Source of the DNA: a virus
Length of the DNA stretch: 64,000 nucleotides
Virus record (IMG/VR): IMGVR_UViG_3300029113_000198
Reading direction: 5' to 3' (one strand)
Shown: one piece after another, positions 1 through 64,000 of the stretch
Position numbering within the stretch: the stretch's first letter is position 1
Layout of the letters: each line of letters begins with the position of its first letter
Program-made: the position numbers and the translations under genes
The notes under the pieces: model-generated
Databases searched by the model: none
Seen by the model: the letters and a program-made list of their open reading frames with translations, nothing else
Told to the model about the DNA's origin: nothing

Positions 1-6
1 GATAGT

Positions 7-879
7 GTGAAGAATCTTCAGAGTGAGCTTGATTCTACCCGGAAGGATCTTAGTGACCAGATCGAGGAGGCTCGTGCTACCAGTAATGAGGCACTGAATG
101 TGATTAGTAGCGTATCTCAGTGTGTCCATCAGATTAAGGACAAGCAGATGGATGATGCGATTCGTTCTACTAGAAACTTTACTCCTCGTAAGGATGTAAT
201 GAGTGACTGGCGTAAGAAGATGTATGAACGTATCAATGTGATTGCCGCAATCAATGAAATGAAGGTTCAGGATGTGTTTCGTGATATTTACGAATACATG
301 AATCGTGTCTATACCTTTGTTATTGAGGAAGAACGTAGAAAGTATTGCGCAAGAACTGGTCGCACTGGTCACATTCCTACGATTGATGTGGTCGAAGCAA
401 GTACGATGTATAAGTCCATCTTTGGTGCCCTGGTTGAAGATTCGTATACTGAAGCAATCAATAAGAAGAAGAAAGAAGCTACTAAACAGAAAGCTCTGCC
501 TGAAGCTAAGGCTGTTGATGCAGTTCCTGAAGTAGATGTCTGTGTTGCTCCTGTGATTGATGTTGAAGCTAAGGAAGTTGAGCCTGAGCTGGTTGTAGAG
601 GAAAAGCCCAAGAAGCAGAGCGAAACGGCAAAAATTCTTTTCCCCATTATGCTTCCTCTGGCAGAAAAGCTTGGTGATAAGCCGCAGTACAAGCACACTT
701 ACACTCTGATTTATGAGCGTATTGGCTATAAGAAAATGAATAATTTGTTTGTGGCTTACGAAAAGGCACACGGTAATGCACCTCATCCGAAAACTAAGGT
801 GTTTATCGAAAATGAAAAGAATCTCGCGCTGTTTAAGAAAACTGTAAAGCAGCTGATGAAAGAGCAGGAGAATAAGTAA
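7..879 (+). CDS. Hypothetical phage protein, probably 5'-truncated by the window edge (GTG at 7 is only the first in-frame start)
   Basis: Long ORF in same orientation and packing as neighbours; lysine/acidic-rich central linker; no recognisable catalytic motif. Confidence 0.4.
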   Translation: MKNLQSELDSTRKDLSDQIEEARATSNEALNVISSVSQCVHQIKDKQMDDAIRSTRNFTPRKDVMSDWRKKMYERINVIAAINEMKVQDVFRDIYEYMNRVYTFVIEEERRKYCARTGRTGHIPTIDVVEASTMYKSIFGALVEDSYTEAINKKKKEATKQKALPEAKAVDAVPEVDVCVAPVIDVEAKEVEPELVVEEKPKKQSETAKILFPIMLPLAEKLGDKPQYKHTYTLIYERIGYKKMNNLFVAYEKAHGNAPHPKTKVFIENEKNLALFKKTVKQLMKEQENK

Positions 880-1499
880 TGTATGTAATCTCGAATGGTC
901 ATAACTACATTATGAAACGGAAGGGAGGTCGAATCTGCGCCACCTGTGATATCAATCTGGCATTACAGTTTGAATCCAAGGGGCTTGCGATTTGTGAGAT
1001 CAACAAGCTTCCCGCCGGGTATAAGAACGGGCACTACGCACCGAAGTCTATGGATGAAGCTACCATTGCAGGCAAGAGTCCAAATATAACGGCTCCGGCT
1101 GTAAAGTCAAATACATACGCATTTCACATGGAAGATTCTGAATGGCTGGCGGAACTTAAAAAGAATTTGGTTATCACAGATAAAACCATGTGTAATTTGA
1201 AAGAGATGTATTCAAAAGTGTACGGTGATTTGACTGCCGCAAGTGATGAGATTGATGACCTTGAGCACGCTATTGAGTTCAAGACTGTTAATGCAGCACA
1301 AGGTTATCAGCTTATGGCAGAACTCAAAAGAGCTCGCCGGAAGCGCAGAGAAGCCAAGGACGCAAAGCTTTTGCTTGAAATCGTTATGAATACTGAAACC
1401 AGAGAGTGGGGAGATGGCAAGCTAGAAACCGCTATTGAACAGCTTGGCACTCGTCAGTTCACTCCAAAGGTTCGTAATGATCTGTTTGAAAAGAAATGA
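879..1499 (+). CDS. Hypothetical phage protein
   Basis: ATG overlaps upstream stop (ATGA-style coupling); 206 aa ORF. Confidence 0.4.
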   Translation: MYVISNGHNYIMKRKGGRICATCDINLALQFESKGLAICEINKLPAGYKNGHYAPKSMDEATIAGKSPNITAPAVKSNTYAFHMEDSEWLAELKKNLVITDKTMCNLKEMYSKVYGDLTAASDEIDDLEHAIEFKTVNAAQGYQLMAELKRARRKRREAKDAKLLLEIVMNTETREWGDGKLETAIEQLGTRQFTPKVRNDLFEKK

Positions 1500-1759
1500 G
1501 GTACATAAAAATGAAGGTCTATATTTTACATGAATGCATTGATTCTAGCGATTTCTATGCCGAAAGTAATGTGATTGCCGCTACCAAGGATAGAATCTGG
1601 GAAACTGGAAGGATGATCGACTTGTTTAATGAGTGCAAGGATGATAATCAACCAGTAGATGAAGATGAAACATGGTGTACAAATTGGGAAGCACATGTTG
1701 TATGTAACGGTGATAACTATTATCGTCACCATTGGAAGATTGATGAGCTTGAGGTGTAA
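1496..1759 (+). CDS. Hypothetical phage protein
   Basis: Translationally coupled 87 aa ORF. Confidence 0.35.
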   Translation: MRYIKMKVYILHECIDSSDFYAESNVIAATKDRIWETGRMIDLFNECKDDNQPVDEDETWCTNWEAHVVCNGDNYYRHHWKIDELEV

Positions 1760-1762
1760 GGT

Positions 1763-1945
1763 ATGCTCAAATATGGAAATATAACGTGTAAACGTTGTGG
1801 TATTACATGGTATGGACCAAAATGCGGAAAGCTTTACTGTGAAGAGTGTCGTAAGGTTGTAAACAACGAGAAGAGTCTCAAGTGGTATAGAAGTAATAGA
1901 GAACTGGTTGCGAGGAATCGTGCAGAGAGAAAAGCAATGAGGTGA
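1763..1945 (+). CDS. Small zinc-ribbon protein
   Basis: CxxC...CxxC pattern (CKRCG...CEEC) in a 60 aa ORF. Confidence 0.35.
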   Translation: MLKYGNITCKRCGITWYGPKCGKLYCEECRKVVNNEKSLKWYRSNRELVARNRAERKAMR

Positions 1946-2769
1946 ATGTGATGAGTGCAGTTGTTGAAAGAAAAGAAGAACAGATATCTAAACTGATTTA
2001 TTTTAATCCGAAACCTTCTGCTCCGGCTAAAAAACGTGGTGTTACAAAAAGTAAACAGAAGCGTAAGCGTAATATTTCTCCAATTAGAAGCTTGGATGAT
2101 GTTCAAATGATTTCGGAATACTTCTGGGATAAAAAGCAATATCGCAATTGGTGTCTATTTAATGTAGGTATTGCAACTGGTTTGCGTGCTAGTGATTTGC
2201 TCAAATTGAAGGTTTCCGATATGTCTTATTGCCTTTATAATGGAAAGATTGAAGTGGTTGAAGACGCTGGAGTTTGTATCGTTGAAGAAAAAACATCTAA
2301 ATATCGTGAGATTATTCTTACTCCAGAAGCGAGAGACATTGTTGAAACATATATCAAGATTGCGAATCTTGGATATGACGACTGGATGTTTCCGTCTCGA
2401 CAAGGGAGTTGGAAAAAGTCTTTAAGAACAAATGGTGGAGATGGGAAAACTGGTATTCCTCATATTGCAGAACCCAAAAAGGCCGGTGATCCTATTGATG
2501 TTGATTCTTTTGCTCGTATTCTTCGTAATGCTGGCAGAGATTTGGGTCTTAATTACAAGATTGCATCTCATTCTTGCCGTAAGACATTTGGTTATCGTGA
2601 GATGTGCCTTAATAAAGATGATAACCAGGCGTTGTCTTGGATTCAGGGTCAGTTGAATCATAGTAGTCAGGATATTACATTACGGTACGTTGGTTTTGAT
2701 GAGGATAAGGCGAAAGAATATTATAAGAAGACTTTTTATGGTGTGAATACACACAGCTTGGAAGACTGA
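1942..2769 (+). CDS. Tyrosine site-specific recombinase (phage integrase family), internal copy
   Basis: Catalytic-domain signatures: ATGLRASDLLKLKVSDM (Arg box), HSCRKTF (HxxR), LNHSSQDITLRYV (terminal Tyr). 275 aa. Confidence 0.7.
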   Translation: MNVMSAVVERKEEQISKLIYFNPKPSAPAKKRGVTKSKQKRKRNISPIRSLDDVQMISEYFWDKKQYRNWCLFNVGIATGLRASDLLKLKVSDMSYCLYNGKIEVVEDAGVCIVEEKTSKYREIILTPEARDIVETYIKIANLGYDDWMFPSRQGSWKKSLRTNGGDGKTGIPHIAEPKKAGDPIDVDSFARILRNAGRDLGLNYKIASHSCRKTFGYREMCLNKDDNQALSWIQGQLNHSSQDITLRYVGFDEDKAKEYYKKTFYGVNTHSLED

Positions 2770-2774
2770 GGTGT

Positions 2775-3461
2775 ATGATGGCTGATACTTATATTAAGAT
2801 CTGGGATACCTATGAGAGCTACTTTGAACCCCTTAGTGCTGCTGAGGTGGGGCGTCTGGTATTGGCGATGATGAAATACAAATCGTCTGGAACAGAGCCT
2901 GAACTCAACGGAAATGAGCGGTATGTGTGGCCTGCTGTGAAGAGAGATTTGGATAAAGATGCCGAATACATCGAAGGTAAGAGGATTTCTGGTAAAGCTG
3001 GTGGCTCATCAAGCAAGCGTAAGCAAAACGAAGCAAACGCAAGCAAAACAAAGCTAGAAAAAGAAAAAGAGAAAGAAAAAGATAAGATATCGTCTTCGTC
3101 TTATGATGAAACGACAATGACGAAACCTATCGAGGATGTTTTCCGAGAGAATATCGGGAAGCTTGGCGCTACTGGTCAAAAGGCTTTAGCAGAATATGTT
3201 GAGCGAATGGGTGACGAACTTGTGCTTGCCGTGATTGGTAAGTGTTCTGATCTCGGCGGTAGCACATGGGCTTATGTGCGAAAAGCACTGGACGAAGCTG
3301 AATCACTTGGTTGTAAGACTGCTGATGATTATCGCCGGATATGTCCGATAGGGAGTGGTCGCAATCTTAGAGTGAGTAGGGACACTCAATGTGGAACCGA
3401 TTGGCTAAAAAACGCAACCTTGGATAAAAGTCTTCGCAGAATGAAAATGATAAAAGAGTGA
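2775..3461 (+). CDS. Hypothetical protein, possible DnaD-like replisome-organizer N-domain
   Basis: N-terminal YIKIWDTYESYFEPLSAAEVGRLVLAMMKY resembles phage replisome-organizer/DnaD-like N domains from memory; KE-rich linker. Weak. Confidence 0.3.
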   Translation: MMADTYIKIWDTYESYFEPLSAAEVGRLVLAMMKYKSSGTEPELNGNERYVWPAVKRDLDKDAEYIEGKRISGKAGGSSSKRKQNEANASKTKLEKEKEKEKDKISSSSYDETTMTKPIEDVFRENIGKLGATGQKALAEYVERMGDELVLAVIGKCSDLGGSTWAYVRKALDEAESLGCKTADDYRRICPIGSGRNLRVSRDTQCGTDWLKNATLDKSLRRMKMIKE

Positions 3462-3668
3462 TTTTAGGAGCGTGATTATGTGAATGAAGATATCGTTTTG
3501 CGAGGCGATGAAGCAAAACAGTTTGTGTATAATCTGCATCATCCCAATGTTGCTAAAATAGTGGAAAAGAATAGACGACGGGATAAGGCACTTGATGAAG
3601 TGAACTATCAGGAAACAGATGATGGTTTTACGTTTGACATTGATAAAAGTAAATTGGAGGTTTAAATT

Positions 3669-4070
3669 ATGGGACTGTTACTTGGCTTGGGTTTGCTTGG
3701 AGCGGCATTTGGCATTGATGCAGCAAAGCAAGTACCGTTTGATAGAGCGTATCGTCGTCTGGAAAATGAGTGGGGAACTTGTACATCGGAAGAGAGTAAG
3801 CGATGTGATGCTCTGAAATATGCCGTACAGAACGGTTTGTGCTTCGAGAATGAAAAAAAGCCTGTGATTGAGTGGCAGAAGCTGAGGGATCTTCAGTGGA
3901 AATATCAGCTGGCTGGTATTTCTTGGCCGAGAGAATCCGCGATTCGAGATGTGTGTCGTCTAGCAGCTCGTGACCGTGGTTTTGAATACAAAGGATATCT
4001 GCGAAACACATTGACGTTTGGTTATATCACTGATCCGAAAAATATTTGCAAACTTGGCATCGTAGATTGA
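3669..4070 (+). CDS. Hypothetical phage protein
   Basis: 133 aa ORF with RBS-like AGGAGG upstream. Confidence 0.35.
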   Translation: MGLLLGLGLLGAAFGIDAAKQVPFDRAYRRLENEWGTCTSEESKRCDALKYAVQNGLCFENEKKPVIEWQKLRDLQWKYQLAGISWPRESAIRDVCRLAARDRGFEYKGYLRNTLTFGYITDPKNICKLGIVD

Positions 4071-4084
4071 GAGGAGATTTGAAA

Positions 4085-4390
4085 ATGAATAACACTCGTA
4101 GAAAAGCTATTAAGCAGACTATTGATCGTTTTTGTTCCATCCGTAAGAAGCTGGAAGAACTTGTATCTGAGGTCGAAAGTGTAAAATCCGATGTTGAGGA
4201 TATCCAGTGGGAAGAAGAAGAGTATCGTGACAATATGCCGGAAAACCTGCAGGGAAGTGAACGGTACGATAAGGCAGATGGCGCTTGCACAAACCTGTCC
4301 GATGCTGTGGATGCTCTGGATGATATGATTGGTGCGTTGGATTTTGATTTTGGAGATGTGACTACATCTCTTGAGGAAGCAATGGAATGA
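4085..4390 (+). CDS. Acidic hypothetical protein
   Basis: ATG at 4085 preceded by GAGGAG; highly acidic C-terminus. Confidence 0.35.
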   Translation: MNNTRRKAIKQTIDRFCSIRKKLEELVSEVESVKSDVEDIQWEEEEYRDNMPENLQGSERYDKADGACTNLSDAVDALDDMIGALDFDFGDVTTSLEEAME

Positions 4391-4920
4391 TTAAGACCAC
4401 AAACCCATTAAAGAGAAGTGCATGGGCTGTGTTCTTGTACAGAGGCAGACAAGTTTATTCATATCTTTTGCGTAATAGCAATCTTGGCGACAAGGAGCGT
4501 ATGGTAGAACTGCTGGCACGAAGATACATGACAGAGCCTGAGAATATTGTTGTAGATATTGAATTTAGAGATTGAGGTGATAGAGAATGACCGCGTTTGT
4601 AATGTTTGCTTTTAATGTGGCACTGATAATAGCAGTGAATAATAGTCCGTTTGCATTTTAAGTGGAGGCATGAATATGAAAGAACTGGAAGAAATTTACA
4701 ATCGATTATATGATGAATACATTGACGCTAGACGAAAGCATTTTGAGTCTGCTCTCGATATGAAAAAGAATGGTGACAGAATATATCTACATGGTAAAGT
4801 GCATGGGTTAGAAATTGCCATTAACATCGTCGATGAAGTGCTCGAAAGGGTTAAGGCAGAATATATCAAGGAAGCTTTTGACGTAGACCCATATAAAACC
4901 TAAATTCTTTTGGAGGGAAA

Positions 4921-5185
4921 TATGAGATACACAAAGCGTGAAATTATTGGTGCATATCGGATTCTCACGAAGAATATTCAGCAGAATGATCTCGGTTGGC
5001 GTGGAAAAATGATTTTAAGTGATGTACTTGATGACTATTTCAGTCGGGTTGAGGGTGAAAAGGTTGTCGTAGATCAAAAGTATGGAAATTTTCGTTGTCC
5101 AAAATGCAATACGGTAATTACGAGTAGGTATGATCACTATTGCAGAGATTGTGGTCAGAAGTTTGATTGGAGAGAAACAAGATGA
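4921..5185 (+). CDS. Zinc-ribbon protein
   Basis: CPKCN...CRDCG; ATG at 4921 after GGAGGG RBS. Confidence 0.35.
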
Positions 5186-5702
5186 AGATTGATTTGACTC
5201 TTAATGAAGCACGAGTAATCCAAGACGCACTTGATGCGACGAGCCTGTGCCGTTCTGGATGCTACATGGGTTACAAGAGTGGTGATGAGGATTTGTGTTT
5301 CAAACTTGATAAGGATGGAAATTATCGCTGCAAGCTAATGCGAGAAATTGATTCTATCAATGGCAAGCTTGAGGATGTAATAAATAAAGGCCGATAAAAT
5401 CCGGGTTCTTGTGGATATTTAACAAAAGGATGTGTGGACCGATGATATAACTATTGATGACGTAGGATTATTAGTAAAATTTTGGTAATTTTGATAATTG
5501 TGTTGAATAATCTCTTTGTGCGGTGTATGCTTGAGACAACCTCAATACAAGATGGTCAAGCCAAAAGAATGTGAGGTTAATATAATGTGGATTATGATAA
5601 TTTTACTTATGGTATTGAATGCTGTGTACGCATTTGGTCTGTTAGGAGCGCTTTCCGATGCTGATGATCAGAGTGAGCGGCTGGTAATGGAACAGGGAAG
5701 GG

Positions 5703-5942
5703 ATGGCCGAAATGGATAATTTGAAACCATGTCCGTTCTGTGGTGGAGAAGTTGCCATTGACGAAACAGGGACTGATACAAAGAAGTGGATGTTTATTTC
5801 GAGAGCGCACGGAGAAAACAAATGCACTTGCCGTGTTTTTATGGAAAGTGGGGAGTATTGGTTTGATTGCTCCGAAAAGGATAAAGAAAGAATTAAAGCC
5901 GACCTTATTGAAGCATGGAATAAACGAATTTATAAAAGTTAA
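5703..5942 (+). CDS. lar: Lar-family restriction-alleviation-like protein
   Basis: N-terminus LKPCPFCGGE followed by a second Cys pair (CTC...C), the characteristic start of Lar-family small zinc proteins. Confidence 0.45.
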   Translation: MAEMDNLKPCPFCGGEVAIDETGTDTKKWMFISRAHGENKCTCRVFMESGEYWFDCSEKDKERIKADLIEAWNKRIYKS

Positions 5943-6632
5943 GATTTAAGAGGAGTTAAACATGGGCAAACGAATTGTTGACAAAACCAAAAAGTCCAAC
6001 GTGAAGTGTGAACATTGCGAAAACTGGACTGGTTATATTGATAATGAAGCGCATTGCAAATTGGACAATCAAGAAAAAGCTTATTACCAAAGATGTAAGC
6101 AGTTCCAATGGAAGCGTTTGATTGATTCGCAATTTGATAAAAAGCTGAGATTTAAGGGTTAAACAATGAAGATTGTAAATCATCGAGAGTTTGATAAAGA
6201 ATATTTCGAAGCCAAAAAGAAGCTTTATGGAACGGATATTGAACTTATTCAAGACGGGGACGGAATTGATACCCCAATGAAGGTGAAAATTGCAATTCCG
6301 GGAGTGATGATGGATTTTGAGGAAGCAGCAGTGTTTGCAGAAAAACTTTCCAAAGCCGCAAATATCGCAAAAGAATTTAAGTACAACGGATATTTTCTGG
6401 ATTGGAATGACTGATGTTTACTAAAACTGAGATTTAAGGAGTGAGTAGTTATGAAAGTTGGAGATAAAGTTTACGCTGAAGATTGGTGCGAAGGCACTAT
6501 CGATGAAATCGATGGAGATACTGCCATTGTTGAGTTTGATACTTCTTGCGGAGGTGGAAGACTTTCGTTTTCGTTGGAAGAGCTTCAGTTAGCTGAGTTT
6601 GATAAAAACTAAGTTTTAATAGAGGTGATTCT

Positions 6633-7385
6633 ATGACAAGAAATGAATTGCTTGGAGCGTTATGCTTTCCAGAATATAATTTTCTTCGGGAGAATGAGCA
6701 TCTTGGCAAACACATGATGTTTGTGACGGTCGGTGGCAGTCATGCTTACGGGACAAATGTTGAGGGCTCAGATCTTGACATCCGAGGTGTAGCATTGAAT
6801 TCAAAAGAAGACCTTCTTGGTCTCGGTGAGTTTGAGCATTATGTGGACACTCAGACCGATACAACGATTTATAGCTTTAACAAAGCTGTGAAATTGATGT
6901 GCAGTGGAAATCCCAATATGCTGGAACAGTTAGGGAATGCCGATGAACTCGTTATTAGCTATAACCCAATGACGCAGCTACTTATGGACAACAAAAACCT
7001 ATTCCTTTCAAAGCGTGTGATTTACTCGTTTGGAGGTTTTGCAGGCAAGCTGATTCAGAAGTCTGATATATTAGACAAAGATCCAATCTACCATAATTCA
7101 AAGAAAATGCACAAGACGGTAATGAATGCAGTTCGTGTATACCTGATGCTCTTTGACATCTTGGAAAAAGGTGAAATTAAAACCTATCGAGACAACGATC
7201 ATAACCTCCTGACGCAGCTTCGCAACGGTGAATATGATTACAAAGCGATTCGTCAGCAACTGATTCCGGCCTATGAAAGCAGATTGTCAGTTGACAAGAG
7301 TGAGACTTACCTGTCGGACAATGTTGATTGGAAGCTGGTCAACGAGCTTGTGATGACTGTAAATGAGGAGTCTTTAAAGATTTGA
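6633..7385 (+). CDS. Pol-beta superfamily nucleotidyltransferase (PF10127 / RlaP / YcgL-like)
   Basis: VGGSHAYGTNVEGSDLDIRGV = hG[GS]...[DE]h[DE]h NTase motif in the GSxxYG...SDxDxRGV form typical of the ~250 aa predicted-nucleotidyltransferase family. Confidence 0.55.
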   Translation: MTRNELLGALCFPEYNFLRENEHLGKHMMFVTVGGSHAYGTNVEGSDLDIRGVALNSKEDLLGLGEFEHYVDTQTDTTIYSFNKAVKLMCSGNPNMLEQLGNADELVISYNPMTQLLMDNKNLFLSKRVIYSFGGFAGKLIQKSDILDKDPIYHNSKKMHKTVMNAVRVYLMLFDILEKGEIKTYRDNDHNLLTQLRNGEYDYKAIRQQLIPAYESRLSVDKSETYLSDNVDWKLVNELVMTVNEESLKI

Positions 7386-7410
7386 TAAAAACCAATATTT
7401 TTGAAAGGAA

Positions 7411-8037
7411 GTGATTTTTATTAACTCCAATTTGTTAATAAATCGTAAGCAAAGTGTTGCTATTGTGTGTATAATGTGCCTGTTGGCAGGGAATCTGGTA
7501 TCGAAGATCAGCCCGGTGATTCAAAATCAGAGTAATTCGTACCTTTATAATAGTAGTCCTCCGGCAGTGAGTGTTGTGCAACAAGAGGAAAAGGAGTCAG
7601 AAGTCATTGTAGAGACTGTTGTTGAGACGCGGATTGTGAACTTCAGTCAGGGGAAGCGCGAGCTTACCGATGACGAGCGTGCTCTTGCGGAGCAGATTGT
7701 TGCTTGTGAAGCAGGTGCTGATAGCCTAGAAGGTCAGATGGCTGTGGCTCAATGCCTTTATGATTCCGCTGTGCTTGATGGTCTAACCATCCAGCAGGTA
7801 TTTAAGAAGTATGGTTATAGTTCCTTATATAATAGGAAGGTGACGGCAGAGAACGAACTGGCTGTGTCTATGGTGTTTGATTACGGTGCTAAGATTTCAG
7901 ACAAACCTATTCAATGGTTTGTGACCCCGGCGGCAGCTCCCGGCAGTTGGCACGAGCGCGGAGCAACATTTGCTGGACAATTTGGCGCACACAGGTTTTA
8001 TTATGACGCGAAGCTGGTTGTGGATGATGCTGAGTAA
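7411..8037 (+). CDS. SleB-like cell-wall hydrolase (Hydrolase_2 domain) with N-terminal TM/signal segment
   Basis: N-terminal hydrophobic segment; LAEQIVACEAGADSLEGQMAVAQCLYDSA and QWFVTPAA...HERGATFAGQFG...FYYD match the SleB/cell-wall-hydrolase fold signature. Confidence 0.6.
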   Translation: MIFINSNLLINRKQSVAIVCIMCLLAGNLVSKISPVIQNQSNSYLYNSSPPAVSVVQQEEKESEVIVETVVETRIVNFSQGKRELTDDERALAEQIVACEAGADSLEGQMAVAQCLYDSAVLDGLTIQQVFKKYGYSSLYNRKVTAENELAVSMVFDYGAKISDKPIQWFVTPAAAPGSWHERGATFAGQFGAHRFYYDAKLVVDDAE

Positions 8038-8160
8038 ATGGCATCATCTAAAATTTCGATAAACAATACAACAAAAAGATGTTTAATATATTGACGAAAA
8101 CAAAAAGATGTGTATAATATATCTTGAAAGTTGTTTATGTGAGCGGAAGGCGGTATTTCA

Positions 8161-8487
8161 ATGAGTGAGAAAAAGGTTTTGGAAATTATACAGGTTGAAA
8201 ACTTTTTGAAGTACATAAGAAAAAAGCGAGTGTGGGTTTGCTTTATTTGCAATGGTGTGGATGTTCACATGATCTGCAAGAAGATGGATGACATTGGTGT
8301 AGAGACACATGGGGTTGTCAAAGGCATTGGATTTTTTGGAAACGAAAGTCATGTTGAGTTGCGGCAAGAATGCTATGAAGTAAGGAAGATAGAACTTAGG
8401 CCGGGCGATAAAGAGAAAGCGTATGAGATGATCTTCGATAACACCAGTGTGTTCGTGTCGGAAAATCCTGAGTTGTACGGGCACTAA
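8161..8487 (+). CDS. Hypothetical protein (candidate partner of the downstream MazF)
   Basis: 108 aa ORF. Preceded by an AT-rich region carrying two tandem ~30-bp repeats (caaaaagatgtttaatatat / caaaaagatgtgtataatatat), each containing a -10-like box. Confidence 0.4.
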   Translation: MSEKKVLEIIQVENFLKYIRKKRVWVCFICNGVDVHMICKKMDDIGVETHGVVKGIGFFGNESHVELRQECYEVRKIELRPGDKEKAYEMIFDNTSVFVSENPELYGH

Positions 8488-8506
8488 AAATATTTTCAAA
8501 AACCTC

Positions 8507-8535
8507 TTGACTTATATGGTTGTATCCTGTATAAT
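8507..8535 (+). promoter_or_regulatory. Consensus sigma-A type promoter TTGACT-17-TGTATAAT driving the mazF-like gene; contains inverted copy of the conserved phage motif
   Basis: TTGACT 8507-8512, 17-bp spacer, TATAAT 8530-8535 preceded by TG; motif GTATCCTGTATAATATAGCTAT at 8522-8543. Confidence 0.7.
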
Positions 8536-8578
8536 ATAGCTATGGAACGGAGCTACACTATTATAGAGGAGAAAGATT

Positions 8579-8998
8579 ATGGACAACAATATTGACCCAA
8601 AGGTCGGAGAGGTTTGGTTGGTCGATTTGTCAAATGCGACAGGTCATCAGCAGCGCGGTATTCGACCGTTCGTTGTGACGAGCAACAATAAGCGCAACTT
8701 CTTTAGCCCCACAATCAAAGGGAATCCATTGTCTTCCAGAATATACAAGCGTTCTCCGGTTCATGTTCTACTTTCAAAGGAAGACTGTAATTTCTTAGAG
8801 GTTGACAGTATCGTTCTTTGTGAAGAGACTGACACGCTTAACAAAGGACAGTTCATCAAAAAACTTGGTGTCTTGTCGGAACGTCAGATGAATATGATTG
8901 CAATGGCAAGATGTAAGGATGAACCGTTTTTGCTCGCAGCATTCCTGAGCGGCGTACAACATACTATGGAATTTCAGAATTTTGCCGCATTTGCTTGA
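8579..8998 (+). CDS. mazF: MazF/PemK/EndoA-family endoribonuclease toxin
   Basis: VGEVWLVDLSNATGHQQRGIRPFVVTSNNKRNFFSPTI aligns with B. subtilis EndoA ([29 protein letters not shown]...RFSPT); downstream HV..L and QMNMI blocks also conserved. Confidence 0.8.
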   Translation: MDNNIDPKVGEVWLVDLSNATGHQQRGIRPFVVTSNNKRNFFSPTIKGNPLSSRIYKRSPVHVLLSKEDCNFLEVDSIVLCEETDTLNKGQFIKKLGVLSERQMNMIAMARCKDEPFLLAAFLSGVQHTMEFQNFAAFA

Positions 8999-9051
8999 TT
9001 TTTTATAATGTTTAATGGTACACTACATATAATAAGAAGGAGTGTGCCACT

Positions 9052-9978
9052 ATGCTTACTGAAGAAAAAATCAACGCTTTTGCCGAAAGGTATTCTGATA
9101 AAAGCGGTAAGTTTGTTGTATCGACACTTAACAATGTTATGATCTATGAGGCCGAGTGTGGGTATGAGTTGTTTGATTTTACAAAAAATGATTTTGTAAA
9201 GATGTTTGCAAAATACAATTGGGTGAACTCAAGTCGTTCATTTAGAAATGTGAAATCAATAATCACTGGCTACATCAAAAGTGAAGATCGTACAAGTTTG
9301 TATGACTTGGCTGAATTTTCGGAAAATGACGTAAGTTCAGACGATATGTATGCAGACAAGTATTTTGCATCGGTTGATGAATTTGTTGACTTATTAAATA
9401 AATACGAAGAGCCATATCAGATTCGTATGAACGTGATTGCTGTATTATACTGGATTGGACTTACCGCTGGTGAAATTGTTAATCTAACAATCAATGATGT
9501 TGATTTTGAATCTCGTACTGTTCTCAATAGGACTGGTATTGATGCGAGGTTGATGGATATCATCAAGCAGTGTTATGAAATGAAACAATATGATGCTCCC
9601 AACATGGGAGGATACAGAACGTTTTATGTCATAAACGGTGATTACATCCTTCGCAAAACAGAGGACAGGACTGGAGCAGACAGTGACCCAAAGATATCTA
9701 CAAATACAATTCATACCTATTTTATGCGATTGAATGATATTCTCGAAAAAAGAGGTTGTTCTAAGATTTTGGACCAAAGACATTTAACAAGAAACAACGA
9801 GTATATCAAGGTTTATGACTATTGCAAAACTCATCCAGAATTTAATCTTGTAGAACTTAGCTTCGGAAATGGTAAAGATCCTCTTGCAGACATTATCGGA
9901 AGAAAGTGTAGCAAGGTAGCCTATATTAGCTTCCGGCAAGGATACAAGGGCTGGATTGAGTATTTCCATAAAAATTAA
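9052..9978 (+). CDS. Hypothetical protein with degenerate tyrosine-recombinase-like box (no catalytic Arg)
   Basis: IAVLYWIGLTAGEIVNLTINDVDFESRTV resembles the integrase Arg-box region but Arg is replaced by Thr; no clean HxxR/Y. 308 aa. Confidence 0.35.
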   Translation: MLTEEKINAFAERYSDKSGKFVVSTLNNVMIYEAECGYELFDFTKNDFVKMFAKYNWVNSSRSFRNVKSIITGYIKSEDRTSLYDLAEFSENDVSSDDMYADKYFASVDEFVDLLNKYEEPYQIRMNVIAVLYWIGLTAGEIVNLTINDVDFESRTVLNRTGIDARLMDIIKQCYEMKQYDAPNMGGYRTFYVINGDYILRKTEDRTGADSDPKISTNTIHTYFMRLNDILEKRGCSKILDQRHLTRNNEYIKVYDYCKTHPEFNLVELSFGNGKDPLADIIGRKCSKVAYISFRQGYKGWIEYFHKN

Positions 9979-9982
9979 AAAC

Positions 9983-10006
9983 AGGGGGCTTCGGCCCCTT
10001 GATTTT
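9983..10006 (+). terminator. Rho-independent terminator
   Basis: AGGGGGC-ttcg-GCCCCT hairpin followed by TGATTTT. Confidence 0.7.
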
Positions 10007-10013
10007 AACACGT

Positions 10014-10034
10014 TAGCTATATAATACAGGATAC
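10014..10034 (+). promoter_or_regulatory. Conserved phage motif copy b (TAGCTATATAATACAGGATAC)
   Basis: Directly after terminator and 30 bp upstream of the 10064 start; shares extended upstream context TTTTAAC(A)CGTTAGCTA with copy d. Confidence 0.6.
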
Positions 10035-10063
10035 AGAAAATAGTATTTGAATGGAGAATAACA

Positions 10064-12136
10064 ATGTCTGATTTCAAGAAATTTCGTGCACTGCTGCAGG
10101 ATCACTTCAATGAGATGGTGAAGGTCGAGAATCCACTGTTTATCACCGATGCAGACGAGGATGAATTGTACAATCTGTACCTCGATAGCTTTCCGGCTGG
10201 CACGAATGAGCTGTTCCGTAAGCGTCGTGAGTATGACTGTTCCTGCTGCCGCCGTTTTGTAAAGAATATCGGCAAGCTGGTGGCGTTTGATGCGGGTCAT
10301 AATCTGGTTTCTATTTGGGATTTCGATGCTAAGTCCGCTAAGTATCAGCCAGTTGTGGACGCTCTGGCTGCCTATGTGAAAAGTCGCGCCATTGCGAATC
10401 CGTATTTTGTTAGCCGCAATATGATCGGTTCTGGCAATATGTTCGGCACCGAGATGAACTACGAGTATGATGAAAACCACAAGGATGTGCATACTTGGGA
10501 TCATTTCGCAGTCAAGATTCCGCAACGTTTCATTACAAGTGGAGATGACGTGGCTACCAAGATGGCTCAATGGCGTGATTCCGCAAACGTGTTCAAGCGT
10601 TCTCTGGAAGAGTTGACTATGGAAGCTGTTGATACCGTTCTGGAACTAATTGTGCAGAACAGTCTGTATCGTGGTAAGGAGTTCGAAAGAGCCGTCAAGG
10701 TATTTAAGATTCACAAGATTGAATACAACAATACTCCGGCTGAGAATAAGGATGCTTATGTTTGGTTGGCTCCTGCGTGGGGCGATATGGGGCAGTTGCG
10801 TATCCGTAATACCGCTATCGGTACTCTGCTGGTGAATCTGAGTGAGGGCATGGATGTTGATGCAGCCGTTACTGCATTCGAAAAAGTTGTTGCTCCTGCA
10901 AATTATAAGCGCCCCAAGGCGATTTTCACCAAGAAGATGCTGGAAGATGCACAGAAAACTGTCACCGAGCTGGGTTACATGAACAGTCTGGGTCGCCGGT
11001 TTGCTACTCTGGACGATATCACCGCCAATAATATCCTGTTTTGTAATCGTGATGCTGCTCCTCGTATTGTTGGTGCTACAAATCCGTTTGAGGCAATGGC
11101 TAAGACTGTTGCGATTGATCCTAAGAAGTTTGGCCGCGCAGAAGAAATTGGCATCGATAAGTTTATCAAAGACGTGTTGCCGACTGCGACTGGGCTGGAG
11201 CTGTTCGTGGAGAATCGTTTCGAGAAGAATATGATGTCTCTGATTGCTCCGCAGGATAAGACTGCGCCGAGCATGTTCAAGTGGCCGAATGGTTTCAGCT
11301 GGGCATATACCGGTAATGTGACCGACAGTCAGATCCGCGAGAACGTCAAGAACGCTGGCGGTAAAGTTGATGGCGTGCTGCGTTTCTCTATTCAGTGGAA
11401 CGATAAGTCGAGCGAGTGGGATGAAAACGATGAGGATGCTCATTGCATTGAACCTGATAAGAATCATATCTATTATGGCGATAAGTGGAATCCTCGTACT
11501 GATGGCCGCCTAGATGTTGATATCCGTTGTCCTAATCAGGGTAAAGCTGCGGTCGAGAATATCACCTGGCCTGACATCAAAAAGATGAAGGAAGGCGAGT
11601 ACAGCTTCTATGTAAACTGCTACGCTAATCGTGGTGGTAAAACTGGTTTCCGTGCTGAAATCGAATTTGATGGCAACATCTACTCGTTTAACTATGATAA
11701 GCCGCTGCATCAGGGTCAGAATGTCGCCGTGGCAAAAGTCACGCTGAAGGATGGCAAATTCTCTATCAAGGAGTTGCTGCCCAGTTCTACTAGAACCCGT
11801 GAGATCTGGGGTGTAAATTCCAATCAGTTCGTGCCTGTGTCTGTGGTGATGTACTCTCCGAACTACTGGGATGAACAGACTGGTAATGGCAACCGTCACT
11901 ACTTCTTCATGCTCAAGGATTGTGTCAACCCTGAAAAGCCCAATGGTTTCTACAACGAATTTCTGAAGGTGGAACTGCTACAGCATAAGCGTGTGTTTGA
12001 GGCACTTGGTTCTCAGATGGCAGTTCAGTCGGTAGATGACCAGCTGTCCGGCGTTGGCTTCTCTGAGACGAAGCATGATTCCTTTATTGTCAAGGTTCAG
12101 GGCGCTACTGAGAGAGTTCTGAAAGTGGTTATCTAA
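10064..12136 (+). CDS. Large hypothetical phage protein (690 aa)
   Basis: Strong RBS, follows motif copy b. No confident family assignment; an internal KVDGVLR resembles ligase motif I but lacks the other ligase motifs. Confidence 0.5.
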   Translation: MSDFKKFRALLQDHFNEMVKVENPLFITDADEDELYNLYLDSFPAGTNELFRKRREYDCSCCRRFVKNIGKLVAFDAGHNLVSIWDFDAKSAKYQPVVDALAAYVKSRAIANPYFVSRNMIGSGNMFGTEMNYEYDENHKDVHTWDHFAVKIPQRFITSGDDVATKMAQWRDSANVFKRSLEELTMEAVDTVLELIVQNSLYRGKEFERAVKVFKIHKIEYNNTPAENKDAYVWLAPAWGDMGQLRIRNTAIGTLLVNLSEGMDVDAAVTAFEKVVAPANYKRPKAIFTKKMLEDAQKTVTELGYMNSLGRRFATLDDITANNILFCNRDAAPRIVGATNPFEAMAKTVAIDPKKFGRAEEIGIDKFIKDVLPTATGLELFVENRFEKNMMSLIAPQDKTAPSMFKWPNGFSWAYTGNVTDSQIRENVKNAGGKVDGVLRFSIQWNDKSSEWDENDEDAHCIEPDKNHIYYGDKWNPRTDGRLDVDIRCPNQGKAAVENITWPDIKKMKEGEYSFYVNCYANRGGKTGFRAEIEFDGNIYSFNYDKPLHQGQNVAVAKVTLKDGKFSIKELLPSSTRTREIWGVNSNQFVPVSVVMYSPNYWDEQTGNGNRHYFFMLKDCVNPEKPNGFYNEFLKVELLQHKRVFEALGSQMAVQSVDDQLSGVGFSETKHDSFIVKVQGATERVLKVVI

Positions 12137-12150
12137 AAGGAGAAATTATT

Positions 12151-12534
12151 ATGGAAAAGAATCTGTTTGAAATCGCAACTCGTAATCGTTACCGTTTTAC
12201 CTACAAGGGCGTCATGACTGTTGAGGATCTGTGGGATCTGAGTGTCGAGGCATTGGATGCGATTTTTAAGACTCTGAACCGTCAGAAGAAAACTGCAGAC
12301 GAAGATTCTTTGCTGGCTGTTAAGAGCGCCGAGGATACTGAACTGGCAAACAAGATCGAGCTGGTCAAGTACATCGTATCTGTCAAGCTGGCTGAATCTG
12401 AGGCTCGTGTGAATGCTGCCGAAAAGAAGGCGCAGCGCGATAAGATCATGAAGATTGTGGCAAAGAAGAAGGACAAGGAACTTGAAGATATGGATGTTGA
12501 CCAGCTGATGAAGAAGCTGGAAGAGTTGAGTTAA
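12151..12534 (+). CDS. Hypothetical charged/coiled-coil protein
   Basis: 127 aa, AGGAG RBS, KE-rich C-terminus. Confidence 0.4.
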   Translation: MEKNLFEIATRNRYRFTYKGVMTVEDLWDLSVEALDAIFKTLNRQKKTADEDSLLAVKSAEDTELANKIELVKYIVSVKLAESEARVNAAEKKAQRDKIMKIVAKKKDKELEDMDVDQLMKKLEELS

Positions 12535-12597
12535 AATAGACATTTTATCGTGATTTTCGTTAAAATAATTAACGAAGTATCGTGATATTTCTTCCTC

Positions 12598-12727
12598 CGA
12601 AAACGCCCTGCGTGGGGCTGACAGCCGGGAAAGACCGGCGATATATGCCAAGGTGCTGCAAATGGGAGACAGGGCGAGCCCAAACCTCGCTGTGGAAACA
12701 CATGCGGTTTCGAATACCGTCCTTGGC
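12598..12727 (+). ncRNA. Candidate structured RNA element (GC-rich, nested and pseudoknot-like helices) upstream of the HNH gene
   Basis: ~130 nt at ~58% GC inside a 40% GC phage. Mutually complementary segments: CGAAAACGC(12598-12606)/GCGGTTTCG(12704-12712), GCCGG-gaaaga-CCGGC (12624-12639), GCCAAGG(12647-53)/CCTTGGC(12721-27), GCGAG-cccaaac-CTCGC (12674-90). No plausible ORF. Confidence 0.3.
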
Positions 12728-12759
12728 ACCAGATAATTTTATGAAGAAAGGATGATTGC

Positions 12760-13443
12760 ATGGTTAATAGGGCAGAAGATCATATTGGTGATGTCTTTGA
12801 TTTGTTTGAGGTGATTGATGTTATTCGAGATGAAAATAATATTCCATCTTACAAATGTCGATGTAAAGAATGTGGATGGACAGGGCTAAAAAATATAGCT
12901 CAGGCGAGAGCGGTTAAAGTGTGTCGGCATAAACAATCGAGTGGCGATTATAGAAATTTTTCTACACGGTGGAAAAACAAAAGAATCGGACGAATCTTTC
13001 ATGGAATGAAAGCAAGATGCTATGATGTTGATGATAAAAACTATATAACGTATGGCATGAAAGGAATTTGTGTTTATCAAGAATGGTTGGATAATCCAAA
13101 GTCATTTGAAGAGTGGTCGTTGAAAAATGGATACAAAGATAGTTTGACAATCGATAGAATTGATTCGACAAAAGATTACTGTCCTGATAATTGCAGATGG
13201 ATATCATTGGAAGATAATTCAAAATATAAATCCACAACTCGAATGTTAGAAGTAGATGGTGAAATACATACGGGACGTGATTGGGCGGCAGAATTAGGGC
13301 TTGGAACAAACACGATAAATAAATATGTAAGAAGATACGGAGAAGATAATACAAAACAATTTATAAGAAGAGTATTAAAGGACCCGGATAAAGTGAATTC
13401 TCGACAAGGGAAACAAACTATCTATAATCTTTACATGAACTAA
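12760..13443 (+). CDS. HNH homing endonuclease (free-standing, phage type)
   Basis: GMKARCYDVDDKNYITYGMKGICVYQEWLDNPKSFEEWSLKNGYKDSLTIDRIDSTKDYCPDNCRWISLEDNS is the classic HNH_3 block; Cys-rich N-terminus. Confidence 0.8.
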   Translation: MVNRAEDHIGDVFDLFEVIDVIRDENNIPSYKCRCKECGWTGLKNIAQARAVKVCRHKQSSGDYRNFSTRWKNKRIGRIFHGMKARCYDVDDKNYITYGMKGICVYQEWLDNPKSFEEWSLKNGYKDSLTIDRIDSTKDYCPDNCRWISLEDNSKYKSTTRMLEVDGEIHTGRDWAAELGLGTNTINKYVRRYGEDNTKQFIRRVLKDPDKVNSRQGKQTIYNLYMN

Positions 13444-13450
13444 ATTGAAA

Positions 13451-13490
13451 TGGCCCAGTGTAAAAACTGAGTACATTGGGCCAAATATTT
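13451..13490 (+). terminator. Rho-independent terminator after HNH gene
   Basis: TGGCCCAGTGTA-aaaactgag-TACATTGGGCCA (12-bp stem, one G-U) followed by AATATTTAT. Confidence 0.65.
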
Positions 13491-13496
13491 ATATGA

Positions 13497-13580
13497 GCAC
13501 CCGTGGTGAAATTGGCAACCACGATGGACTTAAAATCCATTCCCGGTAACGGGTTGCGAGTCCGAGTCTCGCCGGGTGCA
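13497..13580 (+). tRNA. tRNA-Leu (anticodon UAA), type II
   Basis: Manual cloverleaf: acceptor GCACCCG/CGGGTGC, anticodon arm ATGGA-CTTAAAA-TCCAT, variable arm CCCG-GTAA-CGGG, T arm GCGAG-TCCGAGT-CTCGC, discriminator A. Confidence 0.7.
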
Positions 13581-13585
13581 TATTT

Positions 13586-13661
13586 CTGGGCGTAGCGAAG
13601 TTGGCATCGCACCTGTTTTGGGAACAGGGGACCGCAAGTTCAAATCTTGTCGCTCAGACCA
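13586..13661 (+). tRNA. tRNA-Pro (anticodon UGG) with encoded CCA
   Basis: Acceptor CTGGGCG/CGCTCAG (C1:G72 as in bacterial tRNA-Pro), D arm GCGA-AGTTGGCA-TCGC, anticodon arm CCTGT-TTTGGGA-ACAGG, T loop TTCAAAT, then A-CCA. Confidence 0.7.
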
Positions 13662-13664
13662 CTA

Positions 13665-13751
13665 CGAGGATTCGCCAAGTTGGTAAGGCAGCGGAATTTG
13701 ACTCCGCCAGCGCTGAACAAGCGGTCACAGGTTCGAGTCCTGTATCCTCGG
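13665..13751 (+). tRNA. Unusual type-II tRNA: Ser-like body (long variable arm, G discriminator) with anticodon UUG
   Basis: Acceptor CGAGGAT/ATCCTCG perfect; D stem GCC/GGC (3 bp); anticodon arm GCGGA-ATTTGAC-TCCGC; 19-nt variable arm CAGCGCTGAACAAGCGGTC; T arm ACAGG-TTCGAGT-CCTGT; discriminator G. Confidence 0.5.
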
Positions 13752-13758
13752 CTTATAT

Positions 13759-13843
13759 GCGGGTATGGTGTAACTGGCAGCCACGTCAGATTTAGGATCT
13801 GATGCCGAAAGGCGTGAGGGATCGTGCCCCTCTACCCGTACCA
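13759..13843 (+). tRNA. tRNA-Leu (anticodon UAG), type II, with encoded CCA
   Basis: Acceptor GCGGGTA/TACCCGT (G1-U72), anticodon arm TCAGA-TTTAGGA-TCTGA, variable arm GCC-gaaa-GGC, T arm GAGGG-ATCGTGC-CCCTC (atypical T loop), A-CCA. Confidence 0.55.
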
Positions 13844-13942
13844 CGGTCATAGAATGGTTGCGTACCGTTTGTTGATCTCCTTTACTATTATTCCCAGCTC
13901 GCCAGTGATGGTGCAGTAGTGCTTTGTAAGCTGGGTGATTGT

Positions 13943-14018
13943 GCAGCTATGGTGTTAGTGGTTAGCACATCTGCCTTCCAAGCAGAGAGGGCGGGTTCGA
14001 GTCCCGTTGGTTGCTCCA
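13943..14018 (+). tRNA. tRNA-Gly (anticodon UCC) with encoded CCA
   Basis: Acceptor GCAGCTA/TGGTTGC (two G-U pairs), anticodon arm TCTGC-CTTCCAA-GCAGA, T arm GCGGG-TTCGAGT-CCCGT, T-CCA. Confidence 0.6.
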
Positions 14019-14207
14019 ATCTCGTATGGGTAGGATTTTTAGCGGTCAAATCCGGCTGCGCCTGTGCGAGATACCACCCCGAAAGGGGCGAGATATAGGA
14101 AATGTGCATCACTGTTATTCCTTCCTCGTCTATATGATATAGATGCAATAGTGTTTTATAAGGAAGGTGCCCAGTTGAATAGTTGCAGCTGTTTAACTGG
14201 TTTTTAT

Positions 14208-14284
14208 GGGATAGTAGCTCAGTTGGTCAGAGCTGGCGACTCATAACCGCTTGGTCGCGAGTTCAAATCTTGCCTGTCCCACCA
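14208..14284 (+). tRNA. tRNA with CAU anticodon (Met, or Ile2/lysidine type), encoded CCA
   Basis: GGGATAGTAGCTCAGTTGGTCAGAGC...GGCGACTCATAACCGCTTGGTCGCGAGTTCAAATCTTGCCTGTCCCACCA; anticodon-to-T-arm segment closely resembles E. coli ileX (GGCGACTCATAATCGCTTGGTCGC). Confidence 0.7.
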
Positions 14285-14321
14285 ACCCGATAGGGTGAAT
14301 ACATAGAAGGAGTTTTGTAAA

Positions 14322-14993
14322 ATGGCGGATAAATATCTAAGCATTATTACAAATTTTGGGTGCCATTATAAGTGCCCAGAATGTATTGTTCGTAATAATA
14401 ATCTTAAAATGTCACCAACAGATGAACGTTCATCTTGGGGACGGTTAGAAAGTGTCCTTCAAAATATGCCTGACACAAATTGGGTTTCGGTTTCTGGTGG
14501 TGGAGATCCGCTGTTTCATTGGTGGGAACATCAGTTTTGGTGGAAAGGTTTCTTCCATATGTGTCAGCAAGAGAATAGAAAAACGGAATTACATACAAGT
14601 TATTACGATACCGCCTATAATTCTCAGATGCTAATGTTTCCGCTTTATATCTTTGATCGTGTTGTTTACCACTGCCATCATCCAGAAGATCTTGATGATG
14701 TTGGGCGAGTCGGAAGCGAAATCGTTCGTGTTGTTTTCGTTGTTGATGATAGTATGACAGAAGAAATTATCAATGACATTGCAAACTTTGTGAAAACGTC
14801 TGATCAGATTGACGAATTATCTTTTCGACAGAGAATCGATGACCATTATCAGCCGACCTATCATCTGCACGATTTTTTGAAGGCCGGTCATCAGAAGCGC
14901 TGGTGGTATATCGAGCAGTGTGATTACAACACCTACTATCATAACGGTGATTTGTTTACAAAGTACACTGATATCTTTGATAAGTACCAGTAA
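14322..14993 (+). CDS. Radical SAM enzyme (small, QueE/NrdG-size), directly downstream of tRNA cluster
   Basis: NFGCHYKCPEC = CX3CX2C 4Fe-4S motif at residues 14-21; VSVSGGGDPL = glycine-rich SAM-binding motif. 223 aa. Confidence 0.65.
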   Translation: MADKYLSIITNFGCHYKCPECIVRNNNLKMSPTDERSSWGRLESVLQNMPDTNWVSVSGGGDPLFHWWEHQFWWKGFFHMCQQENRKTELHTSYYDTAYNSQMLMFPLYIFDRVVYHCHHPEDLDDVGRVGSEIVRVVFVVDDSMTEEIINDIANFVKTSDQIDELSFRQRIDDHYQPTYHLHDFLKAGHQKRWWYIEQCDYNTYYHNGDLFTKYTDIFDKYQ

Positions 14994-15079
14994 ATAATTC
15001 ATCTAAATCTTTTGTTTTATAGGCGAATTGATAATATGACGTTGATACGTCTATTATTTTTCGCTTATTTTCTGAGATT

Positions 15080-15100
15080 TAGCTATATAACACAGGATAC
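15080..15100 (+). promoter_or_regulatory. Conserved phage motif copy c (TAGCTATATAACACAGGATAC)
   Basis: Immediately upstream of AAAAGGAGG RBS and the GTG 15118 start of the methyltransferase gene. Confidence 0.6.
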
Positions 15101-15117
15101 GAAAAGGAGGTGGTTTG

Positions 15118-16573
15118 GTGAAACATTATGGAAGTATTTGCGAGATTGATGGTTCTAAGATTGAACCTGTCTCGTGTATCACTGGTGGTTCACCTTGTTA
15201 GCCAAGATCTTTCTATTGCCGGTAAGCGGGCAGGTTTGGCTGGAGAACGGTCTGGTCTATTTATGGAAATGATTCGTGTGATAAAAGAAATGAGGGATAC
15301 CACCAATGGAGAATATCCAAAATTTGCAATCTGGGAAAATGTTAGAGGAGCACTCTCCTCAAACAACGGAGAAGACTTCCGATGTGTCTTGGAAGAATTT
15401 GCACACATCGTCGAAGCAGACGCTACAATTCCTAAACCTTCGGAAAAAGGTGGAAAATGGTCTAAATCCGGCGCAATTTCCGGTAATGGATGGTCTTTGG
15501 CATGGAGACTCTTCGATGCTCAATACTGGGGAGTGCCCCAACGTCGTCAAAGAATCGCGCTTGTCATTGATTTTGGAGGACAACGTGCCGCAAAGATATT
15601 ATTTGAGCGCACGGGCGTGCCAGGGAATTCTGACGAGAGCATCCCGACGTGGCAAGGCGCTGCCAGAATTGCTGAAAAATGCATTGTTGGAAATGATCGA
15701 GTGGTGGGAGAAAAAAGCTTTTGTATCGTCGGAAACATGATTGACAGAGAAACCAACATGAATGGGACTGGTGTAAAAGAAGATACTGCTTTCACTATAA
15801 ACACTATTGACCGTAATGCTGTTGCCTACACTTTAAAGATTCGTTCGGGATGCGAAGGCTGTGGCAAAGGCGCACTGGTACAGATCGAGAAGAGCGCAAC
15901 GCTTTCTACATTGCAAGATCAAACGTTAATTTGCTTGGCAGACAACACCTCTTTACATAATTCAAAACAAAAGATTTCCCCGGTGGTGTTTGAGAGCCAT
16001 AGTCAAGATGCTCGATACACCCAGCAAGGTAATACAAGTCCGGCTTGTACGGCTCAATGGGGAACTGGTGGCAATAATATGCCGCTTGTTGCCGAAAAGA
16101 AAGCCTTTGCAATGCAACGCATTGGTGAATACAAGGAAAGTGAACAAGCTAGTACGATGAAATCTCGTGACTACAAGGATGCTACTGGCTTGATTGCAGA
16201 GAAGGAAACGAAGAATCTGCAATGGATTGTTCGTCGTCTGACCCCCGTTGAGTGTGAGCGGCTGCAGGGTTTTCCGAGCGGATGGACTGATATTGGCGAG
16301 TGGGTTGATGAGAATGGTAAAAAGCACAAACCAGCTGATTCTCCTCGTTACAAAGCACTCGGAAACTCGATTGCGTTGCCGCAGTGGCACTGGATTTTCC
16401 AGAAAATGAAGCCGTATATCGGTGAGAATCCTACGCTTGGCAGTCTTTTCGATGGAATCGGTGGCTTTCCGCTTGTCTTTGAAAGTACGTATGGTGATGG
16501 TACTGCTATCTGGGGATCTGAAATTGATAGCTTTTGCGTTGCGGTAACTAAGAAGCATTTTCCAGAAGACTAA
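15118..16573 (+). pseudogene. Cytosine-5 DNA methyltransferase, apparently circularly permuted (motifs III-X then I-II) and requiring a +1 frameshift at the PCQ motif (pseudogene or recoded)
   Basis: GTG 15118 (7 nt after AAAAGGAGG) reads VKHYGSICEIDGSKIEPVSCITGGSPC then hits TAG at 15199. The +1 frame continues QDLSIAGKRAGLAGERSGLF (IV), FAIWENVRG (VI), GVPQRRQRIALV (VIII), RRLTPVECERLQGFPSGWT / ALGNSIALP (IX-X), then MKPYIGENPTLGSLFDGIGGFPLVFE (I) and AIWGSEIDSFCVAVTKKHFPED (II) before the stop. Confidence 0.55.
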
Positions 16574-16610
16574 ATCTCATAAAAGGCTAATTCAAATAAG
16601 AGGCGACACA

Positions 16611-16817
16611 ATGAACAACAAAATTTCTGTCAAAGCAACCATCGATCCCGGTTCTTTGAGTATTCCGGCAAGTCCTATCTTCCAAAAGGAAAAGAATACA
16701 TATCTTTGTCCGTTTTGTGTGACGAAGCTGGAGAAGTTCGAGCGTGAATGTTCTGATTGTCATCGCAAGATGGATTGGAGTAGGTTTACTGAAAAGAAGG
16801 AGGAGATGTTCACTTGA
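16611..16817 (+). CDS. Small zinc-ribbon protein
   Basis: CPFC...CSDC in 68 aa. Confidence 0.3.
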   Translation: MNNKISVKATIDPGSLSIPASPIFQKEKNTYLCPFCVTKLEKFERECSDCHRKMDWSRFTEKKEEMFT

Positions 16818-17475
16818 ATATAGATTTCTTCCAACGGCGCAAGACTCAGCTTGAGGATACTCTTCTTTTGAAAAATCAGGCGGTCGATATGCTTGATTAT
16901 CTAAAGACGCATTGTATCAATAGCGACCAGTATTGTACCATTCGGGATTACATTGAAGAAGCTGCTAAGATTCTGGAGAGTGACCTCGAATACGCAAACA
17001 ACAAGTTGCAATCCGCATTCAGACCTAAGTATGGTCGGAACAACAGACTGACTCGTGTTCAATCTAAAATGTTCCGTGATAGAGAATATTAAAAATGGGG
17101 TGATGCCGCTATGGTGATAAGTAAACATGTTTGTAACTGGTGTGGCAAGGAATATTCCAAGAATCCTTGTGGAGATACAATCTCTATGTATCACGAATTT
17201 GGTTATGAAAGCCCGATATGGGATGGTGCGAAGCTACAGTTCTCTTTGTGCCAGGAGTGCTCCGATAAGTTTGCAGGAGTACTCCGAGCGATGTTTACAT
17301 ACGATCCCATTGAAGATTCTCAGTGTTAACGACCCGAAGGGTTGTTAAATATAAGCCATCAATAAACCAGACGGAGGATAATACATAAAATGAATAGTGC
17401 ATGAATTGATTCAAGACAATAAAAAGAGACATAAGTGATTACAGATGAAACAAAATTACATAAAGGAGACTTGAT

Positions 17476-18576
17476 ATGGCAGATAGAATTTTTAATCTTC
17501 CTCAGACCCGTGGTTCTTTTGAGATGGCTGGTAAGGTCACCGGCACCCAGCGTAGCAATTTCTATAACGAGAAGGAGACTAAGAGTGGTGTTACGCGCCG
17601 TGTCCTGAGTTTTGGTATTCAGACTTCCAATGAAAACACTTTCTATGTTGATCTGGCTGGGATGCCTCGTGATAAGGTTTACTTCTTCCGCCGTGCCGAT
17701 AAGGACAAAGGCATTGAGAAAGATAAGAAGGAAGTCGCTTGGAAGGATCGTCTGACTTATGTTGCACCGGAAGGCTACGACATGATTGGCGTTAAGGTCG
17801 GTGTTACCAAGAAGACGAATGAGTCTGGCAAGGTTGTCAACGATAACAAGACTCTGACCGATTTCGATGCAGCTAAGGAGATTTCTGAGAATCTGCATGA
17901 CGGTGACAATGTGTATGTCCGTGGCAACATCGAGTATAGCACTTACAACGGTAAGCATCAGATTCGCTTTGTTCCTACTCAGGTTTCTCTGAGCTCTAAG
18001 GAAATCGACTTTGATGCAGAGGGTTTCGAGGAGCTGGCTCTGTTCACTCAGACCATTGTTTATACTGGTTGCCGCAAGAGCGATGAGTGTGATGAGGTAG
18101 TTGTCGATGCAAAGATCGTGAACTACAATACCATCGAGGATGCAGAGTTCTTCATTGACTATAAGGCAAACACTCAGAATAAGGTTCTGGCTGATTCTAT
18201 TCGTAAGCGTCTGAAGTCTTATACTAGCTTTGAGTGTTTTGGTCCCATCGTTAATCAGCAGAAGGTCGAGGAAGTTGAGACTGAGAATATCTGGGGTGGT
18301 CCTAACAAGATGAAGCGCCAGAGCACTCCGGCAGTTCGCAAGCTGTATATCGAGGGTGTTAATCCTGATTCCTTTGATCCGAATCCCGGCGATAAGGATG
18401 CAAAGCCAACTTACACTGAGGACAATATCTCTGAGGCACGGGCAAAAATTGCTGCCAACGCTCAGGCAAAGAAGGACTTTGATGGCAAGGCTGCTGAGAA
18501 CGACACTTCTTGGTGGGGTGGTTCTAATAAGTCTACTGTAACTCCTGAAGATGAGGAAGATATCAACTGGGGCTAA
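17476..18576 (+). CDS. Putative single-stranded-DNA-binding / OB-fold protein with acidic C-terminal tail
   Basis: Two OB-fold-like beta-rich segments, acidic tail ...PEDEEDINWG reminiscent of the SSB C-terminal tip; lies next to a RecA-fold ATPase as in Sak4-SSB pairs. Confidence 0.35.
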   Translation: MADRIFNLPQTRGSFEMAGKVTGTQRSNFYNEKETKSGVTRRVLSFGIQTSNENTFYVDLAGMPRDKVYFFRRADKDKGIEKDKKEVAWKDRLTYVAPEGYDMIGVKVGVTKKTNESGKVVNDNKTLTDFDAAKEISENLHDGDNVYVRGNIEYSTYNGKHQIRFVPTQVSLSSKEIDFDAEGFEELALFTQTIVYTGCRKSDECDEVVVDAKIVNYNTIEDAEFFIDYKANTQNKVLADSIRKRLKSYTSFECFGPIVNQQKVEEVETENIWGGPNKMKRQSTPAVRKLYIEGVNPDSFDPNPGDKDAKPTYTEDNISEARAKIAANAQAKKDFDGKAAENDTSWWGGSNKSTVTPEDEEDINWG

Positions 18577-18590
18577 AATTTTTTAACCGT

Positions 18591-18611
18591 TAGCTAAGTA
18601 ATACAGGATAT
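18591..18611 (+). promoter_or_regulatory. Conserved phage motif copy d (TAGCTAAGTAATACAGGATAT)
   Basis: Upstream of 18648 start; shares context TTTTAACCGTTAGCTA with copy b. Confidence 0.55.
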
Positions 18612-18647
18612 CAATAAGAGAAAAGATTTAGAGAGGAATTTACATAT

Positions 18648-19796
18648 ATGGCTATGATTCGTAAAGCATCTGCTGTTCGTAAAAAGCTTCATATGCTGAT
18701 TTATGGTGAGCAGGGAACTGGTAAGTCTCGTACTGCAATGCAGTTGTGTTATCTGAAGAATGCAGACGGTAAGCCGTTCCGTGTTCTGTATCTGGATACC
18801 GAGAATGGTTCTATTGATAACTATACTGAGGAACTGGAAGCCAATGGTGTGAACCCTGACAATTTGCTGATTGTTTACACTCAGTCTCTGGCAGAAGTTC
18901 AGGATTATATCAAGATGGTTACCAACGATGAGGATATCGAGGATGAGAATGGTGATGCTTGTCTGGACGCAGATGGCAAGCCGTTCCGTGCAGATGCTCT
19001 GGTTGTTGACTCCGCATCCATTCTCAAAATGACAGCTACTCAGGGCCTCACCGCCTTCTCGCAGAAGCGTGCCAAGGTTAAGGCTGCATCTCAGGGTCTG
19101 ACTGGTGATGAAAAGGCAGTTAAGATTGAGGGTGCTGGGATGGAGCTCAAGGATTTCAATACCCTGAACTTCAAGGGCCAGTCTCTGATTTTGGATCTGA
19201 ATGCATCTGGCGTGAATTACATTGTTATCTGCCGTGAGAAGGATGAGAAACATACCAAGGTTGTGAATGGTTCTATTGTAAGTGAGCCGACTGGTCGCAA
19301 GATTCCTGATGGCTTTGCTGGTCAGGAGTACAACGTTGATACTGAGTTCCGCCTGTATTTTCAGGATGGTCAGCAGCTCGCTTTCTTCGATAAGGATCGT
19401 ACCGGTATGCATAAGGGCGGTGAGGTTGTTGAGGATCTGACCCTGCTTGAGTATCAGGATATTATTTCCAGCAGCGCAAAAAACCGAGAGAATGTCATCA
19501 AAAACGGCTTAAACGATGCTGTTAAGACTGAGGTTAAGCTGAGTATGCGTGACCTTGGTATCGAAAACGATGAGCCGGATGATGTTCCGGCAGATAAGAG
19601 TTCCGATAGTAAAGAGCCTTCTATGGATGACATCAAGGCAAAGCTGAATGACCTGATTGCTTCCGCTTCTCCCATGAAGAAGAGTGCCGCACAGAAGGCT
19701 GTTAAGGCGGCTGGCCTGTCTACCGCATTCCGTTCCATGACCGACATCGAGGAACTGAAGAAGGTTGCCGCAATTATGGAGAAGGAACTGGCTTAA
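18648..19796 (+). CDS. P-loop ATPase (AAA_24 / Sak4-like RecA-fold), putative recombination/replication accessory
   Basis: Walker A GEQGTGKS at residues 20-27, Walker-B-like LVVDSAS. 382 aa. Confidence 0.45.
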   Translation: MAMIRKASAVRKKLHMLIYGEQGTGKSRTAMQLCYLKNADGKPFRVLYLDTENGSIDNYTEELEANGVNPDNLLIVYTQSLAEVQDYIKMVTNDEDIEDENGDACLDADGKPFRADALVVDSASILKMTATQGLTAFSQKRAKVKAASQGLTGDEKAVKIEGAGMELKDFNTLNFKGQSLILDLNASGVNYIVICREKDEKHTKVVNGSIVSEPTGRKIPDGFAGQEYNVDTEFRLYFQDGQQLAFFDKDRTGMHKGGEVVEDLTLLEYQDIISSSAKNRENVIKNGLNDAVKTEVKLSMRDLGIENDEPDDVPADKSSDSKEPSMDDIKAKLNDLIASASPMKKSAAQKAVKAAGLSTAFRSMTDIEELKKVAAIMEKELA

Positions 19797-20488
19797 TGGA
19801 ACTTACCCGTAAATGCAAAATTTGCGGGAAGAACATTTTCATCGAGCGAGACCGTAGCACTTTTTTCTACGACAAGACTGGTTTTTACCATAAGGATTGT
19901 TTTGTAGAAAAAAAGAAAAATCAAAAACGCCCTTGGACAGATGACCTGCTAAGGGCATTTTTTGACAAAGTAAGTGACACTACGGACAAAAAGGTCGATG
20001 ATCTTCTTTCCAAAAAGAGAGAGCAGGACAAAAATCGTGAGCTTGCTCATATCAAACAGGAAGAGAAAAAGATTCTTTTCGACCATATTCGAGATACATA
20101 CGCCCCGGCGGTTGTTCCTGGTAGCTTCTACTCGAAACTTACGCAACTGATTTCCGGTAATTATTACAAATATAGAGGTTCGATTCCTCCGCTAGAACTT
20201 TACGATATGTGGGTTCTAGCGAAACCCCGACTAGATAAGATAATTGCCGAGAAAGAAGCAAAGGGTTGCGATATGAGCCAGCGATGGAATTACGACTTGG
20301 CTGTTTTATTGGCTCAATATCCTAGTTATCTCGAACGAAAAGAAAGACTAGCTTCGATTCGCAGTGAAAGCGAAGGCAAAACGAAGGAAAATTTGACTGA
20401 AACGGTACTGAAACGGATGAAAACAGTACCAAAACAGAGCAAAAACGAGAACGAAATTGATATAAATGCAATTCTCGATGAGATATAA
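19796..20488 (+). CDS. Hypothetical protein with N-terminal zinc finger
   Basis: CKICGKN...HKDCF at N-terminus; basic/charged middle. 230 aa. Confidence 0.35.
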   Translation: MELTRKCKICGKNIFIERDRSTFFYDKTGFYHKDCFVEKKKNQKRPWTDDLLRAFFDKVSDTTDKKVDDLLSKKREQDKNRELAHIKQEEKKILFDHIRDTYAPAVVPGSFYSKLTQLISGNYYKYRGSIPPLELYDMWVLAKPRLDKIIAEKEAKGCDMSQRWNYDLAVLLAQYPSYLERKERLASIRSESEGKTKENLTETVLKRMKTVPKQSKNENEIDINAILDEI

Positions 20489-20501
20489 AAGAGGTTGGTA
20501 A

Positions 20502-21717
20502 ATGGATAATACAGTTCATGACGCTCAAAGATTGAAGGAGCTTCAGGCACTCCCTCTTGAGCGAAAGATTCAAATCACTCAAAATCGCATCCAGGAATGG
20601 TATATGCACTATGATGGTGGTGTGTACGTCAGCTTCTCCGGCGGTAAGGATTCTACTGTACTTGCTCATTTGACAAAGCAGCTGTTCCCAGATGTCCCGC
20701 TTGTGTTTAGTAATACAGGCTTGGAATACTCGTCAATCCAGAAATTTGCACGAAACGCAGATGCTGTTTTTGTTTATCCCAAGATGGGATTTAGTGATGT
20801 GGTCTCTACATATGGTTATCCTCTTATCTCTAAAGAAGTGGCTGAAGCGATTTACTACGCTAGACGAATCAGAAATAGCGGCGCAGCCACCATGAGAGAG
20901 AGAGAGAGTAAGAACAACTCTCAGGAAAAGACAAGAACTTCTGGGTTTAAGGACGAACTGTCTGGGAGGTGTCTTTAGCAACCCGTGGCTTTACGATGAA
21001 ACAGGAGTTTTTCAAGGAAACAGACGGACGATTCTACTTGGTAATGAACCGGGAGCTGAAATGAAGGCCGGAACAAAATCCATGTTCAATAAGGAAAAAT
21101 GGTTGCCAGCAGCACAAGAACTTCCGTTTGCAATTTCTCATTACTGCTGTTCAGTTATGAAAAAAGGTCCGATGAAGAAATATGCAAGGGCAACCAAGCG
21201 TAAACCTATTATTGGAACGTTGACTGATGAAAGTCGTGTTCGCAAGCAAGCTTGGATTCGACATGGGTGTAATGCTTTTGATAGCAAGTCTCCAACAAGT
21301 CAGCCTATGAGTTTTTGGACTGAGCAGAACGTGCTCACTTTCATCAAACAGTCAGAAATTCAAATTGCAGATGTCTATGGCGATATTGTTCCTACGAGTG
21401 ATAAGCCGGATGCGCCATTGTGTTGTACTGGGTGTGATCGTACCGGATGCACGTTTTGTGGATTTGGAGCTCACAACAAGAACGATAATAGATTCCTGAC
21501 ACTTGCCGAACTTGACCCAAAGAAGTACGAGTATAGTATGAACGGCGGTCAATGGGTAGACAATCCAAAATATGATGCTACTGCACCTGAGTATGACGGA
21601 GTTTGGAAGAACTGGAACCCGAAGAAAATTTGGGTGCCCAGCAAAGAAGGTCTTGGACTGAGAAAAGTTTTCGATATGTTCAATGAACTGTACCCAAACA
21701 ACAAAATTCAATATTAA
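20502..21717 (+). pseudogene. PAPS-reductase-family (PP-loop, DUF3440-type) protein split by a frameshift inside a (GA)n tract
   Basis: N-part (20502-20978) has the SFSGGKDSTV PP-loop. The next frame is open from 20896 and runs into the 21061-21717 ORF, which carries a Cys cluster CCTGCDRTGCTFCG. The two frames switch at GAGAGAGAGAGAGAG (20894-20908). Confidence 0.55.
20894..20908 (+). repeat. (GA)7.5 dinucleotide microsatellite inside coding sequence
   Basis: Direct reading: catGAGAGAGAGAGAGAGta. Confidence 0.9.
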
Positions 21718-21740
21718 AAAATATAAAGGGAGGTGGATGA

Positions 21741-23264
21741 GTGGAACTCATTTCAAATATCCCGAACGAAATTCTATTTGTTGGCGCAATTTACAAACAT
21801 CCTGACTATTTGGTCGAGTATGGGCACTATGTCAAGAGCAAGTACGATTTTGCTGATGAAGCAACAAAATTTTTCTACGATGCAGCGTTAATTATTTACG
21901 AAACTCGGACTCAAGAATTTAATAAAACGTCTGTTTTAACGTTTATGGCTGAAGACGAGTCCAGATTGTCCCAATACAAGCGGCTGAAGGGCTGGTCAAC
22001 CATTGAATACTACATGAGCCTTGCGAATGACGATGACATCAAGGGATACTTCAATATCCTGAAGAAATATTCTCTACTTCGTGAGTATCAGAGAAACGGA
22101 TTTAACATTGAAGGAATCTTGAAGCATCGACAGTTTGAAATGTTTGGTGCTCAGGACATTTACAAATTGATTCGTGGCAAGGCCGACAAGATCAATACGG
22201 TTATTATCACAAACGATGATGCTGAGATTTTGAATAATGGTCTGCTGCCAATGGTCAATGAACGTTTGAGTGTTCCTGATATGGGCTTGCCGTTCCAGTA
22301 TCCTATCATGAATGATTTGTTCCGAGGATTGAAGCTGGGCACTGTGATGTTCAATGGTATGCCATCTAACGCTGGCAAGACTAGATACATGATGGCGATT
22401 GTTGCCTACGTTACATTGGTTCAAAAGCAGAAAGCTCTTCTGCTGCTGAATGAGATGGATCTTGAGTCAGTCCGGTATTGCTTACTGGTCACCGCCATCA
22501 ATAATCCTGAGTTTCAAGAGTTGCATGGTCATCGTTTCCATAAGGACGAGCGAGAAATCACCCTTGGAATGTACCGGGACGCGAATGGAAATTTTATCTT
22601 CAGAAAACAAAACGAAGACGGAGAATACATAGAAAGTATTGACGAGTTCACCGCTCGTGTCTACGAGGAAAGCGAAGAGTATCGCAATGTTCTTGATGTT
22701 TGCCAGTGGATTGAGAGCGAATCACAAGGCTTGATTATCGCAAAGGATGTTTCTGCTGATTATAGTGATAAGTCCCTGCGATTTGAAATCCAAAAGGCAG
22801 CTCTCACTCAGGGAGTTAAGTATGTGTTTTACGATACTCTAAAGAACGACATTGCATCGATTGGTGAATGGGCAGCATTCAAGGTTACAGCTACCGAGCT
22901 TGAAGAGATTGCGAAAAATCTAAAGATCTTTATCTACGGTAGTATCCAGTTGGCCGAAAATGCCCATGAGTATCTTCCTGATGAGCTGAACTCAAACAAC
23001 ATTGCTGAGTCAAAAATGATTAAGCACGTTGCTTGGACGATGGTTCTGTTCAAGGAGATTCCAAAAGATAAGTTCGCGAAGTATCAATACATCTCTCACG
23101 ACCCTGAGTGGGGCGGCGACTGTGCCCATCAGCTGAATCCAGATAAGCGGTATTACGTTGGAAACATCGATAAAAACCGTTTTGGTGAGAAAAAGAAAAT
23201 CATGTTTGAAGTGAATTTGAACCAGAATGTCTGGAAAGAGGTCGGTGTCTGCACCAGAAAGTAA
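21741..23264 (+). CDS. DnaB-like replicative DNA helicase
   Basis: N-terminal DnaB-N-like region (ILFVGAIYKHPDYL), RecA-fold with Walker A GMPSNAGKTRYMMAIV, Walker-B-like VFYDTL. 507 aa. Confidence 0.65.
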   Translation: MELISNIPNEILFVGAIYKHPDYLVEYGHYVKSKYDFADEATKFFYDAALIIYETRTQEFNKTSVLTFMAEDESRLSQYKRLKGWSTIEYYMSLANDDDIKGYFNILKKYSLLREYQRNGFNIEGILKHRQFEMFGAQDIYKLIRGKADKINTVIITNDDAEILNNGLLPMVNERLSVPDMGLPFQYPIMNDLFRGLKLGTVMFNGMPSNAGKTRYMMAIVAYVTLVQKQKALLLLNEMDLESVRYCLLVTAINNPEFQELHGHRFHKDEREITLGMYRDANGNFIFRKQNEDGEYIESIDEFTARVYEESEEYRNVLDVCQWIESESQGLIIAKDVSADYSDKSLRFEIQKAALTQGVKYVFYDTLKNDIASIGEWAAFKVTATELEEIAKNLKIFIYGSIQLAENAHEYLPDELNSNNIAESKMIKHVAWTMVLFKEIPKDKFAKYQYISHDPEWGGDCAHQLNPDKRYYVGNIDKNRFGEKKKIMFEVNLNQNVWKEVGVCTRK

Positions 23265-23273
23265 GGAACTATA

Positions 23274-24296
23274 ATGGTAAATATCGCAGATCTGAAAAAT
23301 TACATTCTTGAAGAACAGCAGATTGAACCGATTCTGGAGGAACTTGGTTGTCATCATATCAGTCACAAAACTGGTTATTACCAGTGTGCAAATCCAGATG
23401 GTGACAATAGAACGGCACTCTGTATTTACGAGAATGAAAATCTTACTGCGGTAGATTACACACGAGATATTGCCAATGGAAAGACCAGTTATGATTTGAT
23501 TTCTGTCGTCCAGTTCTTTCTGGAACTGTCTTTCCCAAAAGCTATTAAGCAAATCTGCGAATGGGTTGGACTTGACTACTATCACAACTTCGAGGAAGAT
23601 CTTCCTAAAAGTATGTTGATTCTAAAAGAGCTCATTGCCATGCAAAATGAAGATGAAGAACACGAGGATGACCGTCCGATAGTCCCCATCTCCGAAGCCA
23701 TCCTCGGTTATTACAAACCTTATGTGAACCGGATTTTTGCTGACGATGGGATATCTTACGAGACGCAGCAGGAATTCGAGATTGGCTTTGATGAATTGAC
23801 AAATAGAATCACGATTCCAATCAGAGATGAAATTGGCACTCTAGTTGGTGTAAAGGGAAGATACTTTGGCAAGCCGCCTGAAGGCGAGATGAAGTACAAG
23901 TATATTGAGCCGTGTGCCAGAAACCGTATTCTGTATGGCCTGTATAAGACAGAGCCGTATATTAAGAATGAAGGTCTGGTATATGTTGGTGAAGCTGAAA
24001 AATCTGTCATGCAAATGTGGGATATGGATGTCTGTAATTGCGTGGCGACCGGCGGCAAGAAGGTTTCACAGAATCAAATCGAAATTTTAACACGTCTTTG
24101 CGTTGATATTTGTTTTGTCTTTGATAAAGACGTTCAGCTTAGTGAGCTTATGGTTCTCGCCAATCGATTTGTCGATGGCGTAAGTGTGTATGCTGTAGTA
24201 GATGATAAAGGGATTCTGGATGAAAAGGAAGCCCCGACTGATAATCCTGAAAAATTTAAGGCATTGATTGAGAACTGTGTTAGGAGAATTAAATGA
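23274..24296 (+). CDS. DNA primase (DnaG-like: zinc-binding domain + TOPRIM)
   Basis: CHH...C...C zinc motif (CHHISHKTGYYQCANPDGDNRTALC); TOPRIM-like VYVGEAEKSVM...VATGGKKVS...VFDKD. Confidence 0.65.
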   Translation: MVNIADLKNYILEEQQIEPILEELGCHHISHKTGYYQCANPDGDNRTALCIYENENLTAVDYTRDIANGKTSYDLISVVQFFLELSFPKAIKQICEWVGLDYYHNFEEDLPKSMLILKELIAMQNEDEEHEDDRPIVPISEAILGYYKPYVNRIFADDGISYETQQEFEIGFDELTNRITIPIRDEIGTLVGVKGRYFGKPPEGEMKYKYIEPCARNRILYGLYKTEPYIKNEGLVYVGEAEKSVMQMWDMDVCNCVATGGKKVSQNQIEILTRLCVDICFVFDKDVQLSELMVLANRFVDGVSVYAVVDDKGILDEKEAPTDNPEKFKALIENCVRRIK

Positions 24297-26017
24297 ATGT
24301 AAAACTCTGGAAGGGGAGTAGGAACGACCTATCAGACCCGATTGGAACGATTATGGAGAATAGAGGGGTTGAGGATTATAAGACCTACATGAACCTAGAT
24401 GATTCTTGTCTGAATTCTCCGTGGGAACTGGACAACATGGAAGATGCTGTCAGGCTGTTGAACAAACATATCTGGAATAAGTCTATTATCTCTATCCTTG
24501 TAGATTGTGATGTGGATGGATTTACAAGTGCTTCAATGATGTTTCAGTATTTGAAGACGATTGGTTATTTTGGAAAAATCAATGTTCTGCATCATGGTGG
24601 CAAGGAGCATGGGCTCTCTAAAGAAATTGAGGTTCCACCTGAAACTACCTTGCTGATTATTCCTGATGCTGGCAGCAACGATGTTGAACAGTGTAAGGAA
24701 CTCCGCGAAAATGACATTGATATTTTGATTCTTGACCATCATATCTGTGATAGAGAGAATCCTTACGCAGTAATCGTCAACAACCAGAACGGTACATATC
24801 CTAATAAGGAATTGTCTGGCGCTGGCGTGGTGTATAAGTTCCTTCAGGCTGTTGATGAATATAATTGGACTGATGTTGCAGACAGGTATCTTGATCTGGT
24901 GGCTGTCGGAAACATCGGCGATGTTATGGATATGCACTCGCATGAGACAAAGCGCCTTTGTACGAAAGGTCTGGCACGAATTGTAAATCCGATGATTTGT
25001 GCTTTAGTTGAGGCGAATAGTTTCAACATCAAGGGAGACCCGACCATCAATGATGTTCAGTTTTACATCGTTCCGATGATGAACGCACTGATTCGTGTTG
25101 GCTCATCCGAGCAAAAGAAACGGATGTTCCGTGCAATGGTCGGTGAAGAGCAGACTTTCCAGTACACTCCGACTCGTGGCAAGAATGCCGGTGTTACGAT
25201 TGACGAGACTCTGGCGCAGCATGTAGCTCGTGAGTGTTCGTCTTGCAAGTATCAGCAAAACAAGACCAAAGACAAGGCTGTCGCAGAGCTTCAGGAACTG
25301 ATTGAAAAGCACAATGCAGATCAGAATAAGATTCTCTTCTGCAACTCCACTGGCATTCTTGACAACACTCTGACTGGTGTTGTGGCAATCAAGCTGGCTG
25401 AAATGTATGCAAAACCGTGCGTACTGCTTCGTACATTCACTGATGAACCGGATTATTACGGTGGCTCAATGAGAAATCCTGACGGTTCTCCGATTGAAAG
25501 TTTAAAGGAGTTCTTGATGAGTACCGGAGATTTTGAGTCAGTTCTTGGTCATGATAATGCTGCTGGTGTGAAAATCAAGAAAGAAAATGTACCAAAGGCG
25601 ATTGCGGATTGCAATGAGCTGCTTAAAGACGTCACGATGAGTAAGGCAATCGTAGTTGATTTTGATTTTGACTATAGTAGGCTGACTGTTGCATTGCCGA
25701 AGACCATGTATGAAATGCATAAAATCTGGGCACAGGGTATTTCCGAGCCGTATTTCTACATTAGAAATATTCCGTTAGCTCATAGTGGATGTGCTCCGAT
25801 GGGCAAGAACGGCAATATGTGGAAGTATTCTGATGAAGAAAAAGGCATTGATTTTGTGTGCTTTGCTGATAATGGCCGGATGATTGGCTGGATCAACAAT
25901 GACTTCTATGGTGGTCAGGAAGAAAAATATATCAATGCTGTGTGTCGGTTGTCTTTAAACCAGTACGGAAACAAGGTGACTCCGCAAGCACAGATTGTTG
26001 ATTTTGAGGTGATTTGA
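24293..26017 (+). CDS. DHH-family phosphoesterase (RecJ-like ssDNA exonuclease)
   Basis: DHH motifs: ILVDCDVDGFTSASM, IIPDAGSND, ILILDHH, SGAGVVYKF. 574 aa. Confidence 0.7.
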   Translation: MNVKLWKGSRNDLSDPIGTIMENRGVEDYKTYMNLDDSCLNSPWELDNMEDAVRLLNKHIWNKSIISILVDCDVDGFTSASMMFQYLKTIGYFGKINVLHHGGKEHGLSKEIEVPPETTLLIIPDAGSNDVEQCKELRENDIDILILDHHICDRENPYAVIVNNQNGTYPNKELSGAGVVYKFLQAVDEYNWTDVADRYLDLVAVGNIGDVMDMHSHETKRLCTKGLARIVNPMICALVEANSFNIKGDPTINDVQFYIVPMMNALIRVGSSEQKKRMFRAMVGEEQTFQYTPTRGKNAGVTIDETLAQHVARECSSCKYQQNKTKDKAVAELQELIEKHNADQNKILFCNSTGILDNTLTGVVAIKLAEMYAKPCVLLRTFTDEPDYYGGSMRNPDGSPIESLKEFLMSTGDFESVLGHDNAAGVKIKKENVPKAIADCNELLKDVTMSKAIVVDFDFDYSRLTVALPKTMYEMHKIWAQGISEPYFYIRNIPLAHSGCAPMGKNGNMWKYSDEEKGIDFVCFADNGRMIGWINNDFYGGQEEKYINAVCRLSLNQYGNKVTPQAQIVDFEVI

Positions 26018-26018
26018 T

Positions 26019-26375
26019 ATGGGAAATTGGAAACGTGCTATCGCCATCGACTTTGATGGCACTCTCTGTGAGAATAATTATCCTGATATCGGTGAGCCAA
26101 ACTGGAATGTCATTTACCAAGCAATTCAGGAACAGAAGCACGGTGCTGGTCTGATTCTCTGGACTTGCCGGGAGGGAAAGCTTCTGTATGATGCAATGGA
26201 GGCTTGTTTTGATTGGGGCATTCAGTTTGATGCCATCAATGATAGTCTGCCGGAGTGGAAAGAGCATTTTGGCACTGCTCCTAGAAAGGTTGGGGCTGAT
26301 GAATATTGGGATGATAAGGCTAAGGTTGTAAAAAATGGAGAGTTGATTGATAATGACTACTGTTGGACAACTTGA
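26019..26375 (+). CDS. Small HAD-like hydrolase (DxDGT motif)
   Basis: AIAIDFDGTL at residues 8-17. 118 aa. Confidence 0.35.
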   Translation: MGNWKRAIAIDFDGTLCENNYPDIGEPNWNVIYQAIQEQKHGAGLILWTCREGKLLYDAMEACFDWGIQFDAINDSLPEWKEHFGTAPRKVGADEYWDDKAKVVKNGELIDNDYCWTT

Positions 26376-26529
26376 AACAGCAATCCGTGATTTTATTGAA
26401 GAATGCAAAAAACAAAGTGATTCTGAGTGGCCGTGTTTACAGTGTCCCTATGAACATTTTTGCGACAGATTAAGGTTTCCGTTTGATATTCTTCCAAGCG
26501 AATGGGTGATTGACGATGCTAACTCCTGA
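26347..26529 (+). CDS. Small Cys-containing protein (paralog 1)
   Basis: DFIEECK...CLQCPYEHFCDR; paralogous to next ORF. Confidence 0.35.
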   Translation: MIMTTVGQLETAIRDFIEECKKQSDSEWPCLQCPYEHFCDRLRFPFDILPSEWVIDDANS

Positions 26530-26701
26530 ACAGTTTGAGGCTGACGTTAAAGAATTTATTGCAGAATGCCAGAGCCATCCGGTGCTTGATTTGTCAAAAG
26601 ATGATCCATGCGAAGGGTGTCGCTTTGAGGATTTTTGCGATAGATTCTATACGGGTGATGGTAGCACATGGCATTGGCGAGTTTATGAGAGGGGTGAATG
26701 A
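26510..26701 (+). CDS. Small Cys-containing protein (paralog 2)
   Basis: EFIAECQ...CEGCRFEDFCDR; tandem paralog. Confidence 0.35.
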   Translation: MTMLTPEQFEADVKEFIAECQSHPVLDLSKDDPCEGCRFEDFCDRFYTGDGSTWHWRVYERGE

Positions 26702-27463
26702 ATGGTTTACATTACAGGCGATATTCATGGCGACTTTAATCGTCTCTTAAAGATAAATAAATTTTGCATTAAACATAGGCTTGGAAAGAACGACTGGATC
26801 ATCTGTCTTGGTGATGTTGGTCTAAACTATTATGGCAAGGATAACATCAACGAATGGAGAGTTAAGACCATTGCTACGGACATCCCTGCGAATTTATTCT
26901 GTATTCATGGAAATCACGAACGCCGCCCGTCTCGTAAGGATGGCTATAAGACAAAGGAAATCAGTGGAGATATTTGCGGTAAAGTGTGGCATGACCCACA
27001 TTATCCCAATCAGTATTTTGCTATTGATGGCGAGGTTTATCAGATTATTGCTGATAGGGAAATTCTGAACTGTCTTGTTTGCGGCGGAGCCTATTCTGTA
27101 GATAAATATTATCGGTTGGAGAGTGGGTGGCATTGGTTTCCTGATGAGCAGCCAAGTGAAAAAATAAAAAAGAAGGTTGCAGAAGTTGTAAGAAACCAAA
27201 CGATTGACGTGATGCTTACGCATACATGTCCGACGAGTTATGTACCAACCGAACTATTTCTCGATGGTGTTGATCAGAGTACGGTTGACAATTCTACTGA
27301 ACGATTTTTCGAAGATATTCTCGGTCGTTTTAGGTACAATGAAATTTTTGGATGGAACACACCATTCTGGTATTTCGGTCACTTCCACGGAAATAAATAC
27401 ACTGATGACTATGTGATGCTTTTCGACGATATTATTAAGTTTGGAGATAAGAGGAAGGAGTAA
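26702..27463 (+). CDS. Calcineurin-like metallophosphoesterase
   Basis: GDIHGD, GDVGLNY, GNHE metallophosphatase motifs. 253 aa. Confidence 0.7.
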   Translation: MVYITGDIHGDFNRLLKINKFCIKHRLGKNDWIICLGDVGLNYYGKDNINEWRVKTIATDIPANLFCIHGNHERRPSRKDGYKTKEISGDICGKVWHDPHYPNQYFAIDGEVYQIIADREILNCLVCGGAYSVDKYYRLESGWHWFPDEQPSEKIKKKVAEVVRNQTIDVMLTHTCPTSYVPTELFLDGVDQSTVDNSTERFFEDILGRFRYNEIFGWNTPFWYFGHFHGNKYTDDYVMLFDDIIKFGDKRKE

Positions 27464-27465
27464 GA

Positions 27466-30400
27466 ATGTCAAGTAGTTTACACACGCACTCGAATTACAG
27501 TCTGCTAGATGGGTACTCTTCTCCTGAAGAAAATCTAAAAAGAGCATCAGAACTTGGTTTGAAGGCCGTTGCTATTACGGAGCATGGTGAGGTGACAAGC
27601 TGGCCGTACTACTCAGAACTAAAAGACAAGTATCCTAGCGTAAAACTTCTTTATGGTATTGAGGCATACGAGTGCGAGGACAGGGAAGTAAAGGACAAGA
27701 ACAGTAAATACTGGCACCTAATTATCATCGCAAAGAATGAGGCTGGCCGTCAGGCTGTTAATCGCTTGTCTACACTCGGTCATCTTCATGGCTTTTATAG
27801 CCGTCCTCGTATCACAAAAGAGGATATCGCTAAGGAAGATACAAATAATTTGATTATCCTGTCTGCTTGTTTGGCAAGTAGGCTATCCAAAACGGATGAT
27901 TATGACACTTGTGTCAAGCTGGTTCAAGAGTATAAGAATTTGTTTCCTCACTATTATCTTGAGGTTCAGGCTCACGCAAACAGTGAACAAGCAAAATATA
28001 ATCAGAAAATCATGCGGTTGGCAAACGACACTCATACAAAAGTAGTCGTCACAAACGATGTTCATGCTGCTACCAAAGAGGATCTTTATTATCAAGACTA
28101 TTTCCTTCGTATCGCACATGATACGGAAACTGCCGCAGAAATCTATGAAGGATGTTATTTCATGTCTCGTAAAGAGCAACATGAAGTTCTTGATAGTCAG
28201 ATTGGGTATGATGCAGCAGAATGGTGTATCAACAATACCGACGAGGTTGCCGACCTGTGTGATTATGTGGATATGCCTTGGCACGAACCTGAGCTTCCAA
28301 AGATTGAGATTCCGCCACAGTATTCCAACTCAGCAGCTTACCTGAAAGACCTTGTAAAAGAGGGATGGAAGAAGCGCGGTATTGAAAAGTTTGATGTAGA
28401 AAAACAGAAAATCTATCACAAACGTGTTGATGACGAGTTGTTTGTTATTGAGAAGAAAGACTTCTGTGACTATTTTTTGATTCTGGTTGATTACATCAAC
28501 TGGTGTAAGAAAAATGATGTTATTGTTGGCCCTGGGCGTGGTTCTGCTGCCGGCTCACTTGTGTGTTACCTGATTGGTATTACACAACTTGACTCCATCA
28601 AATATGAGCTTGATTTCGGACGATTCCTTACCATTGAACGAAAAGACCTTCCTGACGTTGACGTGGACGTCAGCGACCGTGCTAAGGTTGTCGAGTATCT
28701 GACGCAGAAGTACGGTGAAGACCGAGTGGTTCAAGTCATGAATATTGTGTACACCACTCCGGTTACCTCAATTCAGGATGTTGGTAAGGTACTAGGCTTC
28801 CCGTATGCTGAGATTAGAAAAATCAGCGAAAAGTTTGTTCAAAAAACATGGAAGGATTGTCTTGAAGCAAATCCAGAAGTGGCTGAGAATCCGAGATACA
28901 AAGAACTGCTTGATATTGCAAGTCATATCAATGGTCACCCACGAGGATATGGTATCCATGCTGGCGGTGTTATTGTTTGCCGACATCCTTATTACGAGTA
29001 TATCGGTATCCGGCATGGTACTGACGGAGAGCACGTTATTTCCGTTGATAAGGTGATGGACGAGAAGATTGGACTTGTTAAGTTTGATATTCTTGGTGTT
29101 GCGTCGCTGGTTGCCATTGATGAAGCGAAGCGTGAGGATAATATTCCAGACTGGGAAATTGATATCAACAATCCTGAGTTTGAGAACGACAAGGCAACTT
29201 ACGATTTGATTTGCTCCGGTAAGACAGACAATCTATTCCAGATTGAATCGTCCGGCATGAAGGATCTGGTTGCGCAACTTCAGCCTAGGTCGATTGAAGA
29301 GTTGTCTGCTCTGATTGCTCTTTATCGTCCTGATGCAATGCCGTCGATTCCTACATACGTTGATTGCAAGTATCATCCTGAACATATTCATTACTTTCAT
29401 CCTGATATGGAACCAATTTTCCGCAGTACCTATGGCGTGAACATCTATCAGGAACAGAGTATGAAGCTCACAAAGGTCTTTGGCGGTCGAAACGACGCCG
29501 GTGCTGACAGAATGCGTAAATGCTTGGCAAAGAAAAAGCCTGAGAAAGTCAAGGAAGAAGTCGAGCTTCTTCATGATGAGATTATTGCAAATGGATACGA
29601 CAAAGCGACCGCTGAGTACATTTGCAACGAGTTGTCAACGAAGGGCGGCTATGGTTTCAACGCCAGCCATTCTCAGGCATATGCTGTCATCTGCCTTCAA
29701 ACGGCATACTTAAAAGCACATCATCCACTTGCATTCTTTAAGGCTATGTTGAACCTGAATAAAGCAAAGGTTGGCAAGGTCAACAAGATTATGGTGGACG
29801 CACGCAGCTTTGATATTCAGACTCTTCCGCCGAGTATCAATCGTTCCGGCATGGACTTTACTGTATCGAATGGTAAAATCCTGTTTGGCTTATCTGCTAT
29901 CGGTGGTATTGGCGATACGCTTGCTGAAACTATCATTGCAGAACGAGATAGAAATGGAAAATTTAAGGGACTTGATGATTTCACGAATCGTGTCCGTGCA
30001 ACGAAGGCGCAGATCATTGCGCTGGTCAAGTCCGGTGCGATTCCTACGAAGAACAAACGAGTATTCTTGGAAAAGTACATTACCAGCGGTCTGGAACAAT
30101 CTGAGTTTAAGCCAGTCAGTACACTTCCTACCAAGGCAGTTTTGCTGAGTAAGTGGGGTATTGATACAGAGCATTATAAGGTTGGTAAGAAGGTTGATAA
30201 AGAAACCGTCTTGCGGATCTATAATGAAAAGCGCCGTGTCGTACATGAAACCGATAAGCTGAAAAAGAAAGAAGCGTATATGGCCGAGCAGACCACGAAA
30301 TATCTACAAGATGAAGAACTTTGGGAGTTCCAGACTTTGCAGACCTTTATCAGTGACCCGAATCCTTTCGAGAAGGCATTTGCTTATATCAAGGATTTCT

Positions 30401-30681
30401 CTGAAATCGAAGAAGGTGATTCTTGTGTACTGGTTGGTATTATCGCAAAGATTCAGAAGAAGAAAACGAAGACTGGTATGCAGTTTGCATTTGTAAATCT
30501 GTATTCCGGCGATGGTATCATTGAGCTGACCGTATGGCCGAGAATCTTGTCAGATTATCAGGATTTGATTGTAAAGGGAAGTCAGGTAGCTGTGCTTGGA
30601 AAGAAGGAAGATGAGTCGCACGTTATTGCAAATGATTTCAAACCTTACAAGAAGTGGCTGCATGATAGAGAGATAAAGTAA
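27466..30681 (+). CDS. dnaE: DNA polymerase III alpha subunit (DnaE-type) with N-terminal PHP domain
   Basis: HTHSNYSLLDGYSSPEE (PHP), GRGSAAGSLVCYLIGITQLD, NIYQEQSMKL, OB-fold C-terminus. 1071 aa. Confidence 0.85.
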   Translation: MSSSLHTHSNYSLLDGYSSPEENLKRASELGLKAVAITEHGEVTSWPYYSELKDKYPSVKLLYGIEAYECEDREVKDKNSKYWHLIIIAKNEAGRQAVNRLSTLGHLHGFYSRPRITKEDIAKEDTNNLIILSACLASRLSKTDDYDTCVKLVQEYKNLFPHYYLEVQAHANSEQAKYNQKIMRLANDTHTKVVVTNDVHAATKEDLYYQDYFLRIAHDTETAAEIYEGCYFMSRKEQHEVLDSQIGYDAAEWCINNTDEVADLCDYVDMPWHEPELPKIEIPPQYSNSAAYLKDLVKEGWKKRGIEKFDVEKQKIYHKRVDDELFVIEKKDFCDYFLILVDYINWCKKNDVIVGPGRGSAAGSLVCYLIGITQLDSIKYELDFGRFLTIERKDLPDVDVDVSDRAKVVEYLTQKYGEDRVVQVMNIVYTTPVTSIQDVGKVLGFPYAEIRKISEKFVQKTWKDCLEANPEVAENPRYKELLDIASHINGHPRGYGIHAGGVIVCRHPYYEYIGIRHGTDGEHVISVDKVMDEKIGLVKFDILGVASLVAIDEAKREDNIPDWEIDINNPEFENDKATYDLICSGKTDNLFQIESSGMKDLVAQLQPRSIEELSALIALYRPDAMPSIPTYVDCKYHPEHIHYFHPDMEPIFRSTYGVNIYQEQSMKLTKVFGGRNDAGADRMRKCLAKKKPEKVKEEVELLHDEIIANGYDKATAEYICNELSTKGGYGFNASHSQAYAVICLQTAYLKAHHPLAFFKAMLNLNKAKVGKVNKIMVDARSFDIQTLPPSINRSGMDFTVSNGKILFGLSAIGGIGDTLAETIIAERDRNGKFKGLDDFTNRVRATKAQIIALVKSGAIPTKNKRVFLEKYITSGLEQSEFKPVSTLPTKAVLLSKWGIDTEHYKVGKKVDKETVLRIYNEKRRVVHETDKLKKKEAYMAEQTTKYLQDEELWEFQTLQTFISDPNPFEKAFAYIKDFSEIEEGDSCVLVGIIAKIQKKKTKTGMQFAFVNLYSGDGIIELTVWPRILSDYQDLIVKGSQVAVLGKKEDESHVIANDFKPYKKWLHDREIK

Positions 30682-30911
30682 TGAATGGTGTTTTATATAC
30701 TATTGACGGAGAGGTTGTTTGTGAGCTTCCTATGTTTAAAATTGATTGGTACAAAGATAAAACTGTAATTAAGATACATTGTACGAATTGTTGCGTCGTT
30801 AGAAAAGTTCAGAAGTGGAAGTTTGACTGCGCAGAACAATGCGAGCGTACCACAAAATGGTTTTATTGCAGAGTGTGCGGAGGACTGACAGAATTTAGAT
30901 TAGGTGCATAA
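30681..30911 (+). CDS. Small Cys-rich protein
   Basis: CTNCC...CRVCG in 76 aa, start overlaps dnaE stop. Confidence 0.3.
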   Translation: MNGVLYTIDGEVVCELPMFKIDWYKDKTVIKIHCTNCCVVRKVQKWKFDCAEQCERTTKWFYCRVCGGLTEFRLGA

Positions 30912-30926
30912 TAAGAGGGTTGTAAA

Positions 30927-33257
30927 GTGGCAGATAAGAAATTTAATGAAAATATGATTCGTTGCTACATTAGGATAAAACGAGTCTTTTATCCGAAAGA
31001 TGGGAGGGAGGTGGAGCCCGGCGGCTTCGCCACTTTCTCTGCCGAGGTGGTAAAAGTCAAGCAGGGAAATCCTATCATGAGTCGATATAGTGACCTCCGA
31101 CTGAAGGGCAATGTCCCTAGTCTTGATATGAATAAAACTTATTCGTTCTGTGGTGAGTATGTTCATCATGAAAAGTTTGGTGATCAGTACAAAATCATCT
31201 ACATGAATGAGTTTCAAGAGATCACTGACCCGGAAGAACAAAAAAGCTTTCTCCGTTTTATTTTGACCGATCATCAGTTTGAGATGCTTTATGAAGCATT
31301 CGATAATCCGTATGAAGTTATCAAGAATGGTGACATCAAGGCTCTTTGTACTATTAGCGGTATTACGGAAGGTCGAGCACAAAAGATCATTGACTCTTTT
31401 GAACGCAACATTGATAACAGTGAAGCGTACACAAAACTGATTGAGTACGGTCTGACTCCCAGTGCTATTGAAAAGCTTGTTCGTCAGTATCACGGTGCAG
31501 ACATTCTGGTAAAAAAGATTGAGGAGAATCCTTACGTCCTGATTGATGATGTGTATGGTATCGGCTGGAAAAAAGCTGACGCTATTGCTTTGAATATGGG
31601 CTTAAAGCACAATTCGCAATTTAGAATCGAAGCTTACGTCATGCATTTTCTTGCTGCTCGTGCCGAAGAAGGTAACTCTATTATCCCGGCAAACCAGACA
31701 ATCAATAGCTGTATTAAGGAACTTGATTTGAACGAGGGTGATCAAGAAGTCATCAAAAGGGCACTTTTCCATTTACATGATGTCCGTGAAACGCTTTGGT
31801 GGAGTGATGACCGTCAGGAATTTGCTTTAACTAGAGTGTGGAATCTTGAAGATAAAATCGCAAAGGAAATCAAGCGACTGGCGGATGCACCTGTTGAGCC
31901 GATTGGTCGAAACATGGATGCTGCAATCAATGAAGCCGGGAATGCGCTTGGCATCGAGTATACTGAGGAGCAAAGAGATGCTATTAAAAAGGTATGCTCT
32001 AGCAACGTCTGTATCTTAACAGGCTACGGCGGAACTGGTAAAAGTACCGTTGTCGCTGGTGTTTTAAAGGTTCTTCGTGGCAAGTCTTTCGCTCAGACTG
32101 CACTTTCTGGTCGTGCCGCAGCTCGTATGCAGGAGATTACTGGTCAGGATGGAAAGACCATTCACCGTCTTCTTGGCTACGACATCGAGAATGGTGGTTT
32201 CATCCATAACAAGGACAATCCTCTTGAAGAAGACATTATCATTCTGGATGAGACCTCTATGGTTGGAGCTCAGTTATTCTATGACTTGATTCAGACAATC
32301 GAGACCGGCAAGCGATTCATCATGATTGGTGATGACGGCCAGCTTGAGAGTATTGGTATGTGTAACATCTTCAAGGATATGCTTGCATCTAAGGTTGTTC
32401 CTGTGGCTCGTTTGACTAAGATCCATCGTCAGGCAGCTAAGTCTGCAATTATCACGGAAAGCATTAAGGTTCGTAACGCTACGCAGTTGGTGCCTTATGG
32501 CTGGGCTGGTAGTGAGATTCGTGGTGAACTTCGTGATTTGGAGCTTGATATCTATAAAGACGCAAGTGAGTCATTCAACCACATCATCAATCAGTACCGT
32601 ACCTTATATAATAAGGTAGGGAATGATAGTGCGAAGATTCAGATTGTACTTCCACAGAAGCTGCGTGGCAGTATCTGCACATACGAAGTTAATAATGCTA
32701 TTCAGGAAATTGTGAATCCGAGTCGTGGTCAAGCAGAAGCAAAGGTTACAATCTATGGTGATGGCAAGGATAGGGTGTATACTCTGCGTGAGGGCGATCA
32801 GGTTATTATCAACAAGAATAACTATGAGCTTCACACATACAATCTCAAGACAAAGAAAAAGGAAGAGAAGTGTCCGGTGTTCAATGGAAACCGTGGCATT
32901 ATCCGAAAGATTGAGAGTAGTTTTATTCTGGTTGATTTTGACCAGTGGGGAACGATCTTCATTCCTCATTACTTTGGTGGGAATAACATCTGGGCAACAC
33001 TTGAACTTGCTTATGCTTTGAGTTGTCATAAACTGCAGGGCAGTGAGGCTCCGTATGTGATTGTTGGTATGGACAACTCTGCATACTTGATGCTGACGAG
33101 AGAATGGCTCTATACGGCCATCACTCGTGCCAAGAAGTATTGTGTGATTTGCGCCGAAACTCATGCTCTTGATCGGGCTGTAAAGACTTCGAGAGTGCCA
33201 TACAAGCGGACGTTCCTGAAGGAATTTTTACGGAAAGAATTTGCAGAAAAGCATTGA
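30927..33257 (+). CDS. RecD-like SF1 DNA helicase (AAA_30 / RecD2 type)
   Basis: Walker A LTGYGGTGKSTVV, Walker B IIILDETSMV, HKLQGSEAPYVIV, LYTAITRAKKY. 776 aa, GTG start. Confidence 0.75.
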   Translation: MADKKFNENMIRCYIRIKRVFYPKDGREVEPGGFATFSAEVVKVKQGNPIMSRYSDLRLKGNVPSLDMNKTYSFCGEYVHHEKFGDQYKIIYMNEFQEITDPEEQKSFLRFILTDHQFEMLYEAFDNPYEVIKNGDIKALCTISGITEGRAQKIIDSFERNIDNSEAYTKLIEYGLTPSAIEKLVRQYHGADILVKKIEENPYVLIDDVYGIGWKKADAIALNMGLKHNSQFRIEAYVMHFLAARAEEGNSIIPANQTINSCIKELDLNEGDQEVIKRALFHLHDVRETLWWSDDRQEFALTRVWNLEDKIAKEIKRLADAPVEPIGRNMDAAINEAGNALGIEYTEEQRDAIKKVCSSNVCILTGYGGTGKSTVVAGVLKVLRGKSFAQTALSGRAAARMQEITGQDGKTIHRLLGYDIENGGFIHNKDNPLEEDIIILDETSMVGAQLFYDLIQTIETGKRFIMIGDDGQLESIGMCNIFKDMLASKVVPVARLTKIHRQAAKSAIITESIKVRNATQLVPYGWAGSEIRGELRDLELDIYKDASESFNHIINQYRTLYNKVGNDSAKIQIVLPQKLRGSICTYEVNNAIQEIVNPSRGQAEAKVTIYGDGKDRVYTLREGDQVIINKNNYELHTYNLKTKKKEEKCPVFNGNRGIIRKIESSFILVDFDQWGTIFIPHYFGGNNIWATLELAYALSCHKLQGSEAPYVIVGMDNSAYLMLTREWLYTAITRAKKYCVICAETHALDRAVKTSRVPYKRTFLKEFLRKEFAEKH

Positions 33258-33282
33258 CAATTATGTGAGTATCCTGTATAAT
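33254..33282 (+). promoter_or_regulatory. Perfect consensus promoter TTGACA-17-TATAAT containing inverted motif copy e
   Basis: TTGACA 33254-59, TATAAT 33277-82, spacer 17 bp; GTATCCTGTATAATATAGTTAT 33269-33290. Confidence 0.7.
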
Positions 33283-33327
33283 ATAGTTATAAAAAGTCTC
33301 CATCCCGGAGGCTTAAAATTCTCTCTT

Positions 33328-33348
33328 TAACTATATAATACAGGATAC
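33328..33348 (+). promoter_or_regulatory. Conserved phage motif copy f (AACTATATAATACAGGATAC)
   Basis: Between promoter e and a hairpin+T-run at 33352-33392. Confidence 0.55.
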
Positions 33349-33351
33349 GGG

Positions 33352-33392
33352 AAAGAAATGGCTTGCTCGTAACGACAAGCCTTTCTTTATTA
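33352..33392 (+). terminator. Hairpin followed by T-run (possible terminator of a short transcript from promoter e)
   Basis: GAAAGAAATGGCTTG-ctcgtaacga-CAAGCCTTTCTTTATT. Confidence 0.45.
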
Positions 33393-33417
33393 GCTATAAC
33401 TATATAACACAGGATAC
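33391..33417 (+). promoter_or_regulatory. Conserved phage motif copy g (TAGCTATAACTATATAACACAGGATAC)
   Basis: Immediately upstream of AAGGAGG RBS and ligase start 33431. Confidence 0.55.
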
Positions 33418-33430
33418 GCAAGGAGGCTTT

Positions 33431-34762
33431 ATGACAGATAAAGAGCTCATAGGTAAGCTTGATGCGATGGTTAAGGCATTGCAGAAAGCAAAGAAAAAGA
33501 CGGACAAGACCCGCATTTTGTTGGATGCACGTAAGGATTTTGGAGATGAAGCTGACGAGCTAATGGCATTCTTCAAATTCCTGCTTGACCCAGCGATTGT
33601 GACTGGCCTGTCTGATGCAAAGATCAACAAGAAGGTAACGGCAAAGCCTGATATCGATATTCAGTATCTCAGCTGCGGATACCTTTATATTATGGGTGCT
33701 GGGCATAATACTGGCTCTGATGCATCCATTGTAACAATCCAGAATTATTTACATAAAAATCCTGAATACGAAGAGTTTCTGAAGCGACTGTTCACTAAGA
33801 ACTTGCCGATTGGAGTCGAGGCAGCGACCATCAATAAAGTGTACGGCGAAGAGATTATTCCAGTCTGGGAGGTCCAGCAGGGATATCCGATTGATAAGGT
33901 AAAGCTGAAGGATGGCATTTGGTTCAGTTTGAGCCAGAAGATGAATGGCAATAGGGGGACTCTATATCGTGGAGATTTAATTTCTCGTCAGGCACAGAAA
34001 TTTGAAGGTCTTGACCATATTAAGAATGACCTGCTCTCTTTGTATGATGGCGATGCGACGAGGCGAGATTCTTTGGTATTTGACGGAGAACTTATCTACA
34101 AGAATCCCGAAGGAATGTCGGACGGAGAGGCGTTTCGTTTCGGAACTGGCCTACTTAATTCTGACAACAAGGACAAGACTGAAATCAAATTTGTGATTTT
34201 TGATGTGATTCCTGTTGTAGAGTTCGACCGTGGGAAATGCGCGGTTCCGTATCGGACGCGCCGTGAATGGTTAAATTGTCTTCGCGCAGAGATTACTCGC
34301 AAGAACCTTGAAAACATCGAAATTGTTCCAATGGTATATGAAGGTACTGACCAGAGTGTGATCCCGAAGTGGCTTGATTATGCTGTCGAACATGATTGGG
34401 AAGGTCTTATGTTGAACACGGACGTCCCTTACCGCCGGACTCGTCACAATGGTTGTCTCAAGATTAAGCGTTTTTACACTGTTGACCTGCGAATCACCGC
34501 AATCGAGGAAGGTCAGAACCGTCTGGCTGACACGATGGGAGCTCTCGTTGTGGATTACAAGGGTAATGTGCTTCGCATTGGCTCTGGCTTTGATGATGCT
34601 ACGAGAGCTGCTGTGTGGGCAAATCCTGATAATTACATCGGTAAGATTGTGGAATGTAAGTACAAAGAGGTCACGATGGACAAAAAGACTGGCCTTGAGT
34701 CGCTGCAATTCCCGACATTTGTACGATTCCGAAATGATAAAAATGAAGTGAGCTACGGCTAA
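33431..34762 (+). CDS. ATP-dependent DNA ligase (T7-like, NTase + OB domains)
   Basis: Motif I KMNGNRG, III FDGELIY, IV WEGLMLN, V LKIKRF, VI-like C-terminus LQFPTFVRFRNDKNE. 443 aa. Confidence 0.7.
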   Translation: MTDKELIGKLDAMVKALQKAKKKTDKTRILLDARKDFGDEADELMAFFKFLLDPAIVTGLSDAKINKKVTAKPDIDIQYLSCGYLYIMGAGHNTGSDASIVTIQNYLHKNPEYEEFLKRLFTKNLPIGVEAATINKVYGEEIIPVWEVQQGYPIDKVKLKDGIWFSLSQKMNGNRGTLYRGDLISRQAQKFEGLDHIKNDLLSLYDGDATRRDSLVFDGELIYKNPEGMSDGEAFRFGTGLLNSDNKDKTEIKFVIFDVIPVVEFDRGKCAVPYRTRREWLNCLRAEITRKNLENIEIVPMVYEGTDQSVIPKWLDYAVEHDWEGLMLNTDVPYRRTRHNGCLKIKRFYTVDLRITAIEEGQNRLADTMGALVVDYKGNVLRIGSGFDDATRAAVWANPDNYIGKIVECKYKEVTMDKKTGLESLQFPTFVRFRNDKNEVSYG

Positions 34763-36920
34763 GGAGAAAGCTATGAATCTTTCCAAGAAGTCCATTAAAC
34801 ATATTCTTCGGATTCTTGATAACAAATGCGTCGAGGTTCCTCCAAAGACATCCGCTTATAACAGCAGTGGATGTAGAATTTTGACTCGTGATTTTGAGCC
34901 AAAGGAGTCACACGGAATGAATGGCTGGCAACGGATCGTCTATGTACCGTCTGAAGGATATTTCTACGGAATTTATAACGGAAAATCGGAAGAAGATTGG
35001 GATATTCCAGATATCTGGTCTCCTGCACAGCTTGCTGATTTGTGAGGTTTTATAATGTTTATTTTAACGCAGCATCGAGCCGAAATTGTTGATACCAGTA
35101 AATGTTTTGGAATTTGCATTGTAGACGATACGACAGTTATTAGAGCGTATTGCAATGATACAAGTAACTGGATAATGCTTGGTTTCTACAAAACAAGAGA
35201 ACGAGCAAAAGAAGTAATTCAAGAGATTAACGTTGCTCTTTGTGAGAACCGTGTTAGTTTTGATATGCCGGAGGATTAAAATGCTACTTTTAACGCTAGA
35301 TGGAGAGATTATAAATCTTGACCGCATGGCAATCATTGATACCGCAAGCCTTAATGTTTATGCAAGGCAGGGCATGGGTGAGCGTGGAATTGTTCTTGGC
35401 AGCTATAACTCCGAAAGTAGATGCTATGACGTTATTGCAAATATTTTTGACTGCTATCGAAAAAATGAGAAAGCATACATAATGCCAAAATGAATGATTT
35501 TAAAAAACTAGCTATCCCAAAGAAAGAACGACTTGAAGTTCAACTTACGGATGGCACAGAAGAGCACAATATATTGTACATAATCACATCTCTAGCCACT
35601 ATTAAAGGTGCTGAGATTTTTAAAAATTTTCGTTTGTATTCTGTAGGCTCCGCCGGGGAGCTCAACTTATTAGAGAAGCGAGACGGCGATCCCTACTTTG
35701 ATAAGCTGAAAGGAACAGAATATGAGTAATTCGATGAATCGAGAAGACCGGCGCAGAGAGCAGCGTAAGGCACGAATCCTTGCCCGGCGAATCAAAAAGG
35801 CCGGTGGTCCCGACTTTCTGGCTGGAATGCCCGCAGAGGAATGGGAGCCAAAGATTGGTGATGAGGTCACCATTAAGGTAAAGCGGATTCAAGGAAAGAA
35901 GGATTTCTTTAAGATGAGTTCTCAGTATCAGGACTTTATCAATAGCCTTGAAGACGGAAAGCCTTACAAGATTACCAGCACCGGCATGAAGGGGCAGGTT
36001 TACGGCATTGACGCACATCCTTATTTCCAGATTTGGAAGGGTGATATGGAACCCTACAAGGAGTCCTAATGAGGATGTACTTCAGAACGGATTATTATGC
36101 TTGTTACTGCGTGGAGTGCTTGAATCAAGTCATTTTAATGCGAAAAGGTTATTTTTATGATGTGATAGGTGAGGCGGATACTTTTTATCTTGTATGTACA
36201 GATAAAGGTGACCCATTTCCACAACCATTTAATATCGTAAAAATTCTCAAAGAAGATCTTGAAGATGACGTATATGTCGTGACTGGCAAGAGTAAAAAAC
36301 TTGAGGAAGGAGGTGGGGCGATATGATTGGTATTGACCATCGTGAGCAGGGTCGTAAGGAACGAGCCCTTGCAGAATATTACAGAACCTTGGCTCGATAT
36401 CCTACCGAGTGTGGAGAACCGATTACATATCAGTTGTCCGATGAGCAACTTAAACAGGTTCTCTGTGGGAAGGTTACTGTTGATGAATTGATTGGAAGAG
36501 GTGAGGTAAGTGAGAGACAGGATTAAGATGTGGATCGCTTTTATTAAGATTTTTAAGGATTATCTTATTGCGGTCGGAATCATGATTGTGTTGTGGCTGC
36601 TGTCTTGCCTTATCAAGTATGGGATTTCAGTATCCAACTTCCCAGATTGGTTTAAGTTTGCACTTCTAAAGTAATGGAGGATTGAATGGTAACCGATATT
36701 CTTAATAGAGAGATTCATGTTGGCGACACAGTTCTTAGAGCTAGAACTCGAAATGGTCGCGGAGTTCTTTGGAGCATTCGTAAAGTTGTCTCAATTATGA
36801 ACGTAATGATTAAAGTTCAAGACGGAAAGTACACAACGAATGTTGCACCTAGGAATTGTATCGTAATTGACGAGAGTGACATTCCTGAAAACTGGCAGGA
36901 CGAATATTAAGGAGAGTTGA

Positions 36921-37637
36921 ATGATTGTTGATTTGATCGCGTACACACAGCGAGTTGTTCCTACAAGTGATAAGAATCCTTTAGATATTGTGGAGGAAGC
37001 TGCGAGTATTTGTTACGATTCTTCAATGACTGACGATTATAAGATTGCCAAGGGATGTAAGGCAAGCGGTCACTATTCTGTGCTTGAACACATCAACTTT
37101 ACGTTCTACGTCAAAGATGTAAGTCGAGCACTTCTGGCACAGATTAGTCGTCATCGACATATTAGCATGAGCTGCCGCAGCCAGCGTTATTGCAGCGAGG
37201 ATGGATTCAAGTATGTGAACCCGTTTACCGGTGAAGATGCTGATGTTTTCGATAATATGATGTCGGACATTGATACCGATTATCAGATTCTCAAGAAGTA
37301 TCACAACGCCAAAAATGAAGACGCCCGTGCAGTTCTGCCAAATGCTTGCTGTACAGAATTTTACATTACGATGAACGCTCGTGCTTTGATTGAGATGAGT
37401 CATCTTCGACTTTGTTCTAGGGCTCAAAAAGAAATCCGCGAGATGTTTACAGAAATGAAGAAGGAAGTTGCACAGGTTTGTCCTGAAGTAGCAAATTGGA
37501 TGGTTCCTTCCTGTGAGGCTAATCCGAAGTATCCGTTCTGCCCAGAAGGTCGTGGCTGCTGTGGCCGTCATCCTCGGTTGGCAGATGTTTATAAGCCTAT
37601 TGAAAAAAACAAGGAGGTTATTGATGCAAACACTTGA
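36921..37637 (+). CDS. thyX: Flavin-dependent thymidylate synthase ThyX
   Basis: ThyX signature RHRHISMSCRSQRY (RHRx7S...RY) plus upstream HYSVLEH. 238 aa. Confidence 0.85.
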   Translation: MIVDLIAYTQRVVPTSDKNPLDIVEEAASICYDSSMTDDYKIAKGCKASGHYSVLEHINFTFYVKDVSRALLAQISRHRHISMSCRSQRYCSEDGFKYVNPFTGEDADVFDNMMSDIDTDYQILKKYHNAKNEDARAVLPNACCTEFYITMNARALIEMSHLRLCSRAQKEIREMFTEMKKEVAQVCPEVANWMVPSCEANPKYPFCPEGRGCCGRHPRLADVYKPIEKNKEVIDANT

Positions 37638-38109
37638 CGAAATTAAGAAGAACGTCGAGCACCCGTCTTATTACGGCGGTGCAGACAATCCCTATGAGGC
37701 TATCAAAGTGCTGCGAGAGTGGCAACTGGACAAGGATGCTTATCTTTGGAATGTTGGTAAGTATTTGAGCCGGGCAGGACACAAAGATGGCAATTCTAAG
37801 CTTCAAGATTTGATGAAGGCACGTAAGTATTTGGACTATAAAATCCGGCTTTTAGAGGAGCAACAGAAGATTGCTGAAAGTGTCGTAGATACGCTAAAGA
37901 AGATTCCTGATGAGACTAATGATAAGCTGACTACGATGCCAAAGAAGGACATTAACGATTATTTTTATAATCCAAATCTCGGCGGTGTCTGCCATGATTT
38001 GGTTTATCGCCCTAATGATCCATTCAAAGAAAAGTTGGCAAAAGCAGAGCCGACGTGCAGTATTGAGACTGCTGTGGTTCCTGATTGTGCCGATGAGGTC
38101 AAGTTTTAA
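37624..38109 (+). CDS. DUF3310-like phage protein (start adjusted to ATG 37624 after AAGGAGG)
   Basis: HPSYYGGADNPYEAIKVLREW...WNVGKYLSRAGHKDG matches the HP..Y / W pattern recalled for DUF3310 phage proteins. Confidence 0.4.
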   Translation: MQTLDEIKKNVEHPSYYGGADNPYEAIKVLREWQLDKDAYLWNVGKYLSRAGHKDGNSKLQDLMKARKYLDYKIRLLEEQQKIAESVVDTLKKIPDETNDKLTTMPKKDINDYFYNPNLGGVCHDLVYRPNDPFKEKLAKAEPTCSIETAVVPDCADEVKF

Positions 38110-38122
38110 GAGGTTTACATAA

Positions 38123-38680
38123 ATGAGATACAACTGGAAGCTACCTATTATCGTTATTTGTGTTGTGCTGATTTCCATTCTTGGCATGACCTTTATGGTG
38201 CAGGGGCCTAAGAACACGGCCATCTCTTATGAAGAGCAGATTCAGGAAGCTAAGTCTGGCATTGAGATTCAGGAGAAGCGCAGAGCTGATCTGATTCCAA
38301 ATCTGGTTGAAACTGTCAAGGCTTATGACCAACATGAGTATCAGACACTGATGGACGTTGTGAATGCTCGTGGCACTTCCGGCCAGACCGCTCAAGAGAT
38401 TACGACTCAGATTGCAGCTATTGCGGAAGCATATCCTGAACTGAAGTCTAGCGACAACTACAAGGAGCTTATGAATGAGTTATCCGTCACTGAAAATTTG
38501 ATTGCAAACTATCGTGGCGATTACAATCGTGTCGTGAAGGAATATAAGCAGAGCGTTCGTAAGTTTCCGAACTCCTTTCTGCTGGGTCTGACTGGATATG
38601 AGGTTCAGAATTATGAGTATCTGTCCTATGAGGGGAATGAGGCGGCACCGGCAGTCGGGGACCTTTTTGGAAATCGGTAA
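38123..38680 (+). CDS. LemA-family membrane protein
   Basis: N-terminal TM helix; RRADLIPNLVETVKAYDQHE is the LemA core signature. 185 aa. Confidence 0.75.
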   Translation: MRYNWKLPIIVICVVLISILGMTFMVQGPKNTAISYEEQIQEAKSGIEIQEKRRADLIPNLVETVKAYDQHEYQTLMDVVNARGTSGQTAQEITTQIAAIAEAYPELKSSDNYKELMNELSVTENLIANYRGDYNRVVKEYKQSVRKFPNSFLLGLTGYEVQNYEYLSYEGNEAAPAVGDLFGNR

Positions 38681-38735
38681 CGCCGAAATTACTTATCGTG
38701 AATTGATCGTCAGTGTTGGTATTGTGTTCATTATG

Positions 38736-39404
38736 CTGATACTTGGTAGCGTTATCGCTGGAAATATCACCAGAGATTCACTTGAGCAGAAAAAAGAATA
38801 TAATACAGCAATTTCGATTGAGTCCGAAAATATGTTCGATTATGGAATGAGAACCAACGTAGGTAATGCGTTTTGCCAAGGCACACTAGAAGCAGTAGAT
38901 ACCGTAAGCGATTCACGTATCGACGGCCAGTGGATGTACATCTATTGCGAAGAAAAGCACTATACGATGCATACACGAACTGTCACTACTACGGATGGTA
39001 AAGGCCATACAAGAACAAGAGTCGAAACGTACTGGACTTGGGACTATTACAGCTCAGAAGAGCACAGTTCCAAAAATGTAACGTTTCTTGGCAAAGAATT
39101 CAAGTATGGTGACATCAAAATGCCATCCAGCAAGTACCTGACTACTGTACAAGTCAGTTCTCATGTGAAATTCGAGTTTTATGTCAAAGATGTTCGTTAT
39201 GATGGTACGTTGTTTGCGAATTTGAGCGACGAAAGTATACACAATGCACAATTCATTAAAGATAAAAACATCGAAGAAGCACGAGATTATATGATTTCTG
39301 CAGCTGGTACACGAGTGATTTGGTTTTATGTATTCTGGATCGCATTGATTGTAGCTGTGGTCGGAGTTTTTTATGTGGCCCAAAATCGTTGGTTGGAAGA
39401 TTAA
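38736..39404 (+). CDS. Membrane protein with TM helices at both ends (start uncertain)
   Basis: Hydrophobic N-terminus (MLILGSVIAGNIT) and C-terminus (VIWFYVFWIALIVAVVGVFYVA); sits between LemA and NrdD. Confidence 0.35.
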   Translation: MILGSVIAGNITRDSLEQKKEYNTAISIESENMFDYGMRTNVGNAFCQGTLEAVDTVSDSRIDGQWMYIYCEEKHYTMHTRTVTTTDGKGHTRTRVETYWTWDYYSSEEHSSKNVTFLGKEFKYGDIKMPSSKYLTTVQVSSHVKFEFYVKDVRYDGTLFANLSDESIHNAQFIKDKNIEEARDYMISAAGTRVIWFYVFWIALIVAVVGVFYVAQNRWLED

Positions 39405-39415
39405 GAGGTGATTAC

Positions 39416-41611
39416 ATGGAATATGTGATTAAACGCGATGGAACGAAAGTTCCTTTTGATAAAAGTAAGATTGTAAATGCGATCGAGAAGGCGATGACGA
39501 ATACGACTGGAGGAATTGATTCTCGCGTGTCTAACGCTATTGCAGACTACATCGCAGACATCCATGATACGATGTCTGTGGAGCAGATTCAGGATGTGGT
39601 TATTGACCAGTTGAATAATAGCCCTCTTTCGGATGTGGCTGACGCTTATAGTCACTGGCGTATTCTTCGGCAAGAGATTCGTGAGAAGCAACGAGCATAT
39701 GGCGAAATTCTTTCCATCTGTGATGTAGATAATGAGAAGGTCAAGCAGGAGAACAGCAACAAAAATCCTGTTGTGAATAGCGTGCAGCGTGACTATATGG
39801 CTGGCGAAGTCTCCAAAGATCTGAGCTTTAATTTGCTTCTCCCGAAAGATATTGTGGACGCTCACTATGATGGCCGAATTCATTTCCACGATTCAGACTA
39901 TTTTGCCCAGCACATGTTCAACTGCTCGTTAGTCAATCTGGAAGATATGCTGCAAAATGGCACTGTGATTTCTGGTACAGGAATCGACAAACCACATAGT
40001 TTCTCTACGGCGTGCAATATCGCAACACAGATCATTGCACAGGTTGCTTCAAATCAGTATGGTGGTCAGAGTATTACTCTGTCTCATCTGGCTCCCTTCG
40101 TGGATGTCTCTCGAAAGAAGATTGCGGGTGAAGTCTATGAGGAGTTTTACGACATGATTCAAAACAATGAGATTGATAAGATGCCAAATCAGGAGACTAT
40201 CAATCGAATTGTAGAAAAGCGTTTACATAAAGAAATCGTTGCAGGCGTTCAGACTATTCAGTATCAGGTTATTACTTTGATGACCACAAACGGGCAGGCC
40301 CCTTTTATTACCATTTTTATGTACTTGGATGAAGTTCCTGAAGGCCAGACTCGTGATGACCTTGCAATTATCATTGAAGAAGTCCTTCGTCAGCGCATTA
40401 AAGGCGTGAAGAACGAGACTGGTGCATGGATTACTCCGGCTTTCCCAAAGTTGATTTATGTGCTAGAAGAAGACAATATTCGAGATAATTCTAAGTATTA
40501 TTATCTGACTGAACTGGCAGCTAAATGTACTGCCAAGAGGTTTGTGCCCGACTACATTTCTGAGAAGAAGATGATGGAATACAAGGGTGCTTGCTATCCT
40601 TGCATGGGCTGCCGGAGCTTCCTGACCCCTGATCGAACCACCGAGAATATTTCTGGTGCCATGAATTGGGAAAAGGGTCACAAGTATTATGGTCGCTTTA
40701 ATGCTGGTGTTGTCACCATCAATCTGGTGGATGTTGCTTGTAGCTCTAAGAAGGATGTTTCTGAGTTTTGGAGAATTTTTGATGAGCGTCTTGAGCTGTG
40801 CCATCGAGCGCTTCAGATTCGGTACAAGCGATTGATGGGTACGCCTTCTGATGTAAGTCCAATTCATTTTCAGCATGGTGCAATCGCACGTTTGAAGAAG
40901 GGCGAGAAGATTGATAAATTGCTGTTTGACGGATATGCAACCATCAGTTTAGGTTACGCGGGTCTGTATGAATGTGTAAAGTACATGACCGGTAAGAGCC
41001 ATACTGATGATGAAGCAAAACCTTTTGCTCTTGAGATTATGCAACACATGAACGACAAGTGCAGTGAGTGGAAGGCAGCAGAAAATATTGATTACAGTCT
41101 CTACGGCACCCCGCTGGAATCCACCACCTACAAGTTTGCCAAGTGCCTGCAGAAGCGGTTCGGCATCATTCCAGATGTAACCGACCATGATTACATCACC
41201 AATAGCTATCATGTCGTGGTTCGTGAGCATATTGATGCATTCAAGAAGCTGAAGTTTGAGTCTGAGTTTCAGCAACTGTCTCCCGGAGGAGCGATTTCTT
41301 ATATTGAATGCCCGAACATGACCAACAACATCCCCGCTGTGATGAGTGTCATCAAATACATCTACGACACTATTATCTACGCAGAGCTGAACATCAAGTC
41401 TGATTATTGTCAGGTTTGTGGCTATGACGGCGAGATTAAGATTGTTGAAGATAACGGAAAGCTCGTTTGGGAATGCCCGAACTGTGGTAATCGTGACCAG
41501 AATAAACTGAATGTTGCACGACGTACCTGCGGTTTTATTGGGACTCAGTTCTGGAACCAGGGACGCACGCAGGAGATCAAGGATCGTGTGGTTCATTTGA
41601 GCGATAACTAA
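39416..41611 (+). CDS. nrdD: Anaerobic ribonucleoside-triphosphate reductase NrdD
   Basis: N-terminal ATP-cone (MEYVIKRDGTKVPFDKSKI); C-terminal zinc ribbon CQVCGYDGE...CPNCGN and glycyl-radical motif RRTCGFIG. Start set at ATG 39416 after AAGAGGTG. Confidence 0.85.
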   Translation: MEYVIKRDGTKVPFDKSKIVNAIEKAMTNTTGGIDSRVSNAIADYIADIHDTMSVEQIQDVVIDQLNNSPLSDVADAYSHWRILRQEIREKQRAYGEILSICDVDNEKVKQENSNKNPVVNSVQRDYMAGEVSKDLSFNLLLPKDIVDAHYDGRIHFHDSDYFAQHMFNCSLVNLEDMLQNGTVISGTGIDKPHSFSTACNIATQIIAQVASNQYGGQSITLSHLAPFVDVSRKKIAGEVYEEFYDMIQNNEIDKMPNQETINRIVEKRLHKEIVAGVQTIQYQVITLMTTNGQAPFITIFMYLDEVPEGQTRDDLAIIIEEVLRQRIKGVKNETGAWITPAFPKLIYVLEEDNIRDNSKYYYLTELAAKCTAKRFVPDYISEKKMMEYKGACYPCMGCRSFLTPDRTTENISGAMNWEKGHKYYGRFNAGVVTINLVDVACSSKKDVSEFWRIFDERLELCHRALQIRYKRLMGTPSDVSPIHFQHGAIARLKKGEKIDKLLFDGYATISLGYAGLYECVKYMTGKSHTDDEAKPFALEIMQHMNDKCSEWKAAENIDYSLYGTPLESTTYKFAKCLQKRFGIIPDVTDHDYITNSYHVVVREHIDAFKKLKFESEFQQLSPGGAISYIECPNMTNNIPAVMSVIKYIYDTIIYAELNIKSDYCQVCGYDGEIKIVEDNGKLVWECPNCGNRDQNKLNVARRTCGFIGTQFWNQGRTQEIKDRVVHLSDN

Positions 41612-41625
41612 ACAAAGGATAAAAT

Positions 41626-41958
41626 ATGGATACTACACAACAGATTTTAGAGCGAGATTGGGATAATGGTTTTGTTAAAAAGATGCAGAATCGTATTTTG
41701 GTATCTCATTATAAATATGGTTGGATGAATCAGACATATCCAGATTTGGCTCAAGCTGTAAAGGAAATTTATCCAAGAGTCAAAAAGTATTTAGAGACAG
41801 GAAATACAGAATGGCTCATTGATGTTGCTAATTTTGCAATGATTGAATATTTGCATCCTAGTGTTGTTGGAGCGCATTTTAAAGGAACGGATAGTGAAGA
41901 GTCTCCGGGACTGACAAGTGGAATCAGCTACAAAGAACTCGAAGAGAGTATGAAGTAA
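41626..41958 (+). CDS. Hypothetical protein (possibly MazG-like NTP pyrophosphohydrolase; weak)
   Basis: 110 aa with AAAGGATAAAAT RBS region; helical, conserved W/Y-rich core; no firm motif. Confidence 0.3.
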   Translation: MDTTQQILERDWDNGFVKKMQNRILVSHYKYGWMNQTYPDLAQAVKEIYPRVKKYLETGNTEWLIDVANFAMIEYLHPSVVGAHFKGTDSEESPGLTSGISYKELEESMK

Positions 41959-42082
41959 AATTTGAATATAAGTGGTGGGTTGGTGGGATTACATATGAAA
42001 GAAATTATTGTTTTCTTTGTGATTGTATGGGTTATCGCCTATTACATTTTAAAAGATAACTACAAAGATTAAGGAGATACTT

Positions 42083-42934
42083 ATGAAGAAATTTATGGCA
42101 ATTTTTGTTGCATTCCTCATTGCAGTTGGTGCAGTGCTTTGTACCGAGCGAGTACATACTGGTTATGTTGGTGTTGTTTATTCCGCAAAGGGTGTCGAGC
42201 AGCAGACTATTTCTCAAGGCTGGCATTTCATGAGTCCCCTGAAGCATGTGTCTGAGTTCCCGATTACTCAGCAGCGAGTGGTATTTTCTAATGCTCCGTC
42301 CGACTATGGCACAAAGGAACACGCAGATTGGCACATCGATGCCCCTGCTAATGGCGGTACGATTGCAATCAACTTGACTGTCAATTATAACTTCCTGCCG
42401 GAGCATGTTGTTGAACTGTACACCAAGTTTGGTGGCATGGATGGCGAGAGTCTGATGGAGAGTAAGATTCAGAACGATATTATTGCTTACGTCAAGGAAG
42501 TTACTCCTCAGTTCAGTGTCATGCAGATTTATTCCGATGACCGTGCAGGTGTTAATACTGCAATCACCGACTATCTGAATGAGAAGCTAACCGCAGAATA
42601 TGGTATCAATGTTTCTTCCGCACTGATTGTTGACGCACAGCCTGACGATACCCTGATGCAGAAGATTCGCGCAAAGGAGCAGGCAAAGCAGGATGCAGAG
42701 ATTGCAGAGCTGAATAAACAGACCGCTCTGGCTCAGGCAGAGACTGATAAGGTTAAGGCACAGACGGAAGCTGATGTTAAGATGATTGAAGCACAGGCTG
42801 AGGCTGATGCGAATAAGGTGCTTTCCGAATCTATTACTCCTGAACTGATTCAGATGAAGGAAGCAGAAGCTCGCCTGAAGCATGGCTGGGTTACCGTACA
42901 GGGCGCAGATACTGTCGTTACCAAGGGTGAGTAA
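42083..42934 (+). CDS. SPFH/Band-7 (prohibitin/HflK-like) membrane protein
   Basis: N-terminal TM, SPFH core (GYVGVVYS...QGWHFMSP), C-terminal coiled-coil QAKQDAEIAELNKQTALAQAETDKVKAQTEAD. Confidence 0.75.
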   Translation: MKKFMAIFVAFLIAVGAVLCTERVHTGYVGVVYSAKGVEQQTISQGWHFMSPLKHVSEFPITQQRVVFSNAPSDYGTKEHADWHIDAPANGGTIAINLTVNYNFLPEHVVELYTKFGGMDGESLMESKIQNDIIAYVKEVTPQFSVMQIYSDDRAGVNTAITDYLNEKLTAEYGINVSSALIVDAQPDDTLMQKIRAKEQAKQDAEIAELNKQTALAQAETDKVKAQTEADVKMIEAQAEADANKVLSESITPELIQMKEAEARLKHGWVTVQGADTVVTKGE

Positions 42935-45504
42935 ATAAGAATTACGATAAAGATTGGAGTCTATAAAATGAAACGAATGTTTGGCATGATGCCCAGTAGT
43001 GAAGTTGAATTGCGTGAAAGTTACAAAGATAATTTTGGACTGACCGTAAGAATTGAAGCTGGCAAGCATGGATGGACTATTATGTGGGCAGATGGTGGTT
43101 CTGATTACAAGGATGTCGATGCAGAATCCGCTATTGAAAATTTTAATGAAGCATTTGAGACTGCACAGAATAGGATTGGAAAACTCGTAAAAGTGCGTTG
43201 TTGTGGTGAATGTTGCGGTGAGTGCTAAGAGGTCTTGTAAAATGAAAATTCTTGAAAGAAGGTGATTGGTATAGAAGCATGGAAGAATTTCTTTAAGGCG
43301 CTTGGTTCTTTCCTTGGGATTGTTGTACTTTTTTGTGCTACATATTTTGTATCGTGGATTACCACGATTGGTATTATCTGGCTGATTTTTAAGCTGTTAA
43401 ACATCACGTTCACAGTCAAGGTCGCAACAGGTATTTGGTTGGCACTTATTTTACTTGAATGTTTCATTAAGGGCAATCGAAGTAAATAAATCAACTAGTA
43501 GGGTGGGCGTGGTGGCATGAAAGGAGCTATATGGATTATTGGTCTGTTGAAGTAATGTATTACGATGATGGTCATCAGGAATTTAATACATATATGGTTA
43601 AGGCACAGGATCAGAATGATGCTATGAACAAAGCGCGTCATCGCTTTGAAAAATCTCATCCCGGTGTGAGCTGTATGGTTCAGAATGTAGAAAAGGCAGG
43701 TGGCTAAAATGGAAGACGAAAATATCGTTTATGAAAACATCAATCCTGAAGACGATGATGAAAGATATTTTTTAACTCCTTGGGGTTGTCTTTGCTGTGC
43801 GTTTGCAGATTTTAGTCTAAAACCTCCTGAAATCTCTGAAAAGATGGCTGATGCTCTCATGGATGATTTCTTTGAGATTATGGAAGCAGCGGGTATTTTA
43901 GAGAAGAAAAATAAATCTTGATAAAAGTGCCGTTCTAGGAGGCGACTATATGGAAAAGAAATACGTAAAAATCTTTAAATGCCGTGGATGCAATCGCGAT
44001 ATCATTAAAAATGATGTTGATTTATCTATTGCTGAGAAATGGACTCTTTCAGGAATGTTTGAAGATGGGTGTAAACCCGTTGAAGTGTCTGGCGGTTCTA
44101 GGCTTTCTGGACAGAATAAATTCCTGCTTCATCGGTGTAATCCAGAGAAGCTTTGTGTTTGTGATTTTATTGGATGGAAAAAAATTGAGGCTAAAAATGA
44201 TTAACAATCCTTTTGCAGAAAATGGCATCATTTCCTGCCAGTGCTGTGACAGTGGTGAATATCTCTTTAATGAAGATGGTAACCGTAATGGTTACTGTGG
44301 TAACTGCGGAGCTAGAATCGACTGGCCGGAAGATAAAGACGGTTGGAAGAATACAAATACTGACCTGCCGAAATATGGAGTGCTGTGCAAGATTAAATAT
44401 AAAGATGGTCGAGAGGATACGGCTGTTTTAAGTTCTTATGTCGGATGGCATACCGAAGGCGTATTTAATACTCTCAAAGAGCCGGATTATTGGCGATACA
44501 TGATTGAGGAAGAGAAGAATGGGGCTTAAAGAACACAAAACCGGATGCGCTTTCTAAAATTCCGCTTTTAACAGAAAGGAAAGGCATGTTTAAGACTTTT
44601 AAAAATACTGCTGTATGCGTCCTTCTGGCAGCGATTATGCTGACTGGATGCAGTGCAAGTGTGAAAGACTCAGTAGGAAATGTAGCTGTAGAGAATGGCT
44701 GGTTCTATCGTATCAGTGATACTCCTATGGTATACGACAACACACATTATGTATTACTTATTCTCTAAATGTACAGGCAATCAAGGCTACGGTTATATGT
44801 CTCCTTATTATAATGAGCACGGTCAGATGTGCTACTACGTTGATGGTCAGGTTATTCCAATCGAGGGGGTGCTAATCGATGCTGACTGAGATTGTTTGGA
44901 TGCTTGTTAAATCGTATATCGTTTTGATTCTTACAGCCGCAATTATCCGCTCTGAAGAAATTCTATACGATTTCTTACGTAATACTGTAATGTATGACAT
45001 CAAACTTAAATATGTAAAGTGGACTGTCGTTGCACTGAATATTCTTATTATCGTATGTGTGAGTCTATGGACAAAGGTGATTTAAAATGGATACTAGCTT
45101 TAATTTAAAGCACGTTCCCGGAAGCTTTGCATGGATTATTGAGCGAGAGAATGCCGACAAAAACTGTAATAAATGTGATACCAACGGAAATGTGAATATA
45201 ACATTCTTTGACGGTACTCAGAAAAAGTGGCGTTGCCCAATTTGCCTTGGATACAAAAAGGTTGTAAAAGACGTATATCGAATCAAAAAATGTAAAATCA
45301 AGAGAGTAAACATCGGAGCAAGGATTAACGAAGATGGCAATTTAACGGTAGAAGAAGAATCTATTCAACTAGAAGGAACTAACATAAGGGACAATATCGA
45401 TCCTGATTTTGAGTATTACATTCGTAATATTTATGACACAGAAAGTGATGCGAAAATTGCGGCAAACGAAATCAATAAAGCACGAGGGAACACTGATGAA
45501 TTAT

Positions 45505-46041
45505 ATGAAGATTGTCCCATGTGATATAGCGAATGGTCCGGGCGTAAGAGTCACGTTATTCTGTGCTGGTTGCAATCACCATTGCCCCGGTTGCCAGAAT
45601 CCTACTACATGGGACCCGAATGGTGGTCAGCCATTCACAGATGAAACGCTTGATAAAATTGTAGATTTACTTCGACCTGATTATATTCAAGGGCTTACGC
45701 TCACTGGTGGAGATCCGTTATATCCAGAAAATCGAGAAACAATCAGTGATATTATTTATAAAGTCTTAGTTGAGTTTGGAGATAAAAAAGACATCTGGAT
45801 GTGGACTGGATATACCTATGAAGAATTACTAAGCCAGATAAATCCGCTCAATAAAAATGATGACATCGATATGATTTTAAATCTTATTGATGTCATCGTG
45901 GATGGCTCATATATTGAATCAAAACGTGACATCTCACTACCTTATATGGGAAGCTCTAATCAGAGAGTTATCGATTGCATGAAAACTACTGGATACGACA
46001 ATATAGTCCTTTGGTGGACTCCAGAAGAGAAAGGAAAATAA
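45505..46041 (+). CDS. nrdG: Anaerobic ribonucleotide reductase activating protein NrdG (radical SAM)
   Basis: MKIVPCDIANGPGVRVTLFCAGCNHHCPGCQN is the canonical NrdG N-terminus (CDxxNGxGxR...CxxxCxxC); GGDPLY SAM motif. Confidence 0.8.
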   Translation: MKIVPCDIANGPGVRVTLFCAGCNHHCPGCQNPTTWDPNGGQPFTDETLDKIVDLLRPDYIQGLTLTGGDPLYPENRETISDIIYKVLVEFGDKKDIWMWTGYTYEELLSQINPLNKNDDIDMILNLIDVIVDGSYIESKRDISLPYMGSSNQRVIDCMKTTGYDNIVLWWTPEEKGK

Positions 46042-46042
46042 T

Positions 46043-46576
46043 ATGGATTTAGGAAACGCAACTACTAATCTTGGCTATGGCATGAGTCGGATGCCGTATC
46101 GCCCCAACATTAAAATCAATAAACTGCACGAAGATGCTCATCTGCCGACTTATGGCTCAAAAAACGCTGCTTGTGCAGACCTGTACGCTTATATTGGTTT
46201 TGATGATGCAATGATGGTGAATAAGAACGGTGACCGTTGTATTATGATTCAGCCTGGCGAAACCGTTAAGGTTCATACTGGTCTGCGGATGGCTCCGCCG
46301 GAAGGTTGGTATGTCGCTATCTATGCTCGCAGCGGTTTGGCAACCAAGCAGGGACTTGCTCCTGCGAACAAAACAGGAATTTGCGATCAGGATTACCGTG
46401 GAGAGTATATTGTAGCACTACATAATCATTCTAATATCCCTCAAATGATTACTCACGGCGATCGCATTGCTCAGATGGCAGTTGTTCCGTTCTGGCAGGC
46501 TGATTTTGAAGAAGTTTCCGAATTGGACGAAACTGAGCGTGGAACCGGTGGTTTTGGAAGTACCGGAAAGCAGTAA
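46043..46576 (+). CDS. dut: dUTP diphosphatase (dUTPase)
   Basis: Motifs AACADLYA (II), ARSGLATKQGL (III), GICDQDYRGEY (IV), RGTGGFGSTG (V). Confidence 0.85.
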   Translation: MDLGNATTNLGYGMSRMPYRPNIKINKLHEDAHLPTYGSKNAACADLYAYIGFDDAMMVNKNGDRCIMIQPGETVKVHTGLRMAPPEGWYVAIYARSGLATKQGLAPANKTGICDQDYRGEYIVALHNHSNIPQMITHGDRIAQMAVVPFWQADFEEVSELDETERGTGGFGSTGKQ

Positions 46577-48691
46577 TGGAGAGAATTATGGGAAAGACGA
46601 TCGATACATCCGAGCTTCTATATCGGATGGGTAAGTATTCTGAAATCAATGTCGGAGAAGAAAGACACGATGCGTTTATGCACTTCATGCTTCTTCTGAC
46701 TCGCACGATTGAGAAGATGCCAAATGCTACATTGACTCATAAAAATCCGATTGATGACGAGATTATGGAAAATCAGTATAAGCTGATGAATGCAATCTCT
46801 CTGGCGACTGGTCGCACCAGAAATGACGGCTGGTATCCTACTTGGATTGGCATGACTATGAAAATTGTGCGTTTAAAGAGTGAAGAGTCTGCTGGTTTCT
46901 GGTATATCAAAGACAACGAAGGACACGATTATTCAGGTTCAATGCACACGTCACATGTAACTGATTATTATATCTCGGACGATAAGAAGAACATTATCAT
47001 TCAAACCGTGAACACGATTTATAAGTTTGAAAAAGTAGAGGAGGACTAAATTATGGCTAAGTATTTTTATGTGTACAATATTGTTGGTGTCGAGGATTCC
47101 ATTGTGAAGATGTTCAATACTGACACCGGCGCAATGTGCGAGAAGAGCGTGCCGAAGGATCGTATGGATGGTTTTATTGATGGCATCAAGGCAAGCGGTT
47201 TTGTTCCGAATAAGGAAATGGCAGATGCTGATGTTGCAGAGGGCGAAGCAAAGCGTGTTCTGGCAGAGAAGATGACTGCTTATCAGGCAGCTCGCGACGA
47301 TTATCATAATAAGAGCGAGACTCTAAAGAAGGTCAAGTCTAAGTACGGCATTAAGTAAGGAGAATACATAATGAAGTATTACGCTATTGAATCTCATTAC
47401 GAGAAAGAAGCTCCATTTGGAATTGCATGGCAAGTAAAGCTGTTTGACGGGCATACGCTTTTGGAAGAGTACGACCACATCTTCTATAACGAGGTTGCTG
47501 GCTACTGCAAGTGTCTTGAAGATATAGGATTCGTGGATGAGCGATGGACTTTTAAAAGGACACAGGACGAAGAAATCCATGACTTTGTTAAAATGTGCAT
47601 AAAGGAAAAGGAGAATGCACTTCAGACGGAGTGGTATGAAATGACCGGCAACTGGCCGAATGGCGCAGTGACTCTCGATTAAAAGGTAAATTTTACGGAG
47701 GAAGTGATTCTATGGCATACGCAGGCAAAAATGGATACGATAAAGACACGGATATTTTATTTCCGATAGCTACTAATATTATTGGATGGGTAGGTAAAGC
47801 AGATAGAGAAGAGATTCTTGATCTCAGTTTTGAACGAATTTCCCTTTATCAAGTAGGGAAGATCCTTGAAAAACTTGGCTATCAGAATATTGATATGAGC
47901 GAAAACGGATGGGAAATGGATTACTGGTGGGAGTACGAACTTGCCAATAACGCCAATGATATTCCAAGCCTTCCTTGTCGAGTTCAAATTAAAGGAAGTT
48001 GCGCAGATGGCACAATGATGCTTAATGCTTTAGATAACGAATAACTCTAATAGTAGTGGTGGGTGGGAGGAATAAACAATATGAAAGCACATATTCGAAA
48101 AGAAAAGAAAACAGCTCCATTAAAACTTGGTGAGGGAATGCTACTTCAGGACAAAGACGGCAAAATGTATAAGGTTTGCGACACAGTAGAATATGACGAG
48201 ACACATACAGACGATGAAGTTATCAAAGTTGCTTTATCCGAAGAGAATATGATTCAAGAAAGAAATCTCCAAGATATTTTTAATAGGTCGTTTGTGTTTG
48301 CAGCGAATAATATTTGAGGAATAAAATATGGTTTACGACATTAAAACAGTCCCAGAAGATACCCCTCTATGGTGTACTGGATTTAGATTTGACGATACAA
48401 AGGCTGGCATCAAATGTGAGCCTGTCTTTGGTACTTTTGAAGAAAGAAGTTGCTATTCTAAGTTTCATACCTTGAGTAACAAAACGAGATCAAAGACTTT
48501 TAGCGTTGGGGCAAATCCTGATTATTATCGATTTGCAGACACTTATGAAGAAGCCGCAACCGAATATAATGGTATGATTTTCGCTGCCAAATACGAACTT
48601 ATGAAAAAACAAGAATATCTGGAGCAGTGTTTGCTGGCTGATAAGAATGGGTCAGTATATGGTCATGTGAGTATGCAGTAAGGAGTATGGT

Positions 48692-48925
48692 ATGGCAATT
48701 AAGATTATTAAACACAAACATGAGCGAAAGAAAATAAGATATGCCGTTAAATTCCTTTGTAAATGTGGATGCGTATTTTGGGCTGATGACGAAGATACGA
48801 AAATCCCAAAAGAATTTGATTGGACTGAATACTCACCGGTCAAACAGGCGATTTGCCCAGAATGCAACACAGAAGTTTCATCTTGTTTCCCGGCAGTTCC
48901 AAGAGAAAAGATTTTTGTGGATTGA
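48692..48925 (+). CDS. Small zinc-ribbon protein, MAIKII family member 1
   Basis: MAIKIIKHK...CKCGCVFWAD...CPECN; 5' 17 nt identical to the 49156 gene. Confidence 0.4.
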   Translation: MAIKIIKHKHERKKIRYAVKFLCKCGCVFWADDEDTKIPKEFDWTEYSPVKQAICPECNTEVSSCFPAVPREKIFVD

Positions 48926-48934
48926 GGTGCAGAT

Positions 48935-49165
48935 ATGTATAAAACTGATAGTTTGAAAAATCCAGTAATCGTATTCCATTGCAAAAACTGTGGTTGTACA
49001 ACTAAAATTCGAGTGGCTTCTTTTGAAAATCCTGATTTGGACATTCCTGAGAATAATGTGATTGCGTGCTATAGGTGTAGAGCGGAAGTTGCTGGATCTG
49101 AGTTTATTTCTTGGAAAGAAGCAACTAAAACTATTTTTACCGTGGAGGTGTCTGATGGCAATTAA
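48935..49165 (+). CDS. Small zinc-ribbon protein (CKNCGC...CYRC)
   Basis: Between the two MAIKII paralogs, same Cys spacing style. Confidence 0.35.
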   Translation: MYKTDSLKNPVIVFHCKNCGCTTKIRVASFENPDLDIPENNVIACYRCRAEVAGSEFISWKEATKTIFTVEVSDGN

Positions 49166-49508
49166 GATTATTTCGTCTCCCAGAAATATTGCTGTGAAAT
49201 TCAAATGTGAATGCGGTTGCGAATTTTATGCAGACCAATATGATATGAACCCTTATACAAAAGATCATTATCTTTGGTGTTCAAATTGTCCAGATTGTGG
49301 CAAGTTGGTTGTTAGTAAAGAATCTCCTGTTCCGTCATGGAAAGTCTTAAATGTATTTGACTTGTTTAATAATTGGGTCAGAGAACGTGAAGAAAAGAAG
49401 TTTGAAGTTGAGAAAATGCGTCGTGAACAGATGTATATCCTTAGCAAGCATTACCTCCTTGAAGAACGTCCGAAAGACGGTAACAAAAACGACGAATCTA
49501 CGTTATGA
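49156..49508 (+). CDS. Small zinc-ribbon protein, MAIKII family member 2
   Basis: MAIKIISSPRNIAVKFKCECGCEFYAD...CSNCPDCG. Confidence 0.4.
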
Positions 49509-51789
49509 AAATTGGCGTGAAATCGCGTAAAATGTATGTTTTAGAAAGGAGCAATAGATGACAGTCTGCGACAGCTGTTTGCACAATAGCGTGTGCTCAT
49601 ATAAAAGAATCTACGACAAAAAGAGCATTATTACTTGTAAAAACTTCCTTGGCTGGGTGAAAGTCATAGATGAGCGGCCAGAGGTTTATCGTAACGTGTT
49701 TATTATTGATCCTGCAGGTCTCCCATTTGTTGGATACTATAACAATTTTCGAGATAGAGAAACTTTTACAGACGTCAACACTTTACAAACAACTCGTGAG
49801 TGCCCGTCTTACTGGCTGAAAGGACTTGATTTATATGGACAATCAATGGTGGCTCGCAAAGAAGCGGAGAGCGTACTTCAAACTGTTTCTAATGCAGACG
49901 AGAGTTGATTTCTTTGATGCTATTTGTAGAGCGTGCGATAAGATTGAGGAGTGGTATAAAAGATGAGCTCTATCAGCACAGGACAGTACATCAATGGCCG
50001 TAATCTTTTTCTAACAACATTTGACGTAAATGACTGGCCGGGCAAGCCTTTGAATAGCGAAGTTGTATATTTTACTGATCCTCGCTACGAGCAATGTGTT
50101 ATTGGAAAAGACATATTCACAAAGCTCGGCGTAGAGTTTACTGTGTGTCCGATATTTAAAAGAACATTTGGAGAATAAAGAACTAGACTTTTATGAGGTA
50201 GATTGAATGGACGATAGATTTTCAGTCGAAAAGAATCACTGGGAAATACAAAATCCAGAATGGGAAAGCTATTCTCATTTCATCTGCACTAAAGACCATT
50301 ATTGGACTGGTGTACACGGTATCAGCAACTATTTTCTTCAATATAAGAATTTTGGCAGAAGTAAACCAGTCGAACGATTTTCTGTAGAATGGCCGAACTT
50401 CGTAGAGCACATGTGGTTTATCCATTGGCGTGGCCCATGGGATTATATTTTTGCTTCATATAAATTATCCGAAATCAAACGATTTTTAGAACTTGATATT
50501 GATGCTATTAAAAAGAACCATTGGCCGGATGGCCGCTGCACTTGCTACAGTATTTATGACTACGTGACGAAAAAATGGTACTATTTTAAAATCGAAAATT
50601 TGGGAACATTTTATGGATGCACGTGGCCGTTGGGTGATGATACGGGGGAGGTGATTAGTTGTGACTAAACAAATAGGCTATTATAAATCCGACTGGTATA
50701 TTATGGGCATCGACGGTAAATACAACAACGCCTGTATCTCACATACAGAATCGCAGCTTCGATATACAGTTCCAAGGTCGCCAGAATGGACCATCAATGG
50801 ACTGGGTTTTGCTTACCTTAGAGAACATGGATTTGAAGACTATCCTGAACTATATGGCATTGTGTTCTATGACATGGAGTGGTGGCGACGAAAACGCTAT
50901 CCGGGGGACTTTTATGTAGAGATACCAATTTGCGATTTGTGTGCAGATTCATTTCATTTAAAATGGCATTGCAAGGAATTTCGTGTACATCAATGGTCTT
51001 GCTTGCGTAAAGAAACAAAGTGGGTGAAAGGCAAAAGTAACTATACTATTTGTGAGCTTGCCGATAAGTTGCCACATGAAGAATTTATAGAATATCTTAA
51101 AGACAACGGTATCTATATTGTAAACGAAGGTGGTGTTGAACTTGGATGGTAATAATGAAAAACTCACTCTTGGAGAAAAGATCTTGTTTTTGACAGTCGG
51201 TGTGCTCATTACTCTTATTGTTGGATATTTTGTATGGGCGATTGGCGACGGTATCTATCGTCATTATAATCCGATTGAGTGGACTGCTACTATTGAAGAG
51301 CTAGAACCGGGTATCTATGGATATACATCAACTACGGTATCCAATATTCCAGCGGAAAATTATGAGATGCTTACAGTTCTTTGTAATGGCACATACATGA
51401 ATATCAAGGGTCATGTACAGATTGTATATGATAGCAACGCTCCATATATCGAATATAAGTCAACCAATACTGTTAATGCTGATTCTGTAATAATTCATGT
51501 TCAAAAAGGACAGATTAAAAATAATGGAGTTAGTACAGTAACGAGGTGATTTTTATGGAAGAATTAGGGTTTTATAAAGGAGGGCGCTAATGAAGGATTT
51601 TAACTTTTATAGAGCAAAGTATATTCGTGATGGGAAATGGCGAATTGAGTTTTTCGATAAAGACGAAAAGTATGTTGGTTCTATTTATAAAGTAGGGTCG
51701 GACGGCGTCCGTGGGTATTGCCAGTGTTTAAATGATCTTGGCTACAAAGCAATTTTATAAAACTTGGATTCTTATAAAGGAGGTTCACA

Positions 51790-52617
51790 ATGGTTATTGA
51801 TTGTAAATCTATTGCACAAGATATCAAAAATAAAATTAAGAATATTATCGCAGAAGCCGACTACGCTCCTGTTTTACATATTTATCAAGTAGGTGATAAT
51901 CCAGCGTCCAACGCTTATATTCGTGGTAAACTGCGTGACTGTGAAGATGTTGGTATTAAAGCAGAGCTTATCAAGCTTCCAGAAGATATTACTGAAGATG
52001 AATTAAATAGAATGATATTGCAAAATCGTATCTATGAAGAAGCAAATGGTATCATTATTCAGCTTCCATTGCCAAAACATATCGATCCTAAGAATATCAT
52101 TATTCCAGATGAACTTGACGTTGATGGTTTTAATTCTACATCAACATTTCAGCCTTGCACTCCGCTTGGCGTTATGAAAATTTTTGATTCCATCGGTTAC
52201 AATCTGGATGGCAAGAATGTGCTTGTATGTGGTCAGTCTGATATTGTTGGTCGTCCACTGGTTAATATGCTGATTGAGCGCCATTGTAATGTGATCTCTG
52301 TGAATAGCACTGGTTCCGCTATGAAGGCCACTGTTTTTGGATTTGGAATGGTTGATGTCGTCGTCTCTGCTGTGGGCAAATGCAACTTTATCACGCCAAG
52401 AGAATTAGATCAAGTTGAAGTCTGCATCGATGTTGGTATCAATTATGACGAAAACGGCAAGCAGCACGGAGACTGCTCCGAGGATGTCTATGAGATGGAA
52501 GATATCAAGGTGACCCCTCGTATCGGCGGAGTTGGCCTTATGACCCGTGCCATGCTCTTATATAATGTATGTGTAGCAAAGTATGGTGAAGAGAAGATGG
52601 GGGAGGTGATTGGATGA
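51790..52617 (+). CDS. folD: Bifunctional methylenetetrahydrofolate dehydrogenase/cyclohydrolase FolD
   Basis: YIRGKLRDCEDVGI, VDGF, PCTPLG, GQSDIVGRPLVNML, PRIGGVGLMT; 275 aa. Confidence 0.85.
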   Translation: MVIDCKSIAQDIKNKIKNIIAEADYAPVLHIYQVGDNPASNAYIRGKLRDCEDVGIKAELIKLPEDITEDELNRMILQNRIYEEANGIIIQLPLPKHIDPKNIIIPDELDVDGFNSTSTFQPCTPLGVMKIFDSIGYNLDGKNVLVCGQSDIVGRPLVNMLIERHCNVISVNSTGSAMKATVFGFGMVDVVVSAVGKCNFITPRELDQVEVCIDVGINYDENGKQHGDCSEDVYEMEDIKVTPRIGGVGLMTRAMLLYNVCVAKYGEEKMGEVIG

Positions 52618-52808
52618 ATGAAGTCCCAATTTGGGAAAAAGCGGCATTGACAATAGAAGAAGCTGCGGCTTATTCAAATATCGGTCAATGCAAAATACGT
52701 GAACTTCTCCAAGATAGAAATTGCCCGTTTATAATGTTTGTTGGTAAAAAGCAACTTGTTAAACGAAAAGCATTTGAAAGATACATAGAACAAACATATT
52801 CCATTTGA
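52614..52808 (+). CDS. xis: Excisionase-family HTH protein (Tn916 Xis-like)
   Basis: LTIEEAAAYSNIGQCKIRELL...CPFIMFVGKKQLVKRKAFERYI typical of excisionase/AlpA-type DNA-binding proteins; start overlaps folD stop. Confidence 0.65.
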   Translation: MNEVPIWEKAALTIEEAAAYSNIGQCKIRELLQDRNCPFIMFVGKKQLVKRKAFERYIEQTYSI

Positions 52809-52878
52809 ATGTATGGCTCTGATGTGATATAATCAAATTGTCACATCGGAGCTCTTTATTTAACGTAAGGAGCTTATT

Positions 52879-54036
52879 ATGGAAAGAAGAAAAGACAATA
52901 AAGGACGTGTTTTGAAAGAGGGTGAGTCGCAACGTAAAGATGGTCTGTACCAGTATCGTTGGACAGATAAGTTTGGAAAGCGCCGCACTATTTATTCTGG
53001 CGACTTGAAAGAATTAAGAGCAAGGATTGAAAGTTTAACAGAATCTGAAATACAAGGCATCGACCCAATAGCAAACTCAATGACGGTGAAAGAGCTTGTA
53101 AAAAAATATTCCAATCTTCATAAGCCGTCTTTAAAGGAGACAACAACAAAGAACATAGACACTTTCATGAAAATCCTTTCTGGGTGTACTTTTGCCAATA
53201 AAACAATCGCATCAATAACACCGACAGAAGCAAAAGTGTTCATGAAAGAACTATATGATAAGGGGTACTGTTATGGCACAATAAATAACTATAAAGGAAT
53301 ACTACGACCGGCTTTTGAGCTTGCCTGCGATGATAAAATTTTGTCAAGGAATCCTTTTAGCTTTCAACTTTCAAAAGTTGTGCCAAAAGAAAACAAGACA
53401 AAAACTATTCTGTCGAATGAACAATTTTCAAGCCTTGTTGATTTCTGCAAAAAGGATATCTATCTCAGTCAGCACGTTGATGAACTTATAATCTTATATG
53501 AGACCGGACTTCGTGTTAGTGAGTTTTGTGGATTAACCGTAAGTGATATTGATTTAGAGCAGGGAATTGTAAATGTGAACCACCAGCTTGTATATCTTCA
53601 TGGAGAGTTCTCAATCCAATCTCCAAAAACAAAAAGTGGTGTACGCATCATACCAATGTCGCAAAAAGCCAGAGAAGCATTTTCACACATTATAAGTACA
53701 AGACCACAGCTGGATGAAGAGCCGAGCGTAAGTGGATATAGCGGCTTTCTACAAGTCAGTTACAAAAACAGCCCTCGTTCAGCGGTTAGTGTTGAATCAA
53801 ATGTGCGACAAGCTATACAGAGGTACAACAAGGTCAATCCACAAGGGCAACTGCCAACTGCAATCACACCTCATACTTTAAGGCATATGTTCTGTACCAG
53901 AATGGTAGAGTCTGGGATGAACATTAAAGCCGTCCAGTATGTGATGGGACACAGTAAAGTCAATATGACATTAGATGTTTATAGCCATGTGGATGCCGAA
54001 AAAGCAGTTGCGGAGTTCCGAAAGATGGTTCAGTAA
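52879..54036 (+). CDS. int: Tyrosine integrase, Tn916/Tn1545 Int family
   Basis: N-terminus MERRKDNKGRVLKEGESQRKDGLYQYRW mirrors Tn916 Int; C-terminal HTLRHMF...MGHSKVNMTLDVYSH catalytic box. Confidence 0.8.
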   Translation: MERRKDNKGRVLKEGESQRKDGLYQYRWTDKFGKRRTIYSGDLKELRARIESLTESEIQGIDPIANSMTVKELVKKYSNLHKPSLKETTTKNIDTFMKILSGCTFANKTIASITPTEAKVFMKELYDKGYCYGTINNYKGILRPAFELACDDKILSRNPFSFQLSKVVPKENKTKTILSNEQFSSLVDFCKKDIYLSQHVDELIILYETGLRVSEFCGLTVSDIDLEQGIVNVNHQLVYLHGEFSIQSPKTKSGVRIIPMSQKAREAFSHIISTRPQLDEEPSVSGYSGFLQVSYKNSPRSAVSVESNVRQAIQRYNKVNPQGQLPTAITPHTLRHMFCTRMVESGMNIKAVQYVMGHSKVNMTLDVYSHVDAEKAVAEFRKMVQ

Positions 54037-54083
54037 TTTTATATACTTTATAAGAATGAATTGTCAACTTCCTATAAACTGGA

Positions 54084-54125
54084 CAATTTTTACTACACCA
54101 GTTACTACACCAATTTTTCAAATCT
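54084..54125. repeat. Direct repeat TTACTACACCA x2 in AT-rich junction after int
   Basis: tttttACTACACCAGTTACTACACCAATTTTTc; candidate arm-type/att-associated sites at the right phage-chromosome junction. Confidence 0.35.
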
Positions 54126-54480
54126 GGTATGACATAATATAACAGAATATGAACTAGACGAGCGTGCAATAAATAGCAGTAGAAAAGCAAGAAGAGGAAA
54201 AATAACGAATTATCGTTATGAATACAAAAGCGAACAATAACTCAAGCAAAAATATGTGCAAAGTGTAAAAATTACAAAAAAATTACAATACCCTATTGCA
54301 AAACGGTTTCAAAAGAGTTACAATATGGTTACAGCAAGGGCAAAGCCCCAAGGCTGTGTGTGAAATCTTTTTCTTCTTGTTTTTGGGATACTGGGCGCGG
54401 ATCCTCCTCCTCCGGCTGTTCTCCTTCACAGCTATGATCCATGCGCCGCACAGGCAGTGTCCCGCTTCGTGTGCAAAAGG

Positions 54481-54510
54481 GCTCGTCCGGTGATTCGGAC
54501 GAGCTTTTTT
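54481..54510. terminator. Strong hairpin + T-run (bidirectional-type terminator)
   Basis: aaaagGGCTCGTCCG-gtgatt-CGGACGAGCtttttt. Confidence 0.65.
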
Positions 54511-54915
54511 GCATTCTGTAAGCTCTGTTTTGGCTGCAAAAGTGATACTTCAAAAATCAAAGTATGACCAATGCCTAAAAACGCTTGGCAAATTGTCTGT
54601 TTTTCCGCAAAGGACAATTATAAAGTTTGGCGCGGCAGGGGTTTGTATTCTTGCGGGCTTTGTGGTAAAGTATATACAATCAATTTATAGGCAGCAAACA
54701 TGAAGGATTTTGATGCTGATCTTTATCGGATGCGTTAAAGGTGTATCTGGAAAAAAAGAAAATGACGAATATTTCGCAAGCACAAGCGGGATTTAAGGCA
54801 AAGAGCCGCAGGAATCCTTTGTGGATTTCAAGGCTCTTTAACGCAAAATCCAGCTGTGTTTGTAGAAATAGACTAAATTTTCGACTTTTCAGATACACCC
54901 TAAGAGAAAAGGAGT

Positions 54916-56436
54916 TTGATTATGGCTTATTTCTACGAAGAACCCTCCCGCACCTTTGGCGAGTATCTGCTGGTCCCCGGCTATTCCTCTGCGGAGAATG
55001 TGCCTACGGCGGTCAGCCTGAAGACCCCGCTGGTCAAGTACCGCAAGGGGCAGGAGGAGTGCCCGCTGCAGATGAATATCCCCATGATCAGCGCCATCAT
55101 GCAGTCGGTCTCCGGCGATAAGCTGGCCATTGCACTGGCTCGTCAGGGCGGCGTTTCCTTTATCTATGGCTCTCAGAGCATCGAGAACGAGGCCGCTATG
55201 GTGCGCCGCGTCAAGAGCTTCAAGGCCGGCTATGTGGTGTCCGATTCCAATCTGGCTCCCACTGCCACCCTGCATGACGTGCTGGAACTGAAGGCACGCA
55301 CCGGTCACTCCACCATTGCCATCACTGCCGACGGTACTCCCAATGGCAAGCTGCTGGGCATCGTGGCTTCCCGCGATTACCGCGTCAACCACACCCCGGA
55401 CGATGCCTGCGTCACCACCTTTATGACCCCCATTGAAAAGCTGGTCACTGCTCCGGCCAACACCTCCCTGCACGACTGCAACAACATCATCTGGGACAAC
55501 AAGATCAACACCCTGCCGCTGGTGGATGCCGAGGGCAATCTGGTGTATATGGTGTTCCGCAAGGACTACGACTCCCACAAGGCAAACGTCAACGAGTTGC
55601 TGGATAAGAACAAGAGCTACGTTGTGGGTGCCGGCATCAACACCCGCGACTACGCTCAGCGCGTGCCCGCACTGGTAGAGGCCGGTGTGGATGTGCTGTG
55701 CATCGACTCCTCCGAGGGCTACTCCGAGTGGCAGAGCCGCACCATCGGCTGGATCCGCGAGCACTACGGCGACACTGTCAAGGTGGGTGCCGGCAACGTG
55801 GTGGACGCCGAGGGCTTCCGCTTCCTCGCTGAGGCTGGTGCAGACTTTGTGAAGATCGGCATCGGCGGCGGCTCCATCTGCATTACCCGTGAGACCAAGG
55901 GCATCGGCCGCGGTCAGGCTACCGCTGTCATCGAGGTTGCCAAGGCTCGTGACGAGTACTACAAGGAGACCGGCATCTATGTGCCCATCTGCTCCGACGG
56001 CGGCATCGTCCATGACTACCACATCACCCTCGCGCTGGCTATGGGCGCAGACTTTGTGATGCTGGGCCGCTACTTTGCCCGCTTTGACGAGAGCCCCACG
56101 AACAAGGTGCGCATCAACGGCCAGTATATGAAGGAGTACTGGGGCGAAGGTTCCAACCGTGCCCGCAACTGGCAGCGCTACGATCTGGGCGGCTCCACCA
56201 AGCTGAGCTTTGAGGAGGGCGTGGACAGCTATGTGCCCTACGCAGGCCCTCTGGCGGACGGCGTGCAGACCACCTTGTATAAGGTCAAGAGCACCATGTG
56301 CAACTGCGGCGCTCTGTCCATCCCCGAACTGCAGCAGAAGGCCAAGCTGACCGTTGTTTCCTCCACCTCCATCGTGGAGGGCGGCAGCCACGACGTTGTG
56401 CTGAAGAACGCCACCCCCAGCATTATGAACGGCTGA
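54916..56436 (+). CDS. guaB: IMP dehydrogenase family protein (GuaB-like, with CBS pair)
   Basis: Catalytic loop [26 protein letters not shown]-pair insert (~100-220); ~62% GC. Confidence 0.75.
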
Positions 56437-56462
56437 GCCTGATTTATTTATTATAAGCGCAG

Positions 56463-56499
56463 AGACCGCTGCACAGCGTTTGTGCAGCGGTCTTTTTGC
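56463..56499 (+). terminator. Rho-independent terminator after guaB-like gene
   Basis: AGACCGCTGCACA-gcgttt-TGTGCAGCGGTCT + TTTTT. Confidence 0.75.
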
Positions 56500-56649
56500 G
56501 CGAAAATACTTGCACAGGCAGGGAAATCGTGCTATCATGATAGAAACGCTCTGTCATGACAGGGCGGCAGATCCCCCTGCCGGGCAAGCGGCAGGCGGCG
56601 CGCAGTAGGGAAGAACTGACGCCGGGTACAGATAGAGAGGAAAACATTC

Positions 56650-58167
56650 ATGAACGAGATCAAGGTTGAGCCTTATATCCCCGATGAGGACTACGATAAC
56701 CCCGCGATGGTGGTGGATTTTTACGAATTTACCATGGCAAACTGCCTGTTCCTGCATGGTTTTAAGGATACCACGCTGGTGTTTGATATGTTCTTCCGCA
56801 AGAACCCGGACAATCAGGGCTATTCCATCAGCGCAGGCCAGCGCAAGCTGACCCGCTTTTTGCTGGACTATCACTTTAATGAGCAGGATATCCACTGGCT
56901 GCGCACCAAGGGCATGAGCGAGGAGTTCTGCGAGTATCTGCGCACCTACAAGTGGAAGGGCGATATGTACGCCCTGCCCGAGGGCACGGTCTGCTACCCC
57001 CATGTGCAGATGGTGCGCATCGAGTGCGATCTGGTGGGCGCGATCCTCATCGAGACCTACCTGCTGCAGACCATGAATTTCCATAGCCTGATCGCCACCA
57101 AGGCCACCCGCGTCACCGGCCTGAACACCCACACCCCCCGCAACGTCATGGAATTCGGCACCCGCCGCGCACAGGGCGAGAGCGCCGGTAACGATGGCGC
57201 TTACGCCGCAGTGCTGGGTGGCTGCATCGGTACGGCCAACTGTCTGGCAGAGATGAAGTTCGGTGCAGAGGTCAAGGCCGTGGGCACTGTGGCACACAGC
57301 TTTATCGAGTTTTTCCCCACCGAGTTCGATGCCTTCAAGGCCTTTGCCGATACCTACCCGGATTCGGTCAGCCTGCTGCTGGATACCTATAATATTATGG
57401 AAAGCGGCCTGCCCAACCTGATCAAGCTGGACGATTATCTCATTGAGAAATACCCCAATGACCCCAATCGCCGTGTCAAGAGCGCCCGCATCGATTCCGG
57501 CGACCTTGCCCGCGGCTCCAAGCGGCTGCGTAAGGCTCTGGATGCCGCAGGCAAGCCCTACATCAAGCTGGTGGCCTCCAACGGTCTGGATGAGAAGAAA
57601 ATCGCCAACATGGAACTGTACGAGCACGCACACTTCGACTCCTACGGCGTGGGCGAAAACCTCATCACCTCTGCCTCCGACCCTGTGTTCGGCGGCGTGT
57701 ACAAGCTGGTGGCGGTGAAGAAGCCGGACGGCAGCTATACCCCCAAGATGAAGTGCTCGGACTCCGCCAGCAAGGCCATCATCCCGGGCAAAAAGATGCC
57801 GTGGCGTCTGTACGACGAAAACGGTCAGGCACAGTGCGACCTGATTGCCATGGACGGCGAGGTCATCGAGGCCGGTAAGCCGGTCACCATGGTCAATCTG
57901 GACTCGGACGCCATCGAACGCACCATCACCTTTATCCCCACCGCTGTGCGCCCGCTGTTGGTGCCGCATATTCTGGGCGGCGAGCTGGCCATTGAACTGC
58001 CCTCTATTGCAGAAAAGAAGGCCTATATTGCAAAGCAGCTCACCGAGGAGACATGGGAGAGCGAGTTGCGTCTGGAATGCCCCCACAAACACTACGTCAA
58101 CATGACCCCCGCAGTGGCCGAGTGCCGCTCCCGGATGTACGCCGAGCTGCACGGAGGCAAGGTGTAA
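56650..58167 (+). CDS. pncB: Nicotinate phosphoribosyltransferase
   Basis: VVDFYEFTMANCLF, EFGTRRAQGESAGN, RIDSGDLA blocks typical of NAPRTase; 505 aa. Confidence 0.7.
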   Translation: MNEIKVEPYIPDEDYDNPAMVVDFYEFTMANCLFLHGFKDTTLVFDMFFRKNPDNQGYSISAGQRKLTRFLLDYHFNEQDIHWLRTKGMSEEFCEYLRTYKWKGDMYALPEGTVCYPHVQMVRIECDLVGAILIETYLLQTMNFHSLIATKATRVTGLNTHTPRNVMEFGTRRAQGESAGNDGAYAAVLGGCIGTANCLAEMKFGAEVKAVGTVAHSFIEFFPTEFDAFKAFADTYPDSVSLLLDTYNIMESGLPNLIKLDDYLIEKYPNDPNRRVKSARIDSGDLARGSKRLRKALDAAGKPYIKLVASNGLDEKKIANMELYEHAHFDSYGVGENLITSASDPVFGGVYKLVAVKKPDGSYTPKMKCSDSASKAIIPGKKMPWRLYDENGQAQCDLIAMDGEVIEAGKPVTMVNLDSDAIERTITFIPTAVRPLLVPHILGGELAIELPSIAEKKAYIAKQLTEETWESELRLECPHKHYVNMTPAVAECRSRMYAELHGGKV

Positions 58168-58359
58168 GCAGCACCGAATAAGCGGTTTTTCTTGACAAAA
58201 TAGGGAAACTATTGTATCATAAAAGCCGCTGATTTAATAAAAATGTTAATACCACCAGATTGCGAATAGCAGTGTGGTTGTAATAATTTTTCCTCACACC
58301 TGTTATTCCCGGCTCCCTCTCAAGCCAGAGGGCAGCAGGACTTTGTAAGCCGGGGTTGC

Positions 58360-58443
58360 GCCGCTGTGGTGAAATTGGCAGACACGAGGGACTTAAAATC
58401 CCTTTCTGGAGACAGAGTACGGGTTCGACCCCCGTCGGCGGCA
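58360..58443 (+). tRNA. Chromosomal tRNA-Leu (anticodon UAA), type II; probable integration target of the downstream element
   Basis: Acceptor GCCGCTG/CGGCGGC, anticodon arm AGGGA-CTTAAAA-TCCCT, variable arm TCTG-gaga-CAGA, T arm ACGGG-TTCGACC-CCCGT, discriminator A. Confidence 0.7.
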
Positions 58444-58564
58444 TGTAGAAGCTCAGAATTGTTCGTTGATTCGAATGATTCTGGGCTTTTTCTTTTCGTT
58501 CCATTTTCTGGAAGTGTTAAGCGGGCGAGAGGGATTTTTCGCGAAAAAAGGAGGAGTCTCTCTC

Positions 58565-59533
58565 GTGCGTAACCGTGATTTAAGACCCGCTGCCAAGGCA
58601 AACCCCACCATCCAACAGGCCTTTGAAAGGTTCCAAAAGTACAACCGGCTCAAGAACCTCTCCCAAGGCTCGCTCGACTTCTACGCTGCAAAGGGCAGAA
58701 GCTTCTTTCGGTTTCTGGGGGATACAGAGCAGCCCATTCATACCATCACAGAGGAAACGGTGGAGGATTATATCTTCTATATGAAGGACCAGCAGCTCCA
58801 CGATACGACCATCAATACGAACCTCCGTATGGTGCGTGCGTTTTTGTACTGGTGCATGGAAAAGGGCTATCTGGAAAAGTATCCTATCAGACTGGTGCGT
58901 GCCGATGATCCGATCAAGGAACCCTATGCCACCAACGAGCTGCAGAAGCTGCTGAAGGAACCAGACTGCAAGACCTGCTCCTTTGCCGAATACCGCAACT
59001 GGGTCATTGTCAACTTCCTGCTTGGTACCGGCTGCCGTGCGTCTACGCTGCTCAACCTGCAGATCGGAGACTTGAATCTTTCCGCCGGGACAGTGTTTTT
59101 CCGCCACATGAAGGCGCGTAATCAGCAAATCGTACCGCTCTCTAAGGCACTGGTCAAGATCATGGAGGAGTATCTGGAGCATCGTACCAGTGACCCTACA
59201 GCCCCGTTGTTTGTCTCGGAGTATGGCAACCAGATGACCCTGAATTCGCTCGGGAATGCGATTTGGAATTATAATCATAGCAGAGGCGTGGAGAAGACCT
59301 CTATGCACCTGTTCCGGCACACCTACGCCAAATTGTATATCCAAGCTGGCGGCGACCCGTTCCGCCTGCAAAAGCTGCTGGGACACGCAGACCTTACCAT
59401 GACCCGGCGGTATGTGGCACTGTATGCGGACGACCTGAGAGCCAACTACGACGCCCTGAATCCCCTAGAACAGCTGACCCGCAAAAATCGCCATGGAGAT
59501 AAGATCAAGATGGGGAAGGGGGAGGGAAAGTAA
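58565..59533 (+). CDS. Tyrosine integrase (phage/ICE type), GTG start
   Basis: GTGCRASTLLNLQIGDL (Arg box), HLFRHTYA, LLGHADLTMTRRYV; AAGGAGG 9 nt upstream of GTG 58565. Confidence 0.75.
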   Translation: MRNRDLRPAAKANPTIQQAFERFQKYNRLKNLSQGSLDFYAAKGRSFFRFLGDTEQPIHTITEETVEDYIFYMKDQQLHDTTINTNLRMVRAFLYWCMEKGYLEKYPIRLVRADDPIKEPYATNELQKLLKEPDCKTCSFAEYRNWVIVNFLLGTGCRASTLLNLQIGDLNLSAGTVFFRHMKARNQQIVPLSKALVKIMEEYLEHRTSDPTAPLFVSEYGNQMTLNSLGNAIWNYNHSRGVEKTSMHLFRHTYAKLYIQAGGDPFRLQKLLGHADLTMTRRYVALYADDLRANYDALNPLEQLTRKNRHGDKIKMGKGEGK

Positions 59534-59608
59534 AAATGGGTCAATGTCCCTTGAGCAAAACGAAATGATATGGTATAGTGAAATCAAAAAAAGGAGACGC
59601 GGACCAAT

Positions 59609-61417
59609 ATGAGTGATGAAGAGAAGCGCTGGCCATTCGATGGTTTCTACCTGAAGCTGGCTGAGGCACAACGGGAGTATGAGCAGGAGCAGCACATTGA
59701 CCCTGCCTCGTTGACGGAAGAAGAACGACAGCAAAAATTGCAGGAGATTCTGGATTGTATTAAGGCCTCTCGCAAAAAGAAAAAGGAGGCCGACGAACAG
59801 CTTGATCCCATTGTGCCGGAGGAAGAACCGGAAACCGCCGGGGCAACTCCACAGCCTGCAAAACAGTACATCACAGATCTTGTTGGTGAGGATTACAAGA
59901 ACTGGCATGGAATCGTGGTGCTTGATGCGGGCACGAACTCCGGCAAGACCTATTTTATTCTGAAGACATTGCTGCCGTGGGCATATGAACATCGTAAGCG
60001 TATTCTGATTCTGTGCAATCGCGAAGCTCTGCGCAACCAGATCGAGCGCGATGTGAACCGTTTGGGGAGTATAGAGGTATCCTACGAGGACTATGATCCC
60101 GCGCTTGGAGGAATTGTCAACAAACCCGCCATAGATAACAAGTATGAGCACACCATCCGTGTTGAAACATACCAGTGGCTGGAAACCTTCCTGCAAAGGA
60201 ATGAAGATGCCGCTAAAACTTATCTGAGATCGTTTGATTATATCGTGTCAGACGAGTATCACTACATGGTAACAGATGCCAGCTTCAACGATCATGTGGA
60301 TGCAAGCTATGAGGCTATTAAAGAGCTGTGGACAACGAAGACCTGCATCTTTATGAGCGCAACCGCCCGCCCCTTCTTTGACTATTGGGAACTGCGGAAA
60401 ATGATCCCGAAGGGACAGCACTATCGTCTGCCGATGGATTATCGGTTTGTGTCAAGCGTGAAGTTCTTCTACCGTGACGATGACGAGTTGGATATCATCC
60501 GCCGGGTACAGCCGGGAGAAAAGATCCTCGTTTTTGTGAATACCATCGCCAAGTTGCGAAAACTGCGGGACACTCTGAAGGCAGAAGGCATAGAGGATGT
60601 GGCGTGCCTGTGCTCCAAATACCGTCAGGAAGCGGAGGAATTTGACAAACTGGATGATGTGCTCGTGGGCAATGTTCTGCAGCATCAGGTCACACTGACC
60701 ACAACGACCCTCTATAATGGTGTGGATATGAAAGACCGTGCGCTGAAATATATTGTCAGTGAACTGTGGAATCCGCTCGTTAATGCACAGATCCTTGGCC
60801 GCAAACGTCCCTTGGATGAGGGGGATACCTGCGCGGTGTATTTGCTGCATTACCCCAAAGAACGTCTGGAAGGGGAACTTAAAAAAGTCGAGAAGTATCA
60901 GCTGGAACCGGTCGAGGCATATCGGAAATGGTTTGATGATAGGAAGGCATGGAAGACATACCTGCATCAGCCTGAAACAGTGGAAATACTGAAAAAAAGC
61001 CATACAGTCGTTCTGGATCCACGGGAAGGTGAATACTGCTGGCGGAAACGTGCGACCTTGCAGGCTCGTGTGGAACGTGTTTTCCTGCTGCAAATGCTTG
61101 AACAGGGGTATCAGACAGAGCTGCTGAAAAAGATCGATGAAAGCCTGCTTGCAAAAGTAGAACGCCTTGAACCGCCGCCACTGCTTGCATATCTGGATGC
61201 CCATCTGAATGAGGAACGCTACTATCAAGACTGGCAGAAGATCTTCTTTGAGCTGGGGCACATCTACAACAAGGCAGATGGACACGCTGAAAAATCGTTG
61301 CCAAGCTATACCTGTGCACGTCAATGGCTACAGCACTATGGATATGATTTACAGAAGAGACGTGTAACAAGTGGAGAACTGCGAAATAAGAACGTTTGGT
61401 GGGTCACAAAGCAGTAA
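59609..61417 (+). CDS. SF2 (DExH-type) helicase-like protein
   Basis: Walker A LDAGTNSGKTY, DExH IVSDEYHYMV, SAT FMSATARP, motif VI QILGRKRP. 602 aa. Confidence 0.55.
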   Translation: MSDEEKRWPFDGFYLKLAEAQREYEQEQHIDPASLTEEERQQKLQEILDCIKASRKKKKEADEQLDPIVPEEEPETAGATPQPAKQYITDLVGEDYKNWHGIVVLDAGTNSGKTYFILKTLLPWAYEHRKRILILCNREALRNQIERDVNRLGSIEVSYEDYDPALGGIVNKPAIDNKYEHTIRVETYQWLETFLQRNEDAAKTYLRSFDYIVSDEYHYMVTDASFNDHVDASYEAIKELWTTKTCIFMSATARPFFDYWELRKMIPKGQHYRLPMDYRFVSSVKFFYRDDDELDIIRRVQPGEKILVFVNTIAKLRKLRDTLKAEGIEDVACLCSKYRQEAEEFDKLDDVLVGNVLQHQVTLTTTTLYNGVDMKDRALKYIVSELWNPLVNAQILGRKRPLDEGDTCAVYLLHYPKERLEGELKKVEKYQLEPVEAYRKWFDDRKAWKTYLHQPETVEILKKSHTVVLDPREGEYCWRKRATLQARVERVFLLQMLEQGYQTELLKKIDESLLAKVERLEPPPLLAYLDAHLNEERYYQDWQKIFFELGHIYNKADGHAEKSLPSYTCARQWLQHYGYDLQKRRVTSGELRNKNVWWVTKQ

Positions 61418-62616
61418 AATGCGCACGAAATTCACTATACTATATAACAAAGTGAAAAATATGCGCACGGGTGCCGCTCTTTATTCGACTTTCTTTATTT
61501 GATTTTTTGCGTGGTTGTGTTAGCCGAGTGCTTCTTGAACGGCCGAAGCATGAGGACGGGACAGAAACGCTCGGTTAACATGATCACGCCAACGGAAATC
61601 TTGACTAAGCGAACCTGTGAGCTTTTTCAAGATTGGAGTTGATCTAAATGGTATGAGCGCCAGCGAATACCTTCCTCTTTATTAATACGTCACTAATAGG
61701 ACGCATAGCAAAAAAGGGCATTGATTCGATCATAGTGAAATACCTCAAATAATTGATGCAAATAAGTGCTGTCTGGAAATGTATAGGAGATACGTCAATT
61801 CGTCGATTGCTTATATTTTAGTAAGCGTCTGCCCGGCGGATGGTATCACAAGCTATTGTCCTATCTGGGTTGACACAATAAAAAAATGAATTTCAATCAG
61901 AATGTATCGTGCTATCGTATAATATAAGGGCGTCTGCGTGGTGGACACCGTTTGATGACTGAATTTTGAGCTGTCAAAAGGGAGTCGCATTCCACGACCA
62001 CCCTGAAACATGACTCAAGGAGGGGGTTTCAATTTGAAATCCCCTTGAAAGCTTATCAAGACGGTCTTTGTTACGCTTGTGACAGACGGCAGATTTCCAT
62101 GACGCCACGCATATTGTATACGTAGGTTTGCTGTTTTCCACCAGGGGTAATCAAATTGATTAACCCTGAAAGTGGGTCGAGACGCTCTTTATTCCGCCGA
62201 TAGAATCGCCATACACGACCCTGTACCAAACAGTACGCACCTGCAACGGCCTAAATTGGAGTGAGGTCACTTAGACTGACCCCATCAAGAAAGGTGTCCC
62301 CAATTTTGGGGAGATGTAGACGGTGCTCAAAAATGTTCTCCGTGCGCACAAGTGAGTATGCTCAAAAATGAGCGGTCCTCCATGTTCTATAAAACCAATA
62401 ACGTTTGACCAAAAGTGGTCGAATGAAACTGTTCCCCCACAATTTCGGGGAGACTCATAATCAAATCGAAAATCCGCCGGGATGTGTGCTGTCTGATATT
62501 AAACGCGGCTCTTTAAGTTCACTTTCTGACTGAATACTGTATAAAATAGAAGGAGCCCTGCTACTCGTGTCTGAGCGGCAGAGCCCTGTTGCTGCTATAG
62601 GAAATGATGGTTGGTG

Positions 62617-62799
62617 TTAGCGTTCAATGATCTCAGTGGTAATTCTGGTTTGACCTTCACCAAGAAGTTTGCCATATGCGCGGTCTGAGATCCGCTTGAA
62701 TTCTTCTGCTTTTTCTCTTGATTCAAAGTGATCTTGTCCCAGCACGGAATTTCCGTTCTCATGATCGATAATTTGTACCAAGATTTTATTTTCAGCCAT
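62617..62799 (-). CDS. Small hypothetical protein
   Basis: 60 aa ORF, GGAGG RBS. Confidence 0.3.
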   Translation of the reverse strand: MAENKILVQIIDHENGNSVLGQDHFESREKAEEFKRISDRAYGKLLGEGQTRITTEIIER

Positions 62800-62850
62800 A
62801 AGCTTACCTCCTGCTGCTGATAGAAGTGGTGACGATGGGCGCGATGTCTA

Positions 62851-63249
62851 TTACCGCAGCTTTCTCATATATGCTTGGGACGTTCTTTTCTGACTCTCAT
62901 AGAAGGTAACGCCGGTAACATCATCCACGACCAGATCATCATAAGGGATGCCCTTTTTGTTCAGATGATCAATGAACCAGCGCTTTTTCAGATAGCACCA
63001 CGGGGTTCTGCTGAGGTCGCCGTAACTCGATGCAGGCCGCTCACATGCGTTGTAGGTTTTGCCGCAGATGCTCCACCATTCTTTACGCACTCGCTCCCGC
63101 ATTTGCAGAACCTCAGAGGTGCCATGAAGGCCATGCTCCTCGCCATACTGATAATCTGCCTTCTTGATTTTTGCGTTCTGTCCCGCGCTGACTGCACCAG
63201 CTGCACCAAGACCCAACATGCCTAAAAATAACGAAAAAGCGCCTGCCAT
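62851..63249 (-). CDS. Hypothetical secreted/membrane-anchored protein
   Basis: N-terminal hydrophobic signal-like segment (MAGAFSLFLGMLGLGAAGAVSAG); 132 aa. Confidence 0.35.
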   Translation of the reverse strand: MAGAFSLFLGMLGLGAAGAVSAGQNAKIKKADYQYGEEHGLHGTSEVLQMRERVRKEWWSICGKTYNACERPASSYGDLSRTPWCYLKKRWFIDHLNKKGIPYDDLVVDDVTGVTFYESQKRTSQAYMRKLR

Positions 63250-63444
63250 AATATTATCCTCCTGTATTTTGAAGTGTGTGTTTGCTGTACCTGAAGTCTA
63301 TCAAACGGTGCGTCCGATAAGATGGACTTATGAGTGCGTTTTTAAAAATATGGAGCGTTCTGGCTGCCGTCGCGCAAGTTTATAGATGACCGCACTATAG
63401 CGCGCAAAAAGTCTCCGGTAAGGCCTCCGGTGGCGGGGCACACC

Positions 63445-63645
63445 TCACTCCGTCAGCCCCAACAGATAATCGGTCGACACCTGATAGAATTGGGCAAGCT
63501 GGATCAGATGAGGGATCTCGGGACATTTGTCGTGCTCCCATGCGTAGACTGCCCGGCGGGTCACACCCATGGTTCGTGCAAGCTCGGTCTGGGTATAGCC
63601 GTGCGTCAGGCGCAGGTGCTGCAAACGTTCTGATATAATGGTCAT
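63445..63645 (-). CDS. XRE-family helix-turn-helix transcriptional regulator
   Basis: LRLTHGYTQTELARTMGVTRRAVYAWE is a Cro/C1-type HTH; 66 aa. Confidence 0.65.
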   Translation of the reverse strand: MTIISERLQHLRLTHGYTQTELARTMGVTRRAVYAWEHDKCPEIPHLIQLAQFYQVSTDYLLGLTE

Positions 63646-63715
63646 GGCTGCTCTCCTTCAATATAATGGGCATCCTCTCACAGCCCGGCGGATCTCTGTC
63701 TTTACGGGTGCGCTT

Positions 63716-64000
63716 TTAAACAACGTCAAGGGTAATGGTGCCGCCTTCTTTGGTGATGATCTCATACTCGGTGGACTGGATATCTCGCAATACCAGCTTT
63801 TCAATACTCAGGATGCTGGCAAGGGGGATGGAAAGCATGGTGTGTCCGGCCATGAAATGCAGCTCTGACTTGTTCCGGTGCGTGTGCAGCTGGATGTCTT
63901 GGAATGCGATGTCTGCCCCGGTAAAGACGACGCACCCACTGGCTTTGCACTCGGACGTCTCGGCAAGAAAGGTGTCAATAGCGATTTTATAAGTATCCAT
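63716..64000 (-). CDS. Hypothetical protein with cupin-like HxH...E motif
   Basis: LHTHRNKSELHFMAGH resembles the cupin metal-binding motif; start Met at window edge. Confidence 0.3.
   Translation of the reverse strand: MDTYKIAIDTFLAETSECKASGCVVFTGADIAFQDIQLHTHRNKSELHFMAGHTMLSIPLASILSIEKLVLRDIQSTEYEIITKEGGTITLDVV

What the first reader, a model, noticed from the sequence alone, without database searches (positions are those of the whole stretch)
8488..9978. Orphan MazF/EndoA-family endoribonuclease under a consensus promoter, no recognisable antitoxin
The 139-aa product is a confident MazF/PemK/EndoA homolog (RFSPT block). Canonical mazEF or ndoAI pairs have a short antitoxin gene immediately upstream and overlapping. 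Here the upstream 91 bp is a TTGACT-17-TGTATAAT promoter with no ORF. The next gene upstream (8161-8487) has its own repeat-bearing regulatory region. The downstream gene is a 308-aa integrase-like protein with a mutated Arg box. The phage may use MazF as a weapon (host shutoff, inter-phage competition, abortive infection). Neutralisation would then come from an unconventional partner: the 108-aa upstream protein, the 308-aa downstream protein, or an RNA.
Basis: partly seen in the sequence, partly recalled or inferred. Interest (0 to 1): 0.7.

Follow-up and report, generated by a model that had tools for sequence, protein, structure and literature searches.

The report
Phage MazF nuclease wired to repressor
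A large temperate gut phage carries an intact MazF RNA-cutting toxin gene with no normal antidote gene, placed directly in front of the gene for an SPbeta-type repressor, which suggests the phage has built into its own lysis-lysogeny switch a nuclease that related Bacillus phages borrow from their host.

Summary
ORF 8579-8998 is an intact MazF/EndoA-type endoribonuclease (Pfam E 8.5e-20, catalytic Arg29 and Ser/Thr52 kept, dN/dS 0.02). It sits behind a near-consensus promoter, and no MazE/AbrB/RHH antitoxin is recognisable beside it or in the 64-kb window.

It is not a free-standing orphan. The downstream "integrase-like" protein is a homologue of SroF/MrpR, the integrase-fold master repressor of phages phi3T and SPbeta (profile E 8e-10). 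The mazF-repressor pair is kept in 7 of 8 divergent lineages.

Two inverted copies of a 22-nt repeat bracket the pair. One copy covers the -10 of the mazF promoter, and four more copies lie before early genes, much like the SPBRE/Phi3TRE repressor boxes.

UACAUA is the strict cleavage site of Bacillota MazFs. It is the only hexamer present in every mazF-repressor spacer (7/7), it is absent from every mazF and repressor ORF, and it lies in a hairpin that pairs with the repressor gene's ribosome-binding region.

Best reading: a phage-borne MazF arm of an SPbeta-like lysis-lysogeny circuit, controlled by transcription and RNA rather than by an adjacent antitoxin. The enzyme's specificity, repressor binding and toxicity are untested. 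The rapidly evolving upstream small protein remains a candidate inhibitor.

The parts
8070..8120 (+). Two direct 22-nt repeats (AACAAAAAGATGTKTAWWATAT), one ending at the -35 and one overlapping the -10 of the promoter of the 108-aa gene (TTGACG-16-TATAAT, 8091-8118). They are found only here in the window.
   Evidence: conserved in relatives
8161..8487 (+). 108-aa protein of a tiny phage-restricted family that evolves fast. It sits immediately upstream of mazF. It does not have a MazE/AbrB/RHH fold. It is a candidate non-canonical MazF partner of unknown function.
8212..8217 (+). UACAUA hexamer inside the 108-aa ORF (codons Tyr-Ile as TAC-ATA). These codons are kept in 82/82 relatives.
   Evidence: an equivalent site is present in 5 of 8 lineages only
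8507..8535 (+). mazF promoter, TTGACT-17-TATAAT
   Evidence: 11/12 matches
8521..8542 (+). Copy 1 of the 22-nt operator-like element (consensus nGTATCCTGTRTWATATAGYTA). It covers the -10 hexamer of the mazF promoter.
   Evidence: present at this place in 71/71 relatives
8579..8998 (+). mazF: a 139-aa MazF/EndoA-type endoribonuclease with a conserved C-terminal extension of about 25 aa (two extra helices). It contains no UACAUA.
8982..9024 (+). Nearly invariant DNA holding candidate promoters for the repressor gene: TTGCCG-16-TATAAT at 8982-9009, or TTGATT-18-TACACT at 8995-9024.
   Evidence: the second candidate was read from the sequence and matches the extended -10-like TGnTAYNCT seen in 6 of 7 lineages
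9017..9048 (+). Predicted RNA hairpin. The 5' arm is GGUACACU (9017-9024) and the 3' arm is AGUGUGCC (9041-9048), which overlaps the end of the Shine-Dalgarno sequence (9036-9042) of the repressor gene. UACAUA lies at the 5' edge of the loop.
   Evidence: z -2.6; an equivalent hairpin with different arm sequences is the MFE fold in 7/7 lineages
9024..9029 (+). UACAUA hexamer in the mazF-repressor spacer. It is present in 84/84 window-lineage loci and in all 7 lineages that have the pair.
9052..9978 (+). 308-aa homologue of SroF/MrpR (YopR), the integrase-fold master repressor. The first catalytic Arg is replaced by Thr138. It contains no UACAUA.
9983..9999 (+). Intrinsic terminator-like hairpin that ends the cassette
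10014..10035 (-). Copy 2 of the 22-nt element, inverted, immediately after the repressor gene. Homology with many relatives breaks here, so it marks a module boundary.
   Evidence: 71/71 relatives
15080..15101 (-). Copy 3 of the element, directly upstream of the ribosome-binding site of a DNA methylase gene
33268..33418 (.). Three further copies of the element (33268-33289 +, 33328-33349 -, 33397-33418 -) in the 173-nt gap before a DNA ligase gene. The + copy again carries TTGACA-17-TATAAT.

Best explanation
The 139-aa gene encodes an active, sequence-specific MazF endoribonuclease that belongs to the lysis-lysogeny and early-expression control module of a ~135-kb temperate, SPbeta-like phage of gut Firmicutes. 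It is not a classical toxin-antitoxin pair.

Shown:
- mazF and a SroF/MrpR-type integrase-fold repressor gene form a conserved two-gene cassette that ends in one terminator.
- The cassette is bracketed by two inverted copies of a 22-nt element, and the same element recurs in front of early (replication) genes.
- The -10 of the mazF promoter lies inside one copy.
- UACAUA, the cleavage site of Bacillota MazFs, is kept in the spacer before the repressor gene and is excluded from both ORFs.

Inferred:
- The SroF-like protein binds the 22-nt boxes, as MrpR binds SPBRE and SroF binds Phi3TRE. mazF would then be shut off or held low in the lysogen and transcribed together with the repressor gene after infection or induction.
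- The enzyme cuts U^ACAUA, so its own mRNA and the repressor's coding sequence are immune, while other phage transcripts are cut. Sites are enriched just upstream of start codons.
- Cutting the bicistronic RNA in the spacer removes the 5' arm of a hairpin that pairs with the repressor's ribosome-binding region. That would uncouple repressor synthesis from toxin synthesis and favour the repressor.

Neutralisation would therefore rest on transcriptional control and narrow specificity, possibly helped by the upstream small protein.
For: MazF identity and integrity: Pfam and PHROG hits, PDB relatives, AF2 model with pLDDT 84.7 and TM 0.82-0.85 to S. aureus and B. subtilis MazF, Arg29 invariant and Ser/Thr52 in all members, dN/dS 0.022 against 0.11 and 0.10 for the two neighbours.

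Repressor homology: a profile of 7 lineages hits phi3T SroF (9rd5/9rgl) at E 8.4e-10 over nearly the full length and SPbeta YopR/MrpR at 3e-4, while true recombinases score above 0.28. 7 of 9 members hit Pfam MrpR_N_CB. The identity of 9RD5 was confirmed in the paper.

Synteny: the small gene-mazF-sroF-like order is kept in lineages with 60-93% MazF identity and only 21-28% repressor identity.

Operator-like element: 5 matches in the window at up to 3 mismatches, against 0 expected, plus a sixth copy found with a shorter core pattern, all intergenic. It is present at the mazF promoter and inverted after the repressor gene in 71/71 relatives. Different, lineage-specific repeats occupy the same two places in L084 and in L087/L113. 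Precedent: MrpR binds SPBRE at about 10 promoters, including that of its own operon and of a toxin gene, and SroF reads a 24-26-bp non-palindromic box as a monomer at dispersed sites.

UACAUA: of all 4096 hexamers, only TACATA is in every spacer. It is 7/7 after three lineages were added as a prospective test, the next best hexamer is 5/7, and TACATA is absent from 8/8 mazF and 7/7 repressor ORFs. It is kept in 84/84 close relatives even where a 2-nt deletion destroys the overlapping TATAAT look-alike. In the window it occurs 32 times on the sense strand against 16 on the antisense strand, and 7 sites lie within 30 nt of a start codon, which ranks first of 60 same-composition hexamers with a mean of 1.05. 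U^ACAUA is the strict site of B. subtilis, Listeria and S. aureus MazF.

Hairpin: the MFE fold in 7/7 lineages pairs the segment 5' of UACAUA with the Shine-Dalgarno or start region, using different sequences in each lineage.

Biological precedent: host MazF decides lysis against lysogeny in phi3T and is reported there to spare the sroF operon.

Temperate lifestyle: the phage lies inside contigs of up to 580-650 kb, and the window encodes a Tn916-Xis-like excisionase and a true tyrosine integrase.
Against: - The specificity of this MazF is unknown; it is only 34-36% identical to S. aureus MazF. The conserved UACAUA could serve the host's own MazF instead. It could also be a promoter feature, because it directly follows a -10-like TGnTAYNCT in most lineages.
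- The SroF-like protein is a remote homologue, and the window protein alone falls below Pfam's cut-off. Binding to the 22-nt element is inferred, and another protein could bind it.
- No expression data exist.
- The idea that the upstream gene's mRNA is always a target failed on new data: 0 of 3 newly fetched lineages have UACAUA there, 5/8 overall.
- One lineage (L088) has mazF without the repressor gene.
- No repeat of this kind was found in lineage L096.
- Hairpin z-scores are modest in several lineages.
- UACAU counts per gene showed no depletion or enrichment pattern.
Confidence: 0.5

Rival explanations
1. A non-canonical type II toxin-antitoxin pair. The small protein encoded immediately upstream (108 aa here) would be a new kind of antitoxin that binds and blocks MazF. 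The pair would serve prophage maintenance or abortive-infection defence.
For: - A small gene lies about 70-140 nt upstream of mazF in all 8 lineages, including L088, which lacks the repressor gene.
- These genes fall into at least two unrelated families. Partner swapping of this kind is typical of antitoxins (my own background knowledge, not checked here).
- They evolve much faster than the toxin.
- The 108-aa gene has its own promoter flanked by two direct repeats, as autoregulated TA operons do.
- It has a highly conserved stretch (residues 44-67) that AF2 cannot place, which fits a segment that folds on binding.
- No terminator separates it from mazF.
Against: - Its predicted fold is weakly HemS/ChuX/YojF-like, not MazE/AbrB/RHH or any known antitoxin fold.
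- mazF has its own strong promoter, so the stoichiometry is uncoupled.
- One relative (L029) keeps mazF and the repressor gene but has lost this gene.
- MazF is 93% identical between the window and L089, while the upstream proteins are only about 40% identical.
- No PADLOC defence model matches.
- A complex prediction could not be run.
Confidence: 0.2
2. A lytic-cycle weapon. MazF would be an early gene product that degrades host or competitor-phage RNA after infection or induction. No antitoxin is needed because the cell is doomed. The position next to the repressor gene would be incidental.
For: - The promoter carries the same element as the promoters of replication genes, so mazF would be expressed with the early lytic genes.
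- Solo MazF-like genes are widespread in phages, and in the three records inspected no repressor is annotated beside them.
- RNA-repair genes lie nearby (RlaP here, a Pnkp-RNA ligase fusion in most relatives), and so does a 7-tRNA cluster. These could protect the phage's own translation.
- T4 RegB is a precedent for a toxin-fold RNase used for phage mRNA timing. This is my own knowledge and was not checked here.
Against: - It does not explain why the mazF-repressor adjacency, the shared terminator, the UACAUA in the spacer and the hairpin are kept in 7 lineages whose repressors have diverged to 21-28% identity.
- It does not explain why UACAUA is enriched on the phage's own sense strand and in its own leaders.
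Confidence: 0.2
3. A self-restrained enzyme. The conserved C-terminal extension (AR..DEPFL..AFL..F..F) would fold back over the RNA-binding groove as a built-in antitoxin-like tail and be released by proteolysis or by a partner.
For: - The extension is conserved in all 22 family members, with invariant D114, E115, P116, L118, F122 and F132.
- It is predicted as two extra helices beyond the canonical C-terminal helix.
- MazE, AimX and YosL bind MazF through a short C-terminal region.
Against: There is no sequence similarity to the MazE tail. The model's coordinates could not be inspected, and only a monomer was modelled. pLDDT of the tail is only 73-80.
Confidence: 0.07
4. An invertible DNA cassette. 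The two 22-bp inverted repeats, 1.47 kb apart, would be recombination sites, and the enclosed integrase-like protein would flip the segment as a phase switch.
For: The repeats are 22 nt long and 95% complementary, and they flank a segment that encodes a recombinase-fold protein.
Against: - All 71 full-length relatives have the same orientation relative to both flanks.
- The same element occurs at four other places in the window.
- The protein lacks the first catalytic Arg and groups with the non-catalytic SroF/MrpR proteins.
Confidence: 0.02

Closest known systems
mazEF / ndoAI-ndoA (EndoA) type II toxin-antitoxin modules of Bacillota (B. subtilis, S. aureus)
   Same: The toxin has the same fold and catalytic residues, is 30-36% identical, and keeps the FSPT block. 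It may share the U^ACAUA specificity, which is inferred.
   Different: There is no MazE (RHH or AbrB) gene upstream or anywhere in the 64-kb window. mazF has its own promoter. The protein has a conserved C-terminal extension of about 25 aa. The gene is phage-borne and is followed by a repressor gene.
SPbeta/phi3T lysis-lysogeny circuit: sroABCDEF repressor operon, host MazEF, AimX/YosL
   Same: An integrase-fold, non-catalytic master repressor (SroF/MrpR) with long boxes dispersed over a ~130-kb temperate phage. MazF activity is linked to the repressor operon: in Bacillus phages, operon products SroA/SroB (YopM, phi3T_93) free host MazF by binding MazE, and MazF is reported to spare the sro operon.
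   Different: Here the nuclease itself is encoded in the repressor cassette and is not borrowed from the host. No AimX, YosL or MazE look-alike and no arbitrium genes were recognised in the window. The repressor is only remotely related. The host is a gut Clostridia-type organism, not Bacillus.
SPBRE / Phi3TRE repressor boxes
   Same: A long, non-palindromic repeated element in either orientation at several intergenic promoter regions, including the promoter of the repressor's own operon and, in SPbeta, of a toxin gene (spbT) (searches compared with 68, 71, 90).
   Different: The sequence is different. Binding by the SroF-like protein is not shown. Here two copies bracket the cassette as inverted repeats.
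Solo 'MazF-like growth inhibitor' genes of phages (PHROG 1936) and mazF/pemK accessory genes of staphylococcal prophages
   Same: A phage-borne MazF without an annotated antitoxin.
   Different: Those genes are uncharacterised, and no integrase-fold repressor is annotated beside them in the three records inspected. This subfamily has the C-terminal extension and fixed synteny.
T4 RegB endoribonuclease (from my own knowledge, not checked here)
   Same: A phage-encoded, toxin-fold, sequence-specific RNase without an antitoxin that cuts in ribosome-binding regions to time phage gene expression.
   Different: It has a RelE/YoeB-like fold, not a MazF fold. T4 is a virulent phage, and RegB has no link to a repressor.

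Membership tests
MazF/PemK endoribonuclease (PF02452) | Sequence match above the curated family threshold | tested here: met
   71.4 bits against a cut-off of 23.1, residues 8-109; phrog_1936 at E 2e-22
MazF/PemK endoribonuclease (PF02452) | SH3-like barrel fold of MazF/CcdB | tested here: met
   AF2 pLDDT 84.7; Foldseek TM (target) 0.82-0.85 to S. aureus and B. subtilis MazF, probability 1.00
MazF/PemK endoribonuclease (PF02452) | Catalytic Arg (B. subtilis R25) and Thr/Ser (T48) | tested here: met
   R29 is invariant, and position 52 is Ser or Thr in all 22 members. The B. subtilis residue numbers come from my own knowledge.
MazF/PemK endoribonuclease (PF02452) | Sequence-specific RNA cleavage and growth inhibition | not testable with these tools
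   There is only indirect support from the UACAUA distribution.
Type II mazEF toxin-antitoxin module | Adjacent, co-transcribed antitoxin gene with an AbrB, RHH or other known antitoxin fold | tested here: not met
Type II mazEF toxin-antitoxin module | Protein partner that neutralises the toxin | not testable with these tools
SroF/MrpR (YopR) integrase-fold master repressor | Full-length homology to SroF/MrpR, closer than to true tyrosine recombinases | tested here: met
   Profile of 9 sequences: 9rd5 (phi3T SroF) E 8.4e-10 over residues 8-291 against 13-289; 8bj6/8a0a (YopR/MrpR) 3e-4; XerA 0.36. Pfam MrpR_N_CB in 7 of 9 members (best 4e-8) and MrpR_C_cat in 1. The window protein alone is below cut-off, 20.6 against 27 bits.
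SroF/MrpR (YopR) integrase-fold master repressor | Loss of recombinase catalytic residues | tested here: inconclusive
   The first Arg is replaced (GLTAGE, and T/G/S in other lineages). A Tyr (Y298) is invariant near the C-terminus, and its equivalence to the catalytic Tyr was not resolved.
SroF/MrpR (YopR) integrase-fold master repressor | Binds a long non-palindromic box present at many dispersed promoters, including that of its own operon | tested here: inconclusive
   Such an element exists, with 6 copies including one at the cassette promoter, and lineage-specific counterparts. Binding itself cannot be tested here.
SroF/MrpR (YopR) integrase-fold master repressor | Maintains lysogeny of a temperate phage | not testable with these tools
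   The temperate lifestyle is supported by contigs of 0.2-0.65 Mb that carry the phage, and by excisionase and integrase genes.
Arbitrium (AimR-AimP-AimX) phage | AimR receptor, AimP peptide and AimX effector genes | not tested
   None was noticed among the proteins scanned, but only 64 of about 135 kb were available and no dedicated search was made.

The most novel reading that the evidence does not exclude
The cassette is a self-contained, RNA-cleavage-based lysis-lysogeny switch. After infection, one transcript makes both MazF and the repressor. MazF cuts U^ACAUA in the leaders of lytic genes and in its own bicistronic RNA. The cut in the bicistronic RNA removes an anti-Shine-Dalgarno arm, which releases a stable, translatable, MazF-immune repressor mRNA and orphans the mazF half. 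The repressor then closes the promoter through the 22-nt box. This would be the first case of a phage that has internalised the MazF arm which arbitrium phages borrow from their host. The upstream fast-evolving small protein would act as its tunable inhibitor or target.
Probability: 0.25. Interest if true: 0.85.

Novelty: new variant of a known kind. Interest (0 to 1): 0.68.

Why it matters
Work on phi3T and SPbeta has recently shown that a host MazF nuclease is a central effector of a phage's lysis-lysogeny decision. How MazF promotes lysogeny is still described as uncharacterised in the paper read here.

A widespread family of large temperate gut phages appears to carry its own MazF fused into the repressor cassette. 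MazF variants of this family are recorded on hundreds of public contigs (718 for one variant alone). The predicted cleavage site sits at a conserved, structurally meaningful place in front of the repressor gene.

This gives a compact, directly testable model of that link: four mutations (mazF, UACAUA, hairpin arm, 22-nt box) and one reporter. It also offers a general explanation for why many phage MazF genes lack antitoxins, namely control by transcription and by narrow specificity. Finally, it extends the SroF/MrpR type of repressor and its dispersed boxes from Bacillus phages to gut phages whose few similarities to named phages are to Ruminococcus phages.

Tried and rejected
1. UACAU (5-mer) density per gene, after the published phi3T analysis. 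There was no pattern and the power was low. It was replaced by the 6-mer analysis.
2. 'The upstream gene's mRNA is always a MazF target.' This held in the first 5 lineages but failed in all 3 lineages fetched afterwards. It is kept only as a partial tendency (5/8).
No antitoxin Pfam domain was found in 55 small ORFs.
4. RNA antitoxin or known RNA family in 7800-10300. No Rfam hit at E up to 1. Folds of either strand around the two spacers are not better than shuffles at 120-130 nt scale.
5. Complex prediction of (MazF)2 plus the 108-aa protein as one linked chain.
6. Remote homologues of the 108-aa protein. Only three full-length 50%-identity clusters exist in 1.84 billion proteins.
7. Host identification. 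The genome-contig scan found nothing. tblastn of the 308-aa protein against isolated phages found nothing.
8. A view 'from the repressor side'. The alignment was too divergent for a locus search, and the last protein search returned only 2 hits.
9. PADLOC defence models. No hits.
10. Inversion switch. Rejected, because the orientation is the same in all relatives.
11. Ascertainment bias. The first 80 loci were picked by MazF identity, so MazF conservation there is inflated. Two independent checks point the same way: 90%-cluster counts (essentially one large MazF cluster against more than 50 clusters for the 108-aa protein) and dN/dS.
Full report
OBSERVATION. The three ORFs are exactly as described: 8161-8487 (108 aa), 8579-8998 (139 aa) and 9052-9978 (308 aa). 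All genes in this part of the window are on the + strand. The 139-aa protein matches Pfam PemK/MazF at E 8.5e-20 and PHROG 1936 'MazF-like growth inhibitor'. Its best solved relatives are S. aureus MazF and B. subtilis EndoA. An AlphaFold model (pLDDT 84.7) superposes on them with TM 0.82-0.85. The Arg that aligns with B. subtilis R25 is invariant (R29). The position that aligns with T48 is Ser or Thr in all 22 aligned family members. The promoter TTGACT-17-TATAAT at 8507-8535 scores 11/12. Neither spacer hides a plausible small ORF.

WHAT THE ELEMENT IS. The window belongs to a very common human-gut phage of about 125-140 kb. It is also found inside contigs of 0.2-0.65 Mb. It encodes a true tyrosine integrase and a Tn916-Xis-type excisionase, so it is temperate. 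The surroundings are an early/replication region: DNA polymerase, helicase-exonuclease, ligase, thymidylate synthase and NrdD. There is also an AAA_24 ATPase, and relatives carry a gene of the SPbeta family YorF at the corresponding place. No isolated phage is close: only short DNA matches, to Ruminococcus phages and uncultured gut phage records, and no tblastn match for the 308-aa protein.

THE MazF GENE IS UNDER STRONG CONSTRAINT. Across 54 relatives, dN/dS is 0.022 for mazF, 0.11 for the upstream gene and 0.10 for the downstream gene. In the protein database nearly all MazF copies fall into one 90% cluster (812 members), whereas the 108-aa protein splits into more than 50 clusters. This comparison does not depend on how I sampled loci. 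The subfamily has a conserved C-terminal extension (AR..DEPFL..AFL..F..F) that is predicted as two extra helices.

NO CANONICAL ANTITOXIN.
- The 108-aa protein has no significant sequence match in Pfam, PHROGs, NCBIfam, PADLOC or the PDB.
- Its family has only three full-length 50% clusters among 1.84 billion proteins.
- None of 55 small ORFs in the window has an antitoxin domain.
- MazF genes with no annotated antitoxin beside them are common in phages: 76 records match, and I looked at three. They are listed as accessory genes in staphylococcal prophages. No paper in the library uses the phrases 'phage-encoded MazF', 'prophage-encoded MazF' or 'phage MazF'.

THE DOWNSTREAM GENE IS A SroF/MrpR-TYPE REPRESSOR.
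- The single sequence hits Pfam MrpR_N_CB weakly.
- Relatives hit MrpR_C_cat.
- A profile of nine sequences from seven lineages hits phi3T SroF (PDB 9RD5/9RGL) at E 8.4e-10 over almost the whole length and SPbeta YopR/MrpR at 3e-4. True recombinases score above 0.28. 7 of 9 members match MrpR_N_CB.
- 9RD5 is SroF bound to its operator.
- The first catalytic Arg is replaced.
- SroF/MrpR is the integrase-fold, non-catalytic master repressor of SPbeta-like phages.

CONSERVED CASSETTE. The order [small gene]-mazF-[SroF-like gene] recurs in lineages whose MazF is 60-93% identical to this one and whose repressors are only 21-28% identical: L084, L087/L113, L096, L176, L177, L178 and L089. There are three exceptions. 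L088 has mazF and a small upstream gene, then a methylase gene. L029 lacks the 108-aa gene. L008 has a split repressor gene. The upstream genes fall into at least two families with no detectable relationship.

OPERATOR-LIKE REPEAT.
- A 22-nt element (nGTATCCTGTRTWATATAGYTA) has five matches in the window at up to 3 mismatches, where none is expected. A sixth copy was found with a shorter core pattern. All six are intergenic, and they occur in both orientations.
- One copy covers the -10 of the mazF promoter. Its inverted twin lies just past the terminator of the repressor gene. The others precede a DNA methylase gene and, as a group of three, a DNA ligase gene.
- Minus-oriented copies have no -35 on either strand, so the element is more than a promoter.
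- Both cassette-flanking copies are present in 71/71 relatives, whatever gene follows. Homology with many relatives breaks exactly at the second copy.
- Two divergent lineages have their own repeats at the same two places: a 15-nt inverted pair in L084 and a 25-nt direct family in L087/L113. None was found in L096.
- This mirrors SPBRE and Phi3TRE. MrpR binds SPBRE at about ten promoters, including that of its own operon and that of a toxin gene. SroF reads a 24-26-bp non-palindromic box as a monomer at dispersed sites.
- I infer, but cannot show, that the SroF-like protein binds these boxes and keeps mazF silent or low in the lysogen.

RNA-LEVEL WIRING. Recent work defines U^ACAUA as the strict site of B. 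subtilis, Listeria and S. aureus MazF and argues that this narrow specificity makes the enzyme regulatory rather than lethal.
- An exhaustive scan of all 4096 hexamers over five lineages found exactly one, TACATA, that is present in every upstream gene and every mazF-repressor spacer. It is also absent from every mazF and repressor ORF.
- I then fetched three more lineages as a test. The spacer site (now 7/7, next best hexamer 5/7) and the absence from both ORFs (8/8 and 7/7) held. The upstream-gene site did not (0/3, 5/8 overall).
- In 84 close relatives the spacer site is invariant, even in a variant whose 2-nt deletion destroys the overlapping TATAAT look-alike. In the 83 of these that could be scored, neither ORF contains the hexamer.
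- In the window the hexamer occurs 32 times on the sense strand and 16 times on the antisense strand. Seven sites lie within 30 nt upstream of start codons, which ranks first of the 60 hexamers of the same composition (mean 1.05).
- In all seven lineages the minimum-energy fold pairs the segment just 5' of UACAUA with the ribosome-binding or start region of the repressor gene. Each lineage uses different arm sequences (window GGUACACU/AGUGUGCC; L178 GGUAUUCU/AGAAUGCC; L084 UCCUUAC/GUAAGGA; and so on). Shuffle z-scores range from -0.1 to -4.8.
- A caveat: in most lineages the hexamer directly follows a -10-like TGnTAYNCT. It may therefore also mark the start region of the repressor gene's own promoter. 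If so, only read-through RNA from the mazF promoter would carry the site and the 5' arm.

MECHANISM PROPOSED.
- Shown: the gene content, the synteny, the repeats, the hexamer distribution and the predicted hairpins.
- Inferred, step 1: on infection or induction the box-bearing promoter fires and makes one mazF-repressor transcript.
- Inferred, step 2: MazF cuts UACAUA in phage leaders and in the spacer. That removes the arm pairing with the ribosome-binding region and separates a MazF-immune repressor mRNA, which keeps the terminator, from the mazF half.
- Inferred, step 3: the repressor accumulates and closes the boxes.
- This parallels phi3T, where host MazF promotes lysogeny and is reported to spare the sroF operon, and where products of the repressor operon release host MazF from MazE.
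- I put this reading at about 0.5.

RIVALS. (a) The upstream small protein is a new antitoxin (0.2). (b) MazF is an early lytic weapon unrelated to lysogeny (0.2). (c) The C-terminal tail is self-inhibiting (0.07). (d) The cassette is an invertible segment (0.02, essentially excluded).

NOVELTY AND VERDICT. MazF, phage genes for MazF without an annotated antitoxin, SroF/MrpR repressors with dispersed boxes, and a role of MazF in lysis-lysogeny are all known. The combination is not described in the literature I could search. That combination is a phage-encoded MazF fixed in the repressor cassette, box-controlled, with the Bacillota MazF site conserved in a hairpin before the repressor gene. I rate it a new variant of a known kind, interest 0.68. 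Its value is mainly that it makes the open question of how MazF promotes lysogeny directly testable.

Noticed in passing
window 10064-12136, compared with L008 6465-8678 and L090-L095 11476-13689: The gene after the cassette is an alternative module. This window has a 690-aa protein of unknown function (phrog_1735). Most relatives have instead a 737-754-aa fusion of polynucleotide kinase (AAA_33), phosphatase (Metallophos) and T4-type RNA ligase 1. That is a complete RNA heal-and-seal enzyme able to repair the 2',3'-cyclic-phosphate/5'-OH ends that MazF-type cuts leave. Homology breaks at the 22-nt element (10034) and resumes near 12520.
   Followed up: partly
window 6633-7385: RlaP-family nucleotidyltransferase ('RNA repair pathway DNA polymerase beta family', E 2.5e-18) two genes upstream of the cassette. 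It is a second RNA-repair-associated gene near the nuclease.
   Followed up: no
window 12647-14284 and 58360-58443: A cluster of seven tRNA genes (Leu-CAA, Leu-UAA, Pro, Gln, Leu-UAG, Gly, Met) lies 3-5 kb downstream of the cassette, and a further tRNA-Leu lies at 58360. Lineages L087 and L096 appear, by eye, to have a tRNA gene directly after the repressor gene (not scanned).
   Followed up: no
window 54380-54487: A full-length match to the Rfam IMPDH RNA motif (RF02994, 117.5 bits against a gathering score of 95.4) in an intergenic gap of the phage.
   Followed up: no
window 20502-20978 and 21061-21717: Two adjacent ORFs match the N-terminal and the C-terminal parts of the PAPS-reductase domain respectively. 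This looks like a split gene, possibly interrupted or frameshifted.
   Followed up: no
window 8579-8998 (residues about 115-139): The conserved C-terminal extension of this MazF subfamily (invariant D114, E115, P116, L118, F122, F132) is predicted as two helices beyond the canonical last helix. Its function is unknown.
   Followed up: partly
window 8579-8998 compared with its neighbours: Synonymous divergence is about half in mazF (dS 0.29) of that in the flanking genes (0.56 and 0.71). The last 50 nt of mazF plus the spacer (8948-9050) are almost invariant at the DNA level among relatives. This suggests overlapping nucleotide-level constraints or recent recombinational sweeps.
   Followed up: partly
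L107 4418-4943: In one relative a ~450-nt insertion carrying a 68-aa ORF separates mazF from the repressor gene. The ORF looked to me like a possible remnant of a mobile-element gene, which I did not test. This is a natural disruption of the adjacency.
   Followed up: no
window 1942-2769, 5703-5942, and one unlocated small ORF: A bona fide tyrosine integrase (PF00589, E 1e-15), a Lar-type restriction-alleviation protein and a Tn916-Xis-type excisionase (E 1.4e-23) are present. I did not determine which of the 55 small ORFs is the excisionase.
   Followed up: no
MT835544.1 (uncultured gut phage record, 35 kb): This record shares the 690-aa gene at 87% DNA identity and carries a different MazF homologue (31% identity) elsewhere in its genome. 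MazF genes therefore recur in this phage neighbourhood in more than one position.
   Followed up: no

What the first reader, a model, noticed from the sequence alone, without database searches (positions are those of the whole stretch)
8517..33417. Conserved 21-bp phage motif TAGCTATATAA[T/C]ACAGGATAC present 7 times at gene starts, in both orientations
Seven copies of one ~21-bp motif sit at gene starts across 25 kb. Copies: a 8522-8543 (inverted), b 10014-10034, c 15080-15100, d 18591-18611, e 33269-33290 (inverted), f 33328-33348, g 33391-33417. Every copy keeps a TATAAT/TATAAC box readable on the + strand. In the two inverted copies (a, e) the motif forms the spacer plus -10 of textbook TTGACx-17-TATAAT promoters. 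In the five forward copies it sits 3-30 bp before an RBS with no recognisable -35. Copies b and d also share 9 further upstream bases (CGTTAGCTA). A GC-rich asymmetric site fused to a -10 box and repeated this often looks like a phage-specific regulatory site. It could be an operator for a phage repressor or activator, or a phage sigma/anti-sigma or RNAP-appropriation target, rather than host promoters alone. It marks the MazF-like, 690-aa, methyltransferase, ATPase and ligase genes.
Basis: seen in the sequence. Interest (0 to 1): 0.75.

Follow-up and report, generated by a model that had tools for sequence, protein, structure and literature searches.

The report
Operator boxes of an integrase-like phage repressor
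A 21-base sequence repeated seven times in a large prophage of the gut bacterium Faecalibacterium prausnitzii is most likely the docking site of the phage's own integrase-shaped master repressor, encoded right between two of the copies; this kind of lysogeny switch was so far described only in Bacillus SPbeta-like phages.

Summary
There are seven copies of TA[G/A]CTA-N6-ACAGGATAC, against 0.01 expected by chance, and it is the most repeated 13-mer in the phage part of the window.

The window holds the early and replication arm of a ~135-kb SPbeta-like prophage of Faecalibacterium prausnitzii.

The gene between copies a and b (9052-9978, 308 aa) is publicly annotated as an "integrase". It belongs to the MrpR/YopR/SroF family:
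- The seven best Foldseek PDB hits are all these repressors.
- hhalign against the MrpR family gives 91.6% probability.
- It falls in the same PHROG as YopR.
- The first catalytic arginine is missing.

In SPbeta and phi3T, this repressor binds as a monomer to a long asymmetric box scattered over early promoters.

All 80 relatives that I found through the protein keep box a, and 79 keep box b.

The boxes fall into two classes:
- **Inverted boxes (a, e)** are embedded at a fixed register in consensus sigma-A promoters. The box-derived part of the spacer is invariant while the rest of the spacer drifts.
- **Forward boxes (b, c, d, f, g)** lack a -35 and are not constrained as a -10.

Best reading: these are operators of the SroF-like repressor (confidence 0.6). 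No binding has been shown. What transcribes the genes behind the forward boxes is unresolved.

This is a new member of a known kind, of moderate interest.

The parts
8507..8535 (+). Sigma-A promoter P_a (TTGACT-17-TATAAT) of the mazF-like / repressor operon. Its -10 and the proximal 8 bp of its spacer are supplied by box a.
   Evidence: 11/12 match; across 35 unique orthologous sequences, the 9 spacer bases next to the -35 vary freely while GTATCCTGTATAATATAGCTA is invariant.
8522..8542 (-). Box a, type 1 (inverted): TAGCTATATTATACAGGATAC.
   Evidence: Present at the same place (about -530 to -600 from the repressor gene start, minus strand) in 80 of 80 relatives found through the protein.
8579..8998 (+). 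PemK/MazF-like toxin gene, the first gene of the operon.
   Evidence: Pfam PF02452, E 8.5e-20. PHROG 1936.
9052..9978 (+). 308-aa MrpR/YopR/SroF-family integrase-fold protein, the proposed box-binding repressor.
   Evidence: Foldseek: the top 7 PDB hits are SroF, YopR and MrpR, using a model with pLDDT 90.4. hhalign against the MrpR family: 91.6% probability, E 8e-7, 248 columns. PHROG 5830, E 3.5e-11, which is also YopR's PHROG. Pfam MrpR_N_CB matched in 17 of 17 homologues. Arg-I is replaced by Thr138.
9975..10008 (+). Bidirectional hairpin terminator after the repressor gene.
   Evidence: -18.1 kcal/mol, z -5.4..
10014..10034 (+). Box b, type 2 (forward), 29 nt before the ATG of the 690-aa gene.
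   Evidence: Present in 79 of 80 relatives. It is the last conserved block before a mosaic junction, since different genes follow it in different relatives.
10064..12136 (+). 690-aa protein of unknown function (PHROG 1735). Distant relatives carry a 678-683-aa DUF8224 protein at the same relative position; I did not compare the two.
15080..15100 (+). Box c, type 2, directly before the RBS of the C5 DNA methyltransferase gene (15128-16573; an alternative GTG start lies at about 15118).
18591..18611 (+). Box d, type 2 and degenerate (TAGCTAAGTAATACAGGATAT). It lies 14 nt after the stop codon of the SSB-like gene and before the AAA_24 ATPase gene and the replication genes that follow it.
   Evidence: In orthologues the flanks are kept but the central hexamer is not -10-like.
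33254..33282 (+). Sigma-A promoter P_e, a perfect TTGACA-17-TATAAT. It overlaps the stop codon of the RecD2-like helicase gene.
   Evidence: 12/12.
33269..33289 (-). Box e, type 1 (inverted).
33294..33314 (+). Hairpin between boxes e and f.
   Evidence: -11.1 kcal/mol, z -4.3. Relatives have a different sequence here that also forms a hairpin.
33328..33348 (+). Box f, type 2. No gene follows it directly.
33352..33388 (+). Hairpin terminator with an A-tract and a U-tract, between boxes f and g.
   Evidence: -16.6 kcal/mol.
33397..33417 (+). Box g, type 2, 2 nt before the RBS of the ATP-dependent DNA ligase gene (33431-34762).

Best explanation
The 21-bp element TA[G/A]CTA-(AT-rich hexamer)-ACAGGATAC is the operator box of the prophage's master repressor. 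That repressor is the 308-aa integrase-fold protein encoded at 9052-9978, a homologue of MrpR/YopR/SroF of the Bacillus phages SPbeta and phi3T.

By analogy with SroF, one monomer clamps one long asymmetric box, so the box can work in either orientation.

At the inverted (type 1) boxes a and e, the box covers the spacer, the -10 and the start site of strong sigma-A promoters. A bound repressor would therefore exclude RNA polymerase. One of these promoters drives the repressor's own operon, which gives autoregulation.

At the forward (type 2) boxes b, c, d, f and g, the box sits just after terminators or stop codons and just before ribosome-binding sites of the 690-aa, methylase, ATPase and ligase genes. 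There it would block either a weak -35-independent promoter or transcription reading through.

Shown here:
- The boxes are non-random.
- They are under purifying selection.
- They flank the repressor gene in all relatives examined.
- The neighbouring protein belongs to the SroF/MrpR family.

Inferred, not shown: physical binding, repression, and the way type 2 boxes act.
For: 1. Seven copies against 0.01 expected by chance, and the top repeated word in the phage part of the window.

2. The 308-aa protein belongs to the MrpR/SroF family.
- The AF2 model has pLDDT 90.4.
- The seven best Foldseek PDB hits are all SroF, YopR or MrpR entries, at E 5.5e-8 to 2.7e-6. The first true recombinase appears only at 3.4e-4.
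- hhalign against an MrpR-family alignment gives 91.6% probability over 248 columns.
- Its only PHROG hit is 5830 (E 3.5e-11), which SPbeta YopR matches at 4e-117.
- Pfam MrpR_N_CB is matched in 17 of 17 homologues.
- Intermediate sequences such as P0132 hit both YopR and this protein.
- Catalytic Arg-I is replaced by an invariant Thr.
- A separate bona fide integrase lies at the prophage end, 52879-54036.

3. The precedent matches.
- MrpR gave ten ChAP-seq peaks, at promoters that carry the 15-bp SPBRE, including that of its own operon (PMC10516654).
- SroF binds as a monomer and reads 24 of 26 bp of an asymmetric box, with boxes at distant sites in the genome (bioRxiv 10.1101/2025.11.27.690993).
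- My scan of SPbeta shows that SPBRE is fused to a sigma-A -10, as here.

4. In 80 relatives ascertained through the protein rather than the motif, box a is present in 80 and box b in 79, flanking the gene. Of the 294 boxes in those loci, 277 keep ACAGGATAC exactly.

5. Footprint in P_a: the 9 spacer bases next to the -35 vary freely, but the box-derived 8 spacer bases, which sigma-A does not need, are invariant. The -35 sits at exactly the same register in 61 of 61 type 1 contexts, which belong to three different promoters.

6. The flanks stay conserved where the central hexamer is not -10-like (site d; TATGAC, TGAAAC, AGTAAT). The conserved unit is therefore a protein-sized box and not a -10 element.
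Against: - No binding or expression data exist. The link between the protein and the box rests on adjacency and analogy.
- No co-variation test was possible. Box specificity is constant across the 74-100%-identity family. The only distant relatives I could retrieve (23-24% identity; L208, L211) show no obvious repeated box within 10 kb on either side.
- The box sequence is unrelated to SPBRE or to the phi3T box. It also overlaps the -10 and +1, rather than the -35 and spacer.
- Type 2 boxes are all co-oriented with the downstream gene. Four of the five in the window follow hairpins (three are clear terminators), and they lack any -35. That pattern is also what a dedicated promoter class would look like.
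- No arbitrium genes and no SOS box were found in the window, so the surrounding circuit differs from that of SPbeta.
Confidence: 0.6

Rival explanations
1. The box is a phage-specific promoter, comparable to the 23-bp promoters of T7-type polymerases or to promoters for a phage sigma factor or appropriator. Forward (type 2) boxes would fire rightwards into the genes behind them. Inverted boxes would let the same machinery sit on early sigma-A promoters and switch them off, giving a temporal switch.
For: - The conserved block is contiguous, 21 bp long and AT-rich in the centre.
- All type 2 boxes are co-oriented with the downstream gene and lie 2-36 nt before its RBS.
- Four of the five in the window directly follow hairpins, three of them clear terminators.
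- They have no -35, scoring below the control.
- 76% of 231 unique type 2 contexts have no sigma-A-like promoter in the 80 nt upstream, so something must start transcription there.
Against: - No RNA polymerase or sigma gene was found among the window proteins I scanned.
- In the SPbeta model the phage polymerase YonO uses a single late promoter, not many early ones (PMC5467207).
- Two of the seven copies, and 61 unique contexts in relatives, point against the genes and would fire antisense.
- Site d and several orthologues lose the central hexamer but keep the flanks.
- About 80 kb of the phage is unseen, so the absence of a polymerase gene is not established.
Confidence: 0.2
2. The copies are ordinary host sigma-A promoters. 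They look alike only because a promoter cassette was duplicated and spread by recombination between phage modules, and no dedicated factor recognises the flanks.
For: - Boxes a and e are near-perfect sigma-A promoters.
- Boxes sit at mosaic junctions where the downstream gene differs between relatives.
- The 'type 1 promoter - hairpin - type 2 box' cassette recurs at three loci.
Against: - Sigma-A needs neither GTATCCTG in the spacer nor ACAGGATAC at +1, yet these are 94% invariant across 294 boxes while adjacent intergenic bases drift.
- Type 2 boxes have no -35, and half have C at the essential last -10 position.
- The same flanks are kept in both orientations.
Confidence: 0.07
3. The boxes are recombination sites for a tyrosine recombinase. 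Copies a and b, being inverted, would flank an invertible 1.5-kb immunity cassette that acts as a phase-variable switch.
For: - Copies a and b are inverted repeats that bracket the mazF-like and repressor genes.
- The neighbouring protein has a recombinase fold.
- A second tyrosine recombinase is encoded at 1942-2769.
Against: - No relative shows the inverted state. In all 80 loci the boxes downstream of the gene lie on the same side, with all but one on the + strand, and nothing lies upstream other than box a.
- Catalytic Arg-I is missing in the whole family.
- The box is not a pair of short arms around a 6-8-bp crossover spacer.
- MrpR showed no recombinase activity (PMC10516654).
Confidence: 0.03
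4. The element acts at the RNA level. It would lie in the 5' UTR of the type 2 genes as a processing or binding site, for example for the phage MazF-like endoribonuclease. The inverted pairs would form long hairpins in read-through transcripts.
For: - Type 2 boxes always lie in the sense orientation just before the RBS.
- The box contains UACA.
- Read-through RNA across e-f-g (33255-33400) folds at -50.2 kcal/mol, z -7.4.
- A MazF-like gene heads the operon.
Against: - In type 1 promoters most of the box lies upstream of the start site and would not be transcribed, yet it is invariant there.
- Most type 2 boxes have no upstream promoter within 80 nt.
- There is no Rfam match.
Confidence: 0.05

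Closest known systems
SPBRE / MrpR (YopR, SroF-SPbeta) of Bacillus phage SPbeta
   Same: - The repressor has a tyrosine-recombinase fold and lacks catalytic residues.
- It is encoded in an operon whose own promoter carries the box.
- About ten copies of one asymmetric box lie in promoter regions of early genes spread over tens of kb.
- The box is fused to a sigma-A -10.
- The genome is ~135 kb, with the same order of replication genes (AAA ATPase, DnaB-like helicase, primase, RecJ-like, Pol III alpha).
   Different: - The proteins are only ~15% identical in the structural alignment.
- The box sequence is unrelated: ACAAATACAAAAAATATGTAT in SPbeta against TAGCTATATAATACAGGATAC here.
- SPBRE spans the -35 to the -10 and was co-oriented with the promoter in every copy my scan found. 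Here the box spans the -10 and +1 and is used in both orientations.
- The host is a Clostridia gut anaerobe, not Bacillus.
- No arbitrium genes or SOS box were seen in the window.
SroF-phi3T bound to its 26-bp box (PDB 9rd5), with the antirepressor Sar
   Same: - It is the best structural match to the 308-aa protein (E 5.5e-8, TM 0.59).
- Monomeric binding with readout of 24 of 26 bp explains how a long non-palindromic box can work in either orientation.
- It has an AT-rich centre read partly through DNA shape.
   Different: - The box here has a 21-bp conserved core with G/C-containing ends, not A-tracts.
- No Sar-like, LexA-controlled antirepressor was identified in the window.
Stoperators of cluster A mycobacteriophages (L5 gp71); recalled from my own knowledge, not checked here
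   Same: - Many copies of one asymmetric site are scattered through the genome in short intergenic gaps.
- One copy overlaps the early promoter.
- The other copies have a fixed orientation relative to transcription and act as roadblocks to elongation.
- This resembles the type 1 / type 2 split seen here.
   Different: - The L5 repressor is a small helix-turn-helix protein and its site is 13 bp.
- There is no evidence here for a polar block of elongation.
Promoters of single-subunit phage RNA polymerases (T7, T3, SP6 type); recalled from my own knowledge
   Same: The block is contiguous and about 20 bp long, has an AT-rich stretch before a G-rich start region, and is repeated before gene clusters.
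   Different: - No polymerase gene was seen in the window.
- Two copies are anti-oriented and fused at a fixed register to sigma-A promoters.
- The SPbeta-type polymerase YonO uses a single late promoter.

Membership tests
SroF/MrpR (YopR) integrase-fold master repressor with a multi-copy operator box | The protein has the two-domain (CB + CAT) tyrosine-recombinase fold and is closer to SroF/MrpR than to true recombinases. | tested here: met
   The model has pLDDT 90.4. Foldseek PDB ranks 1-7 are 9rd5 (SroF-DNA), 8bpz/8bj6 (YopR), 8a0a (MrpR) and 9rgl (SroF-Sar), at E 5.5e-8 to 2.7e-6. XerA and lambda Int appear from 3.4e-4.
SroF/MrpR (YopR) integrase-fold master repressor with a multi-copy operator box | Sequence-profile membership (Pfam MrpR_N_CB PF22822 / PF22823, and the PHROG of YopR). 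| tested here: met
   PHROG 5830 at E 3.5e-11; YopR hits the same PHROG at 4e-117. hhalign against the MrpR family gives 91.6% probability, E 8e-7. PF22822 is hit in 17 of 17 homologues, but for the window protein below Pfam's gathering score (20.6 against 27 bits). PF22823 is precomputed for most homologues. Plain BLASTP against YopR is not significant (E 0.13), and a profile search of PDB sequences misses 8A0A.
SroF/MrpR (YopR) integrase-fold master repressor with a multi-copy operator box | Loss of the recombinase catalytic residues. | tested here: inconclusive
   Arg-I (GLRxxE in Tn1549 Int) is GLTAGE here, and Thr138 is invariant in 17 homologues. The other catalytic positions were not mapped structurally. 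An H244-x-x-R247 motif is present in the sequence.
SroF/MrpR (YopR) integrase-fold master repressor with a multi-copy operator box | One long asymmetric box in many copies at distant early promoters, including the promoter of the repressor's own operon. | tested here: met
   There are seven copies over 25 kb in the window and a further pair 17.7 kb upstream in a relative. Box a lies in the promoter of the repressor operon in 80 of 80 relatives.
SroF/MrpR (YopR) integrase-fold master repressor with a multi-copy operator box | The repressor physically binds the box and represses the adjacent promoters. | not testable with these tools
   This needs EMSA, ChIP-seq or reporter assays.
SPbeta-like arbitrium phage lysis-lysogeny circuit | An aimR-aimP-aimX arbitrium module and a LexA-controlled antirepressor (Sar) near the repressor operon. 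| tested here: not met
   None of the window ORFs I scanned hits the AimR PHROG 1728 (AimR itself hits it). There is no intergenic GAAC-N4-GTTC in the window. Only the window was tested; about 80 kb of the phage was not seen.
Sigma-A (sigma-70 type) promoter | A -35 TTGACA-like hexamer, a 16-18-bp spacer, and a -10 with A at position 2 and T at position 6. | tested here: met
   This holds for type 1 boxes only: a scores 11/12 and e 12/12. In all 61 type 1 contexts the opposite-strand hexamer keeps A2 and T6.
Sigma-A (sigma-70 type) promoter | The same features, applied to type 2 (forward) boxes. | tested here: not met
   The best -35 score is 3 or less in 113 of 114 contexts, lower than the control. 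The last hexamer base is T in 47% and C in 48%. There is no TG extension.
Promoter of a phage-encoded RNA polymerase or sigma factor | The phage encodes the polymerase or sigma factor, and all copies are co-oriented with the genes they drive. | tested here: not met
   No such gene was found among the window proteins I scanned. Two of the seven copies are anti-oriented. The unseen ~80 kb leaves the first point open.
Invertible DNA switch flanked by inverted repeats | Both orientations of the flanked segment occur in a population. | tested here: not met
   All 80 relatives show the same arrangement.

The most novel reading that the evidence does not exclude
The box is a two-way switch element. 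Read forwards, it is a -35-independent promoter used by host polymerase only together with a phage-made factor, or by a phage polymerase encoded in the unseen part of the genome. Read backwards, and fused at a fixed register to consensus sigma-A promoters, the same complex shuts those immediate-early promoters off. One 21-bp word would then encode both 'turn on delayed genes' and 'turn off early genes'. The SroF-like repressor could use it additionally or not at all.
Probability: 0.12. Interest if true: 0.7.

Novelty: new member of a known kind. Interest (0 to 1): 0.42.

Why it matters
Integrase-fold monomeric repressors with long scattered operator boxes (MrpR/SroF) have so far been characterised only in Bacillus SPbeta-like arbitrium phages.

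If the reading is right, the same repression logic runs a widespread family of ~135-kb prophages of Faecalibacterium prausnitzii, one of the most abundant bacteria of the human gut:
- More than a hundred IMG/VR contigs carry it.
- One repressor variant was seen on 445 contigs.

Three practical consequences follow:
1. It re-annotates a protein that public databases call an "integrase".
2. It defines the regulon and the early promoters of these phages.
3. It gives a concrete 21-bp handle for induction studies and for engineering gut prophages.

The split into consensus sigma-A promoters with an inverted box and -35-less forward boxes is a testable hint of a temporal layer that has not been described for SPbeta.

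Tried and rejected
1. **Direct sequence link to MrpR.** BLASTP against YopR gave E 0.13. phmmer and a profile search against PDB sequences found only weak recombinase hits. Homology needed profile-profile, PHROG and fold comparison.

2. **First AF2 model.** The model built on the shallow 74-96%-identity alignment was unusable in the C-terminal half (pLDDT 59). It was replaced by a model built on distant homologues.

3. **Co-variation of box and repressor.**
- Within the close family, the box does not change.
- The search for related loci for the 36% and 26% relatives P0094 and P0098 found nothing in IMG/VR.
- The protein scan of genome contigs found nothing.
- The two distant loci I could fetch (L208, L211) show no clear repeated word.
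- The test is uninformative. It is not negative.

4. **Minus-strand ORF 8158-8499 as a target of inverted box a.** Rejected. The co-located plus-strand ORF 8161-8487 has an ATG, an RBS and its own promoter; neither ORF has a PHROG hit.

5. **Type 2 boxes as downstream operators of adjacent sigma-A promoters.** This holds for only 24% of unique contexts.

6. **Invertible-switch idea.** Rejected; no inverted state in 80 relatives.

7. **Known RNA families in the e-f-g region.** None found.

8. **SOS box in the window.** None in intergenic DNA.

9. **GenBank phages.** There is no tblastn match to the repressor-like protein, and only short megablast hits to the region.
Full report
**Observation**

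- 8522-8542 (-)
- 10014-10034 (+)
- 15080-15100 (+)
- 18591-18611 (+)
- 33269-33289 (-)
- 33328-33348 (+)
- 33397-33417 (+)

Dinucleotide shuffles give a mean of 0.01 matches. An unbiased enumeration of 13-mer families, with one mismatch allowed and both strands counted, ranks this word first in the 54-kb phage part of the window.

- Copy d has AGTAAT, not a TATAAT/TATAAC box.
- Copy f is followed by a terminator, not by a gene.
- Copies b and d share three extra bases, not nine.
- The motif is 33% G+C.

**Context**

Bases 1 to about 54,100 are the right-hand part of a large prophage.
- G+C is about 42% in the phage part and 50-58% after about 54 kb.
- A tyrosine integrase lies at 52879-54036.
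- Almost all genes are on the + strand.
- The product of 59609-61417 in the flanking DNA is identical to a Faecalibacterium prausnitzii protein.

The phage genes include:
- a MazF/PemK-like toxin, a C5 methylase, an AAA_24 ATPase and a DnaB-like helicase;
- a primase, a RecJ-like protein, Pol III alpha and a RecD2-like helicase;
- an ATP-dependent ligase, NrdD/NrdG, a dUTPase, thymidylate synthase and seven tRNA genes.

The replication gene order matches yorG-yorL of Bacillus phage SPbeta. More than a hundred IMG/VR contigs of 110-141 kb carry the motif. In those contigs the repressor-like gene sits 75-94 kb from one end. The window therefore shows only the last ~54 kb of a ~135-kb element. 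GenBank phages hold no detectable relative of the key protein.

**The neighbouring protein**

The 308-aa ORF at 9052-9978 lies between copies a and b. Public databases call it "integrase / tyrosine recombinase".

Plain sequence comparison with SPbeta YopR (MrpR) is not significant. The following evidence places it in that family:
- Its only PHROG hit is 5830 (E 3.5e-11), and YopR matches the same PHROG at 4e-117.
- All 17 homologues I aligned hit Pfam MrpR_N_CB, and most carry a precomputed PF22823 hit.
- hhalign of its family against an MrpR-family alignment gives 91.6% probability, E 8e-7, over 248 columns.
- Intermediate sequences from an exhaustive HMMER search hit both proteins.
- An AlphaFold model built on distant homologues (pLDDT 90.4) has as its seven best PDB matches phi3T SroF bound to DNA, YopR, MrpR and the SroF-Sar complex, at E 5.5e-8 to 2.7e-6. 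True recombinases (XerA, lambda Int, Cre, Tn1549 Int) start at E 3.4e-4.
- The first catalytic arginine is replaced by a threonine that is invariant in the family.

**What is known about that family**

MrpR/YopR/SroF is the master repressor of SPbeta-like phages.
- Ten ChAP-seq peaks fall in promoter regions that carry the "SPbeta repeated element", including that of the repressor's own operon, and the MEME motif derived from the peak sequences matches that element exactly (PMC10516654).
- The phi3T protein binds as a monomer that encircles the DNA and reads 24 of 26 bp of a non-palindromic box. Boxes are distributed over distant regions of the genome (bioRxiv 10.1101/2025.11.27.690993).
- My own scan of the SPbeta genome shows the element as ...TAGACAAATACAAAAAATATGTATATAAT..., that is, fused to a sigma-A promoter.

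A long, asymmetric, multi-copy box fused to a -10 is therefore what this family would lead one to expect.

**Comparative evidence**

I retrieved 80 relatives through the protein, not through the motif.
- Box a is present in 80, at about -530 to -600 from the gene start on the minus strand.
- Box b is present in 79, at about +960 on the plus strand.
- One or two further forward boxes lie within 10 kb downstream in most of them (61 of the 80 loci carry four boxes in all).
- None lie in the 10 kb upstream other than box a.
- Of the 294 boxes in those loci, 277 keep ACAGGATAC exactly and 259 keep TA[G/A]CTA. The central hexamer varies.

In the alignment of promoter P_a, the nine spacer bases next to the -35 vary freely. 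The eight spacer bases that belong to the box, which sigma-A does not need, are invariant.

At site b the box is the last conserved block before a mosaic junction, and different genes follow it in different relatives.

**Two classes of box**

In 184 unique contexts the boxes split cleanly.

Type 1:
- There are 61 true cases, belonging to three promoters: P_a, P_e, and a third that lies 17.7 kb upstream of the repressor gene and so outside the window.
- GTCAA lies exactly 10 nt beyond the GATAC end. The opposite strand therefore reads TTGACn-17-TATAAT, TATTAT or TATTCT.
- The box points against the promoter.
- The opposite-strand hexamer always keeps A2 and T6.
- P_e in the window is a 12/12 consensus match.

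Type 2:
- There is no -35; scores are below the control.
- The last hexamer base is T in 47% and C in 48%.
- Some copies have no -10-like hexamer at all (site d; TATGAC, TGAAAC).
- Every type 2 copy is co-oriented with the gene behind it and lies 2-36 nt before its RBS.
- Four of the five in the window follow hairpins, three of them clear terminators.
- Only 24% of 231 unique type 2 contexts have a sigma-A-like promoter within the 80 nt upstream.

**Interpretation**

[quoted passage not shown] The obvious candidate is the SroF-like protein encoded between copies a and b.

At type 1 sites, binding would occlude strong sigma-A promoters, including the repressor's own.

At type 2 sites, binding would cover either a weak -35-independent promoter or the entry to the next operon. 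I cannot say which. This is the main unresolved point.

**Rivals**

- *Dedicated phage promoter.* This would explain the type 2 anatomy. It does not explain the anti-oriented copies at a fixed register, or copies that keep the flanks after losing the central hexamer. No polymerase or sigma gene is in the window. SPbeta's own polymerase, YonO, uses a single late promoter.
- *Plain duplicated host promoters.* This does not explain selection on the flanks.
- *Invertible cassette between a and b.* No inverted state was seen in 80 relatives.
- *RNA-level element.* This does not explain conservation upstream of the start site in type 1 promoters. However, read-through RNA across e-f-g would fold very stably (-50.2 kcal/mol) and might add termination or processing.

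**Limits**

- Nothing here shows binding or repression.
- The co-variation test failed for lack of informative relatives.
- No arbitrium genes and no SOS box were found in the window, so the circuit around the repressor may differ from that of SPbeta.
- About 80 kb of the phage was not examined.

**Verdict**

This is a real cis-regulatory word under purifying selection. It is most probably the operator box of an SroF/MrpR-family integrase-fold repressor in a Faecalibacterium prophage. That makes it a new member of a known kind, with an unexplained second class of sites.

Noticed in passing
window 8579-8998 and 9052-9978; L208 8262-10990; L211 8241-10972: A PemK/MazF-like toxin gene sits directly upstream of the MrpR/SroF-like gene in the window. 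It does so again in relatives with only 23-24% identical repressors, where a ~420-aa gene lies between the two. In the Bacillus phages, the repressor operon and the arbitrium system act on the host's MazEF; here the toxin is phage-encoded. No antitoxin partner was identified.
   Followed up: partly
L208 about 7700-7760; L211 about 7690-7750: In the distant relatives, a consensus sigma-A promoter is followed by a perfect Gram-positive SOS box (AGAACATATGTTCT), about 2.3 kb upstream of the MrpR-like gene. This is a candidate LexA-controlled antirepressor locus like Sar. The window has no equivalent box in intergenic DNA.
   Followed up: partly
window 33254-33417: A 12/12 consensus promoter is followed within about 135 nt by a hairpin, a box, a strong terminator and another box before the ligase gene. 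Copy e, the hairpin and copy f form an ~80-nt palindrome. The same 'promoter - hairpin - box' cassette recurs at a third locus in relatives (contig 112321, 76156-76236). Its purpose is unknown; possibilities are a short RNA, an insulator or a processing site.
   Followed up: partly
window 20502-20978 and 21061-21717: Two adjacent ORFs match the N-terminal (profile 3-46) and C-terminal (profile 80-171) parts of the PAPS_reduct domain. The gene looks split, or interrupted by a frameshift or an insertion.
   Followed up: no
window 12647-14284: The phage carries seven tRNA genes (Leu x3, Pro, Gln, Gly, Met). An HNH endonuclease gene (12760-13443) is inserted between the first tRNA-Leu and the remaining cluster. 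A sigma-A-like promoter (13401-13428) lies just before the cluster.
   Followed up: no
window 9052-9978: Public records name this protein 'integrase' or 'tyrosine recombinase [Caudoviricetes sp.]'. Fold and profile evidence indicate a catalytically impaired SroF/MrpR-type repressor, so the annotation is probably wrong. The real integrase is at 52879-54036.
   Followed up: yes
window 8538-8575: Just downstream of box a, the 5' UTR reads AGCTACACTATTATAGAGGAGA. This resembles a degenerate forward box overlapping the RBS of the mazF-like gene, and it is conserved in relatives. It may be a vestigial or weak second box.
   Followed up: no
window 1942-2769 and 2775-3461: A second tyrosine recombinase (275 aa; PHROG 216 and PHROG 1) lies next to a DnaD-like helicase-loader gene, far from the prophage end. 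Its role is unknown.
   Followed up: no
window 54380-54487: An IMPDH RNA motif (Rfam RF02994, 117.5 bits) lies in host DNA immediately after the prophage end. A host tRNA-Leu is at 58360-58443.
   Followed up: no

Follow-up and report, generated by a model that had tools for sequence, protein, structure and literature searches.

A leader–tRNA unit at the head of a phage tRNA island and its apparently undescribed hairpin motif

Introduction

Several small elements of phage genomes can be set beside the locus described here. The boxB hairpin of phage lambda, which in the nut site stands next to boxA and works with an N-type arginine-rich protein, reads GCCCU-GAAAA/GAAGA-AGGGC. The PeSL (promoter-early stem-loop) cassettes attributed to Arbiol et al. 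2010, reportedly confined to T4-like phages, are said to combine a promoter with a terminator-like stem-loop. The put RNA of HK022 is about 70 nt long (73-nt), consists of a V-shaped pair of long stem-loops with a triplex, and binds the beta' zinc-binding domain (PMC9378689). Theta ribozymes are minimal HDV-like ribozymes located next to gut-phage tRNAs; they share the HDV double-pseudoknot fold, and the tRNAs concerned are mostly devoid of an encoded CCA (PMC10879173). As regards the tRNAs themselves, protective changes of the anticodon loop have been proposed in phages (van den Berg et al. 2023, PMC10264068).

The window analysed here is a 64,000-nt stretch of viral DNA (IMG/VR record IMGVR_UViG_3300029113_000198). 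The original prediction had singled out, at the head of its tRNA island, one GC-rich RNA of about 130 nt with interleaved, pseudoknot-like pairing. Instead of a single RNA, this GC-rich stretch is made of two adjacent units, a 57-nt leader (12590–12646) and an 88-nt tRNA (12647–12734). The best explanation of the region is a transcribed leader–tRNA unit heading the tRNA island of the phage, a reading that, taken jointly, we place just short of probable. The leader hairpin is apparently an undescribed motif, present in phages of very different bacteria.

Organisation of the Region

The stretch is indeed GC-rich, as had been claimed (GC 0.58 at 12590–12734; whole window, 0.43; HNH gene, 0.34), and it contains no credible ORF, just short overlapping ones on both strands. 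The self-complementary segments reported earlier could all be located: GCCGG-GAAAGA-CCGGC (12624–12639), GCCAAGG/CCTTGGC (12647–12653/12724–12730), GCGAG-cccaaac-CTCGC (12674–12690), and the AT-rich palindrome TTCGTTAA-aataa-TTAACGAA (12556–12576) with the direct repeats TATCGTGAT on either side (12546–12554 and 12578–12586). Three of the four complementary pairs turn out to be ordinary helices, namely the leader hairpin, the acceptor stem and the anticodon stem. The fourth, the long-range pair CGAAAACGC/GCGGTTTCG, matches at 8 of 9 positions only, with one A-G mismatch, and relatives read CGAAAATGC or CAAAAATGC facing an invariant partner. This pair, the sole one that crosses others, has no support in relatives; nothing else interleaves once it is dropped, and a pseudoknot is therefore unnecessary. 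Folding energy is uninformative here, because the fold is no better than that of shuffled sequences (MFE of 12590–12740, z = −0.91; 35 of the 200 shuffles fold equally well). The real helices of the region are revealed by covariation.

The features of the region are listed in Table 1. The −10 element of the promoter-like match falls within the AT-rich palindrome. The insert carrying this palindrome belongs to upstream context A (the window, L005, L006, L008, L011–L015, L017 and L018); it is missing from contexts B and C, which read TAAGACATTTT directly joined to CTTCCTCC. The conserved block starts at a common point whichever of the three upstream contexts precedes it, and its end coincides exactly with the CCA. 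Its opening pyrimidine tract is missing from the variant leader of L110 and L163. Hairpin 1 is preserved in relatives through compensated variants (GCCT/AGGC, GCTC/GAGC, GCTCA/TGAGC, CTGC-GCAA-GCAG, CTGT-GTAA-ACAG and CCTG/CAGG) as well as through C-to-T changes that retain G.U pairs. Among close relatives, the linker between hairpin 2 and the tRNA varies from 5 to 8 nt (GATAT, AATAT, AATATAT, AATTATAT). Two coding alternatives, read by eye, were discarded: a small ORF in the leader, which opens with ATG in relatives (GAAAATGCC) and ACG in the window and whose frame runs through the tRNA, and a minus-strand gene behind GGAGGAAG, which amounts to a 2-codon ORF in contexts B and C.

Table 1. Features at the head of the tRNA island, with positions in the window.
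Feature	Position	Strand	Basis
Sigma-70-like promoter match TAGACA-18 nt-TAAAAT, just past the stop of a 127-aa gene	12537..12566	+	Consensus scan only, 10/12 positions
Insert of ~43 nt: palindrome TTCGTTAA-AATAA-TTAACGAA and repeats TATCGTGAT	12547..12589 (boundaries approximate)	+	Comparison of relatives
Pyrimidine tract TCTTCCTCC opening the conserved gut-phage leader	12590..12598	+	Kept in three upstream contexts
Leader hairpin 1, GCCC-TGCGTG-GGGC	12605..12618	+	In MFE fold; compensated variants in relatives
Core motif: TGACA, hairpin 2 (GCCGG-GAAAGA-CCGGC) and one flanking base	12619..12640	+	Model R1, covariation
AU-rich single-stranded linker GATATAT, from hairpin 2 to tRNA +1; predicted RNase P leader	12640..12646	+	
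Class-II tRNA-Leu(CAA) gene, A73, encoded CCA 12732–12734	12647..12734	+	ARAGORN; cloverleaf covariation
HNH endonuclease gene	12760..13443	+	phrog_3377 HNH endonuclease, E 1.2e-37

A scan anchored on the pyrimidine tract TCTTCCTCC yielded 123 leaders, 82 of them before tRNA-Leu(CAA) and 39 before tRNA-Pro(UGG); at least five different tRNA-Leu(CAA) bodies, plus tRNA-Pro, are found behind the same leader. The flanks are mosaic on both sides of the window's own leader–tRNA unit, and a terminator-like hairpin (14171–14200) lies inside its tRNA island. The functional tie to the HNH gene that had been envisaged finds no support: apart from the window, such a gene follows the tRNA in only 3 of the 17 closest relatives (L008, L013 and L015), and the conserved block stops before it, at the CCA. 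The slot that separates tRNA-Leu(CAA) from the remaining tRNA island is variably occupied; here it contains the HNH gene, which is an incidental neighbour and no part of the element. A link to a particular HNH family was also rejected, as the window and Synechococcus phage MinM2 have unrelated HNH proteins.

The Atypical tRNA-Leu(CAA)

The earlier suggestion of a degenerate tRNA-like element was half right. The tRNA part is borne out by the ARAGORN cloverleaf and by covariation over 22 homologues, whereas the term degenerate gives way to atypical. The cloverleaf comprises a 7-bp acceptor stem, a D arm, a 5-bp anticodon stem with a 7-nt loop, a long variable arm and a 5-bp T stem with a 7-nt loop. 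Across 22 distinct leader-linked homologues, canonical pairs occupy 371 of the 374 cells defined by 17 stem positions, and each of these positions shows two to four pair types, all of them covarying. The nucleotides engaged in tertiary interactions are present (U8, A14, G18G19, A21, A15/U48 and the T loop UUCGAAU), as are the leucine identity features (12731–12734), the encoded CCA and A73, the discriminator for bacterial LeuRS.

Other positions are quite unusual. The anticodon loop CCCAAAC (C32, C33, CAA, A37, C38) is devoid of any uridine, and U33, 5' of the anticodon, is near-universal in tRNAs. The tRNA has U53-A61 and C10-G25, so no G10; the G53-C61 pair and G10 are near-universal in tRNAs, and U53-A61 T arms were also found in other viral tRNAs of several isotypes. 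At E ≤ 10, this tRNA is not matched by the Rfam model RF00005 (gathering threshold, 29 bits), even when 166 nt are searched alone. With the same model, the six neighbouring tRNAs of the window score 42–61 bits, and the canonical tRNA-Leu(CAA) sisters that occupy this position in L045 and L040 reach 53 and 51 bits. Since the Rfam model misses this gene, tRNA counts in these gut phages may be too low. A second version of the tRNA (type 2, in L148 and others) has entirely different acceptor and anticodon stems and retains CCCAAAC and U53-A61; the type 2 tRNA of L148 likewise has no RF00005 match. C33 is found in the window and in type 2, and U33 in L183. Type 2 keeps the oddities with fully compensated stems, and they therefore look selected rather than decayed. 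On these comparisons, the tRNA-Leu(CAA) appears to be atypical rather than degenerate, its U-free loop, its U53-A61 pair and its absent G10 all looking selected.

The gene would encode a working tRNA decoding UUG, which represents 18.6% of the Leu codons in 18 ORFs of the window. By analogy with proposals for other phage tRNAs, host anticodon-loop nucleases would cleave it poorly because of the altered loop. However, a tRNA that fails the Rfam model and has no U33 may be a decoy, or unused in translation. According to this alternative, which we judge quite unlikely, the tRNA-like part would soak up a host tRNA-directed nuclease or enzyme, or else be a pseudogene kept by linkage. Types 1 and 2 indeed escape the model that gives 51–53 bits to their sister genes, C33 replaces U33, G10 is absent, a U-A pair stands at 53-61, and the phage also encodes a tRNA-Leu(UAA) that can already read UUG. 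Yet every stem change between types 1 and 2 is perfectly compensated, with the tertiary nucleotides, A73 and CCA all retained, and the U53-A61 T arm is shared with viral tRNAs of several isotypes. A decaying pseudogene is excluded by the identity of the tRNA in 17 related contigs, 98.8–100% against 86–94% for the neighbouring gene, an apparent conservation that is inflated by the collection of close relatives through an exact anticodon-arm match. The two independently compensated versions with a U-free loop provide a concrete candidate for testing the resistance of phage tRNAs to host anticodon nucleases.

The Core Hairpin Motif

The core motif of the window scores 40.8 bits (E 5e-8) with model R1. 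Motif and leader are single-copy in the window, which led us to discard a promoter or terminator motif repeated within the phage. The stem of hairpin 2 is known in at least 10 compensated variants, in all of which the closing G-C and the loop are unchanged. In alignment A1, drawn from copies with at least 4 of 5 pairs, 97.5% of the cells pair, and the covariation score is 0.733, compared with 0.231 for shuffles. Pairing in stem variants is also maintained by G.U wobbles that are confined to the + sense. The hexaloop, GAAAGA or GAGAGA, closes a 5-bp GC-rich stem preceded by the conserved flank UGRCR, beyond which no column exceeds 47% conservation. On the 3' side, conservation does not extend past one A, found in 79% of the copies and replaced by G in the window.

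The motif is absent from Rfam 15, and no paper containing its 16-mer was found in the searched literature. With its covarying stems and invariant loop, it is present in hundreds of viral contigs and in isolated phages of E. coli, Acinetobacter, Stenotrophomonas, Pseudomonas, Cronobacter, Xanthomonas and cyanobacteria. Isolated phages of unrelated hosts share the motif at 100% sequence identity (blastn, phage collection), and human-gut phages that carry it have a polymerase nearest to that of Firmicutes phages. A host or prophage origin was rejected, as the extended leader pattern gave chance matches only in 185,579 reference genomes; a 32-nt core query was matched in 5 of 5,426 E. coli genomes, and one E. 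coli genome has the extended mEp390-type sequence. Judged from these sequence comparisons, the motif is widespread and strand-specific in phages.

A tRNA begins 3–8 nt downstream in 155 of the 254 motif copies, with a peak at 5–6 nt, and almost no copy has a tRNA upstream. When the sample is a less biased one of 106 copies, a tRNA follows in 20% and a tRNA-like RNA bearing a T arm in another 20%, compared with about 3% expected by chance. Of the non-redundant copies, about 19% immediately precede a ribosome-binding site with its start codon, about 7% an intrinsic terminator and 35% something unclassified. In the viral tRNA array L032, each of four copies lies a few nt ahead of a tRNA or tRNA-like sequence. 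Isolated carriers include Stenotrophomonas phage Pokken, coliphage mEp390 and Xanthomonas phage DIBBI, the last with its copy 10 nt ahead of tRNA-Ser. Motif and downstream gene are co-stranded in 8 of 9 annotated isolates. The E. coli prophages L335 and L336 have a sigma-70-like promoter (TTGACC-17-TAATAT), and behind it, ahead of the first early-left gene, come three motif copies interleaved with an intrinsic terminator. Some environmental copies precede a terminator by 10–15 nt, and several copies are found ahead of small-terminase genes, where late operons start. Cronobacter phage ESP2949-1 corresponds to phage CRES7 with about 300 nt inserted right behind the motif, and Acinetobacter phage Alexa has a hammerhead-like core 6 nt after it. 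A closing helix right after the motif is modestly enriched (38%, compared with 22% at random positions).

Possible Roles of the Leader

A cis-regulatory leader was among the initial candidates, and the 5' third of the region is indeed a conserved structured leader, to which a role can be ascribed only by conjecture. Our best guess, distinctly possible though still rather doubtful, is an RNA-level 5' processing or insulation module for RNase P substrates, the link to RNase P being suggested by position. The motif would act in the RNA, as a portable 5' module for such substrates. The unit would be co-transcribed with the gene upstream or have its own start at the promoter-like site (12537–12566). 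The hairpin would prevent the leader from pairing with the tRNA body and leave a 5–8-nt AU-rich single strand free for RNase P, with a predicted cut at 12646/12647; the upstream RNA, once released, would finish with a hairpin, and the tail behind it would be too short to engage 3' exonucleases. Invariance of the loop (GAAAGA) and the flank (UGACA) points to a putative sequence-specific partner shared by many bacteria. A purely insulating hairpin would need no invariant loop or flank. Mimicry of the P4/CR-I strand of RNase P RNA was considered (GGAAAGACCGG versus GGAAAGUCCGG, 10/11 positions) and set aside as a weak lead, 48 of 500 rnpB shuffles being equal.

Copies located before start codons, terminators and unclassified sequence are unexplained by a pure tRNA-processing role. 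The E. coli prophage copies, in an early-operon leader between promoter and terminators, have the typical position of an antitermination site. More broadly, we propose tentatively, as a fair possibility that falls short of likelihood, that the 22-nt unit UGRCR-(4 variable bp + G-C)-GARAGA loop-A represents a new and widespread class of phage cis-acting RNA. It would work on a machinery that bacteria of several phyla have in common, RNase P or RNA polymerase, as a portable 5' adaptor for tRNAs, tRNA-like or tmRNA-like RNAs and some operon leaders; the tRNA-Leu of the window would be one cargo, made nuclease-proof by its U-free loop.

The main rival to the processing model is a role in transcription elongation like that of lambda nut/boxB or HK022 put, in which the hairpin, alone or with a Nus-type or phage factor, would make RNA polymerase resist Rho and intrinsic terminators over untranslated structured stretches (tRNA islands, ncRNAs, long operon leaders). 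This reading is unlikely in our opinion, if by no means negligible. The 5-bp GC stem with its purine loop GAAAGA resembles lambda boxB, and a target as conserved as RNA polymerase would explain the identity of the motif across host phyla. Consistent with it are the terminator-like hairpin in the window's tRNA island, the copies found 10–15 nt before a terminator and those at late-operon starts, upstream of small-terminase genes; moreover, the promoter, three copies and terminator of L335/L336 occupy, before the first early-left gene, the place of nutL and putL (put position, PMC9378689). However, such a role does not require the tight 3–8-nt spacing to tRNA +1, and one copy per array would suffice, where the L032 array has four. 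No boxA consensus is visible, no HK022 record is found among the blastn matches to the motif in the phage collection, and the put RNA is quite unlike the 22-nt unit. A function of the DNA itself appears improbable: the motif would be a recombination linker or single-strand hairpin site where phages exchange cassettes such as tRNAs, small RNAs, homing endonucleases and small genes. The cargo does switch immediately 3' of the motif (at least five tRNA-Leu(CAA) bodies, tRNA-Pro), ESP2949-1 differs from CRES7 directly behind it, the flanks of the window's unit are mosaic, and an identical motif in phages of distant hosts suggests horizontal spread. Yet homologous recombination gives mosaicism at any conserved sequence, whatever its function, and no recombinase is consistently linked. 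G.U wobbles restricted to the + sense are not those of a double-stranded site, although a single-stranded DNA hairpin would show them, and the motif is co-stranded with the gene behind it in 8 of 9 annotated isolates.

Two further readings have still less to commend them. In a sigma-70-type promoter, TGACA would be the −35 element, the hairpin a 16–18-nt spacer and the AT-rich linker the −10. The flank cTGACA agrees with TTGACA at 5 of 6 positions, and −10-like linkers do occur (TATAAC in tRNA-Pro leaders, AATTAT before type 2, AAGAAT in L335, the last flagged by the scan). This is very improbable nonetheless: the predicted start would fall inside the tRNA, at +5 to +8, the −10 position is not conserved, with one A only 3' of the hairpin, and covariation of the stems has no reason in a promoter spacer. 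Besides, L335 has a much better promoter about 45 nt upstream of its first copy, and the promoter scan of the window did not flag the core motif. The initial view of one pseudoknotted ncRNA of about 130 nt, a self-cleaving ribozyme or an HNH-tied intron remnant is largely refuted and hardly tenable now. The GC-rich stretch does contain several complementary segments, and the hammerhead-like core of Alexa indicates that ribozymes do occur next to the motif. Nevertheless, Rfam cmscan of the region returned nothing credible at E ≤ 10, so that neither a ribozyme nor an intron family is matched, and hammerhead, twister, pistol and hatchet found no match at this threshold in 12580–12745. The motif itself, read directly as CUGACA, has neither G8 nor A9 of the hammerhead core CUGANGA. 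Most relatives have no HNH gene, the folding z-score is that given above, the only crossing pair is unsupported in relatives, and the tRNA together with the two leader hairpins accounts for all helices.

Near-identical across phages of many hosts, the motif borders tRNAs and other structured RNAs on their 5' side. Should it direct RNA processing or polymerase behaviour by way of a host machine that is universal, phage biology and RNA engineering would gain a compact part that does not depend on the host.

Comparison with Known Systems

Reminiscent of the lambda nut and rrn antitermination leaders, the motif places a small hairpin, with a GC stem and the purine-rich loop G-A-R-A, in a nascent leader that is not translated. 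In the E. coli prophages L335 and L336, its position between an early promoter and terminators recalls that of nut; the copy of the window has a stop codon before it and a tRNA behind it. Its loop is the hexaloop GAAAGA, whereas that of boxB is a GNRA-like pentaloop, and its 5' flank is UGACA (UGRCR) and not boxA (CGCUCUUA-like). It also differs from lambda nut in its occurrence in phages of Firmicutes, cyanobacteria and many Proteobacteria, usually 5–6 nt from a tRNA 5' end, and in being repeatable for each tRNA. With the PeSL cassettes, as these are reported, it shares the nature of a short conserved intergenic stem-loop bordering variable gene cassettes, but it is not confined to one phage family or host phylum, and neither a promoter nor a U tract is conserved in it.

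The HK022 put RNA is likewise a cis-acting nascent RNA of a phage early leader, and the motif could similarly target a universal host machine with no phage protein involved. An identity with put was nevertheless rejected, as the architectures differ, the motif being a 22-nt unit with 5-bp stems. The tRNA-Leu(CAA) resembles the phage tRNAs with anticodon-loop changes (PMC10264068) in its location in a tRNA island and in noncanonical loop positions outside the anticodon that are kept across divergent copies. Here, every loop uridine is removed, including U33, in addition to U53-A61, the loss of G10 and a score below the Rfam model; resistance to nucleases would be an extension of that proposal by analogy. 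The theta ribozymes (PMC10879173) act at the other end of the tRNA, with a catalytic C and a cleavage site within 5 nt of the tRNA 3' end. The motif, a simple hairpin, is 5' of the tRNA, and the tRNA of the window encodes its CCA; a theta or HDV-like ribozyme was accordingly discarded, upstream tRNAs being rare, no HDV-type Rfam match being found and the architecture being different. Both are small conserved RNA elements coupled to tRNA ends in gut Caudoviricetes. This likeness suggests, by analogy, phage-borne cis modules for tRNA maturation, among which the motif, if its proposed role is true, would complement the theta ribozymes at tRNA 3' ends.

Structure of the Stretch

The window is that of a phage of ~43% GC, whose DnaE-type polymerase has its nearest relatives among Firmicutes phage polymerases (30–35% identity). 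A 127-aa gene stops at 12534 and the next ORF begins at 12760; between them, GC content is 58% over 12590–12734, where no credible ORF was found. Every short complementary segment of the original prediction was located at its expected position, and two of the candidates proposed there, "leader" and "tRNA-like," now describe the stretch: its 5′ third forms a leader that is structured and conserved, and its 3′ two-thirds a tRNA-Leu(CAA). The predicted pairs GCCAAGG/CCTTGGC and GCGAG-cccaaac-CTCGC are the acceptor stem and the anticodon arm of this tRNA. The observation itself stands in part only. The long-range pair CGAAAACGC/GCGGTTTCG reaches 8/9 in the window and loses more pairs in relatives, its partner being invariant; it thus falls away, and no pseudoknot is needed. 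Folded as a whole, the stretch has an unremarkable energy (z = −0.91).

In 17 close relatives, the conserved block has one common start, TTTCTTCCTCC, whichever of three unrelated sequences lies upstream, and stops exactly at CCA, after which four unrelated sequences follow. The AT-rich palindrome reported upstream is present and, with its TATCGTGAT repeats, forms a ~43-nt insertion that the other two upstream contexts lack and that creates a promoter-like site, TAGACA-18-TAAAAT. The suggested association with the HNH endonuclease did not hold: only the window and three related loci (L008, L013, and L015) have this gene downstream of the tRNA, where it occupies a variable slot and is not a partner of the element.

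Features of the leader, the tRNA-Leu(CAA), and the surrounding tRNA island
Feature	Position	Remark
Insertion	12547–12589	~43 nt
TATCGTGAT direct repeats	12546–12554 and 12578–12586	
AT-rich palindrome	12556–12576	
Pyrimidine tract	12590–12598	
Leader hairpin 1	12605–12618	
UGACA flank	12619–12623	
Leader hairpin 2	12624–12639	GCCGG-GAAAGA-CCGGC
AU-rich linker	12640–12646	5 to 8 nt among relatives
tRNA-Leu(CAA)	12647–12731, then encoded CCA	ARAGORN
HNH endonuclease gene	begins 12760	phrog_3377, E 1e-37
Called tRNA-Gln(UUG)	13665–13752	88 nt, long variable arm, G73
Terminator-like hairpin	14171–14200	13 pairs, then T run
Second tRNA-Leu(UAA)	58360–58443	far from the island

A Maintained Variant of tRNA-Leu

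The tRNA-Leu(CAA) has U8, A14, G18G19, A21, an A15/U48 pair, A73, the T loop UUCGAAU, and a 13-nt variable arm. Its anticodon loop, CCCAAAC, is uridine-free, with C33 at the position where U33 is near-universal; U53–A61 closes the T stem, in place of the normal G53–C61, and position 10 is C. The Rfam tRNA model gave no match to it at E ≤ 10, even with a search space of 166 nt, and scored its six neighbours in the island at 42–61 bits. UUG represents 18.6% of the Leu codons in 18 window ORFs.

Related loci were collected by four scans of viral contigs, with the anticodon arm, the leader hairpin, the T arm, and the extended leader. The tRNA is 98.8–100% identical in 17 contigs of 45–141 kb, almost all of them derived from a single metagenome dataset, a figure inflated by their retrieval through an exact anticodon-arm match; their leader is 91–96% identical and the neighbouring protein gene 86–94%. 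The same leader also stands before other tRNA-Leu(CAA) bodies. One of them (L148, L157, L169, and others) differs in the acceptor, anticodon, and variable stems, all with compensation, retains CCCAAAC and U53–A61, and also fails with the Rfam tRNA model. U33 is present in further bodies (L045, L040, L035, L209, and others), most of which also have G53–C61, with A53–U61 in L035; the two searched, L045 and L040, are recognised by Rfam with 53 and 51 bits. Across 22 distinct tRNA-Leu(CAA) sequences, 371/374 stem cells hold canonical pairs, and each of 17 stem positions shows 2–4 pair types. Since the stems are canonical and covary, the cloverleaf is real, and the deviations of the two unusual bodies are maintained rather than decaying. 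U53–A61 T arms are also present in other viral tRNAs (Gln, Lys, Glu, Arg, and Ala).

Elsewhere in the island, the called tRNA-Gln(UUG) is a class-II (Ser/Leu-like) body with a glutamine anticodon, and might function in recoding or mis-incorporation. The same slot holds an ordinary 72–75-nt tRNA-Gln in L002, L004, and L005, and the long form in L008, L012, L014, and L016. Long variable arms are found in 5/8 window tRNAs, this one included. The terminator-like hairpin lies between tRNA-Gly and tRNA-Met.

The Leader Motif

Extended leaders (n = 123) precede tRNA-Leu(CAA) in 82 cases and tRNA-Pro(UGG) in 39. Hairpin 1 occurs in compensated forms (GCCU/AGGC, GCUC/GAGC, GCUCA/UGAGC, CUGC-GCAA-GCAG, CUGU-GUAA-ACAG, and others). 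The 16-nt hairpin 2 occurs 127 times among the matches listed, nearly all of them true copies, since the 5′ flank is TGACA in 81 and TGGCA in 17.

When TGRCR-N5-GARAGA-N5 was scanned over 2.7 Mb of fetched loci, the fully paired stems were GCCGG/CCGGC (225 copies), AAUCG/CGGUU (29), GCUCG/CGAGC (19), UGCGG/CCGCA and GCCCG/CGGGC (5 each), GUCCG/CGGGC (4), AAUCG/CGAUU (3), UGCGG/CUGCA (2), and GUCUG/CAGAC and GACCG/CGGUC (1 each), with a constant closing G–C pair and loop. Non-Watson–Crick pairs are G·U in the plus sense. In the motif alignment, 97.5% of cells are paired and both sides vary in 4/5 pairs; the covariation score is 0.733 versus 0.231 after shuffling (0/500 shuffles reach 0.733), biased upward by the choice of copies with at least 4/5 pairs. 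Outside the 22-nt motif, every flanking column is ≤47% conserved, except an A (79%) 3′ of the stem. The motif forms a strand-specific hairpin whose loop and flank are invariant. Its covariance model finds one window copy (12615–12643, 40.8 bits). It has no Rfam family match, its 16-mer was not found in any paper of the literature searched, and it appears to be undescribed so far.

Occurrence of the Motif

An ARAGORN tRNA begins 3–8 nt downstream of 155/254 copies, with a peak at 5–6, and a tRNA lies ≤500 nt upstream of only 14/254. The motif most often sits at a fixed short distance 5′ of the predicted RNase P cleavage site. In a less biased, non-redundant set (n = 106), it stands before a tRNA in 20%, before a T-arm-bearing tRNA-like RNA missed by ARAGORN in another 20% (chance ~3%), and before a ribosome-binding site with its start codon in 19%; an intrinsic terminator follows in 7% and unclassified sequence in 35%. 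In one viral tRNA array (L032), the motif occurs four times, in each case a few nt 5′ of a tRNA or tRNA-like sequence. In L032, L050, L063, L098, and L107 (environmental viral contigs), the motif precedes an acceptor stem and T arm separated by 40–80 extra nt; ARAGORN made no call on these sequences, which might represent small tmRNA-like RNAs or tRNAs carrying an intron. Four gut-phage relatives without the HNH gene (L040 at 2440, L039, L057, and L219) carry a second copy, TGGCA-AATCG-GAAAGA-CGGTT, ~26 nt before tRNA-Leu(UAA), which the window does not have.

By blastn against isolated phages, the 21–24-nt core is matched at 100% identity in, for example, coliphage mEp390, Acinetobacter phage Alexa, Stenotrophomonas phages Pokken and BUCT708, Pseudomonas phage Medea1, Cronobacter phage ESP2949-1, and Klebsiella phage P7641, with near-identical copies in Xanthomonas phage DIBBI and cyanophages. 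It is intergenic and unannotated in 9/9 isolates examined, and shares its strand with the downstream gene in 8/9. A stretch of ~70 nt 5′ of the motif, …ATGCAAACGGGAAAGG.CGTTAAA…GGCCGATGAGTTCAA.TGGCAATAAAGAAC, is conserved across E. coli and Xanthomonas phages (mEp390, L324, 1430–1500; DIBBI, L331; L120, L123, and L333), and overlaps an annotated "hypothetical protein" in mEp390. ESP2949-1 (L328, 1224–1530) corresponds to CRES7 (L332) plus a ~300-nt insert directly 3′ of the motif, with a tmRNA-tag-like frame, ANDDLMLMAA, then a stop, and a weak match (24.9 bits) to the permuted-tmRNA model. In Alexa (L325, 1527–1575), a hammerhead-like core, ACCCAT-CTGACGAG-CTTG..CAAG-CGAAAC-CGCAAG-GTC-ATGGG, in which Rfam detected no hammerhead at E ≤ 0.1, lies 6 nt after the motif, and a degenerate second copy follows ~200 nt downstream.

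A 32-nt core query is matched in 5/5,426 complete E. coli genomes. In E. coli prophages, three copies, interleaved with a terminator, separate an early promoter from the first early-left gene. The order in L335 (1258–1680) and L336 is sigma-70-like promoter, motif, motif, intrinsic terminator, motif, hairpin, and first gene; the 9-mer GGAAAGACC recurs in this leader outside any hairpin.

Possible Functions

We tentatively propose, from its placement, that the motif may serve RNase P substrates as a portable 5′ module. Its hairpin would insulate the tRNA from the leader and expose a short stretch of AU-rich single strand for RNase P to act on; the 3′ end left on the upstream RNA would be protected, and the loop and flank of the motif would be recognised by a partner common to many bacteria. 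The main rival, a nut- or put-like element acting on the transcribing polymerase, finds support in the copies in E. coli prophage leaders and 5′ of terminators; the tight motif–tRNA spacing and the repetition inside one tRNA array speak against it. Less probable readings are a promoter, a ribozyme, and a junction for recombination at the DNA level.

A likeness of the motif to the CR-I strand of RNase P RNA (10/11 positions) is not significant. The leader motif is the interesting part of the locus, with a function that is only proposed.

The tRNA-Leu(CAA), for its part, is a previously unknown variant of a familiar tRNA type. It may have a decoy role; the most economical reading is that of a working tRNA whose U-free loop would resist loop-directed host nucleases. 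Such resistance through an altered loop was proposed earlier for other phage tRNAs (PMC10264068; see also PMC13056530).
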